Positions 1-64,000 of a stretch of DNA of 64,000 bases are shown here, piece by piece (position 1 is the first letter of the stretch; each line of letters starts with the position of its first letter). The DNA is from Protoeuglena noctilucae (lineage: Eukaryota): the NCBI GenBank assembly GCA_958009085.1, contig OY253679.1, forward strand, positions 930,001 through 994,000. Reading direction: 5' to 3'. The position numbers and the translations under genes were made by a program. The notes beneath the pieces were generated by a model, which was not told the origin of the DNA, did not search any database, and worked only from the letters and a program-made list of their open reading frames with translations.

Positions 1-550
1 GCGCATCAGCAGCACGCTTGGCAGGCACGCACTCTCAGTCTCGGCACTAACAGGGTATATCCCCCGTGCCTCTCAGCCCGCCAGTCAGGGTCTGTAGTGA
101 GGTAACACCTATGCAACAACATGCCCTGTTTTGTCAGGCCCCGTCTTTAACAGCAGGAACAGGGCAGTAACAGGTTGGTAAGAGGGTGGTATTGCAGGGT
201 CTGTGGCAAGCCTCAGGTAACACCCCCTCTGTGCTCATCAGTATCCCACTCTCTTCAACCAGCAGCGTTGAATGTAACTGCCGAAGAAACGAACGACATG
301 CACCACAGCAGCACCCCGCTACCCCACATGCACGCACACGCCTCATCGCAAGGTGCCTCCAAGCTCTCTCGATTGCTCCCACAATCTCTCTCCCTCAATC
401 GCTCGATTGGGAGGAGGAGGAAGAAGATGAGACGGGAGCGGATGCCACGTCAGCCTGCAGGTAAAGGGAGGGGTAGTAAGAAATGTGGGTGGGTGGCGAG
501 GGGGGGGTTAAGCGCATCACACACGCCCACCCTCACAACCCCACGGAATA

Positions 551-3201
551 TCAAACCTTAACGCTCACCTTGTCCCCCTTTCCGCTCCCTGCTTCCTTCT
601 CCCCCCTCCGCCCCTCCCCACCGCTCCCCTCCGCCTTCACCACCCCCCCATCGTTCCCCTCCCTCTCCCCCTTTCCCTCGTTCCCCGATTTTCCCTCACT
701 CCCCGATTCCGCCGCTTTCCTGGCCCGGAACTTGTCCCCCTTCTTCTTCCTAGCACCCATCTCCTTGCCCTTGCCCGTCCCGCCCTTGCGCACCTCCTTG
801 GCCTGGCGCTCCTCCTCGGACTGCGATATAGATAGAGAGGGAATATAATATAATATAATATAATATAATCACCTTACAGGCGCATCGCTCCATTATAAGT
901 ATATTATTACTATTATTATATCAACCATATAAACACGCGCATCTACCCCTCACCAGCACGACCGGCTTGCTGCGCGCCTCGATGGCCTGGATCTTCTGCG
1001 TGATCGACGCCTCGATGCCTGGCTTGAGGGTGTTGCGCAATATGACCTGCTGTCCCGTGGTCAGCACGTTGTTGACCAGCCAGTAGAGGGTCAGCCCGCT
1101 GGGGACGTTCAAACTGAACCAACCCAACATGAGGGGCAGCGCCTGTAAGATGAGCTGCACCTGCTTCTGGCTCGGGTCGTCCGTGTTGGTCTGCAGAGGA
1201 AATTGGAAAATGGCATTTATGAAAATATATTATTATGATTATAGTAATAATGATGATATAACGCAGTGCGATGTTACCAGTTTCACCATGCACGCAGTTG
1301 TGTTAACCTGAAGTAAACAAATCCACCAGCTCATCACCCCTATTAACACCCCTCGCCTGCGGCGAGATGATCTTCTGCGATGCGTACTGCGACAGGATGA
1401 GCAGGACCGGCAGGATCAGGTACGCCCCCGCGTCGTGCCACCCCACGGGTGGCTGCCCATCCTCAAATGGGAACAGCCACGACAGCCCCGACCCGCCCTG
1501 TCGGTCCATCGCCGATACCGGGCCGCTCAATGTGGGGATCCAGAAGAAGCCCTCCTTCAGCAGCCCCTGGTCGGCCGCGTTGGTGAGGGCGCGGTAGAGG
1601 CCAATCCAGACGGGCAGCGTGACGAGGGTGGGCAGGCAGCCCGCCAGGGGGTTGACCTCGGCCTCGCTGCGGGTGTTTCAGGGGATGGGAGTTGTAACAA
1701 TAACAATGATTGTAATGAACATAAGTTACTGTTACTATCAGTTGGTCAAATGTTAGTCAATCAGTGAAGCGCCCTTGCTCTTTGCCAATCCACCAGTCGC
1801 TGCCCCGACTGCCTCACCGGTACAGCTGCAGCTGCTCCTGGTCGGTCACTCCCACCATCACTCTCACTATATCTATATCTATAACTATAACTATCGCTAC
1901 ACCCATCTACTTCACTCACCGGTACAGCCTTGCCGTCTCCAGCTGCAGCTGCTCCTGGTTGGACCCGAACTTGGCCTGCAGCTCCTTGATCTTCGGCTGG
2001 AGCACTTGCAGCGAAATGGTCGACTCCACTTGCTTCTGTGATAGGCAAACAAAGGGGGCAGAGGCGTGGGATGACATCGTGATTGATTGCCATTGTGAAG
2101 CAAGCGCGTCTGTGCATCACCACTGACGGTGCTCAGCATCCACAACACCACCCTCCTCTCCCCCATAACCCAGCCAACGCAGCCATCCGCCCCACCCACT
2201 GCACGCCCCCCCCCCCAACAAAAACTCACCTGGGACAGCGGCCATGTGACCAGCTTGACGGCGAGCGTCAACACGATGATGGAGAAGCCGTAGGCGTAGG
2301 GTACGTTGAGCCCCTCCAGGACCTTTTCGATGCCATTCAAGGCCGCCTCGAGCGGGCCCGCCAAGAAGCCAAGGAACCCGTTGTCCGGCTCCTGCGCAGC
2401 GAAGCGAAATAAGTGGATTATGGTCTCGACAAACTCCGCCGGGCGTTCGCCGGCGCGCGGCGGGCGCGGCGGGGCCGCGCGGCCACGGCGGCCATCCGAC
2501 CTTTGGCACGGCGTCCGTGACGGGGGCCACCGCATCCGCCACGTCCGCGAGGACCGCCAGCTGCGAGACGATCTTGTCGATGCTGTCCTGCGAGGGGCGG
2601 GCAGGCACACTGAACCTATCGGCCGCTGCGAGGCGACAAACACCGGGAGGCAGCGCACGGGCTGGCACGGGCGCGGGTGCGCGCGAAGACCGCCCTCCCT
2701 CCGCGACCGGCCTCTCTAGACCTCGCCCTTTCCCCCCGCCTCGGTCTATCGCGCTCCAGGGCCAGCGAGACGGCGGGGGAGGCTGAGGCCGAGCAAAGTG
2801 CACGCCCCGGACCACGGAGCGGGCACCGGTAGTCTCGGCGAAGGTCGCGTTTGGACTCTCCCGCGACCCTCGCGCGCGCACAGCATCGGGACGGCCGCGG
2901 GGCCCACAAGCGCCCGGCCTTGGAACGGATGACGCCCGCATTCCCCAGCGGCGCGCCCTCCGGCGACAATCGGGGGCCGGGGCGCGGGAAGGAAAACGAA
3001 CGTGGCGGGGAGCAGACGGGCAGGGCATCCGGCCCCACGGAAGCAGCCCGTCACCTCCAGCCCGGCCCTCTGCACGACCGCAGCGCGCGCTCGCCGCGAT
3101 GGCAAAGGCGCCGCGATCCCCATCACCCCCCTCCCAATCCTAATGCTCGGGGCCGCGCAAAGGCCAGCCCTCGCCGGCGCGGCCAGCGCGGCGGGCGACA
3201 T
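551..3201 (-). CDS. ALB3: Thylakoid membrane insertase ALB3/Alb4 (YidC/Oxa1 family), multi-exon, with plastid transit peptide
   Basis: Spliced exons give PDNGFLGFLAGPLE..VPYAYGFSIIVLTLAVKLVTWPLSQ, EVNPLAGCLPTLVTLPVWIGLYRALTNAADQGLLKEGFFWIPTLSGP, GWHDAGAYLILPVLLILSQYASQKII and LPLMLGWFSLNVPSGLTLYWLVNNVLTTGQQ, plus a basic tail with GDKFRARK. The ATG at 3201 begins an Ala/Arg-rich transit-like peptide; TGA at 551-553. Confidence 0.93.
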
Positions 3202-3581
3202 TCTGCGACCGGTCGCTCTCCAGTGGAAGCGGGACCCCTGCGCTGCGCGGATGCCCACGTCTACAGGCCTGGCGTGGTGAGAGCGTGCAGGGGAAGCCCC
3301 GCAGACCCATGAGGGCGGCGCCTGGCGACGTCGCAGGGAACACCCTGCCAGCCAAGGGATGCAGCGGCGCGGGGAGGGATTTTAGCTCAAAGCTGGGTAC
3401 GGGAACGCAAACTCGCGCATATGAAGCGGCTGCCGCGCTGAGCATCTCGCGGCGGCCGGCGAAGTCGCGCGATCCCGGGCAGCTTCCTGGCCCGCGCGTA
3501 AAGGCCCCGCCGAGCGCGCGGGGAAGCTTCGCAGCGCGCTCTTAGCAACAGCAGTCGGTTGCTGAGGCTCGCGTTGGTACA
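3202..3581. promoter_or_regulatory. Putative bidirectional promoter/5' UTRs, ALB3-ABCC
   Basis: Divergent start codons 380 bp apart in CpG-rich sequence; inferred from geometry only. Confidence 0.45.
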
Positions 3582-11995
<8,414 letters not shown>

Positions 11996-12790
11996 ATGAG
12001 GGAGTGAGGGGAGAAGCTGTGAGGGGGCGTGAAGGGGAGTATGTGGGAGAGCGAGCGATCGTAACAAGAGTGGGTGGAAACGCTACCCACCGTCGTCACC
12101 CTCTGTACGTTTCCTTTAAGTAGTACCACTCCCTTTCATCGCGTCGCGCCTCTTCTGTCTCAGCTAAGCAGCACGGACACTCTCGAGACACTTAGCCGCC
12201 CTCTTACCACGTTCTCTTTGTTTCAGTACCTGAGTCCCTCAGCCATGGCAGCGCTGCACCAACCGCGCACTCCGCGCCGCCCTCACACCCTGGCTGTCTC
12301 TCTTCTGTTTTCTCTCTTCTATTTTCATAGCCCCTCACCTGACATGGCAGTAATAGCTGGCTGTTCACCCCCGTTGAAAGTGCCAATTATATCATTTATT
12401 CCCGCACCCTTTCAACTCGTGTATAGTAGGTAAACATGTATCGAACATCACACCGGCACTCGCCCCCCAAAGGCGCGTGCTGCTTTTAGCATCAAGAAAG
12501 GACTGCCGCTCAGCACGCGCATTATTTGAAAACCGCAGCCGCTCCCTGGCAGCCGCTGACGGCCACTCCCACCCTCGCACCCACTCCCACACCCCGATAT
12601 CTCCCCACCCCGTCCCACATATGGCCCACACACTCTCAACTCCCTACACCCCACTCCCACCCCGCACCCCCGAACGCCCCGTCGCACCTCCCTTCCCACC
12701 CCACCACCGCCACCCCACCTCAGCCCTTCCCCCTCCCCATCACTTCCCACCACCCCCCATCACGCCCCACCCCACATCACGTCCTAACCC

Positions 12791-14983
12791 TCACACCCCC
12801 GCGGCCACCTTGACCCCCTTGAGCACGATGTCGTCGCACTCGAAATCGGGCTTCTCGCAGTATCGGCCCTTGGAATAGTCCTTGTTCCAGGAATCACGCA
12901 GGCCGTCCACGAGGTCGAACTCGGGCTTCCAGTCCAGGTCCACCATCGCCTTGGTCACGTCGGCGAAGAAGTGCTGGTCGCTGCGGATGGTTGGATAGAA
13001 TAGTTAGTATGAATTACTGTTGCTACCGTTTCTTAATACTGGTTGGTTCACAATGGTCATCATAGTGGTCATCAGCAAACCCCCTCCTCTACAGTACTAC
13101 AGTTATATATAATCATCACAGCCACTCACCGGAACGGGAACGCCTTCTTCTTCTCCGGGAACTTGCCCTTGAACTCCTTGGCGTTGTAGCGGACGATCTT
13201 GGGGGCCGGCTTGCCCGCGGCCTCGGCGCAGGCCTTGGCCAGGCCGTCCCACGTCACGGACCGCTCGCCCGAGATGTTGTAGACCTGGTTGTACGCGTTG
13301 GGGTTGTTCATGCACTGCAAGTGGACGGTGGGGATATGATGTGATCATCCAGGACTCACCACGCTCCCATTCCGTAATCTAATCATGGTTTACATGTGGT
13401 TTACACGTGCATATTTACTCGTGATTACCACATGCAACACACATGCTGCTGCCATCTCTCGCCTTGACGAACGCCACCGCCAGGTCCTTGACGTGCCCCA
13501 TCTGCGTGAGCTGCATGCCCGAGCCCGGGATGCAGATGGGGCGGTTGGCGGCGATGCGGTGGAAGAAGTACTCCTCGACTGCAGACGACAGATGAGGGGT
13601 AACGTTACGCCAACAATGGTCGGCATCGAGGTGAGGTCACCTCGATCAGCCATGCTCACACAAACACAAAGACCCACACACCCCCACCCCCATCACCAAT
13701 CTCACCCGGGTTGTAGTTGAGGGGCCCGTAGATGTACACGGGGCGGATGGACGTCCACCGCACGCCCGACCGCGCCAGCACCTGCTCGCTGTCGAGCTTG
13801 CCCTTGTGGCGGCACTCGGGGTCCACCGCGTCGCCCTCCATGTGGGGCATCTGGTCAGACCTGTTGACAGGAGGGCAGGGTGGGAGCAGGGTGAGTGGTA
13901 CTAACCAAGGCGGGTTGGGAAGAAGGTGGGGTGGTGAGTTGCCTAGACAAGGCGCAGCAGTGCCACGCTGGCAACGCGGATCGATCGGCTGGCTCCTCAC
14001 TTGAGGTAGACGCCGGCGGAGGAGCAGAAGATGTACTGGGAGAGGAGGGGGCAGGCGTCGATCACGGCCTGCACCTGCTCGCCCTCGCGGGCGTTGATGT
14101 CCATCACCACGTCGAAGTACTGCCCGGCGAGCTTACTCTTCATGTCCGCGTAGTCGTTGCGGTTGCCCGCGATGTGCTTGACCTGGAAGAACGAGGCGCG
14201 CGGCCGTGAGAGAGACGCTCGCAGCCGAACAAAGACGGCATCTCCGGCGAACCAAACGGCGCGCAATCGCGATCGCTTGCCTTGCGCTTGAAGTTCTCGT
14301 ACGAAATGTTCGTGTCGTCGGGGATGCGCTCGGTGACGGGCGTCTTGCCGCGCGTGAAGAGCGTGACGTCGTGGCCCTGCTCCACCAGCATCCGCGCCAC
14401 GTACTTGCCTGCGGGGCGCCGCGGGACCGGGAATCGGACGCGATACGCGGGGATCGACTACCGCGAGGTGTCTGCGACGTGCCGCGCACCGATGAAGCGC
14501 GTGCCGCCCATCATGAGGACCTTCATGGCCTGGGCCGAGCACGTGAGGCTGGTCGCGCGCGCCGACTGCGAGGGGACCCGACGGACGGACGCCACGCTCT
14601 TGACGAAGGCCACCGAGGGGGTGGAGGACACCTGCGGCGGGGCCAGGGAGCCTGGCGTGAGGAACCGGAGCAGGCTGCGCGGGCGCCCCTTATCTGTGCC
14701 CCGCAGGCGACGGACGGGCGCACGGCGACGGCCGAGGCCGCATCCGTCCCGCACGACGATCCAGAAACGACACCGTACCCTGGACCCCGGCGTCGCGGGG
14801 GCCCTGGGCTGCCAGTAGTAGGAAGAAACGCTGGGGCGCGATGCCGCGGCGACCCGGGTGCCCCCCGACAGCTCCCACCTTGCCGACAGCAGGCATCGCG
14901 CGGATCGCGCCCTCCTGCCGGCCGCTCGCCCTCGGCGTCGTCGCCCGAGCGGCAGAAAGGCAAGCAGTCACGGCAATCGGCAT
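12791..14983 (-). CDS. CSP41b: Chloroplast stem-loop binding protein of 41 kDa b (CSP41b/CRB, SDR/epimerase fold); first exon tentative
   Basis: KVLMMGGTRFIG/YVARMLVEQGHDVTLFTRGK, YIFCSSAGVYLKSDQMPH..RHKGKL, WTSIRPVYIYGPLNYNPVEEYFFHR, QLTQMGHVKDLA, KKAFPFRDQHFFADV..WKPEFDLVDGL. TGA at 12791-12793. The start (MPIA| at 14983) is inferred from a phase-0 GTGACT donor. Confidence 0.92.
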
Positions 14984-15223
14984 CGTTACGCGACGGGGGA
15001 CGGGACGCGGGTGCGCGGACGGTGGGTGACGATCGGTCGCAGGGAGAGCAGAAGCGATCGCGGCGGGGGAGGTCGCGCTGGAGGAAAACGACCGTTCTGG
15101 CCGTTTCTTGCGTCACCGAGATCGTTTGAGCGCCTGTCGCCGCTTGATGTCCGTGTCAAAACGCTTCTCCGCGATCGGCCAGGATGGCCATCGGCATCGT
15201 CTGTGAGTCTTCTTGTAGAATTC

Positions 15224-17232
15224 ATGTCTCTCGGCGCGTGCGCCGCGCATCGCCGCGCGCTGAATCCATGCTCGCCTTCCTTTAGATGCGATGCGGCTGT
15301 CGGTGCCCCTCCGAGATGGGGAGGGTTGCTGGCCCGGGCCCCCCGAGGCCGCACGGGGTTAGGGCGCATCCTCGGCCCCAGCGAGGGCGTCCGGGACCGG
15401 GCGCCGCGGTCGAGGATATGCGTATTCGCATCCTCAGGTACGCGACGAGGCCATGGCGCTCATCCGACGGCACCGTCGAAAAGCGCGAGCGACGTTGCGT
15501 CTCTCCACGCAGGTGCGTCTTTCCACGCAGGTGGGAGCTCGCCCGTGCAGAATTTGGTCCGCCTGCCCGTCTTCCTCTCCCAAACGGTCCTTCTCCCGGC
15601 GGGGACGGGCCTGCTCAGGGCGTACGAGCCGAAGTACGTGCGGTGAGTCCTGTCTTCGCAGGCGAATGCATTGTGCCACAGTTGGGAGCCCCGCGCGCCT
15701 TGCGAGATCGCGCTTCAATTCCGCGTCGCGCAGGATGTTCGAGGAGCTGCGCGCGGAGGGGTCGCGGGCGATGTTTGGGCACCTGTTGAGCCCCGAGCAC
15801 GCGACGGAGGGCATGCTGGGGGACGCGGTGGGTGGTTTGCCTCGCGTGGGCACGGCCGCGACGATAACGGATATCCGGGAGCATCCAGAGGGGGGTCTGG
15901 TGGTGGCGTACGAGGGCGTGAGGCGATTCCAGGCGAGCATTGCTGGGTGCGATGCTGTACGGTAGCAAGTGTCGCCTGGCAGCCTTTACCAGGGACCTGG
16001 CGCGTCGGCTGTGCTTCCCTGTGCATTCTGTTTTTTAATTTTATGATAAGTATGATTAGTACAGACACTGTATGTCATAGTTTTTCTATAATATGTGTAT
16101 ATAAAGTATCATAGTTATGATAAATATTATAATTATTATCGCCCTTCTCTCCCCGCATGTGATATCGGTGGACCCCTCTGAGCCCTCCGCGGCCCTTCAC
16201 GCGTGGGTGGAGTTCTTGCGCGACATGCATGGGCCGGAGGAGCAGGCGGGGGTGGATGCGATGGAGAGGGACCTGTGGGGGATGTTCCTGGAACTGGAGG
16301 CGGCACTGGTGAGCATAATCATATTATGGATAACATCACTATTCATATTTACATGCATGGAGTGGGACAGTATCACATCCCCATCCGCCCATAGCTGTCA
16401 TCTGACAAGTCATGCGACCACCACATGGATATTGCTATAAGTTTTACTATTCCAGACTTTTGCTATCGCTTTTGTTCCCATTCGCAGGTGGAGCTCGACG
16501 ACCCCGACTTCGGTGTCCGTCTCCCGGAGCAGCTGGTGCGGTACGCGCCGCCACGCATGCAGGCGAGGGCTTATTTGCATAAGTCATTCAATAAGTCATT
16601 GCATGGGTCATTGAATCCCCATCCCACCCCACACCCACCACCTTTACCCCCACTGCCACCCTTATCACCACCCCCACCCACACCCCCACTGCCACCCCCA
16701 CTGCCACCCCCACTGCCACCCCCACTGCTACCCCCACTGCCACCCCCTCTGCCACCCCCACCCCCCATCCCCGCAGTCTGCCGACAAGACCCAGCGCCTC
16801 ATCGACCGCGCGGGCTCCTCCCACCTCTCTTAAGCGGATGACACCTGGCGACGATCGGGGTCACCATCCAACACCGCCTCTTCCCAACCACCATCACCAA
16901 CATCACCAACAACCTCACCGACCTCACCGTCACAGTCACCCACCTCACCCTCATCCTCATCACCCCCACCCCCGCCCTCGCGCGTCATCGTTGACCCTTA
17001 CGCCGCAGCCAGGGAGCAGGCACTGGGCGGAGAAAGACAGGAGCTCTTCTCATTCGCTGCTTGTCAGATGGTTGATGCAAGCGCGGTGGAGAGGGCGGCG
17101 GTGCTGCGGGTGCAGACGACCGCGGGGAGGCTCGAGTGGGCCGCGGATAACGTGAGGCCGTTTTTGGATCAAGTGAAAACGAGAGTGGCGGTGGAGAAGG
17201 TGCTGAGGGGTGGGGGGGGTGGGGGGGCGTGA
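15224..17232 (+). CDS. LON peptidase N-terminal (substrate-binding/PUA-like) domain protein, probably organelle-targeted; carries an in-frame TAA (16831) and a non-AG acceptor (16156-16158), so possibly a damaged allele or pseudogene
   Basis: RLPVFLSQTVLLPAGTGLLRAYEPKYVR/MFEEL..VGTAATITDIREHPEGGLVVAYEGVRRFQ matches the LON-N pattern (LPlF..l.ifEPRY..M..G..RF). The C-terminal RQELFSFAACQMVDASAVERAAVLRVQTTAGRLEW matches the helical end of that domain. TGA at 17230-17232. Confidence 0.75.
16650..16760. repeat. Intronic 12-bp CCCCACTGCCAC minisatellite
   Basis: Tandem CCCCACTGCCAC-type units immediately upstream of the acceptor at 16775-16776. Confidence 0.85.
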
Positions 17233-17449
17233 GGGAGGGGGTTGTTGAGGGTGGGGGTGGTGTTTGAAGTGGAAGGGGTGCAAGTGTTGCGAAGGTGTCT
17301 CGGCAGCAGCGCAGGGGAGCTGAAGTGTTTTGAACGGAGTGCTAAATTTAGATTCAAACACCTCTAAAGCACGTGTCGGCACGGCGTGGCTCAGCGTTAC
17401 CGCCCTCTCTGCTCCCCATCACACCCCAGCCCTCTCCCATCCCTCCCCA

Positions 17450-19705
17450 TCACTTGGCACTCCTCAGCAACCGGTATCTCTCCGCCACCTCCTCTACCTG
17501 CGCCAGACTATCCAAGACCTCATCCTTTTCCAGACCGTGCTTTGCATACTGGTGCAGGTACGCCCCCGCCGACACCAGGGCACTGACGTGTGCCAGAAGC
17601 GGTGTCAGGGGCTCCAATACGGCACTCGAATTGGCGATGACGGAGGCACTCGTTTCGTAGCGGAGGAAGCGGCTGGGGTGGTGGGACAGGAGAAGGGGAG
17701 AGGGGGCGTGGCTGCGGGGGGGGGCGGGGGGTGCGGGGTGATGGTTGGGGAGGGGGTGTTGGGGTGGGGGTGGTGGTGATGGGATGGGTGGGTGGGGAGG
17801 GGCGTGGCTGTGGGGATGAGACATGGTGCAGTGATGTCTCAACTAATCCCTCATCAACATAACAGCACCCAGTCTTCATCTTATTCAAACCCCCATCACA
17901 CCTCACATCCCAATCCCCCTCACCGGTGAAACAACGCCTGGTCCCCAAATGCCGCCGCCGCGACCGCCCCCGGCGCCCCGTCTCCCCTCGTCGCCACCGC
18001 CGCCGCCAACGCGCGGTGCATGGATGCATCGGATGGGTCGCGACCACGGTAATGCCCCGCCTCCACTTGCGCACCGTGAGACATCATGCTTCTGGGGTGA
18101 AAGTGATGGGGGGGTGATTGGTGATTATTGAGGGTGGTTAGTAGTGGTGGTATGCAGGGGCTGTGAGGGTGGCGGTGGTGGTGTGGTGATGGGGTGGGGT
18201 TGGGGGTGCTGTGGGGTGACCCACACCCTCACTGCCACCCTCGCTGCCACCCCCACTGCCACCCTTGATGCTACCCCCACCACCACCACCTCCAACCCAC
18301 CCCAACCCTCACCTGAGCCTCCACAGCAGCGGCTCCCACCGAAAGACCTCAAAGTCGATTTGGTCAGCCGGCATCTGCGGCACAGTGGCCGCCCACAGCA
18401 CGCGGTACCCCGGGTGGCAACACAGGTGCTCTGATGCAGCTGTCAGGAGACGCAGGGGCCGCGAGGTCCGCAACACCGCTGCGCCTCCCGTCCCGTCGCG
18501 ATGCCTTTCCGACAAATGCCTTTCTGACAGATGATGTCTTTCTGGCAACGATGGCGAGGCGTTGGAATCTCCCGCAGTCCCGCCACCACGGCCTCTCCCA
18601 CTGGTCACAGTGGCAGCACGCGCGTTGGCGTCCCGGCTCGCCCCCACGTCCACTGCGCTGGGGAGCAGGGCGTGGGCAAGCGTGTGCGCACCCACCCCGT
18701 TCATGTCCCTGCAATGGGAATGGGATCAGCAGAAAGGATTCAGAAAGGATTTGAATAGCTAGTATTTTATATTGCTATATACTATGAGATGCGGGGATGA
18801 GAAGTAGACAGGCGACAGTGCGACTGTGCTGAAGCCTGACGGCCTGGGTACACGTGCAACAGCTGCCGCACCCACCACGCAACCGCACCCACCCACCCCA
18901 ACAAGCCTGGGCAGTCATGCTACAGCCACCGCATGGACAGACAACCCCCCCCACTCACCCGAACGAGGGGCTCGCGATGCGCAGCTGCTTGGTGCACACG
19001 GCGCTCAGCGCGTCGTTGCGCGTTACCACCACCCCGTCGCACGACGCCGCCAGTCTGGCGAGCGTCAGAACCGTGTTGTAGCTCTGGACCGTCACCTCCC
19101 CGTGCTGGTACGGCCACACCGCCTGACTCAGCAGCGTCGCGCTGGGGTACTCCTCTGCAAGGGCATCTGCCACGTACGCGCCCAGACCCGACCCCGTGCC
19201 CCCCGCCATCGACTGTAAGAGCAGGAAACCCTCGAACCGGTCGCATGCCTCGACCTCACGACGCACGGGGCCCTCCAGCACCGCCTCCCGCACCGCCGGG
19301 CCGTGGCGGCAGTAGCCCATCGCCCAGTTGTTGCCCGAACCGCCCTGCCCCACCAGTGCGCTGCGAGGGTCGTAGCTCCACGCTCCGCGACTCTGCCGCA
19401 GCGCCCCCTGCACCACCTGCGATTTAGAAGATACGAATATATGTGCATCGGCACCAATCCCGGTGTCCCGGGACGCGCGGGAGGGCCGCGCGGGGAGGTT
19501 TTAGCTTCCTCGCCTTGGGTTCCATGTCCACCAACGCCGCCCTCGCCACGAGCGACCCGCCCGATTTAGCCTCGCGGAAAAAGCTTTCCGTGACCTCGCG
19601 GCGGAAGTCCATCGGACCCGCGGCGGCCTCGCCCGCGAGCACGTCAAAGAGCGCGGCGCCCATTTGGTTGCCGCACTGGCCCAGCTGCACCGTGACCGTC
19701 GACAT
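17450..19705 (-). CDS. TUBD1: Delta-tubulin (UNI3/TUBD1), 5 exons
   Basis: MSTVTVQLGQCGNQMG..ARAALVDMEPK/VV..GSGNNWAMGYCRHGP..RREVEACDRFEGFLLLQSMAGGTGSGLG..VWPYQHGEVTVQSYNTVLTL..AYLHQYAKHGLE. These are delta-type tubulin motifs. TGA at 17450-17452. Confidence 0.93.
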
Positions 19706-20141
19706 GGCGGCCGCGATCAGCTGCAGATCGCACTCTCAGTGCGCGTGCATGACCGCGGCGACCCCGCGCCCGCATCGGGCGCCTCCCGCCGCAACCGTTC
19801 CCGCTCGCCCGATTGTCAAAGACAGAGGGCGCGCCCTGCCGTGTCGACCTTCCCGAGCTAAGCTGTAAAACGTCTGCGACTCGTCCACAACGCGACAGGT
19901 TTGGAATAACAGCCGTTTGCGCGAAGCAGCGGGTCCAACACCACACAGCGCAGGAAACGGGGGGCTCCTGGCGCAAGTGCACGCGTTTCCACGGCCCCGA
20001 GGACGGAAATCGCTTGCCTGTTTAATGTCTTCGGCATCGCTGCGCCCGCACGCGAGTTGGATGTCTCGGCGCTGAACTGCGTGCCCAACAAAGTTTTTCG
20101 CTGCCGAGCCTCCGCCAGGCGGCATTGTATCGTCAAACTCC

Positions 20142-22905
20142 ATGCTGGATGCGGTAGCCGCCATCCCTGGACTGTACGTCCAGGCATGGCCAGAAGGCGA
20201 GCGCCTCAGCGCGGCCGAGGCTGCTGTAAATTCCTTCCCACACAGGTTCTGCAGAGCCGGAGCTGCCCCGCGGACCCTTCGAGCTGATACCGCGCTCGCC
20301 CTGCCACGCAGTCGCTACTGGTATAAGCCGGCTGTGGTCGGGACCGCCTCCGCCTCCCCCGGAGCCGCCGGCGCCGTGGTGGATCATGCGCACCCTCACG
20401 GCCGCGTATTGCTACTTCTTCTGCGCCGAGCAGCAGAGCGCGGGGGCCAAGGCGGCTAAGGAGGCGTTCGTGACGGGCTTGGACGGTGCGCGCGGGCCGC
20501 GGGGGTCGCCTGCCGCGCCGCTCGCCCTCAACAACCTTTGTTCGATGTTCCGCGCCGGTTGCCGCGCGTCCGCGCCTCTTCTCGTCCTATCGACTTGCCG
20601 ATTTGCACAAAGCATTCCCGCACTTCGTTTCGCAGGCCAGACGTGGTGGGAGACGGCCGCCACGACCTTCCTGCTCCCCGTGCTTTTGAGTGTGCGCCTG
20701 CAGCTGCCTCGCGCGCGCCCCGTCGGCGGCCGCTCCCCCGCGCACACCCTCTCCCTCCTCGGCGATGCCTTTCTGGACTTTCTCGTCGTCGCTGCGCCCC
20801 TTGCGCTCGTCCTGATGGGATTCGCGCCCCCGTTCGGCATGCTGCTGCTGGCTGCCACCGCCTCCGCCGCGCTCCTCGCGTCCCGGCCCCTGCTCCCCGC
20901 ATCCCTCGCTCCCGCGCGCAAGTCGCTCGCCTCCGTGCTCCGCGCCCTGGGCCAGCCGCGCAAGGCCCCGGTCGCCACCGCCCGCGCCGCGCTTCTTGCG
21001 TTTGTGTCCCTCGCGATCCTCGGCGTGGACTTCCGGGCCTTCCCGCGGCGATTCGCGAAGACGGAATACACCGGCACGTCCCTCATGGACGTCGGCGTCG
21101 GGATGTTCGTCGTCGCGGCCGCGCTGTCCTCCCGACAGTTGCCGGCGCGCAAGAATGCGGTTGCGTCGCGCCTGCGCGCCGCCGCGGCCAAGTCCGCCCC
21201 GCTGCTCGCGCTGGGAGTGATGCGCGCCGTCGCCGTCAAGTTCCTCGCCTACCAGAGCCACGTGGGCGAGTACGGCGTGCACTGGAACTTCTTCCTCACC
21301 CAGGTGACCCGAGTCGCGGGTGCTTGCTTCCGAGCTACTGACATGGCTGTGTCTGTTGCAGTGCATGTGATGGGTACCCCTCACCGACACCCACACTGCT
21401 ACCCACACCCACACTGCTACCCACACTGCAACCCACACCTACACCCACACCCACCCACCACCCATCACCCGCAGGCCTGCGTCGTGGCTCTCACTTCCCT
21501 GGTCTCCCTTCCCCCTTCCGCCCTCCTGTCATTGGGAGCGACCGTGCTGGCCCTCCACCAGGCGGCCCTGACAGCGGGGGGCCTGACTCAGTTGGCATTC
21601 GCAGAGCACGTTGTCAGTGAGGGATGGGCCAGGCAGAACAAAGAGGGGATCGTGTCACTGCCGGGGTTCTGGGCGCTGCAGGTGAGGGGGTGGGGGGTGG
21701 AGAGGAAGTTGTGTATTGTTTGTTATGAGCGCTACAGGTGAGAGCGTGAGGGGTGGAGAGAGGGAGGTGTGGGTGTGGGCCTTGCAGGTGAGCCAGGGTC
21801 GCGATATGTTGGCCAACAGATGAGCACTCATTGCTGGGGAGTGTTTGCACATGATCAGCATCAGATGATGATCATCCATCACTCTATCCACTCCCCGCAG
21901 ATGATGAGCATCGGCCTCGGCCACAACCTCCTCTCAGCCATGGAGCGCACGGCCCTGACCGTCTCTTTGCATCGACTCGACTCCGCACGCATGGCTGACA
22001 AAGCGCTGATGCACGACAGCCATGCTGTCAACAACACCAACACTAACTCCAACATTAACACCAACGCTGACCCTGTGGACATCAAAGCCAGCGCAGATGC
22101 TGCGGACGTCATCGCAGATGCTGCCACTGCCACCGCCCATGCCACCGACGACGCACAACCCGCCCGCCCACCCGCGGACCCGCCCCTGCCCAGCGCCTCA
22201 GCATCTTTTGGGTCTAAGGAACTGTCAATGACTAATGCCCATAACGCCTCTCATATATCACCGCAACTGGCGTGGGCGGCGGCCCGTCTGGTGGCGCGCC
22301 TGGGCGGTGTGGCGGTCGTGCTGTGGCTGGGGGCGGCGGTGGCATCACATTACGTGGAATCGGTGTCTCGTCGCACGTGCAATGCGGCGTACGTGCTGTG
22401 GGTGTTGGCGCTCTCCGTCGGGCACCTGGGGGCGTACCTGTGAGTGGAGGGGAGTGGAGTGGCATGGAGTGCCTGTGTCGCGTGTTATGTGATCTCGCCA
22501 TGTCACTCACCCTCGCTGTCGCCCACCCCCACTGCCACCCCCACTGCCACCCTCACTGCCACCCTCACTGCCACCCTTACAACCACCCCCACTGCCACCC
22601 CCGCTGCTACCCCCGCTGCCACCCTCACCGCTACCCCCACTCACCCCACCCCCACCCCCACCCCCCGCAGCCTGGTCGACATTTTCCTCGGCCCCACCTC
22701 CCCCTGCAATCTCGTCGTCGCTCTCTCCGACAACCTACTCCCGGTATTTCTCATATCCAACTTACTCACCGGCGCAGTCAATCTAACTATTGACACGCTC
22801 ACTGTCGGCGACAGGGCGGCGCTGGGGATCGTGCTGCTGTATTTCCTCGCGGTATGGGGCTCCGGCGTCGCGTTTGCGTACCTGAGGGCGACCAAGATGC
22901 CTTGA
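20142..22905 (+). CDS. PIGW: GPI-anchor inositol acyltransferase PIG-W/GWT1; start uncertain (20142 or 20386)
   Basis: KEAFVTGLDG, LAILGVDFRAFPRRFAKTEYTGTSLMDVGVGMFV, YQSHVGEYGVHWNFFLT, QNKEGIVSLPGFWAL, VSRRTCNAAYVLW, NLLPVFLISNLLTGAVNLTIDTL. TGA at 22903-22905. Confidence 0.95.
22525..22640. repeat. Intronic 12-bp CCCCACTGCCAC minisatellite
   Basis: About 9 tandem units before the last PIG-W acceptor. Confidence 0.85.
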
Positions 22906-23462
22906 TTGGGGGTAGATGGGGTGGCGTGACGGGGGTAGATGCGTTGATTGTAGATGTCTAGGCTTCGGCCAACCAGAGCCGTTTTGAGGGCTTAGTCATC
23001 AGTCACTTATAGTCGCGTGCATGCCTGGTAGCTGTTCTCAATTGGAGCTTTAGTGAATCCACACCGCCTCCGGTGCCCCCACTCCCATTGAATGCTGTCT
23101 CACATCATGTGACCCTCATTCCAAGGCTTATCGTAACATAATCAAGCGTCTCTCATTCAAATGCGTCTCTATCGCTCCTGTGCCTGTGTCAGGGCAGGCA
23201 GTCCTCGCCCCACAGCGCGAAACGGGGGGGCGTGCGTTGTCGTCATTGCAACCGTCGACCCCCCAAACAGGCCTTGCACAAAGAAAGTGCAAAGATAGTG
23301 CCAAAAACAGAGCAATGCAAGCCGTGCGACGCGGGGCAGCTCCTAAGCCCAGCCCCCGAGCCCAGCCCCCGCTGTTTGGGTATGAAGGGCGTCAACCACA
23401 CTCCCGCTCGGCCATCCCCACCCACTCAGCCACCCCACCCCCCCCCCCCCCCCCCCGCTTAT

Positions 23463-26400
23463 TCAGTGGTGCGCGGAGTGCGCCGGGTGCGCGTGGACGT
23501 GCTGCCCGACCCCGAACCCCACGGCGGCCAGGTACTCATCAAACAGGTTGGCCTCGCGGCTGTGGTGGAGGCCGATGGGGGCGCGGAGGATGAAGTCGGG
23601 GACGTCGAAGGCCTCGACCAGGGGCTCGGCCACGGTCCTGGGGGGTAAGAGGGGTGGGTTGAGGTTAGCGAGTGAGGGATTGGTGAGGGAGAGGGGGTGG
23701 GGGTGGGGGTAAGAATAGAGTGAGAGCGGCAGTGAAGGAGGGAGTGAGGAAGTAGGAGAGCACTTTTCTCTCCCATTCACCACCACCCCATCTCTCACCT
23801 CAGCTCCGCACACCACCGCACCCACCCACACCCCTCCCCCATCTCCCTCTCACCTCAGCTCCCCGCACAGCGCCCGCACTTCCCTCTCCATGGCCTTGGC
23901 CCTGGGGGGCGCCACGAACTCCTCGTTGCGCAGCGTGGGGTCGGCGTGCAGGCGGTCGAGGGCGAAGAGCTCGGCCATCGAGGAGAGGACGCGCTTGGAC
24001 TGGGGTGGGGATGGGAGGGGGTGTGCGTGTTGGTTGTGATCGCGTGTGTTGTGTGACCGTGTGTGTTGGGGGAGTGAGGGGAACACATGCGCATGCTTTG
24101 ACAGGGATGGAGGGATGTGTCACTGCCCATCTCACCCCCCTCACCCCCCACCACAACACCCCACCCGACACTCCCACCCCACCCCACCCCATCACCTGCT
24201 TACCCCCACTACACCACTAACCCCCCCCTAAGACCCTCCACCCCCCCCCTCACCTCCGCGTCCTTCACCGTGTCGATCTTGGCCAAGAACGCCCCGAACA
24301 CGACCCTCTCCACGTGCGCGTTGGCCAGGTCCACCAAATGCGTCAGACACTCGTTCCACGCGTGCCACTCCCCGCCCTCCCGCGCGTGACCCGCCAGCCT
24401 GGCCGCCACGGACTGCAGCAGCCGGCCCGCGCGGTGGTCGAGGGCTTTGAGCAGCGAGGCGTGGTTGCGGACGCTGGCGCGGTCGGTCTCGTGCGTGGTG
24501 AGGGGGTTGTGGGGCATGACGCGGCCGGCGGCCTCGGCCAGGTAGTGGAAGGTGGCCTGGAGGGTGGAGCCGGCGAAGCGGTCCTGGTACTGCTTGAGCT
24601 GTGAGAAGGAGGGGGGGGGTGAGATGAGTGAGATTGTTATAGATGCAAGGGGGGTTGGGGGGTGGGGTTGGTGTGAGTGGTACTGCTTGAGCTGCGGTGG
24701 GTGGAGAGGGGGCGTTGATGGGAGTGGTACTGCTTGAGCTGCGAGGAGGGGGGAGGGGGGTTGATGAGGGTGGGGTGGGGTGCGATTGGCTGCTGTGGGG
24801 GGTTGATGTGAGTGGGAATGCTGTGGATGCGATGGGGGGAGGGGGTGGTGGGAGTGGCACTGCTTAACGTACGAGATGAGACGGGACGGGGTGGGTCACT
24901 CCACGTTGACGGTGTTGTGTCATTCACACTCATCCCCTCACCAGCAATGTGGAGACTTGCTGCAGCAGCACCGTGTTGTCCCCCTCAAAGGTCTGGAAGA
25001 TGTCGTGGTCGCTGCGCCAGGCGCCCAGGCGGTTGCAGGCGGCGAACCCGTGGCCGCCGCACGACTCGCGGCACGTGTTGATGGCAAGGGCTGGGGGATG
25101 AGAGGGGGAGTGGGTGAGGGCATCGGTGAGGTGTGGGCGGAGTGGGCGGGTGGGTAGCTAGCAGATGCGCTGGCTGCCCAGGTCACTGCTGACATCTGAA
25201 TGCTAATGATTACACATGTAACATCTCACCCGTGTACGACGTGACCCAGGCCTTGAGCCCGGCCGACAGCGCGTGCACGTCCGCCACCAGCTCCGGGTCG
25301 TTGGTGCGCTTCATCTCACTGAGATGAGAGAGAGAGAGGGAGAAAGTGAGGGATGAGGAAATGAAGGGATGGGTCAGTGAGGGATGGGAAGGGTCATCAC
25401 AGCGTTATCACTAATCCTGTGATAACACCACCCCACCACCACCACCACACCCCCACCCGCGTCTCACCAGAACATGTCCACCAGGTGGTCCCCTACTAAG
25501 CCAAACACCACTCCCTCACACCCGCACCCCAGCCAGCTCTCACCAGAACATGTCGACCAGGTGGTCCCGCGCGAACGTGACGGCGTAGGCGGTGGCGACG
25601 ATGGGCATCAGCCTGCGCTGGTGGGTCTGGTAGTCGAGGATCGCGACCTCCTGCTTGGCGCCCGGGGGGCCGAACTGACGGCGGAGTAAGGCGTAGCGGA
25701 CGGCGATCATGCTCGCGGACTTGAGGACGCCGAGGGACGAGGAGACCAGGCCCACGCGGCCGCCTGTGTTGGGGGGTGATGGGTAGGGGGGTTTGGTGGG
25801 GTGGGGGGGGGGGGGGGGGGGGGGTGGTGGTGGTGGTGGTGGGGCAGCATGGATGGGGCGGGGCGGCGATGGGTGGCGACGGTAGCAGGGATGCAAGCCG
25901 GGCAGCGACAGCAAAGGCAGCGCATCACGCATCGCAGGCGCACCCATGCCACCTCCCACCCCTCATTTCCCACCCCTCATCCCCCCCAACTCTCACCCGT
26001 GAGCGCCCCGAGCGTGGCCCCGAACCTCTTGGCGGGCGACATGGAGCTCTCGTACTCTCCCCTGGAGTTGACGGACCCGAACTTGTTGAGGAGGTACGAC
26101 CTGGGCACGCGCACGTTGGTGTAGCGGATGGCCCCGTTGTCGATGCCGTTCAGTCCGACCTTGTACCCGCAGTCGCGGATCTCGACGCCCGGCAGGAGGT
26201 GCCCGGCTTCGTCGCGGATCGGCACCACCAGTGCGTGCACGCCGTGGTCCACGAGCGACCCCTGGGCATCGGGGATCAGCAGCCGCGCGAACACGGTCGA
26301 CATGCGGCCGTCCTGCGCCGCGTTGCCGATCCACCACTTGATGGCCGACTCGTCGGGCGTGTTGACCACCCACTCATCCCGCGCTTTGTCCAGCACCGCC

Positions 26401-27720
26401 TCGGTACGCAACCCCTGCACGTTGCTCCCGTGGCCCAGCTCCGTCATCGCGAAGCACCCCGGCAGCCGCAGGGCGTCCGTGTCATCCAGCCACTTGCGGT
26501 GGTGCTCGGCCGTGCCCATGAACGCCACCGAGCCGCCCCACAGCGAGAACTGGACCCCGAACTTAATCGTGGTCGACAGGTCCACGGGGGCCAGCACCTC
26601 GGACATGTAGTAGTACTTGCGAGGGTCCTGCACAAGCATCGTCAGCGGGCGCACACCTGCGGGGGCGGGGGATGGGGTGGGTGGCTGTGCGGCACGGCGC
26701 GGCCCGACCGACCCACTCGGCGAGAAACTTTGGATAAGTACAGTGCAGTGTCATCAATCAGCAATCAGCAATCGGCAATTGTCACACAGTTAGCGTCCAT
26801 CGACATCAAGCCGATAAGCGATGCGCAGATAAGGCGGCTCACCCGAGCTGATGACGGCGGACAGGCACTGGCGGACAAGCTCCCGGTGCTCCTCCTTGGA
26901 CATCGCCTCCTCCTCCGCGGGAAGCAGGTCCGGGCGGCCGCGGAAGACGCCGTAGATCTTGTGCTTGAGATCGCGGAGGTCGGCGGGGGTCAGGATGTCT
27001 TCAAGCGCCTGGACGTTGGCCACCAGGCGCGGCTCGGCCGAGCACGCGCGCATGACCTGCGCGGGGGCCAGGCGGAGGCAGTTGGCGGGCAGCGGGAGGT
27101 TTGGGGTATCCCGCGGGGACTGAGAGAGACGGAAAAAAGCCCAAGCTCGCAACTGGAGGGAACGCCTACGGACACTTATTTCACGCTCGGTCCGTGTGGG
27201 CGACCCGCGCACCGCTGCGGCGCGCCGATCCGGTCGACACCACATCGAGGCCAAAGCTACGTCGCGAGGGGTGCAGCGGGTCGTCGGCAGCTCCCGGCTG
27301 CGCTGCTGACGCGGACGGGCCCGCCCTGCTGGGCCGGCGCCGCTGGGGGACGAGAGCCAGCACGACAACCGCACATCGAACCCTTTACGATAATTGAGCC
27401 GCGCTCAGGCCCCAGACCGCGAATACAGAGGCTGTAGAGCGCAATTCAGCCCGCTGACCCCGGGACCGTTTGGGCGGCCCAGCGGCCGCGAGTCCCCCGC
27501 CTCCCGGGCCCCAGAGCTCCCAGCGGTCAACTCAGGGATCCCAGGATCCAAATCTGCCACTTGCAGCGTCCCCGGAACGCCCCCGCGGGCCCTCTAGTCG
27601 GGACACCGCCGGGCGTCGGAAGCAATGCCCGCGCGCCGCGCCGCTCACCACCGCATCGTCCCCCGCGCCCTGTGGATCGATGTGACCCAGCACAGCGTGG
27701 ATGCGGCGCGAGGCCTGCAT
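23463..27720 (-). CDS. ACX: Peroxisomal acyl-CoA oxidase (ACX2-like) with N-terminal PTS2
   Basis: [123 protein letters not shown]. Exon 1 encodes [14 protein letters not shown] (RIx5HI). TGA at 23463-23465. Confidence 0.95.
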
Positions 27721-28018
27721 GGTCGGCTACGCTCGGGCGTGCAGTGGGCCGTGCGAGGACGAGGAGCGACCCAGAGATGGACTTTTAGATGAACTGCCTT
27801 TCGAATACACCACCGTCGCAAAAACATTCGGGGACGAGCGGGGAACCGCCAAGAAAAAATAGACAGGCTCACGGTCCGACGGGAGAGTCGGACCGGCACG
27901 GCGGGCCCGTCGACTTCTACCCACGCCAGCGACGCCGACCCACGTGCTCGCGAGCATCCCCTGCAGCGTCTCGCACCTCCGGTCGGCTCCGCGCGAGCCC
28001 CGAGCGTTTTGAAACGCC

Positions 28019-28948
28019 ATGGCCGCGCAGGGCTCGAGCATCATCGTCCATCCCAGCACCTGGGCGTGGTACCGGTTGCTGGTGGAGCGGTACGTCGGCC
28101 AGGTAGGGATGGGACGGCACGACGGCGTGGCGCGAGCATGCGCAACCTGCGCGCAGGTCACGGCGCCTTTGGCGCGCGCTCGCCTCGTCTCCCGGCCCTG
28201 CGAGATCAGGATGTGCAAATTACAGACGCTCTGTGCAGCTGATGCTCCAAATGGTCCCTCCGAATGGCTCTGCGCGGAGCGGGAGGGGTCAAGACCCGGG
28301 GATACGCAAGGTCTCCCCGTGCGCGCTCCGTGCGTGCAGTTAGCCCTCGAGCTGGCGATCTGGTCCTTGTCGGGGCCGTTCGCTTCTCTCCGGGCGGTCA
28401 AGGAGGCGGAGACTCGGGAGGTGTGGACGCCGCTGGGGGTGCTGCGGGAAGGGGGGCCGACCTTCGACAGCCTACCGAACGAGCTGGTCGCCAAGATAGC
28501 GCGCCGGCTAGATGGACAGAGCCTCGCCGTCCTGGCATGCCTCAGGTGAGATGCCGTTCGCTGCCTTTCTCATCATAAGGTGCGTAAGGTGCGTTACAAC
28601 GCATCGGCCCGCAGCCGGCCCTGCGAGTGCACCAGCCCCCGACTTGTTGTGTCAGTGTCCCGCTGCTCTCCCAAGCCCTTACCCCGTCCCGTCCCTCGCT
28701 ACCCCCGCAGCCGGCGCTGCCAGGAGGTCGCGAGCGACGAGAGCGTGTGGAAGGCCGTGACGGTCCGCGCCTTCCCGTGGGTCCCTGCGGACCTGGAGCC
28801 GGCGTCGTGGCGTGACGTCTACCGATTCCACCACGCGGCTTTCTCCCTCGTGCGCGGGCGGCGGTCGTCGGGCGGCCACGTCCCGGCACGCGGCATGGGG
28901 GACGTGTTCACTCTCGGCACGCAAGGGCACGTCGCGCTGGGCGGGTGA
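28019..28948 (+). CDS. Small F-box domain protein (start uncertain, 28019 or 28211)
   Basis: FDSLPNELVAKIARRLDGQSLAVLACL(S)RRCQEVASDESVWKAV..ASWRDVYR is an F-box consensus split by one intron. TGA at 28946-28948. Confidence 0.75.
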
Positions 28949-29063
28949 TTGCAGGGGCGGTGGGAGTTCGGTTCCTATTTGACGCAACAGGCGTTCAACT
29001 GCTGGCCTGTTGTCAGCAGCTAGTACTAGTCAATGTGAGAGCGATTGAAGCATTTGATGTTTG

Positions 29064-30262
29064 CTAATGCTCATGTCTGGGGCCGCCCCCGTTACTGCTA
29101 GTAAGCAGAGGGCTATCCGGGAACCAGCACTCGTCGCCCGCCATGGGCCCCGCGAACTGTCCCTGAAACCACGCCTCAAATGCGGGGTGCGTGAAGAGCG
29201 CCCCGTGCGTGGGCGGGCACACGAGCGATATGGTCTCGTCCGGCAGCCGCACCCGCACGGCGCATGCATGCAAGTACATCCGATCCCAGCCCAGCTGCGC
29301 AGTGCCGTCGCCGCACGGGGCATCACCCCAAAGCTCTCCGGCAGCCACATCCACATCCGCCCCGCGCCGCGCCTCCCACTCGCTGCGCGCATCGCGCACC
29401 GTGCCATACCTCGCGTCCCCCAGCACCGGGGCTTGCATACTGCGCATAGCCACGCGTATCTGGTGCGTCTTGCCCGTCTCAGGCCTGCACACGAACGCGC
29501 GCAGACCCAACGAGGGTAGCCCCCACGTCACGAACCGCGTCACTGCCGGGTTCTCTTTGCCCCTCGTCAGCATGTAGCTGCCCCTGCGGTAAGGGTCGGC
29601 CCAGCTTGGTCGAGAGACGTTCACAGCGTGCACGGAGGGCTGCTGCCATGCGCGGGCATGCACGCACCCCCGGCCCTTCTCCATGTCGCCCACGACCGTG
29701 CCCATCTTCTTGGCACTCCGGCGCACCGTCAGGCCGGTGTAGTACTTGGTCACTGCCCGGGTTCGGAAGGCGTGGGTGAGCGTCCCTGCCGCCTCCGCGC
29801 TCTTCGCAAAGAGCAGCAGGCCAGACGTGTCCCGGTCCAGCCGATGCACCCTGGGGAGGGACAGGAGCGCTGCAATTGTGAGACGCAGTCCAGCAGTGGT
29901 GCAGCTGTGGTAAGACGGTCCATCGCAAGCCACGGCGTATAATTGCGAGTGGATGGTGGCTTCGGGACATCCAATTCAGATTCAGCTTCGGTTGCAAAGC
30001 ACCCGTATATCCTGCAGCATTCTCCCTCCGCGGCCAATTGGTTTCGCAAAACCTGCATCACGCCGGGCCCCTGCCCCTCCGTCAGCCCATGGGCGAGTCC
30101 CGGGGGCTTGTCTACGACGAGGTAGTTGTCCGAAGAGTACACCACGCGGATGCGTGGCGGGGAAGCCCGCGCGACGCAGCGGCAGGGCCTCGGCCGCGCC
30201 CACGCAGAGGTGGGTCGGCGACCCGGCCGTTTTTCAGCGCCCGCCCATGCCTCCGCCAGCAT
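29064..30262 (-). CDS. RluA-family RNA pseudouridine synthase, probably organellar
   Basis: YLVVDKPPGL, IYG/VHRLDRDTSGLLLFAK, KYY..K..G.V.GDMEKGR.GSYML..NPAVTRF, PETGKTHQIRVAMRSMQAPVLGDARYG, DRMYLHA. First in-frame stop is TAG at 29064-29066; the next is TGA at 29013-29015. Confidence 0.92.
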
Positions 30263-30458
30263 CCTTGCTTGGCAAGGAAGAGGAACTAGGAGGCATCGGG
30301 TGGAAAAGGGCCGAATCCTGACACAACTGGCGGACGGGCACGACGCGGGCTGCAGAAATCACCCACATCTGGCCTCCCAGCTGCCTGTTCCGAAGCCTCT
30401 CTGCGATCGGATCGCCTTTGGCATCGCACATTGCTCATCTGTTGTGCCTGGGCCAGTG
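30263..30458. promoter_or_regulatory. Putative bidirectional promoter/5' UTRs, RluA-MEX1
   Basis: Divergent ATGs only about 200 bp apart; inferred from geometry only. Confidence 0.45.
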
Positions 30459-32625
30459 ATGTGGACCCGAGGGTGTCTCCGGGCCCCCGCTGGCCCGGTC
30501 CCGAGCCTGGCGCGCGGGCGATGGGACGGTCGCCGCATCGCTGGCGGTCTTTGCATTCGCCGGGCGCCACGGGGACCTGCCGTGGCGGCCTCGGGCGCTG
30601 AGCCTGTGGGCCCGCAGACTGGGGCCGTGCCCCTCGACGGCCGCGATGGCTCGGCGCCCCCAGCACAGACGCACGTGGACTCGAGCGTTCGCGGAAAGCC
30701 GCTGGCGAAGAAGTTCGACGGTTTCGTGTCCTCCTGGCCCCAGACAACAGGTGGGTGTGTGGATTCGCCCGGCTTCGGTTAGGGAGGGTCGGGCTGCGTC
30801 GCCGGGCCGTCTCTTGGACGCGCTCGATTCCTCTCGAACGAACCAAGTGGGTGTCGTGGGTGTCACGCGCCCGCTCGATTTTCGGGAGGGATGCGTTCTT
30901 CGGGCGCACCTTGGGGTCTCGAGTTTTCGTCCCCACGGGCATATCTGGCCACCGTACGCGTTTCGCTTCGCGTGATATGTCATCAGCAGTGCAGGCGGGT
31001 GCCTTCGAGGCCGCAGCGCGCGGAGGGCCCCGCGCATCGTCCTCAGGTGCTCCGCGTCTGCAGAGGCCCTTGTCGGCGCCGCGACGGCCGTGTTCACGCT
31101 GCTTGTCGCTCCGCAAGTGATCAAGAACGCCCACAACCTGGCTTCCGGGGGCGCGTCGTCGCTGAGCATCCTCACGTGGCAGGGATTCGCCACGTCCTGG
31201 ATGGGCAACATTATGCTGCTCCTCTACTTCACGAGGATGGGCGAGCCCGGCGCGCAGGCCGTTCAAGCGCTAGGTAACATCCGTGTCTGCACCCTGCCGC
31301 CGGCGCCGCGTCCAACGCTGCGTGCCGCGCCCACGCGCGTTTGGCGTTGCGCGCAGGTGTGGCCGGAAACGTCTTGGTGCTTGCCCAGATCTTCCAGGCC
31401 GGGTTTGTGCCGCCGGAAATCATGGCGACGGTCGTCGCAGTCAGCGTCGCCTGCGCCGCGGTCGTCCTGCGCCGCCGGGGCGCGGCCGGTGCGAGCACCG
31501 GCAATGGCGACGTCGCCCACCAAAAGGACAGCTACGCAGACGGGGAGGCGCTGGCGAAGGCAGGCGAGTGAAGGGCCATTCGCTACTCTCGGCGTTGGTG
31601 ATGCATCCTGACAGGCTCAGCTCTGCCGACCGCCTTACTGCTTGGACACCCGCCCCTGCACCGCCACCCGCACACCACCACCGCACACCACCACCCGCAC
31701 ATCGCCACCCGCACACCACCACCCGCACATCACCACCCGCACACCTCCCCCGCAGTGAGCCTGGCTGCCCTCGCGGTCATCCCCTGCGTCGTGGGCCAGT
31801 CCGTTGCTCCCCTCTTGCACGCCGGCGTGGCCGCCACCGTCGGCCGCGTCGCCGTGGCTGTCGGTGCCGTGATGGCTTCCGCGTTCGCCTGGACGCACGT
31901 GCTATCTCCCAACAAGGGCCTTGCTTCCGACGTCTTTGCGGCGTGCGGCGTCATAGCCACGGCCTTATTCATGCTGCAGCCCGTGGCACAGCTTGCCAAG
32001 ATCTTCATAACCCCAGAGTCCATTGCTGGGCTGTCCCTAGGCACGCTGGCTTTGGGTACCTTCGGCAACGCTCTGATGGTCCCACGGGCCGTCCACGTCA
32101 GTGACCGGGTGTGGATCGCGGGGACGGTGTGGGGGGTCACGATGGGATGGGCGCAACTGGCCAGCGTCGCGTGGGCGAGCCGGTGAGGGAGTGCGGGGGC
32201 AGGAGGTTGATGGGAGGTGTAGTGTGTGGGTGTGGGTGGCGCTGAAGGGGGCAATGGGGGTGGTTGATGGGTGAGGGAGTGAGTGAGTGAGGGTGTCATG
32301 TGAGCGGGGCAGTTGTCGTGGCACAGGGGCCGGTGATGGGGCAGTGGAGGTTGCAGCATGGCCTTGACAACTGGGTCGCTTACTTTCCCATATGCCCCAA
32401 CTCCCGTGCACTACTACTAGTTACAACTACTAATAATATCCATTACTAGTAACCACCCCTGTGCCTGTCACCCACCCCCGCAGTGCCGCGCCCATTCTGG
32501 CGCCCTGGGTCCTTCCCCTGGCCACTCTGTCCCTGGGTGCATTCGCCACGGCAGTCCAGGCCATCGAGACCCACTGGAGGCGCGCCGACCGGCGACGACA
32601 GGCAGCATCCGCGGCTGGCATTTGA
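30459..32625 (+). CDS. MEX1: Plastid maltose exporter MEX1/RCP1-like
   Basis: LVGAATAVFTLLVAPQVIKNAHNLASGGASSLSILTWQGFATSWMGNIMLLLYF..QAVQALGVAGNVLVLAQI and ATALFMLQPVAQL..PESIAGLSLGTLALGTFGNALMVPRAV..DRVWIAGTVWG..GWAQL. Transit-like N-terminus; TGA at 32623-32625. Confidence 0.88.
31663..31744. repeat. Intronic CCACCCGCACA(C/TC)-type minisatellite
   Basis: About 6 tandem imperfect 12-14 bp units directly before the acceptor at 31754-31755. Confidence 0.75.
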
Positions 32626-33231
32626 GACGGGGATATGCCACACTGGGGTTACGCTCACCCACGCCACTCAATCACATGTGGCTAGTGGGTGGTTGAGAAC
32701 GCAGACCAACGCAGGGTTAGCCTAAGGCTCACCCGCGCCACTCCATCCACCCACGCCACCCACCCCGCCAATGCCGCCAACGCCGCCCACTCGTCTGCGG
32801 CCTGGTTTCGAGCTCACAGATGTCTTTTGCTTTCCGGGGTGGCGGTGGTGTGGACGCCCTACCCCTCCCGCGTTTCCCAGTTCAAGGCCCGCTGACCCGG
32901 CCGCCCTTTGTGTCATCGCTCCCTTGTGTTTTTGCTTCTTTGCTCACTGTCCCGAGCAACCACTTTCAGCGGTCGCACCCTGTGTCGGGCCTAGTAGTTC
33001 CCTTCCCACGCACCTGTATGCACCCACAGTGCCTGCCTGACACAGGGCATGGCCCAACACGCCCCCACCAAGGCAGTCGCCCCTCTACCCAACACCCCCT
33101 CTACCACCCCCTCCATTCTAGCGCCCCGTGCGCCTCGTTTCCGCTGCGATTGGCCTTAGATATCTTGAAACCGACCTTCCCAGTCATGCCTCGCTTCAAA
33201 GTAGCGCCTCTCTTCACAGCAACACCTCGCT

Positions 33232-35209
33232 TCACACCACCGCTACTGCAGCCTTGCTCTGCAAAGCGTGCCGCCCAACCTCTGTAACCCGTGCCTCTCT
33301 CCTCGGGGACCCCGGCCGTGACCCAAACCCCACAGCAACCCCGGCCGGCCGCGCCGACGCCAGCGGCGATGCGCTGCGGCCCATGGACCGGTCCCGCGGC
33401 GCCGCACGGAGCATCGCCTGCGCGTAGTTCAGCAGCCCCGTCAGCCGCCGCAGGTGGCTGGGTGCGCAGGAGCCCGGCGTGGCCTTCGCTCGCTCCATGA
33501 CGCTCCTGAGGGAGCGAGAGAGCTAGTGATACATGTATTGATATGTCGCAGCGACCAACAGCGACTGACAGCGTGTCTGTTTGCTTGCCACAGCGACCGT
33601 GGCACGGCATGGGGTGGTGGGAGATGAGAGGTAAAAGCTGTGGTCGTTTTCTTAATGGTGAAGACACAGTAGGACACGACAGCTGCTTCTTTCCGCCCAT
33701 GACTTACCGCATGGCTGCCACCAGCGCCTCGTCCGTGAATCCCTCCAGCTTGGGCACGACGGTCGTGACCCGCCCGCACACCTCGCATGCCAGGATGGCC
33801 AGGTCCAGTGCCGAGCTCCCTGAGCTCTCTGGGCTGCTTTCTAACAACCCCTGGGCAACCCCCGCATTCACGCCTCGCTCCCCCTCCGCACCGCGCCCCT
33901 CCACCAGCCCCGTCGCGCTCACTTCCCCAGACAGCCGGTCGTTGTTACGGTCCACTGCGCGCATCCGTGCAGCGCCGGGTAGCATCATCTACTCCTAAGG
34001 TCAGAGAGATAAAACATGCACCGACCCTGATAGTGGCAGTAAGCGACAGTGACAGTAACAGTCAGCAAACAACCCTCAGCAGTCAGGCCACGATCACACC
34101 ACGAGATGCATTCGTGCACCGCCACCCAGCCGCACCTTGCATGAAGGCCGCAAGGGTGGCCTTGAGTCCGCTGCAGGACCCCAGCATGCGGCATCCGGCG
34201 TCAGACGTGGACAGCGCACCCAGAAAGGTTAGCAGCGTTCGGTGGACCACCGGGTCGCCCGCCGCCCGCGCACGCAGGATACCCAACACTGGGAGCAAGG
34301 CGGGGTAGCGAGGGGCGGGGTAGCGGGTGCGATGCTGTTGGCGGAATACGCATGTTTTGCATCTAGCTTGCCGGATGCGGGCACAGTCCCGCAGGTGACA
34401 CCCGCAGATGATGGGACGCCCACCTACGGGCACGACCCCGGCCTCCACGAGAGTTGCCAGGGCTTGGGAGGACATGGCCATGAAGAGGACGACGTCCGCG
34501 ACGCTGCGGGGAGCATTATGAATCGGAGATTGTCACAAAGGGCGTTGGATTGTGTGCTGGCATGCTCACCCGCTCGCCCGGCTCACCTGGGCAAGAAGAC
34601 GTCGCCCGAGGCCAGCAGCCGCACCAGCGCGCGGGCCAGGCGGGGTTCGCAGAGTTCGTTGGCGAGAACTTGGCACTGCAGGACGGACTTGCAGCAAAGG
34701 AAGGCGCGGGTCAGGGCCAGGAGGCCCGGGGCCTGGGCGCTGGGGCCCTGCTGCGCGGAACAGACGGCGCTCGCCGCGTCCCGCGCCGACGCGACAAGTC
34801 CTTCCGGCACTCTCGCGACAATATCGACGTTTTCCGGGATCCGCGCCCTCTCCTTGTGCTGCAGGGCCACGGCCTCTGCCCATGACCTGTGCCCCGAGCC
34901 TGCGGCCGCGCCCGCGCTGGGAGGCCGCACCGCCTCGCCCTTGCGCAGCCAGGAGGGCCGCCCATGCTCCTTGGTTTTCGCCAGAGGCTCGCGTCCGCTC
35001 GTCGAAGCGGGGTGCACCGGCTCCCTGGCCCCCTTGGCCAGGCGGTCCCGCGGCGCGCGCGGCCCCTCGCGGCTGTCCGGTGCCGGAGTCCGACGCTCGT
35101 TGTAGTCATCTCTCACTCGCAAGTCCTTGCTCGAGGAGATGCTGCCCCGGCTCTGCCGCTTGGCGACCTGCGTGCAAGTCGCGCTTTCGCACCTCCGTTG
35201 CACGGCCAT
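33232..35209 (-). CDS. Hypothetical protein with a predicted helical (ARM-like) middle region
   Basis: Five phase-compatible exons with GT..AG ends join into one frame (..LANELCEPRLARALVRLLASGDVFLP/SVADVVLFMAMSSQALATLVEAGVVPV/VLGILR..LLTFLGALS../..LDLAILACEVCGRV../SVMERAK..LTGLLNYAQAML..). Ends in TGA at 33232-33234. No family recognised and the start is uncertain. Confidence 0.5.
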
Positions 35210-35905
35210 GTTGGTCCTGCGCACGTCGTGCCGATGCGATGCTCAAGGTCGCACCTGGAGCACGCGGGGAAAGTGCCGCGCGGCCGCGTCATCGTGGCTG
35301 CCGAGGACTGGACGGGCGCCCACGAACGCCGCGCTGCCTGGCTGCGGCTCCCGGGCCACCTCTGCCATCAGGCATGCCCTCTGGACGAACACGCAATTCT
35401 TGGATCAAAAGCGCGGGTTGACTGCACGGGAGGACACGGCAGTGCAGAGAACAGGAAGCGACAGGCCAATGGAAGGGAATTTGCCGCAGAGAGGAGCGGC
35501 TGATTGGGGCCTGTCAACTGCTCGCTGAAGACAGAGAGGCTCATCCAGTCAATGGAGAGACCCTTTCTCTCACTGGCAGGTAGGGCCTTGCCGACAGCGG
35601 CGGTCAATCCCGAACCCTGCTTCTGCATCTGAGCCCTCTCCACCAGCCACGTAGCTGAGGAGTTCCACAGCCACGGATCCCCAACAACGTCAGCTTATTA
35701 ATCCACTTCAAACTTCGTGCTTTTTGCTTACGGCATCGAAGTGCAGGCCAGCGTTGTTGACGACGCTGCCACTGACGCTGCAAGAGTAATAAGTGATCCG
35801 TGCACAGTGTAAATCACGAAAGCGCCTCGCATCCGACGCGCCCGTGCTGGGCGCTGCTGTGGTGCGACACGAGACGTGGGCGGAACGGAGCGCGCGCGAC
35901 GTCGC

Positions 35906-38194
35906 TCAGCCGGACGCCTGGGGCCCAGGGTGCGCCAGGGACCCCTGGACGTCGATGACGAAGCGGTACTTCACGTCCGACGCCAGCATGCGCTCGAACG
36001 CCTCGTTCACGTAGCTGGCCGGGATGACCTCCACATCCGACCCCACCTTGTGCTTGCCGCAGAAGTCCAGCATCTCCTGGGTCTCCTGCGAGTCGAAGCA
36101 TCAAGAAACACCGATTTACTTATCACCGACTATCGCCACCTCCCAGCAGGCTACCGTGTGTGGCGCATATGGCGAGGGTGTGCACACAAGTCATGTCGGG
36201 GCGCTTCGTATTGTACTAGCCCTCCCCGCCGCTTGCCTGGATGCCGCCGATGAGGGAGCCGGCGAGCGTGAGGCGCTTGAAGATGAGGAGCGTGGGCGGG
36301 ATGGTGTACGCCTCGTCCGGCACCCCGACGACCACGTACTTGCCCCCCACGCGGATGAGGTTCGCGTAGGTCGTGACCTGGTGCGCCGCAGACACGGTGT
36401 CCAGGATGGCGTCCAGCTGGTTCTCCATGGACTTCATTGACGCCTCGTCCGACGTCAGGATCACCCCCTCGGCACCCAGGCGCTTGGCGTCCTCCACCTT
36501 GCCGGCCGACCGCGTCAGCACGTACGGCTTGCCGCCCATCGCAGCCACCAGCTTCACTGCGGGCGCGACAGGGACGGCGATTGACGACGGGAATTGCTTG
36601 TTCAGAAGGCGGCAAGGAGCGGCGCCGAGGGGGGTGGCGGGGCTCTTGTTGCAAGCCAATCGCATGCAACCCCAGCCCTTGCCGGCCATGCCCCCACTCC
36701 ACCACCAGCCGCGCGGCCGCTAACTCACCCGCCATGTGTCCCAGGCCGCCCAGCCCCAGCACGCCGATCTTGAGCCCGGGCTTGTCGAGGCCGTACGTCT
36801 TGATGGGCGAGTACATCGTGATGCCGGCGCAGAGCAGCGGGGCCGCCTGGGCCATCGGGATGGTGTCGGGGAGGCGCAGGACGTGGTCAGCGCGCACATC
36901 AATGTGGTCGCTGTAGCCGCCCTGCTGCACCGTCCCGTCGGGCCACACGGCATTATACGTGAAGATCATCTTGTGGCAGTGGTTGTCGAGGTTGTTCTTG
37001 CACTCGCGGCACGTCCCGCACGAGCTCACGAAGCACCCCACCCCCACGCGGTCGCCGATCTCGAACTTGGTCACCCCGGGCCCCTTCTTGGTGACGATGC
37101 CGACGATCTCGTGGCCGGGGACACTCGGGTACTTGGAGTTGCCCCACTCGTTGCGCACCTGGTGCAGGTCGCTGCGGTGGAGTGGGGAGGAGGACACGTT
37201 GCTCGCTTAGCGACCAACCTCTGTGCGTATCAGAGAGCCTGGCTGTCTGAGTTGGTCATGCTGCTGTGTGGCTGTGTCGGCGCCCCACCTGTGGCACATG
37301 CCGCAGTGGGTGATGGGGATGCGGACGGCGTTCTCGGCAAGCGGGCCGGGGCGATCGAAGGCGTAGGGCGCCATCGTGCCCGAGGTGTCCCTGGCGGCGT
37401 AGCCCACCGTGTTGCCCGACTCGGGCGCCTGCGTGGCCGGCACGCTCAGCATCTCGCTTAGCTGCGCCACCGACACGCTGCCCGACGCCGGCAGGGCCTT
37501 GGCGGCCTCGGGGCCCTTGATGCCCTCGATGACCTTGCGGAGGCCGTCGACGTCGGCGACGCGGCCCGTCTTGACGTCGGCGTACTGGGCGGCGATGGCA
37601 AACACGCGCGGGGCGTGCTCGGCCGCCTGCGGGGGCCGTGAAAGACGCGGATATCAGGAACAACTGTTCGATGTCCGCGTGCCCCTGCGCGAATGTCGGC
37701 AAGATGCGAGGCATCGAGGCCGGGCCGCAGCCCTGTGCTCCAGGGCCACCAGTTCGGATCATCGGGCGGCCGCGTGGGAGGCACGCTTCGGCCTGAGAAA
37801 AGCACACGGGAACGAGAGGACGCAAATGCATGGCGAGGGGAGGAAAGAGGCCGCCAGGCCGTCGAGGACGACGGGTTTCCCAACAGCTGGCAGGAAGGTC
37901 CGACGCCCTAATGCCCGCTATAGACCCATCGGGAGGCAAGCCACGGCCTGCAAACGTTAAAATTGGCGCCGAAGAACCGGGCATGGAGGTCGGGAGGCCG
38001 CCCGATGGGGGTTTGGCCGCCCTTACGTTGATGGTGAGGGCGCGCCTCGATAGGCCACCAACGGCGAAACCGATCCATCAGCGAAACATAAAGCTCGAAA
38101 CAAATGCGTGGGGACCACTGCAGCCGCGTCTCATGCCCCTCCCTCCCCAGACGCCGACACGCACCGGCAGGAGGTTCTCGATCGTGAGCGCCAT
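35906..38194 (-). CDS. CAD: Zn-dependent cinnamyl-alcohol-dehydrogenase-like (MDR/CAD) protein, copy 1, with ~80-aa N-terminal extension
   Basis: [117 protein letters not shown]. Exon 1 encodes [13 protein letters not shown] at 35906-35908. Confidence 0.93.
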
Positions 38195-38575
38195 GGTCGT
38201 CGTCTGTCCTCTGTCGTACGATAAAACGTGAAACTGGTGCTGCAGACGCGCTGCAGCGGCTTAAATGCACAGTCGGGCACCCTAAAAACCCTCCCCGCAA
38301 GCGCCGTCCGACTGGCGTCCTGCTGCCTCGAAACGACAGAAGGAGGAGCGTGATGGAGGCACACGCGACAGAGACAGCCGTTCAGGTAGCTAATTTGGCA
38401 AGTTCTTGCGGGAAACTCGACCTGCGCGCCAAGACTCGTGACTCCCGCCATTCAGCTGCGCCATTCAACCCTCAGTGGCGGAGAATAAGCGGCACATGCA
38501 TACAGACTGCAATGCATGGAGTGGCTTGCTAGCTGCTAGCGCGCAGCTGCGGTGCAGGCACATGCTACGAGACCC

Positions 38576-40507
38576 TCAGGCCGACGACTCTTCCCCGGGG
38601 CGCGCCAGGGACCCCTGGACGTCGATGACGAAGCGGTACTTCACGTCCGACGCCAGCATGCGCTCGAACGCCTCGTTCACGTAGCTGGCCGGGATGACCT
38701 CCACGTCCGACCCCACCCTGTGCTTGCCGCAGAAGTCCAGCATCTCCTGGGTCTCCTGCGGTTGCAAACCCTCTTGAGTAACTTGTGTGTACGTACAGGA
38801 ACTTGCTGTCGCAACGCCCGCCCTCTCAGTAGTTCCCATCAGCCACCAGCGCAGCCGCAGCTAATCGCTGCGCCCCTAGCCGCTCGCCTCGATCCCGCCG
38901 ATGAGGGAGCCGGCCAGCGTCAGGCGCCGGTTGATGAGGAGCGACGGCGGGACGGAGAACTCGCTCGGCGGCGCCCCGACGACGATGTACGCGCCCCCGA
39001 CCCGGATGAGGCCCGCGTAGGGCTTGATGTCATGAGGCGCCGATACCGTGTCGATGATGCCGTCGAACTCCCCTTTCATCCGCTCCATAGCCCCCTCCTC
39101 GGTGGTGACCACCACGTCGACGGCACCCAAGCGCTGCGCATCGGCCTTTTTCTTCGCCGATCGAGTCAGCACGTACGGCTTTGCACCCGTCGCCGCCAGC
39201 AGCTTCACTGCGATGGCACGAAGGCGCGGGAGCGAGCGAGGTCTCGAGATGTCGCGCGCGGTCAAGTGTCCCTGTACATGTGCATGACGAGGTGCATGTG
39301 CGCACATGCTCGACTGGCATGGCATCTCACCTGCCATGTGGCCCAGGCCGCCCAGGCCAACCACTCCGACCTTCTGGTCGGGCTTGAGCAGGCCGTACGC
39401 CTTCAGGGGCGAGTAGGTCGTGATGCCCGCGCACAGCAGCGGGGCCGCCTGGGCGACGGGGATGGTGTCAGGGATGCGCAGGACGTGGTCGGCCCGGACG
39501 TCGATGTGGTCGCTGTAGCCGCCCTGCTGCACCGTCCCGTCGGGCCATTTGCTGCGGGCATGTTTTGTTGCATAAACAATGCCGTCTCAATACGACATGG
39601 TCCGCGCCAGATATCTAGATGCCGATGAGGGTCACCACTGCGCTGACAAGTCGAGCGGCGTCATGCAAGCTGCTCACTCCCATGGTCACCTGTTGTACGT
39701 GGTGACGATGTGCGGGCAGTGGTTGTCCAGGTGGTTCTTGCACTCGCGGCACGTCCCGCACGAGCTCACGAAGCACCCCACCCCCACGCGGTCGCCGATC
39801 TCGAACTTGGTCACCCCGGGCCCCTTCTTGGTGACGATGCCGACGATCTCGTGGCCGGGGACCATCGGGTACTTGGAGTTGCCCCACTCGTTGCGCACCT
39901 GGTGCAGGTCGCTGCGATGGACGGTGCGCGGCGGTGACTGGGTCACCAGGGAACACATGGCAAGTGCCGCGGGTCGCTGCACAGCGTCTTGCGAGCCTCG
40001 CCTTGGCACATGCCGCAGCAGATGATGGCCACTCGCACAGCGTCGTCCGCCAGTGGGGGCCTGTCAAAAGCGAACGGCTCGAGCTTGCCCGAGGTGTCTT
40101 TCGCGGCGTAGCCCACCGTGTTGCCCGACTCGGGCGCCTGCGTGGCCGGCACGCTCAGCATCTCGCTTAGCTGCGCCACCGACACGCTGCCCGACGCCGG
40201 CAGGGCCTTGGCGGCCTCGGGGCCCTTGATGCCCTCGATGACCTTGCGGAGGCCGTCGACGTCGGCGACGCGGCCCGTCTTGACGTCGGCGTACTGGGCG
40301 GCGATGGCAAACACGCGCGGGGCGTGCTCGGCCGCCTGCGGGGGCAGGGTGCTGGTCGAGACTGCGCAGGTCGGAGGCGAGCTGGGACATCGCCTGGCTA
40401 AACGCGGCCCGACAAGCCACCTGCCGCTTGTCGTACCCATGAACAAGTCGTCCAAGCAAGCAAGCCGCCCCCCAGCTCACCGTGGCCAAGTCGTCCACCG
40501 TCAACAT
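38576..40507 (-). CDS. CAD: CAD-like alcohol dehydrogenase, copy 2 (tandem paralogue); apparent 1-nt deletion at CGMC(H)S, so possibly a pseudogene or a sequencing error
   Basis: Same motifs as copy 1 ([52 protein letters not shown]). Exon 1 encodes MLTVDDLAT and there is one extra intron. Exon 2 ends TGC CA- AG|GC versus TGC CAC AG|GT in copy 1. Confidence 0.85.
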
Positions 40508-40818
40508 TTCGGGTGCTCGATTCGAGGCTTGTGCGTGTCGAGGAAACCTAGAGTCACTTCCCCGAAGCTTTGAGCAAGAGACGAGACTCTGTTACCACAA
40601 TCGTCATCCTGCTCTTCCTTTGCTGTAACGGTGTCCTCTGGCAACAAAACCCCCGCTGGGCTTTTCAGCCCGACGACCCGGCGTGCCGAGACAACTCCAA
40701 ATGCGGGCGTGTGAGAATAACATACCGCCCGGGACCTTTGCGTTGTGAGGGGGAGTTGTGAGGGCTTCCTGCCCAGGCTCGCGGCCGCCCGGCCCTGCTA
40801 CGGTTGTCGCTGGGACGC

Positions 40819-43800
40819 ATGTACGCGGTGGACGGAGCCCTGCGGGTCCCGGCCCTGCGGCGGGTGACGGTCGCCAAGCGGTGCCTGTTCCGGCTCCCCG
40901 TGCGGCAGGGGCGGCGTTTCGCCGTGCGCGTCGCGGCCGTCGTTGATTTCGACAAGCTCACGCTTACGGATGCGGAGCGCGAGGCCGTGGAGCGCCATGT
41001 GAGTGGGCCGGGGACCACCCACAACAGTAGGGTCGCTGAGCCGCCCCGTTTTCCGCGGCTTCCGACGGCGGGATGCTCCTAAGATGTATGCGGTCGACCC
41101 GGATGCTCGCGGGCCCGCCGCGACCTTCAGGCTTCGCGCGCCGGCCGTGCACACTGCGCCGGCCGCAGTCGCCCATCGATGCGACTCGCCGGGGCAGCGG
41201 GGGACGGTCGCGCGCCCCGATTTCGCTGCCTACGATTCGTCTGCGTCCGTGGAGGTGGGAGCCGCCGGCGAGAACTCGCCGCTTGCGAAAAGAGAGCATC
41301 ATCCTTTCGTCCGCAGAAGAAGCGATGGCAGGACCTCCCGGAGGCCGAGGTTCTGCGTCGGGCGCGAATTGCGGCGGCGAACAAGGGGAAGAACAGTTCG
41401 TGGAACACGGGGAAGGTGCGTCTCGGCCAAATGCCGCGGCCGGCCGTGTGCTTGCGTGGTCGGCGTGGCGCGGCGCTGCAAGTGGTCCAAACCCCGCGTC
41501 GCGGCCGCAGAAGCTGTCGCCGGAGCTGCGTGCGAAGATCGCGAGCGCGACGAAGGCGGCGATGCAGCGCGCGGACGTCCGCGAGCGCATGATGCAGGGA
41601 GTCAAGGTGCGCCTCCACTCGGACGAGACGCGGCAGAAGATCTCGCTAGCCGTGAAGAAGGCGGCGAGGCGGAAGAAGGAGGAGATGGGTATCTTGGATC
41701 CTAACAGCGAGGAGTCCAAGCCCAAGCCCAAGCGCAAGGCTGTCAAGGCGACCAAGACCGCCACGGCAGCGGCGCCGGAGCCCCAGGCATTGCCCCAGGC
41801 AGCGCTGTCCGGGGCTGCAGCGTTGTCTCAGGGAGAGGCCGGGGCACCAGCGCCGATCGGGGAGGCCCCGAGGGCGGGGAAGACGACGCGCAAGGCCACC
41901 ACCGCGCGCGCGTCGAGGGCCAAGAGCGAGCCCCGGTCCGCGGAGGGCGCCGGCGGGGTTCGCAAGGGGGTGAGTGGGTCACGGCGCTGTTGGTGAACCG
42001 ATCTTGCGATGGTTTACGATGGCGTCGCCTGTACTCCGCCGACCCCACACGCTCTCCGTCTCATGTATACATATCAAGCATCTCGTATCTCTCAACCGCA
42101 GTTATCGGAGGAGCACAAGCGCAACATCGCGGAGACGATGCGGAAGCGGTGGAAGGACAGCGCCTTCCGCAACGAGTGAGGGGCACGGAGCGGGATGGAA
42201 TGGTTGCAACGTTGGCTGTGGCAGACGGCGGCTGGGGCTGTGGTAGACGGTTGCTATGGTGGCTGTGGTAGCTGTGGCAGATGGTTGCTGGGCCCGTAAT
42301 GGCTGTGGCAGGTGCTTGATGGGGCCGTGGCACCTGTGGTGTACCCTTACTGTCCCCGCCCGCGTACCACCCAACCCATTCCCCCGCTCCCTTTCTCGCA
42401 GGATCATGCAGCGCATGGAGATGGCGCGCGCGCGCGCGGAGGAGCGGGTCGTGAAGAGCGGCAAGCAGCCGAGCGCGCGCCACCGTTCGTCCACCCCCGC
42501 CTCCCGCGCCGTCCACGCCACGGTGACTCGCAAGGAGCGGCGGGAGCAGCGCAACGCGGAGGCGGCGGCGGAGAGGGACCTGCAGACCATGCAGACGGGG
42601 CTGCTGGAGAAGCACCTGGCGATGGAGAGGGAGGTGAGGGTGCGGGTGCCGGTTAGGGTTGGGGTGGGGGTGTATGTGGGGGTGTGCTGTGGTGGAGAGG
42701 GAGGTGTGAGGGTGCGGGTGGGGGTGTATGTGGGGGTGCGCAGGGGTGGTGCGGGACCTGGCGATGAAGATGGAGGTGAGGGGAGGAGTGCGGGGTGTGT
42801 TTTGGTGCAGGCACATGTATATGGGCAGCAGACGGTGTGTGGTTGCACGTGTACTCTCCCATGCTCCTCACTCTCATCCCCCGTCGCTCCCTGCCTTCCA
42901 CCCCGCTGCTACCCTCTCATACCCATTGTCTCTCCGATCGCCACTCACAGGCGCGGGAGCGCGTGGCTCGCGTGGAGGCCCTGGTGGGCGGCCTCAAAGC
43001 GAAAGCACGCACGCTCCGGGGCCAGCCGGCGGCGCAGGAGCGAATCGAGGAGGCGGTGGCGAAGGGAGAGACGATGCTGCGCGTCACGAGGGTGAAACTG
43101 GAGGCACTGGCGGCCGAGGGGAGCCGCCTTAGAGCCCAGGTGGCCGCTGGGGGCGGGAGTGCCAAGGGCGACGCGGGCGATGTGGCGCTGGTGTTTTCGA
43201 ACGGAGAGGGCGCGCTGGTGCGGGGGGTGGGGAAGGAGAGGAGCGGCGGTGCGGAGGCGGGGGCGGGGGAGAGCGCGGGGTTGGAGCAGATGGGAGACGA
43301 GGGGGCGACTGTCGCGGAGCGCGAGGGTACAAGTGCGTGTGCGGGTGCGGGAGGGGTGGAGGATGACGCTGAGCAATTTGCGTCGGATGCGGTCGGTGAC
43401 GCCGACGCATCCACCTCCACCTCCACATCCGCACCCCATGCGGGGGAGCTGGTGCGCGCGGGCAGCATTGCGAATGGCGAGGGCGCCTGGGGTGCGGCGA
43501 GGGACGCTCTGGAAGCGCTGGCCGGGCCCCGCGAGGCAGAGGAGAGCGAGCCGCTGCACGAGCTCAAGCTGCAGCGGGCGCTGAAGGTGGCGGCGATCCT
43601 CAGGGGCCAGTCGATGCACGCGCGGGGGATGGACGGCGGGGCGGGGGCGGGGCTGGCGGAGGGGGCGGGCGCGGGGGCGGGGCGGGGCCGGCGGAGCTTG
43701 GCAGCTGTGGCGGCCATCCCAGGGCGGGCGGGGGGGGCAGCGGGCGCGGCGGGGGTGGGGTCGGCGGGCGCGGGGATCAGCCCGCGGCGGGGGAGGGTGG

Positions 43801-46328
43801 CGGCGGCCGTGGCGGCGCCTATGGCGGGGGCGGCTGCAGCACGGCCGGTGAAGCCCTTGAGTGGATCTGCGGTGGGTGGGGAGCCGGACTGGCTGCGTGC
43901 GGCGTTTGGGGGCGGAGAGGACCGCGCGGGTGCGGGTGCGGGTGAAGAGGGAGGGGAGCGTGCACATGGGGGCGCGAGGGCGGGTGCTGAGGGTGCCGAT
44001 GCCGATGCGCTGCTGGCGCCGTGGTGGGGCCGGGGGGCATCGCAAGCGGAGTCGCGAACGGGCGTGGAGGCGTCGCGTGGCGGGGAGAGGGCAGCGGGCG
44101 CGGGCGTCGCTGGGGAGGAGAGCGACAGCGATTCGGGGTCCCAGAGCGACAGCGAGTGGGCGGTGGCCAAGTCCAGGGCCCTGCCGCGGCTGCCCCGGCG
44201 GCGAGTGACCGAGGGGGAGAGCGCGGGGATCGAGAGCGCGGCGATGGAGGCGGCGCCACGTGGCCGGCGGCGGGCGGGGGCTCGCCAGGAGTCGCCCGTT
44301 AATGCAGATGCATCCACACCCGCGCAGTCCGCGTCTGCGTCTGCGCATGAGCCCGCGCCCTCCTCGTCGCTGGCGGGTCTCAGGCAGCGGGCACTGGCGG
44401 AGGCGGGGGTGGGGGTGACAGTGGGGGAGGCGGTGGGGGAGGCAGTGACGGGCGCTGTGGCAGTCGCTGAGGGGGCGAAGAGGGCGGTGGGCCGGCCCCG
44501 GCGGAAGGGGACGGCAGCATCATCGCCCGTCGTCGATGCGTCCGTCTCTGACAGTGTCACTGACAGTGACTCGCCGGTGGCGGCGTCGCTTGCGGCCGAG
44601 GCGTCGCCGGTCACCGCTGCGCCCACCGCAGAGACCCCAGTCATCGACACGCCGATGATGGCATCGCCCACCCCGGCATCGCCCGCTGTGGCAGCATCGC
44701 CCGTCCCTGCCACGCCAGTTGCCACACCGCCAGTGGCGGAGTCACCCGTGACCGCCCCCGCCGCCCCAACAGAGCCCCGGGCCGCGCTGGCTCGTCGTTT
44801 CGGCGGCAGGAAGCTCCCCCGCGGCCCAGAGATGGTGGCGGAGACGGGGAGCGTGGAGGCTCGGCCCACCACGTACGTCCCGTGGCTGGACGGCGTCACG
44901 CCTGCGCCTGCGCCTGCGCCTGCGATGGCCAGTGGGGTGCGCGCGCGGGCGGGGGACGGTCACAATGCGGGGGTGGTAACAGGGGCGGTGATGGGGGATG
45001 CGATGGGGGCGGTGGCAGGGGCGGTGGCTGGGGCAGGGGCAGCGAGGGGAGCGGGGGCGGTCGGAGAGGTGGGGGCGGTGGCAAAGGCGGTGGCAGTCGC
45101 AGATATGGCGGTGCCAAGTACGGCGGCGGTGGCGGAGTCGAGTCATGTTGTAAAGGTATCTGCCGTGGACGTGATTGCCGACCGTGGCGTCACGCATGCC
45201 CGGCGGCTCCCGCGCGCCGCTCCCACGCGGACCAGCGAGGAGGCGTCTGCTGCCACCGCTGCTGTTTCGCGTGTGGAGGGGCCGACTGGGAGTGACAACG
45301 GGGTCTCCGATGCCGGTATTAGTGGAAATGACGACAGTGCAGCTGTGGCATCCACGCCCATCCTCAAGCGCATGCCAAGGCCCAAGGCGGGAGACAAGGC
45401 AACCACCGCCGCCGCCGCCGCCGCGGGTGCGGACGCGGATGCCGCGGACGCTCACGCGGATGCGCACCCGGACCTGGTCGCGGCTCAGCAGGCCGCCGTC
45501 CCTGCAAAGGACGACGACCGCCCCACCGCCCCCACCGCCCCCGCGTCGACACACCGTGGCCCGGGCGATGACCTCTTCACCCCGCCGACGACGCCGACGA
45601 CGCCGCGCAGGCTGCCCCGGCACCCGGACCCGAGCCAGGGCACACCGGGGCCGTCCGGGGCAGGCCCCGCACCTGCTGGGGGGGCGGTGGAGGGGCGGCG
45701 ACGGTACAGCAGCGCGAGGCTGGGGTCCCAGGCGCGGCTGCGGCGGGTGGCGGCGGCGGCGGCGCCCGCGGCGGAGCGTGCGTCGGCCTTATCTGCGTCG
45801 ATGGAGCTGGGAGCAATGGAGGCGGTAGATGCGGTGGGGGCAGTGGCGGGCGAGGTGGGAAGCGATGCGGTGGGCGCGGGTGGGGGCGTGGCGGTGGCCG
45901 CATCTGAGGCAGAGCGAGTTGCGGGAGATGCGGGGGGCGTGGCGGTCGCGGCTGAGGCGGAGGGGGCGGCGGGGGTGGCGGTGGCGGCGCCGACGGGCAC
46001 GGGCGTGAGCGAGGGGCTGGTGGTGCAGCGGCAGGCGACGAGCCCGGCGACGTCCGCGGCCCGGCGGGCGCGGGGCGGCGGGTCGGGGCTGAGCCGGCGG
46101 GTGCAGGAGCTGCTGCGTCGGGAAGAGGCCAAAGTGGAGGAAGAGGCGAAGGCAAGGGCGGAGGTGTGGGCGTCGCTGGGGGCTGCGGCGCCGCAGGTGG
46201 TGCGGGTGGACGCTCCCGGGCATCTGGACGGGATGTGGCGTGTGGCGGGGCAGCGGGCGCGGCGCGTGGGGCGGGAGGTGCGGGTGGGGCGGCGGGCGAG
46301 GGGGGACGACGACGGCGTGCTGCAGTAG
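40819..46328 (+). CDS. NUMOD3-motif (nuclease-associated DNA-binding module) protein, probably organelle-targeted, with a very long low-complexity last exon
   Basis: EVLRRARIAAANKGKNSSWNTGK/KLSPELRAKIASATKAAMQRADVRERM..HSDETRQKISLAVK..LSEEHKRNIAETMRKRWKDSAFR contains repeated (H/L)S.E.R.KI motifs typical of plant NUMOD3 proteins. Last exon spans 42951-46328 (TAG); the next in-frame stop is TGA at 46536-46538. Confidence 0.7.
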
Positions 46329-46942
46329 ATGAGAGCTGCTCCCCTGTCGTCGCTAGAGGCATTGCAAACGCAAATGCTGGTTTCATCTGGCGCAGCTGGC
46401 GTCGATGATAGCGCAGGCGCTTTGAGGGGGGAGAGAGGCTCAGAGTTGCGCTTAGGGCATCAACTGTGGTTTTATGCCCTCCCCGTTGTCGGACTTGGTC
46501 TTTTCGCTTTGTCGACAAAGCCGCCGCTTTGTCGTTGAATGGGTGACGCTGTTTGAAGCTTGAGAGCGCACGACATTTAGCTGGACAGGCTTTGCCACAC
46601 ACGGCGATTGCAGGCACGGCCGGCGCCGAGAGTAGCGCGGTGCGGGATCTGTTCTGCGTCGTTCCGCGAATCTATAGGATAGTCCTGTGCGTCTGAGCGC
46701 CGGCTGTCTGTCACGGGGCGCGCTGGGAGGGCCGGGGGATTCACTTTGGGCGTCGCCGCTGCGTCCGGGGCTCGCGGGGAGGCTCGCGGGGGAAAGGGAC
46801 CGCATTGACGAGTCGCGCAGGCAGATCGCCGCATGTCTGCGATTCTGACGGAGCTTCAGGCGCGCGGAGCCGCGGATGCGCTGGCGAGCACTCCGGTGGC
46901 CCTGGTCGCGCCTTGATGGCCGCGTTTTGGGCTTGTCAAGCA

Positions 46943-48618
46943 ATGTCTGGCACATGCGCGTGAGTCTTGTAATCTCGACTGCGCTGGTCGCAACGCCTGC
47001 GCCGCTCGTCTCCGCAGAACGTCGCCCGCAGCGTCCTCGGCACCCTTGGCCTTTCCGACGCCCTCCTCTCCCGCGGCGACGTCTGGCGCCTCGCTCTCCC
47101 GGTCCTTCTCATCGCGCACTTCGCAGGAGCAGGTGAGCTGCGGTCTTTCCGGGCTCCGCAGCGCCCCGAGCGCTCCGCACGCGGCTGCATGGACTGAACC
47201 TTGGCGGTCCCTTGCACCCAGGCCTCCTGATCGGCTGGTCGCTGCGCCAGGCCAGCGGCGGGGCTCATCGATCGAAGAAGTCGAAAAAGGCTCCCCGCGT
47301 GCCCGCATCGGCCCGAGACGGAGGCCCGGGGGCCTCGGGGGCCCCTGCAGGCCCCGGCCCGGAGCGTTCGGGCGAGTCCGACGCCTCGATGCGCTACCCG
47401 GGACACGCGGGCCCGCACCACGAGTCGATGCCGAGGTTCTCTTCCCGAAACAAGGTTCATCCGGAGCTGCGCGCGGAGCCCGCGCAGTCGTCCGGGGCTG
47501 CCACGCCGGCCGTGACGCCGCGCACGGGCGTGCGCCCCGCGGGGCAGTGCAAGAGCGAGACGGACGCGGACGGCGCGGAGTGGCCCACGCGCGTGGAGCT
47601 GCGGCGGCCCGCCTCGGGGCCGGAGCTGGGTGTGCTCGAGTCGCCGGGGTCCAGGTGAGGGCAGGGAGAGAGGGCGGGGTGCGTTGTGATGGTGGTACCA
47701 CCACACAGAGGCTTGCTCTGCGGTTGCGTGAGAATGCCCCATGCTGTGCGTGCTTGTATGCACATCATGTCTCGTTCCATTCACTCACCGCACTGCAGCA
47801 CAACACTTGCGATGCCCCACACACACACCCGCACCACTCACCCCATCCCCATCCGCCCCCCCCGCAGCGTCGCCTCTCCCGAGCAGATCCAGGCGCTGTG
47901 CACGGCCCTGCCCCTCCGCCACCAGCAGTCCCGGTGGCGCCTCCTCTACAGCACCGCCCTGCACGGCATCTCCCTCAACACGCTATTCCGGCGCGGGGCA
48001 AACCGCAGCCCCTGCGTCACCCTGGTGCGCGACATGCAGGGCCACGTGTTTGGTTGTTACGCGTCCGAGCCCTGGCAGCGGCACGCCAGGTACTACGGGG
48101 ACGGGGAGACGTTCGTGTTTCGGCTGTCGCCCGGGCCGGTCGAGGCGTTCAAGTGGGACCAGAACAGCCAGGAGCCGAACCAGTTCTTCCAGGCGAGTAT
48201 TTGGGGGGATTGATGGGGTGGATGTCTTGTGTTAGATGTCGCGTGATGCATACACCCTTAGTCGTCATGCCGGCCTGTGCTGCTGAGGCTTGTGCATGGT
48301 GAATGCGTATGGAATCCAGTGCAGCGTTGTTGCACTGCTCCACTCTCATTGCCGTCCCGGTCGCTACACCCCCCACCATTCACATCACCACTCTCCACCC
48401 CCACTCTCACCATCCCCACCCCCCCCCCCAACCCCCCGCAGCTGGCCCAGCCCGACGCGATCGCGCTGGGCGGCGGCACCGGGTTCGCCCTGCGCATCGA
48501 CGGGGACTTGAAGTGGGGCGCCAGCAGGGCCAGCACCACCTTCAAGAACCCCTCGCTGTCAGCGGCCGAAGACTTCATGGTGGACTGCCTCGAGCTGTGG
48601 TGGCTGTCGCGGATTTGA
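46943..48618 (+). CDS. TLDc domain protein (OXR1/OXR5-like)
   Basis: LPLRHQQSRWRLLYSTALHGISLNTLFRR..PCVTLVRDMQGHVFGCYASEPW..YYGDGETFVF..FKW..NQFFQ/LAQPDAIALGGGTGFALRIDGDLKWGASRASTTFKNPSLS..EDFMVDCLELW. TGA at 48616-48618; 5' exons inferred. Confidence 0.92.
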
Positions 48619-48651
48619 ATGGGGATGGGGGTAGTGTTTGGGGGAGTTGAA

Positions 48652-48673
48652 AGAGAGAGAGAGAGAGAGAGAG
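48652..48673. repeat. (GA)n microsatellite
   Basis: Perfect GA run between the TLDc stop codon and its downstream echo. Confidence 0.9.
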
Positions 48674-49002
48674 ACCATGCATGGTCGACTGCCTCGAGCT
48701 GTGGTGGCTGTCGGGGATTTGAATGGGGCTGAATTAGGGTAGTAATGGGGCTGGGTTCGAATGAGGGGTTGCCGTTGTTACGGTTGACTGTGGCAGGTGG
48801 CCCACTTGAATAAAATGGCTCGTCTTCAATCGCGGTGTTCATCACGGAAAGGCCCTTAATCCATACCACAGCTGAGCCCTAGCGGTGCCTCAGAGCGCAG
48901 CCAAACACCGACGCAGCGCTTCGACGGACCCACCAAGCCATTGCCGTGCTACTCCCTATCTATGAACATATATATGCCCTTTCGACATCTATGCCCTTTC
49001 TA

Positions 49003-52000
49003 TCAAAGCAGTCGGTTCTGCTGGTGGGCGCGTGACATGATCCCCAGCCGAGGGTCCTCGTCAATGTCGTCGTCAAAGTCATCCAAATCATCGATATCGT
49101 CGTAATCACCACCAGTAACACCACTCACACCGCCACCACTACGTGCAGCAGCACCAGCCACCGTCGTCACGCCCGCACGCCGCCTGTCGTGTGCCTCCAT
49201 CTCCATCTCCATCTCGTCTTCGTCATAGAGCGATAGGTCCGATGCGTCGTGGGTAACCACGGGAGCCGCAGTCGGCGCGGCACGGGGCGCAGGGGCAGCG
49301 GCGGGGGCGACGGTACCGGCTGTATTGCTACCCGCACCGCCACCCACACCCGCACCGCCACCCACACCCGCACCGCCACCCACGGCCGGCCCAGTGGCAG
49401 CCGCGGCTGGGCGAGGGTTGGCGGCGGTCGCAGCGGCCATCGGAGCAGCGGTGGCGGGGCCAGGCGCGGACCCGGCCTGCCCCGCAGTCGGTGCGATGCC
49501 CGCCTTACTCTGTGCCTGTGCCTGTGGCTGTGCCGATGGCTGCTGCTGCGGCTGAGCCGTGGCTTGCGGCTGCGCCAATGGCAGTGGCTCGCTTGTCGCC
49601 ACCGCCCCGCCCTTGCTTAGCCCCGCCTGAACAGCCCCCGCACCCGCACCCTTCGCCACTCCCGCACCCGCACCCGCACCCACTCCCGCACCCACCACTG
49701 CACTCGCACTTGCCCCAGCACCCGCCCCCGCCCCCGCCCCCCTCGGCTTCCCCGTCTGCGGGTCCAACGCCACCGCCTTATCCGCACTCTGACGCACATC
49801 CGCCACACTTGCCCCAGCTACCCCAGCTACCCCAGCTGCCCCCACCGCCCCCACCCCAGCATCGCCTTGCTTGCCCCCCGCCCCTCCTACTGTCATGGCC
49901 TCCGTGTGCATCACGTGCAGCGTCTTGGAGCCATCCATGTCCGCCATCGCCTTGTACAGGTTGCCCATGTTCACCTCCACCTCCCGCAGCAAGGGGTGGT
50001 CGCGGGCCGCGCGGCGGGACTCGGCGTCCACGGCAGAGAGCTGGGGGAGAGGGAGAAGGTGAGTTGGTGAGAGTTGTTGAGAGAAGGGGTGAGAGAGTTG
50101 GTGAGAGAGGGTTGAGCGAGGAGGGGTGAGGGGAGAAGCGAGACATACACCCCACCACCACCACCACCACCACCCCCGCAATCACCAACATCCCCACCAC
50201 CCCAACATCACCCCCCCCCACACACACACTCACCAGCTCCCCATCCGCCGCAGCGTCCGCCTCGCACACCCCCACCGTGCGCCACTGGAACACGCACTGG
50301 TCGCGCCCCCCAACCGAGAACACCCATCGATCGTCATTGGAGAATCTAACACAACTGACATGGGAGCTGTGTCCTTTGAACACGCGGTGGGGCGCGTCGT
50401 CCCAGACCACGGGGTAGTTGAAGAGTCTGACACTGGCAAAGTCGTCGCCAGAAACGAGGTAGCCGCAGCCCCGGACGCCGTCGGCGGCGCTGGCGGGGGG
50501 GGGCTCCACGATGCGGGGCTGGCCCTGGTACTGCGATTGAAAGTAATTAGGATATATGAGATATGGTAGATATGGGAGATGAGAGGGTGGGAGATGGGAG
50601 AGAAGAGGTGAACACAACCCCACACTCCCTCCACACCCCCACTCACTCCCAACACCCACACCCCACCCAATACACCTCACCTGCACGAGCTTGGCGGCCC
50701 CCCTCCCCGCCCGGTCCACCGCATTCACGTCCGTGCGATCGGACCCGTCCGGCCATATCCCCATCACGTCGAACCCGTACGGGCCCGTCACCGTGTGCCA
50801 CTGCGTGTCCCTCTGATTCTGCGACACCTTGCGGCCCGTGCGGGGGTCGAAGTAAAGAACCTCGGTGGCAGCGCACTGGCTGCGGAGCAGGCACCTGCAG
50901 GGGTAAGTTGGGGGGAGGGGGTTTGGGTTAGTATTGCTACTTTATTGCATTGATAATTACGATATTATAATGCTATAATATGTACATGTTATTATAATTA
51001 CACAATAATATAATTACAAGTATTTTCACAATTATTGATACACTATGTTCTACTATTATTATTGTCATACACCCAACCCCCCAACACTCGCCTCTGGTAG
51101 TACTTGGCCGGCTCCTTCTCCTGCACCGGCAGCGACCAGTCGACAAACTCCACGCTGGCGCTGTGGCCCACGCACCGCGACACGAACTGATACCCCTTAT
51201 CCACGTCGTATATATCCACGCATAAGTCCGCGGACGCCACGGCTAAGTAGTGCTCGGGGCTACCGGGGGGGGTGTAGCACATGTCGCGCAATGCCCCATC
51301 CCCACGCTTGTGGGTCAGTAGGGGTTGTAATGTGACGGCGTCTAATATGAGCAGACGGCCGCGCTCGCTGCCCACGGCGAGGTGGTAGCCGGAACCCTGG
51401 GGGTGGAATTGGGGGGGGGGGGGGGGGGGAAGTGAGTTGGGGTGGATGGGGTGGGTGGTAGTGGCGGTGGCGGTGGGAGTGGGGGTGGTGCGGAGAGCGG
51501 TGGTGGTGGTGGAGCGGGCACTTGAAATGAAAGTAGGCAGCGGTGTGAGATGAAGACAAGACATTACTACATCATATGTATCCATCCCTCGTCATCCCCC
51601 ACACCCCCCAACCCCCGCATCCCTCACCTGCTGCGGCTGCCAGTTGGGTATCTTGGCCGACGCCGGCACCGGCTGCTGGGAGAAGGCCACCGACCGGCAC
51701 GCCATTCCCAGGTTCGCCTTGCACCGCAGGGACCGCATGGTCGCGTCCCACACGTACGCAAACCCGGCCGCGTCGACCGTGGCGAACACCGATGGGTCCG
51801 AGGGGTGCACGGCGCAGTACTCGGTGCTGTCGGTGTGGCCGTCGATCAGGATCTGTGGGAGATGGTGGGTTTGGATAATGATTACATTCATGGTGTTATA
51901 ATTACAATGGTTAGTACTCGGTCGAGTCGGTGTGGCCCTTCTTACCCACTACCATGACAGCACATATAACTGCATATCCATCAATCACCCCCACCCCCCT

Positions 52001-55000
52001 CTCACCTCCGGGTTCTCGTCCACTACCCCAACACTGCACACACATCACCACATCCAACCACCACATATCAGCACATATAAGCACGTAACCATCCACCCCA
52101 TCTCCTCTCACCTCCGCCTTCTCATCCACCTCCCATATGTCCTGCTGGTTCGTCCCAGCGATGAAGTCCTCACGGCTCGGATCGGGGTGACACGCCAGAC
52201 CGGACAAGATGGGGCGGACGCTGTTGCTACCACCACCACTCGCACCACCCCCACCATTACCACTCCCACCCCCAACTCCCTTCTCCATCAGGTAATGCTC
52301 CACCTGCTGACATCCGCACTGCCCCGACTGACCCAGCGATGCGCAGGGCGTACCCACACGCTCGCACACTTTACGCGCACGCAGCGCCGCCCCCCTCGCC
52401 GGCTGCCCGGTGGGCGTGCGTCCCGGCGGAGCCGTCAGCGACCATTCGCGGATCACCCCGTCGCCTCCGCCAGAAACGAGCGTGTTATCCGCACGCAACT
52501 CCAGCACCGCACACCCCGCTTGCACCGCCGAACCCTCCGGCCCCGTCCCCAGCACCGGCCCCGGCTCATGCGCTGGTATGACCGACACCAGCGCATACGG
52601 CTTGCCCGCTCTGGTCGGGAACGGCGGCACCCACACCCCGATGCTGCCGTCCGCAAAGCCGGTGACAATGCAGCTGTCGCCGGGGGCGTGTCCCCTGTGC
52701 ATGGCCGGCACCCACTGCAGCGACTTGACCGTCAACACCGGGAATCTCTCGAACTGGGCATTGGTGGCAATCCACTGGGGCTCCTGGTTGTCTTCGTCCG
52801 ATAAAAAGTAGGTGCGGAGGTGTTTGGAACCAAAGGTGGCGAACTCGCTGCCAGGGCCGCCGTCGTTCCTGCGATAGGGATTCCACACTGCACCGTAGAC
52901 CTGGGGAGGGACGCCGCTGTAGCCGGGGGTGGCGACCAGCAGCTCGGCGCTGTTGTCGCGCACGCGGGAGCCGGGGCGGAGGTCGCCGTCGGGGACTGCG
53001 GTGGGGGGGAAGGGGTATATGGGGAGTAAGAGTAGTTCTAGGAGTGGTTGAGTGGGATGGTGATGGGGGGTGGGGTGGTAGTGGGGGTGGTGGGGGCGGA
53101 GGTCGCCGGCGGGGACTGGGGGGGTGAAGGGGGGGGGGTATGAGATGGTGGGGTGATGGAAAGGGTGGAATTGTTAGAGAGCGTCCTGTGTGACTGCGAG
53201 GGAACTATGCAGACGTGCATGGCAACCCCCCCCTGTCAACAACAACAGACGCCCTCTCAACCACCCCACCATCCCCCACCTGCGTTGTCCATCGCCCCCC
53301 CGTCCGGCCCCATCAGCCCCGCCCTGGCCCTGGGCATGCTCCTCTCGTTGCGCGCACCCTCGAGCAGAGACTGCTTGCCGTCCTTGTCAGAATATGTCGC
53401 GTATTTCGCCAGAATGCCAGCGTCGTCCGCCTCGTCGTGGCCGGCGTGGGCCTTGTCGCGGTGGGCTGCAATTGAATAAGATTGGGAAGAGTTATCTGAG
53501 TGATATGAATGATATGGTGATAGCACAGACGATTGGTTCATGGTGAAAAAAAAAAACATTTATAGGTGCAAAACAATAACAACAAAATAAAATTTTCGTA
53601 CAAAGACAATATATATCAATAATTAAAGGTACGCCACCCCTCATTTTTCTCCCAGTAGAACCCCCTGGCCTCCAGTTGCACATTGTTGCAGACATAGTAC
53701 CCACGGTAATAGCAAATTATTAGTATACAATATAATATTGAAACCCCCCTTTCTCGCCTTTCTCCCAGTAGAACCCCCTCGCTTCCAAATCATGGACCTT
53801 CTTCCCCGGGGCCCAGTACCACCCCGGCACATACAGCGCCCTTTGCAGCAACTCGGCATTGGGCCTCCCGTTCACGTACGCCTTGCCCCCTGTCCACCAC
53901 CGCCACACGTGCACGGTGTGGTGGTTGTCCGCGCAAACTGGGGGGGTTAGGGGGGTGGGGTGTGGTGTGGTGTGGTGTGGTGGGTGTGGTGGTTGTCCGC
54001 GCACACCGGGGGGGACAGAGGGGGGTAATGATGAATGGTTGTGAGAGCGCAGTGGGGGGTGCGGGTACTGTTCACGCCACTGGTTGATGCAACTTAGTAA
54101 CCATCCACGCCACCAGTGCCAACACTCGATGCGATAGTTATCACCCATAGTCACCACCCATACCACCCACCCCCCCTTCCCCACTCACCCGTCACCAGCA
54201 CGTCCCCCCCCTTGTCCCTCTCCCCCATCAGCGCGCTTCCGCTGAAGGCGCACGCAATCACCCCCCGCATCTCCTCCCCGTGATCGATCCTCTGCAACTG
54301 CGTGCAATCCTCGGTGTCCCACACGCACACGTAGGGCCGCCCGTCGGGTCTATCGTCGTTGCGCTGCTGCCCCGTCGCCACGAATCGCCGGTTGGGGTGC
54401 ATGGCCATGCACAGCACGTTGTTGGAGTGGCCGAAGAAGTAACGCTGGCTGCGCTGCTTGTTGGCATAAGCCCCCTTGTCGAACACCACGCCCACGCCCG
54501 CCACAAAGTACACGATCTGGGGGGGTGGGGTGGGGGGGATGAGTGGTATTAGTAGATGATATCAGTAGTAGATGGTATCAGTCAGTTGGTAACTGGGATC
54601 GGTAGCCCTATCTGAGAGCACGGCACACGCTCGTTTGCACGACCGCCCCACCCCACCACCCATCCAACATCCCCCCTCATCCACCCCCCACACTACCACC
54701 CCAATAATCTCCCAATAATCCCAATAATCATCCACTCCTCGCCTCGTTCTTGTGGTTGAAGAAGAGGTTGTTGTCGAGGTTATCATTGCCCTCATATCCA
54801 TACACGTGGTCCAGGAACAGCGTGGCCCTAGGGCCATGGGCTGATCGATAAGCGACCTCGGGTTCGAATCCCGTCGGGGGGAAGACGCCCGTGAGGGATT
54901 TGGGGTAGACGATCTTGCAGCCCCCGCAGGCGAGGGCGACGTCGGCGTCGGTGGCCAGGCCGTTGCGGCCCAGCTCCTTGTTGTCGAGCAAGATCTGCGG

Positions 55001-57176
55001 AATGCGGGTGGTGTTAGCGGGATTGGTGGTCATAGTAGTAAGATGATGGTAATATGAGTAGCAGTGGTATCAAGGGTGCGTGACGGATGCAGCTCCGGTG
55101 CAGTTCCCATGCAGCTACGCAATCATCATCATCGATGACAGCCATAGCAACAACACACATTCTAAACAACAACAGCAACACCCACTTTGCTAGTTACCAT
55201 CCTCCACCCCACATCCACTCGCCTCGAACCCCAGCAGCCTGGCGGGCGCACTGGTGAGGGCGTTGACAAAGACGTCGTAGGGCAGAAGACCATCGACATC
55301 GAATCCGTATTTGACGAATATCGCCGCCGCCGCGTTGCGGGAGAGGGGCAGGCGGCGCACGGGGACGGGCACCCGGCGCTTGCCGGTGCCCGTGCCCACC
55401 CAGTCGTCGCGGTACTGGGGGTGGGGGGGTGGGATTGGTTTATGTTAGTGTTAAAGGTGATAAATATACATATACAGACATAATGTTGGTAATTGTAACA
55501 ATGTTACAATACAGTGATTGTTAGTACTTACTATATAGATACTGCACGTTCAGCCACCCAACCAACCATTCCTCACCTCCATCAGCTGCATCACGTTCTG
55601 CCACACTTGCAGGAACTGCTGCAGTGACACGCGGCCGGTACGTCCCTGGTCGACGCGCCTAAACACGCGGGTGAGCATGTCGCGCGCGTTGGTGAAGGGG
55701 GCCTGAGCGGAGGAGGGAAAAGAAAACATCATGGTGTTGATAGTGGCCATCAATAGACGACAAGAAACGACAAACATGCACTCTGCCTCACGCACCCATC
55801 CACACACCCGCACCCGCACCCGCACCCGCACCCCAACACCCCACCCTTCCCTCCCCCCCCTCACCTTTGCCTTCCTGCACCTTTCTTCAATCCTGCACCG
55901 CACGTGCGTCAGCATCATCTTCTCCAAGTGATGTAAGGTCATGCTGATGGTGCGCTCGGTGTTGGCGCGCCACATGTCCAGGCTGAAGCGGGCGTCGATG
56001 CCCTCCGTCCAGGGACTGGGAGGGGGGAGAGAGGGGGTGGTCGAGATGTGGGGATATGGTGGGACCGACAGGTGGGGATGTGATGATAGGGGCAAGAACT
56101 GAGTGGGTGTGTGGTTGGGGAAGTGACACGGGTGGTTGAGGCTGTCGCATTGCTACGGTCAATCCCCCAGTCACTCTCTCCCTCATTCAGTCACCCCCTC
56201 ACCGGAACGCCTCGGCGTGCGTGTCCCGGTCGAAGTTGAGCCTCAGCGCGTGGATCTGGTGGTGGGGAGGCATTGACGTCAGCAGCTCCTCTCTCTGTGC
56301 TTCGGTCAATTTCACCGACTCCCCCGCAAAACGACCGTCCTTCAGAGATCTCCGCAAGCTCTCCAGTTCCTGCGACGCCGGTCCCAGTTTCTTGACCGGC
56401 GGTTCTGACAGCGGCCTCGGTCCCTCGATGCGCCACCTTGCGCCCGCCCCGATCGTCAGCCGCACGTCGTTGCAGGGCTGCCCGTGCGCATCGACGGACC
56501 AGAAAGCAGGCACCTCCCGCTGCACGAGTGGCTCTCGGCCCCAGTACTGAGACTCGCACACGTGGCGCTTCTCGGCCACGCGAGCCATGGCCTCCTGACG
56601 CTGTGGGTGGGCAGGTGGGGGGTGGGGGTGTTGGGGGGGTGGGGCAGGTGGGGAGGGGCAAGGCGAGGGGTGTTAGGGGGGTGTCAAGGGTGTTAAGGGT
56701 GGAGTGGCAGATGCGAGGCAAGGTGGCATGGGCGGTGGCAGATGGAGCAATGGAGGGCAAGGGCTGCTTGGCTCATCGCACGCGGCAGCCCTCTCTAACA
56801 TCCAACCCCCATCTCTCACCTGCCTGTCGTCGATGCGCACCGACCGCCTCGCCATGCCCAGGGGGTTGTGACCCGCCAAGTGAGCCGCTCGCAGGTCCGC
56901 GGCCACGTTGCGAGGGCCAGCGGTGCCGGGACGAGGGATGTACACCGCCGTGCCCCCCCCCGCCCTTCATCGTGCTCCCCAGGCCGCCGCTGCGGGCGCC
57001 GGACGCAGACATGGGGCGGGTACGGTCCAGCGACGACCCCTGCGTGTTGCCGGAGCCTGGGGGCGCGGGCGGGGACGCGGCGTTTTGTTTCTTCACATAC
57101 AGCGATACGAGAAAAGAGACGCGACACGGCGGAAGCGCGGCGAGGCGTCTTAGCGCGCACGCCCAAAATGGGGCAT
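49003..57176 (-). CDS. Echinoderm microtubule-associated protein-like (EML; HELP + WD40) protein with EF-hand-like N-terminal region, about 14 exons; frameshift in poly-C at 56953-56961; start tentative
   Basis: HELP motif LFLDHVYGYEGNDNLDNNLFF..EIVYFVAGVGVV..QRYFFGHSNNVLCMAMHPNRRFVATGQ, and the EML C-terminal signature GFDVMGIWPDGSDRTDVNAVDR..LVSGDDFASVRLFNYPV..FKGHSSHVSCVRFSNDDRWVFSVGGRDQCVFQW. TGA at 49003-49005. Confidence 0.88.
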
Positions 57177-58065
57177 CGTGCAATGGGAAGAAGCGGGATT
57201 TTAGAGCTACGCGTGGATGCTTACCGCTTGTGCGATGCGTATCTGTTAACGACTAACTAATAGCATCCGGTGAGCAAAGCAAACGGCAGGGAAAGTCGGC
57301 GAGGACGCCTCCGCGCCCGTCACAGGCGCGGCGCATCCGTCGCGAGTCGCGGAGCGTGCCGCTTACCGCAGGCGCTCGAAGAAAGGCAGCCACAACATAT
57401 GCTCGCGATAATCCCACTGAAAGTCCCCTTTGGGCGACCGAGTGCCGCTGGGAGCCGCAGGGAGCCTTTGTTAGCGGACCCAGGCAAGCCCCGGTCGGCC
57501 GTCGAGAGGGCCCCGGAGCGCAAGCACGGCTCGTCGGACGACTACATTTCCACGAAAGTAACCGTTCGGCTCCCAAGGCACGGCAGGCGTCCGCGCTCGA
57601 GCGTCCCGCGCGGTCCCTCCGCGGCCGCATGCACCCAAACAGGACGCCTCGCTCACCGGACGGGCCGCCACTGCCTGCGGGCGTCAAGCGCCTCGCGCGC
57701 TCCCCGGTGCGGTTAAGGACCTCGGCCATCTCTTAGACGCGCATGGCTGCCCGAAGGGGGCTCGCGTATCTGCAGTGGTCAACGCCGGACGCCTCGCTAG
57801 GTCTCGGTGCTTCGCTGATCACGAGTTGACGCAAACAGTAGAACTGGGGGTCGAGAATCTCTCCCCGCGCAGACAGGGGGGCTGGCAGCGACGCGCCCGC
57901 CAGTGACGTGGGTCTCTTTGCGAGGACTCGCATCCCCGCGGCCAGGAGAGGCCCGTGTTCGACGCGGGATGTCATGAACTAGCCCCAGAAAGCCGTCGCG
58001 CATCGCTAGCGATCGAGGCGCGTCGCGAGAGCGTTTGGCAATTCGCAACAAGTCGGGTTCGCGCC

Positions 58066-60806
58066 ATGTCGCCCTCCGCCCCCGACTTGGACGACGTCGA
58101 CGTCGTCGTGATCGGGACGGGACTGCGGGAATCCATCGCGGCCGCCATCCTGGCTTGGGTGAGCGCGGGATTGCTCATATGCAGGTTGCGTGCGCTGAAA
58201 CCCGGGGAAAACGCCGAATCGCCGCCCGCGATGCGCAGGCCGGCAAGTCCGTCGTGCAGGTGGACCCTTCCGCCACGTACGGCGGCGAGTGGGCGTCCCT
58301 GAACCTCGCGCAGCTCGCCGCGTGGTCCCGCGACCCAACCGCGCCCCCGGCCCTGCGCGCGTGCGACGCGGCATCGGACCCGGCCGCATTGGATGCCAAA
58401 ACTTCTCATCAATGGCTTCGCTTCACGTGCGTCGACGTCGCGCGCGGCCTGGACGCGCGTTGGGCTCCCGGTGCGACGCTGGGCGATGCGCGTCGTTATG
58501 CGATCGACCTGACCCCTCGGGCCGTCCCCTGCGTCGGCGACGTCAACGACGCTCTGCTCGCGTCCGGCGCGCACCACTCGGTGCAGTACAAGCTCTTCGA
58601 GGCCCACGGGATGCTGCGACGCGATGACAGTGGTGGTGGTGGTGCGGGTGAGGGGTCTATGACTGGGTGGATGAACATGGGGCTGCTGGTGGCACTGTAC
58701 ATAGCATGTACAATCAGTCCACCCATGCATGACGCTCACACAGCTCTGTCACAACCACTCCACCCATACAGCTCAGATTTGCTCTCTCAACAACTCACTC
58801 CACCCCGCGCCTCACGTCTTTGCCTCTCTCACCCTCTGCCGTCTCGCATCGCAGGATGGCGCCTGGCCCCCATCCCCGCCAGCAAGGGCGACCTTTTCCG
58901 AGACCGCGAATGGAGCCTGGCCGACAAGCGCCTCCTCATGTCTCTACTCAAACGATGCGCGACTGAGCTGGGACTGACGACCAACCAAGGCCCCATGCAC
59001 AACCCCAACGACATCCCAACCCAGTTCCAGCGACCGGGGTTGGACAGCAACGCGGGTGTGTTCGGCCCCGGTCCATTCGCGGCGTCGCTGGCAAAGGCAG
59101 GGCTGGGGCAGCGTGCTGCAGATGTGGTGCGGTACGGGATGTGCTTTGAGGGCTTTCCATTTAGCAAAGATCTGAGCGGGGAGGAGGCGCGGGTGCGGAT
59201 GCGGAGTTACTTGGGATCGCTGGGTCGATTCGGGAATGGGGACGTCCCGTTTCTGGCGAGCATGTACGGTGTTGGGGAGCTGCCCCAGGCTTTTTGCAGG
59301 GCGGCTGCGGTGAGGGGGGCGGTGCAGATGTTGCGGACGGGGGTGGCGGGGGTGCGGGTGGCGGGGGAGGGGGTTGAGAGGCGGGTGGCGGGGGTGCGGC
59401 TGAGCGACGGGCGGGTGGTGGCGGTGCGGGCGGTGGTGTGCGGGATGGGGGGGCGGTTGCTAGGGGGAGAGGGAGAGGTGGGGATGGGTGGGGGTGCGGA
59501 TGATGGTGCAAGTGCGGGTGGCAATGCGAGTGATGGTGCAACATCAAGTGGCAGTGGTGCCTTGCGTGTGCTCCGTGCAGCGTTGGTGACGGACGGGAGC
59601 CTGCAGCGGGGGTCGCATCTGCTCACGGCCATAGCAGGCGAGAGAAGGGGCGATGCGCGGCGATGGCATGCATGCTGCGGTGGTGTGGTTGATGCAAACA
59701 GCCACGCAACACCGTCGCACGCTCAACATGCGCGTTTGTAGAAGTACTATCAACCGCACACCGATACACTTCCCAATCAAACTAACTCATTCAACTCATC
59801 TCCTTCCCCCCCCTCCGCAGCTCCTAATGAGTTCGGCCTGCCATGCCCCGTCGCTGTCATGCAAGTGGGGGCGTCGGTGGCGTGTGCCCCGGTGGGGAGG
59901 CACGTCGTGCACCTGACAGCAGGTGAGTGGCTGTCCATTGATTGGTAAGGAATTTGAACGTGTTTGAGTTTAAATTTGCATGTACCGAGTTGAGGATGGC
60001 AGCGAGTGGTTGGTTCCTTGGTTGTGGTGAGCGCACCATTGCCGTCATCGCACCCCCTCCCACCACCCGCACCCGCAGTGCCGCCCCCCTCTTCCCCCGC
60101 CCTCTCCCCCCGCGCTGCCTTCGCTAACCTCGTCTCTGCGCTGTTCGACGCCTCACTGCTGCGTAATGATGGCTATGTGCCTGACGACGGCGACATGCGG
60201 GGGGAGCCGAGAGATGTTGTGGATAATGATGGTAGTAGTAATGTGGGGATGAGTGGTGGGGGGAGTGGGATGAGTGGTGGGAGGGGGATGGGTGGGGAGA
60301 GTGGCAGTGGCAGTGGCAATGTGGGTGGGAGTGGGGTGGCGGGGGAGAGGGGTGGAGAGGGCAGTTGTGTGAAAGGGGCTACATCATCCGCACAGCGTGT
60401 AACGAACACTACTGCTCCGCGTCTGCTGGCGGAGTTTTACTTTGAAGTGGCGGGGGGGAGTGGTGGTGGTGGGGTGGGTGGCGGCGATAGTGTGCGTGGC
60501 AGCAGTGGTGGGGTGGGTAGTAGCAGCGTGGGTGGTTTCATCGAACTATGCCATGCAAGTGCCGGTCTGAGTTTGGATGGAGTGGTGGGGCCAGTGGCTG
60601 ATGCTCTGCGGGGTGCGGGGCTGGTGGGGGATGGCGCGCTGTTTGCAGAAATGGGGGATAGTGTGGATAATGATAAGAGTGGAGTGGATTCATCGGATGA
60701 GGATGACGTGGCGTGGCTGGAGGAAGCGGTGGGGGGGATTGGTGGGGGTGGGGGTGTAGGGGAGAGGGGGGAGGGGGTGGGGGGTGAGACGGGAGCGGGT
60801 GGGTGA
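58066..60806 (+). CDS. REP: Rab escort protein (REP/CHM; GDI superfamily)
   Basis: DVVVIGTGLRESIAAAILAWAGKSVVQVDPSATYGGEWASL, RRYAIDLTP..LLASGAHHSVQYK, IPASKGDLFRDREWSLADKRLLM, YLGSLGRFGNGDVPFLASMYGVGELPQAFCRAAAVRGAVQML. TGA at 60804-60806. Confidence 0.92.
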
Positions 60807-61106
60807 GAGATGTGAGATCGGGATGTGGGCAGTGAGCCCTGCTGCGCCTGTACGTGCTTGCTTGTGTCCTATGCATGGCTGTGGCATGCTTACTGCCGCT
60901 GCTGCTGCCGTCAGTGATCTTGAAAGCGATTGCATGACAGACGCAGCAGCCAGCCTCGTGCGAGTGTTTCAACAGCGCCCTTTGCTCTCCCTACAACATC
61001 TCTCCCCCGTCCCTGCCCCTCCCGCATGCGTCCAATCAAACACACCCCACCCTCTCTCCCCCTCCTGCATACGTGTTGTCAACCACATCCCTTTCCCATC
61101 TCCCCC

Positions 61107-64000
61107 TCACGCGTGCTCCAGCGTGGCTGCCCCCATCACGCTCTCCAAATACGCGTCCCCACTCGCGTCGCGCCTCAGATCAGAGACCAGGGAACGGGAG
61201 CGGGAGAGGAGGGCATCCGCAGAAAGCGTGTCCAGGGGCTGCGTGTGATGGGCGGGAGAGGTGGGGGGTGAGGGTGGCAGTGGGGGTGGCAGTGGGGGTG
61301 GCAGTGGGGGTGGCAGTGAGAGATGAGCAGCGTTGCGCTCAGATGCGCCGTATTACTGTCCACTCCACACCCACGCTCACCCCACCTCCCATCCCACCCC
61401 AACCACCCAGGCCCCCCCACACACACTCACCAGCTCCGCAAAATCCCTCAAAAACTTCCTCAGCCGCGCCCTCCCCCCCCTCTCCCCCTCCCCCTCCCCC
61501 CTCCCCCTCTCTCCCCCTCTTGCGCCCCCCCTCCCTCCCCTCCAACTCCTTCGCCTTCACTCTCGCCGCCTCCACCACTGCTTTGGGGAAGTTGGCATAC
61601 TCCGCGACGTGAATGCCGAAGGACTGGTCGCACGCGCCCTCTCTGACCTGGTAGAGCATCGTCAGTCGGCCCGTGTCAGAATCCACGGCCGTCTCCACGT
61701 GACTGGGGGGGAATGAGTGGGGGAGCGAGGGAGTGAGGGAGTAATGGATGGGGGATAGAGTTGGGATGTGTTGTGTTGTGTGGAGATGAGGGTGGAGTGG
61801 GAAGTGAGTGAGGAGGGCATAGGTGAACGAGTGAGGTGGGGGGTGCATGGGCACTGACTGACTGATCCCTCACGCTGTCATCCGCCCCCACTGCCCCCCT
61901 CAACACCATCCACACCCCACACACTTACCCCTTACACACACACCCGCACACTTAACCACTCTCCATCTCCCCCTCACCGGTTTGCCACCCCCACTGCCCC
62001 CCTCAGCGCCGTCAGTTCGTGGAAGTGCGTGGCGAACAGCGTCGGCGCCCCCACGCGCTCCATCAGATGCTCGGATATGGCCCACGCGAGACCAAAGCCA
62101 TCGTAAGTGCTGGTGCCGCGACCCAATTCGTCGATGATGACCAATGAACGACTGCTGGCGCCCTTGAGGATCGAGGCGGTCTGCGGGGGGGGAGGGGGGA
62201 GTGGGTGAGGAGGTAGTTGTGGAAAGTAATGGTGAGGATGAAGGGGGGTGGTGAGGGGGTGGGGCGATCTCAGCCATGACCGCATCTCTGTTACATGCAT
62301 TGCCACTAGTAGTAGTGGTAGTAATGCTTGTGACAAATCATCACTATCAGTATCTACCCATCCCCTCACCTCCACCATCTCCGGTATGAATGCATCCCTG
62401 TCCTCATCATTATCATTATTAGCTAATAATCACAATCACATCCTCACCTCCAGCATCTCGGCCATGAACGTCGACACCCCCCTCAGCTGGCTGTCCCCCG
62501 CGCCCACCCTGGCAAAGATGGCGTCGCGCACGGGGATGGTCGCGGAATCGCAGGGGACGAAGCACCCCACCTGCGCCATCAACACGCACACCCCCACCTG
62601 CCTGCGGGGGGGGTTGGAGGTGAGGGGGGGTTGATGGGGGGTGGTAACGAGGGGTGGTGATGTGCGATAGTGGTGGTTATGATGGTTATAAGGGCCCCAA
62701 CCATGCACCCATTCAACCACTTCCATCCCTCACCTGATGAATGTGCTCTTCCCTCCCATGTTGGGGCCGGAGATGATCTGGAACCAACTCTCGCCCTTCC
62801 TGTGGGTGTGGGGGAGAGAGTGTGTGGGTGGATGGGTGTCAGTCACACACACCACAGTATGACAAACATAACAGCCACTGTACTACCCCAGCCACCTCAT
62901 CACGCAGTCGTTCCTGATGAACTCCACCCCATCTAGTTGCCAATCAATGTAATCAGTGACATTCAAATACCCCCACTCATCTCACCTCATCACGCAGTCG
63001 TTCTTGATGAACTCCACCCCGTCCTGCGCCTCCAGGCACGGGTGGCGGCACCCCACCAGCTCCAGCGACCCCCCATCCGCATCTTGCATGCTCGCCCGGA
63101 CGTATGGGGTGGGCGCGGATGCGGACAGATCGGCGAATCCCACCAGCACATCCAGCTCTGCCAGAAGAGACGAGACGCCCTCCCACACTTCCACGAACGT
63201 CGACGCCACCGAGACGACCTGCGGGGGGGATTGAGGAAGGGGAGGGGGGGATGAGGGGTGTGTGGGTGGGTGAAGGGGTGGGATGCGGTGGTGTGGTGGT
63301 GGTGGGGTGGTGAGTGTGGCGAGCGGGGGTGGTGCGGTTGTGCGGGGTAGCGAGGGGTCGTGCGATTGCAATTGCGATTGCGACATGCAGCATGCGATGC
63401 TGTGCTGTGCACATGGCACCCCCATGTCAACTTAACCCAATCCTCTCCCCCATCCACTCCACCCATCTCTCGCCTGCTCCACCAGCGCCTTCTGCCGGTC
63501 GTGGCAGTCCGCATCTATTACATCTACCTCCATCCACACTGTCCATACCCCCATCCACCCCTCTCGCCTGCTCCACCAGTGCCTTCTGCCTGTTCTGATA
63601 GTCCGCCTCGATCGCCTGCAGCTGCTCTGCTGCCCTGCGCATGCGCCAGCTGGTGAACTTGGTGCCGTCCTTGCGAGTCTCCAGAATGGTGAAGTCGCCG
63701 CCGCTGTAGAGATGGGGGGAGTGGATGGGGGTTGGGGTGGGGAGATGAGGTGTCATGGCAGTGCGGTGTGCAATGTGCGATGGGAGGCAAGGGGGAGAGT
63801 GATAGGGTGATGACTGGTGGTGACTGATCACCGTCACCCATATCAACGTGAAATATATCACACCCCATGATCGCAATCATTTGAGTTTCTTGCGGCACGC
63901 CTTCTCCATCAACCCACCCACCCATCACCACTACCACCACCCATATAATTGTGACATATATCACCCCCTATAGTGATAATCACCTGAGTTTCTTGCGGCA
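61107..64000 (-). CDS. MSH2: DNA mismatch repair protein MSH2, 3' part (runs off the window); apparent frameshift in a G-rich tract near 61470-61540
   Basis: [181 protein letters not shown] at 61107-61109. Confidence 0.96.
61270..61317. repeat. 12-bp minisatellite (GTGGCAGTGGGG on +, CCCCACTGCCAC on the MSH2 sense strand)
   Basis: About 4 tandem units just upstream of the last MSH2 acceptor. Confidence 0.8.

Follow-up and report, generated by a model that had tools for sequence, protein, structure and literature searches.

Intronic echoes of exon ends in an algal genome: probable scars of recurrent short tandem duplications

Echoes at coding boundaries in the window

The window studied here is a 64,000-nt stretch of DNA, and the genome that hosts it is that of a GC-rich marine alga. 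Short stretches spanning an exon end and its splice site recur within the neighbouring introns. A typical echo consists of the splice consensus plus the last 10-45 nt of the exon, and lies 55-142 bp into the intron (median 97; 21 independent pairs). A sequence-only reading of the window had listed 16 pairs of true site and echo. All 16 are present, in direct orientation and displaced by a few bases at most from the positions it gave, with cores of 13-49 nt and 0-3 mismatches. Five additional pairs were found (21666/21722, 28608/28704, 42614/42756, 48576/48680 and 61882/61985). Offsets do cluster near 100 bp, as that reading had claimed, with 13 of the 21 independent pairs at 90-113; the offset is divisible by three in 8/21. 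Its count of at least seven genes also holds, the genes being YidC/Oxa1-like, ABC transporter, GWT1, acyl-CoA oxidase, TLDc, EML-like WD40, the MutS homologue and an unnamed gene at 42.4 kb.

On the reverse strand, the YidC/Oxa1-like gene has a donor echo (1813..1959); the true exon end and donor occupy 1915-1959 and the echo (1813-1842) omits 15 nt of the exon sequence, with offsets of 102 and 117. The ABC transporter gene, on the forward strand, has an acceptor echo (4580..4704; echo 4580-4596, true acceptor and exon start 4688-4704, offset 108) and a donor echo (6764..6866; true 6764-6795, echo 6835-6866, offset 71). At its H-loop exon there is a donor echo array (11541..11747), in which the true copy (11541-11580) and the echo (11646-11685) match at 40/40 positions, and decayed older units lie at about 11593-11645 and 11703-11747 (TRF period 51, 2.9 copies). 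The GWT1 gene region contains, at a putative exon on the forward strand, a donor-like pair (21666..21760; 21666-21704 and 21722-21760) with 85 % identity over 39 nt and an offset of 56.

Three features belong to the acyl-CoA oxidase gene on the reverse strand: a donor echo (23792..23862; echo 23792-23807, true 23847-23862, offset 55), an acceptor echo array (24585..24872) and a second donor echo (25462..25568; echo 25462-25492, true 25538-25568, 30/31 identical, offset 76) whose entire 51-nt spacer can be aligned with gaps. In the array, the true exon start (24585-24601) is echoed at 24678, 24725 and about 24849, and these echoes are surrounded by decayed units (TRF period 47, 2.4 copies at 24664). 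A predicted intron on the forward strand carries an acceptor echo (28608..28720; echo 28608-28624, true 28704-28720, offset 96), and the unnamed gene, also forward, a donor echo (42614..42782; true 42614-42640, echo 42756-42782, offset 142).

The TLDc gene (forward strand) has an echo of its coding end with no splice site (48576..48728). Here 48576-48624, comprising the final 38 coding nt, the stop codon and 8 nt more, is repeated at 48680-48728 in the 3′ flank (47/49, offset 104). In the EML-like gene (reverse strand) one echo is exon-internal (51816..51937): its source, bases 16-40 from the acceptor (51816-51840), recurs in the intron at 51913-51937 (offset 97). The same gene has a donor echo with an alignable spacer (51998..52129; echo 51998-52023, true 52104-52129, offset 106). 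Further reverse-strand features are an acceptor echo (52973..53118; true 52973-52998, echo 53093-53118, offset 120), an echo at a GC donor (53646..53779; echo 53646-53666, true 53759-53779, 21/21, offset 113) in which the echo donor is lost, and an acceptor echo (53915..54014; true 53915-53946, echo 53983-54014, offset 68) in which the echo AG is lost; the last belongs to the 187-nt exon that is also echoed at 53646/53759.

The MutS homologue, on the reverse strand, has donor echoes in five of its six introns. They lie at 61882..62013 (RNA-supported intron 61703-61977; echo 61882-61910, true 61985-62013, offset 103), at 62364..62468 (RNA-supported intron 62181-62447; offset 78), at 62893..63020 (RNA-supported intron 62800-62985; 36/38 identical, offset 90, no spacer homology detected between 62893 and 62983), at a GC donor at 63467..63590 (RNA-supported intron 63219-63567; offset 94) and at 63830..64000 (intron 63704-63983; offset 103). 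In this last pair, 63830-63897 and 63933-64000 align over 68 nt with 78 % identity, and all 16 nt that derive from the exon are the same (16/16). The intron sequence next to the echo had been described as faintly duplicated there; this is confirmed, and several other pairs show it too.

Abundance, independent support and splice-site use

Exhaustive self-comparison of the window (score ≥13, low-complexity matches removed) returned 22 direct repeats at offsets of 13-180, none at 180-400 and three at 400-2000, a range equal to 80 twenty-base bins. No inverted repeats below 340 bp were found in the window under the same scoring. The excess of local direct repeats is far above chance. Within the window, echoes were found at 13 of 86 tested junctions, against 2 chance matches in 3612 control comparisons of junctions with other introns (donors 2/1806, acceptors 0/1806). 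The 86 junctions represent 43 introns, of which 13 are RNA-supported and 30 are crude predictions, from a predictor that recovered only 4/13 RNA-supported introns exactly. Five echo-bearing introns are RNA-supported, all in one gene (clustering p=0.005). Tandem repeats are abundant in the window (187 TRF rows per 64 kb), and wholly intronic repeats of complex sequence are few, at 11249 and 54550 among the 22 direct hits.

Assemblies are error-prone at short repeats in low-complexity DNA, and the echoes might in principle be products of assembly or polishing. Environmental DNA obtained independently carries the echoes as well: in contigs of the marine metagenome run X5, 61532-64000 is matched without any difference and 51444-53070 with just 1, and within these two stretches lie both copies of seven echo pairs and one copy of an eighth. 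RNA contigs from other runs splice around the echoes. An artefact is scarcely credible on this evidence; the echoes are a real observation.

The exon joints of these RNA contigs are at the outer, true sites, and the echoes fall within the RNA-defined introns. In the MutS homologue, four of the five echo junctions are canonical at the aligned joint; the fifth lies at the end of the window and for that reason is canonical at the outer copy only. None of the 15 best-supported joints uses an echo, save one alignment artefact at the window end. The echoes do amount to decoy splice sites left behind, as had been proposed, since their splice signals are mostly intact (about 11/13 donors and 4/5 acceptors by our reading of the alignments). 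This integrity, together with patches better kept than their flanks and a turnover in which fresh copies sit next to decayed ones, would be expected if the intronic copies were themselves selected, for instance because they offer U1 or U2AF additional landing sites or switch splicing to an unproductive mode. We regard such functional decoys as very unlikely. The identity extends over synonymous exon positions (40/40, 36/38), which selection for a decoy would not keep, and the stop-codon and exon-internal echoes have no splice signal. GT or AG is lost at 53646, 53983 and 63882, donor-like motifs are not enriched in 5′ intron halves (15 observed, 14.1 expected from composition), and the RNA joints just described do not use the echoes.

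Intron length, spacers and the origin of the echoes

Introns with an echo have a median length of 264 nt (n=12) versus 172 nt for those without (n=29; p=0.0004). Once the offset is subtracted the difference is gone (166 versus 172, p=0.54). The introns have been elongated, as the sequence-only reading had suggested they could be, and the gain fits one whole unit rather than a 30-nt patch.

The spacers are more heterogeneous. Local alignments give z≥2 in 6/19 pairs and lower values in 13/19. Gapped alignments are clear at 25538, 63985 and 52104, and at 62983, 1915, 42614 and 61985 the spacer bears no relation to what follows the echo. Combined over 14 donor pairs, spacer homology is significant relative to a composition-matched null (p=0.0016). 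In a profile of 13 donor pairs, the last 20 bases of the exon reach identities of 0.87 and 0.80; the value drops to 0.42 at intron +8..+17 and is at background (0.32) farther in. Exon parts of the echoes, by our reading of the alignments, are all ≤45 nt (median 23, n=19). The periodic arrays, the residual spacer homology and the exclusively direct orientation bear out the proposal of local, direct duplication of about 100 bp.

In two rival explanations the spacer was inserted. Repair of a staggered break could have added 36-115 nt of filler, with an overhang of 15-50 nt holding the junction filled in on both sides. This would account for the sharp patch edges, for spacers unrelated to the post-echo sequence in most pairs and for a net gain in length equal to the offset. 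It is nonetheless quite unlikely: some arrays repeat at least three units at periods of 47-51 nt, at least five pairs show clear spacer homology, which is also significant overall, and the spacers, ordinary 5′ intron halves in composition, have no match elsewhere in the window apart from low-complexity tracts. The second possibility is a mobile element that duplicates its target on insertion. Marine algae are known to host introner elements, repeated intron-associated DNA in marine picoplankton (PMC9481584), and the offsets are fairly uniform in size. Unlike introners, the echoes involve no element family, terminal repeats or dispersed copies in the window, and what is repeated is the host exon end. 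No sequence family unites the spacers, none of which has a further copy in the window, inverted repeats are lacking below 340 bp, the duplicated 15-50 nt far exceed the target duplications of transposons, and the echo sits within the intron, not at its far end. An introner-like origin is therefore highly improbable.

We propose, with a probability of roughly 60 %, that the echoes are scars of recurrent short tandem duplications that straddled a coding/non-coding boundary, the outer site being kept by selection and the spacer eroding faster. Units of 55-142 bp (median near 100 bp) would arise in the repeat-prone introns of this genome, by replication slippage or a flap or break-repair type of event, and would straddle a boundary by happenstance. 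Each event would leave two copies of exon end, splice signal and intron stretch. An intact message would require the outer signal (upstream donor, downstream acceptor or first stop codon), so the inner copy would remain as an unused decoy within the intron or 3′ flank, with one unit added to the length of the intron. Duplications lying entirely within exons would be removed by selection. In the G-rich, C-rich or AT-rich spacer, slippage and substitution would act quickly on both copies, whereas one copy of the exon-derived patch is under protein-coding selection and the patch would stay recognisable. Repeats would look junction-centred because the patch persists while the spacer erodes. Arrays with units of differing age would represent repeated rounds at one junction. 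The pattern at 48576/48680, where the 3′ flank has received a copy of a stop-codon region, matches without any splice site, and the process is thus not specific to splicing.

Some observations sit uneasily with this proposal. Well-kept patches lie beside barely alignable or unalignable spacers at 11541 (40/40), 62893 (36/38) and 48576 (47/49), and one duplication followed by uniform neutral decay cannot produce them. Tandem duplication would need spacers that erode much faster, or else re-copying at a later time, and a few patches that look much younger than their surroundings may indicate the latter, by re-duplication or short-tract gene conversion. With units of about 100 nt in random phase, exon parts longer than 45 nt would be expected. 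Wholly intronic repeats are fewer than a uniform process suggests, unless hidden by low-complexity filtering and fast erosion. Gene-wise clustering also counts against it, as do the 30/43 crudely predicted introns in the denominator.

Several of these points would favour a process acting at junctions themselves, as the sequence-only reading had it, in which echoes are made and refreshed preferentially there. Replication or repair problems at G-rich or C-rich tracts just beyond the splice signals would cause breaks, and template switching or short-tract gene conversion during their repair would copy the adjoining exon end anew. Similarity ends sharply 7-17 nt past the donor, at the start of the G-rich tract; the 40/40 patch at 11541 lies inside an array of 66 % identity; the pair 63467/63561 agrees at 23/25 positions nearest the junction and at 15/24 in the stretch that follows (p=0.018); and multiple rounds at one junction, short exon parts and gene-wise clustering would all follow. 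We consider preferential formation at junctions unlikely, and the break-and-re-copy mechanism equally so. The stop-codon echo has neither splice site nor the logic of an adjoining G-tract, one echo derives from exon positions 16-40 nt from the junction, the intron gains the whole offset rather than the patch, and no breakpoints or polymorphic intermediates were seen. Geometry and selection, moreover, already predict junction-straddling survivors: where introns measure about 170 nt and the unit about 100 nt, a duplication that can be tolerated must in most cases cross a junction, and only its exon-derived part would stay recognisable. What stands of the earlier interpretation is local duplication, decoys and intron lengthening. 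Junction targeting is not supported, nor is the suggested link with nucleosome linkers, and no case of intron gain or sliding was seen; intronic echoes all lie within pre-existing introns, with the offset always smaller than the intron.

Relation to known duplications at splice sites

In the yeast rad27/FEN1 mutator, failed processing of Okazaki flaps yields duplications that arise between short direct repeats and reach about 100 bp. The echoes resemble this spectrum in size class and in strictly direct orientation, and a link to the enzyme would be by analogy only. Unlike in that system, microhomology at the breakpoints is unreadable here because the units are eroded. Regional tandem duplication has reportedly also led to intron gain in a potato RdRp gene. 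In Drosophila near-intron pairs, new intron positions are attributed to tandem duplication of a coding region that contains a proto-splice site (PMC2891723), and the vertebrate ATP2A1 gene provides a re-enactment of such a gain (PMC3265369). The likeness is that a short tandem duplication makes a second splice signal and the copied exon piece is spliced out. There the duplication creates a new intron whose length is the duplicated unit, whereas here the echoes lie within older, longer introns and no new intron position was seen.

The already known analogues are single loci, such as human F7 intron 7. That intron has a 37-bp minisatellite (VNTR) whose first unit lies across the exon 7 boundary and of whose donors only the upstream one is used (PMC1557585). 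The likeness is close: direct repeats arranged head to tail contain exon end and donor, and of several intronic donor copies the most upstream is used and the rest are silent. F7 is a single locus with near-identical 37-bp units, whereas the 64 kb studied here have at least 21 affected boundaries, with units of about 100 bp. Unlike in F7, usually one or two echoes are left, the spacers are heavily eroded, and acceptors and a stop codon are affected too. Small duplications at boundaries are the most likely source of the echoes, making introns longer and leaving unused decoy splice sites. What is unusual in this window is the density of the echoes and the fact that some patches appear much younger than their spacers.

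Echo pairs in the window and in independent DNA and RNA

The sequence-only reading had described splice-junction echoes, nearby second copies of an exon end and its splice signal inside the adjoining intron, and every pair that it named was found on reading those places in the sequence. Each comprises 13-49 nt covering the exon end and the splice signal, in the same orientation, 55-142 bp off and within the adjoining intron. Five further pairs came to light (21666/21722, 28608/28704, 42614/42756, 48576/48680 and 61882/61985; window coordinates of the two copies). An exhaustive self-comparison of the window (match +1, mismatch -3; segments of at least 13 retained and low-complexity ones dropped) yielded 22 direct repeats at offsets of 13-180, none at 180-400 and three at 400-2000, the last range spanning eighty 20-bp bins. 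A looser filter gave the same picture, and the mirror search of the window found no inverted repeats at offsets below 340 bp. The median offset is 97 in 21 independent pairs, 13 of which have offsets between 90 and 113; offsets divisible by three occur in eight of the 21, giving no frame preference. The copies are therefore close and in direct orientation, as in a tandem duplication or minisatellite of the F7 IVS7 type.

The stretch is present in public runs labelled as single organisms, in marine metagenomes and in marine metatranscriptomes. One metagenome run and three metatranscriptome runs were compared with window positions 44001-64000. Metagenome contig sequence shows 0 differences over 61532-64000 and one over 51444-53070, and the echoes thus exist in independent environmental DNA; at 53071-53993 the metagenome run has depth, with no contig among those listed. 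The idea that misassembly made the echoes is contradicted by these contigs and by RNA contigs that splice around the echoes, and its probability is virtually nil.

RNA contigs define 13 introns, all G[T/C]...AG after shifting of the joints, with 10 GT and three GC donors. In four of the five RNA-defined introns that carry an echo, the contigs join the outer donor (best 15 of 38 joints); in the fifth, canonical dinucleotides fit the outer copy only, at 63983/63984. Use of the outermost site, again among the best 15 of 38 joints, is what tandem duplication predicts; beyond those joints, echo sites may be used on rare occasions. One RNA joint, 63704>63882, would place splicing at an echo. We read it as an alignment artefact: the window stops at 64000, so that just 16 nt of the true copy are included, and the outer copy alone offers canonical dinucleotides. 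Two other features of the RNA concern one metatranscriptome run. One of its contigs ends at 46570 with a loose run of 21 A, which likely marks where transcripts of the long gene at 42.9-46.3 kb (+ strand) are polyadenylated. Another is unspliced over 46707-47717, across two introns that are spliced out in other RNA contigs, reflecting either intron retention or DNA carry-over.

When the exon (40 nt) and intron (8-10 nt) sides of each junction were aligned together to the interior of their own intron, with other introns as controls, donor echoes appeared in 5/13 RNA-supported introns (scores 14-34; control maxima no higher than 13) and acceptor echoes in 0/13. All five belong to one six-intron gene, that of the MutS homologue (hypergeometric p=0.005). 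Extending the alignment to 86 junctions, from the 13 RNA-supported and 30 crudely predicted introns, gave nine donor and four acceptor echoes, against control matches in other introns of 2/1806 for donors and 0/1806 for acceptors. Units that span a boundary, carry its splice signal and recur in the intron are hence found in five of the 13 RNA-defined introns and at 13 of the 86 junctions. The predicted introns serve as rough denominators only, the coding-potential exon map and intron predictor being exact for 4/13 RNA-supported introns, with two predictions that skip an exon. Several introns whose echoes the scan had revealed (6764, 11541, 25462, 52973, 53646 and 53915) escaped the predictor, and the window therefore has at least 21 affected boundaries.

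The genes concerned have ordinary housekeeping roles (YidC/Oxa1-like, ABC transporter, GWT1, acyl-CoA oxidase, TLDc, EML-like WD40 and the MutS homologue), with a further, unnamed gene at 42.4 kb. Apart from the 28608/28704 pair, echoes are absent over 26000-42000, 16 kb that hold several long-exon genes, e.g. an alcohol-dehydrogenase-like one; they are concentrated in five or six genes outside this region. Five metagenome contigs of relatives (L001-L005), about 25 kb with 42-79 % protein identity, yielded a single match at 40-180 bp offset; they are too remote, and too short, for use as a control. On one of them, with 77 % GC, L001:1679-1909 encodes the nearest relative of the MutS exon (79 % identity), and the 4.8 kb of L001 contain no echoes.

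Anatomy of the echoes and growth of the introns

In transcript orientation an echo always lies downstream of its true donor or upstream of its true acceptor. Across 13 donor pairs, identity is 0.87 over the last 10 exon bases, 0.80 over exon bases 11-20, 0.57 over 21-30 and 0.37 over 31-40, reaching a background of 0.29 deeper in the exon. On the intron side it is 0.80 at +1 to +7 (0.55 in unrelated donors) and 0.42 at +8 to +17, with a background of 0.32 deeper in. By our reading the exon part of an echo measures 10-45 nt, with a median of 23. The splice signals are mostly intact, GT or AG being lost at the echoes 53646, 53983 and 63882, and the expectation that decoy splice sites would be left behind is borne out to that extent.

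Duplication of the whole unit, intron spacer between the copies included, is clear in two arrays where it repeats head to tail: 11541-11690 (TRF period 51, 2.9 copies) and 24664-24773 (period 47, 2.4 copies). By repeat families, the intron at 24600-24872 contains four to six units. Elsewhere the stretch between the copies was aligned locally with the stretch after the echo. Homology exceeded the cross-pair controls at z of at least 2 in 6/19 pairs, a signal that is weak overall yet significant, with convincing gapped alignments for the pairs at 25538, 52104 and 63985. For 14 donor pairs set against the 5' halves of other introns, empirical p values ran from 0.01 to 0.92 (combined 0.0016), and no spacer homology was seen by that comparison for 62983, 1915, 42614 and 61985. 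Arrays, spacer homology and exclusively direct orientation support the earlier proposal of local direct duplication. The spacers that are unrelated would suit insertion of filler DNA with a long target duplication. We consider this quite unlikely given the arrays, the homologous spacers and a spacer composition no different from that of ordinary introns.

Introns with an echo have a median length of 264 nt (n=12) and those without 172 nt (n=29; p=0.0004), with the same GC content. Once the offset is subtracted the medians are 166 and 172 nt (p=0.54). An echo therefore records the net addition of roughly one whole unit, which fits tandem duplication or insertion and agrees with the suggestion that the process elongates introns. 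A 30-nt patch (the exon-derived copy), or conversion of pre-existing sequence, does not fit as the source of a unit-sized gain. In end joining of the polymerase-theta type, short templated patches are inserted, direct or inverted, without whole-unit gain; here inverted copies are lacking and the intron gains the offset, not the patch length. Mobile elements or introners, which would bring a family of inserts with terminal inverted repeats and short target duplications, are contradicted within the window, where there are no local inverted repeats and the spacers match only low-complexity tracts, and we regard them as most improbable. The notion that entire halves of introns derive from decayed copies of junctions found no support, because donor-like motifs in the 5' halves (15) do not exceed the 14.1 expected from composition.

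Concentration at junctions and the young patches

The sequence-only reading had the process acting at junctions, possibly with a nucleosome link. Neither targeting nor that link is supported. At 48576/48680 the copied stretch consists of the final 38 nt of TLDc coding sequence, the stop codon and eight more bases, and it recurs 104 bp downstream, in the 3' flank, with 47/49 identity; at 51816/51913 the stretch copied lies inside the exon, 16-40 nt away from the acceptor, and does not include the acceptor. The echo process is not specific to splicing. Moreover, introns measure about 170 nt and units about 100 nt, and by our arithmetic some two thirds of the duplications that are not wholly exonic must then straddle a junction, so that concentration at junctions alone is no proof of targeting. 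Intron gain or sliding, also raised earlier, fares no better: offsets (55-142) are smaller than intron lengths (165-349), and the echoes are internal.

The patch is far better kept than the spacer. Half of this contrast is expected, since coding selection holds one copy of the patch. The extreme cases (11541, 62893, 48576 and 63561) go well beyond what coding selection on one copy predicts. At 11541 the patch is 40/40 identical within an array that otherwise matches at 66 %; at 62893 it is 36/38 identical and the spacer is not alignable. At 63561 the proximal 25 nt match at 23/25 and the next 24 nt at 15/24 (difference p=0.018), the distal part still lying above background (p=0.0007). Identity extends to synonymous positions, which favours recent copying over selection on the echo. 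Functional decoys, retained for the sake of splicing, are very unlikely on the same ground, and because some echo signals are lost, some echoes have no signal and donor-like motifs are not in excess.

Two processes could account for the young patches: the spacers may erode much faster, by slippage in G-rich, C-rich and microsatellite DNA, or the patches may be copied again, by re-duplication or short-tract conversion from the exon. A simple duplication model also leaves unexplained why exon parts do not exceed 45 nt, why wholly intronic complex repeats are scarce (11249 and 54550 among 22 matches) and why echoes cluster by gene. A break-and-copy process anchored at the junction would suit the young patches and the sharp edge of similarity where the G-tract starts. 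As the sole cause it is unlikely, since a stop codon is echoed too and introns lengthen by a whole unit. Recurrent short tandem duplication straddling the boundary is the reading we favour, at a probability of roughly 0.6. More doubtfully, junction-anchored copying might repeatedly plant copies of exon end and splice signal in the adjoining intron and refresh them by short-tract conversion. Boundary duplication would then be the main engine of intron growth in the lineage, leaving hundreds to thousands of natural experiments with competing splice sites over the whole genome, some maybe co-opted to tune splicing.

Relation to known systems and sequence setting

The nearest analogue is the minisatellite of human F7 intron 7. 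There the exon boundary falls within the first 37-bp unit, and choice of the upstream site keeps the downstream donor copies silent (PMC1557585). Tandem duplication is documented as the origin of new intron positions in Drosophila (PMC2891723), and the creation of a vertebrate intron in this way has been re-enacted (PMC3265369). In those cases a new intron is made, whereas here existing introns grow. Gain through a proto-splice site would make the intron as long as the unit, with its 3' end a copy of the end of the upstream exon and its 5' end a copy of the start of the downstream exon; among the introns examined, no repeat at an offset equal to intron length was seen. Our literature search found single-locus analogues and no description of echoes this dense in an alga. 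The interest of the echoes lies mainly in their density, the young-patch anomaly and a natural experiment in splice-site choice.

If the density holds genome-wide, with about one junction in seven affected and at least 21 boundaries per 64 kb, it would offer (i) a rare live view of introns lengthening stepwise from their ends by duplication; (ii) many naturally occurring pairs of identical splice sites on which rules of site choice (upstream donor, downstream acceptor) could be tested; (iii) a way to study 50-150 bp duplications, a class that is unusually active here. Gene predictors and RNA aligners will be misled by decoys that combine a perfect consensus with exon-like surroundings, as in the one misplacement at the window end.

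The window is intron-rich, with GC of 0.51-0.75 per 2 kb, which would suit a marine alga, possibly a haptophyte; Pelagomonas, at 0.45 introns per gene (PMC9481584), is an unlikely source. The introns examined are strongly polar: the 5' half is rich in G/T (mean GC skew +0.29), whereas C prevails in the 3' half (-0.47), which ends in a C-run before CAG (e.g. introns 61703-61977 and 63219-63567). GC-AG introns are common, at 3/13 of those with RNA support (46860-47017, 59638-59820 and 63219-63567), and a fourth GC donor probably lies at about 53759. This share is haptophyte-like, but Emiliania huxleyi is reported to have more GC donors, about 60 % (PMC4028052), and the source may be another GC-rich alga.

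Short-period tandem repeats are plentiful in the introns (187 TRF rows in the window). One 12-nt minisatellite with a C-rich unit and 3.5 to 28 copies recurs in introns or spacers of different genes (4960-5310, 16646-16761, 18224-18287 and 22523-22661), with higher-order periods of 72 and 84 nt at 4989-5277. At 15496-15533, upstream of the + strand exon at 15714, two exact copies of an 18-nt unit stand side by side, both ending in a junction-like CAG-GTG motif.
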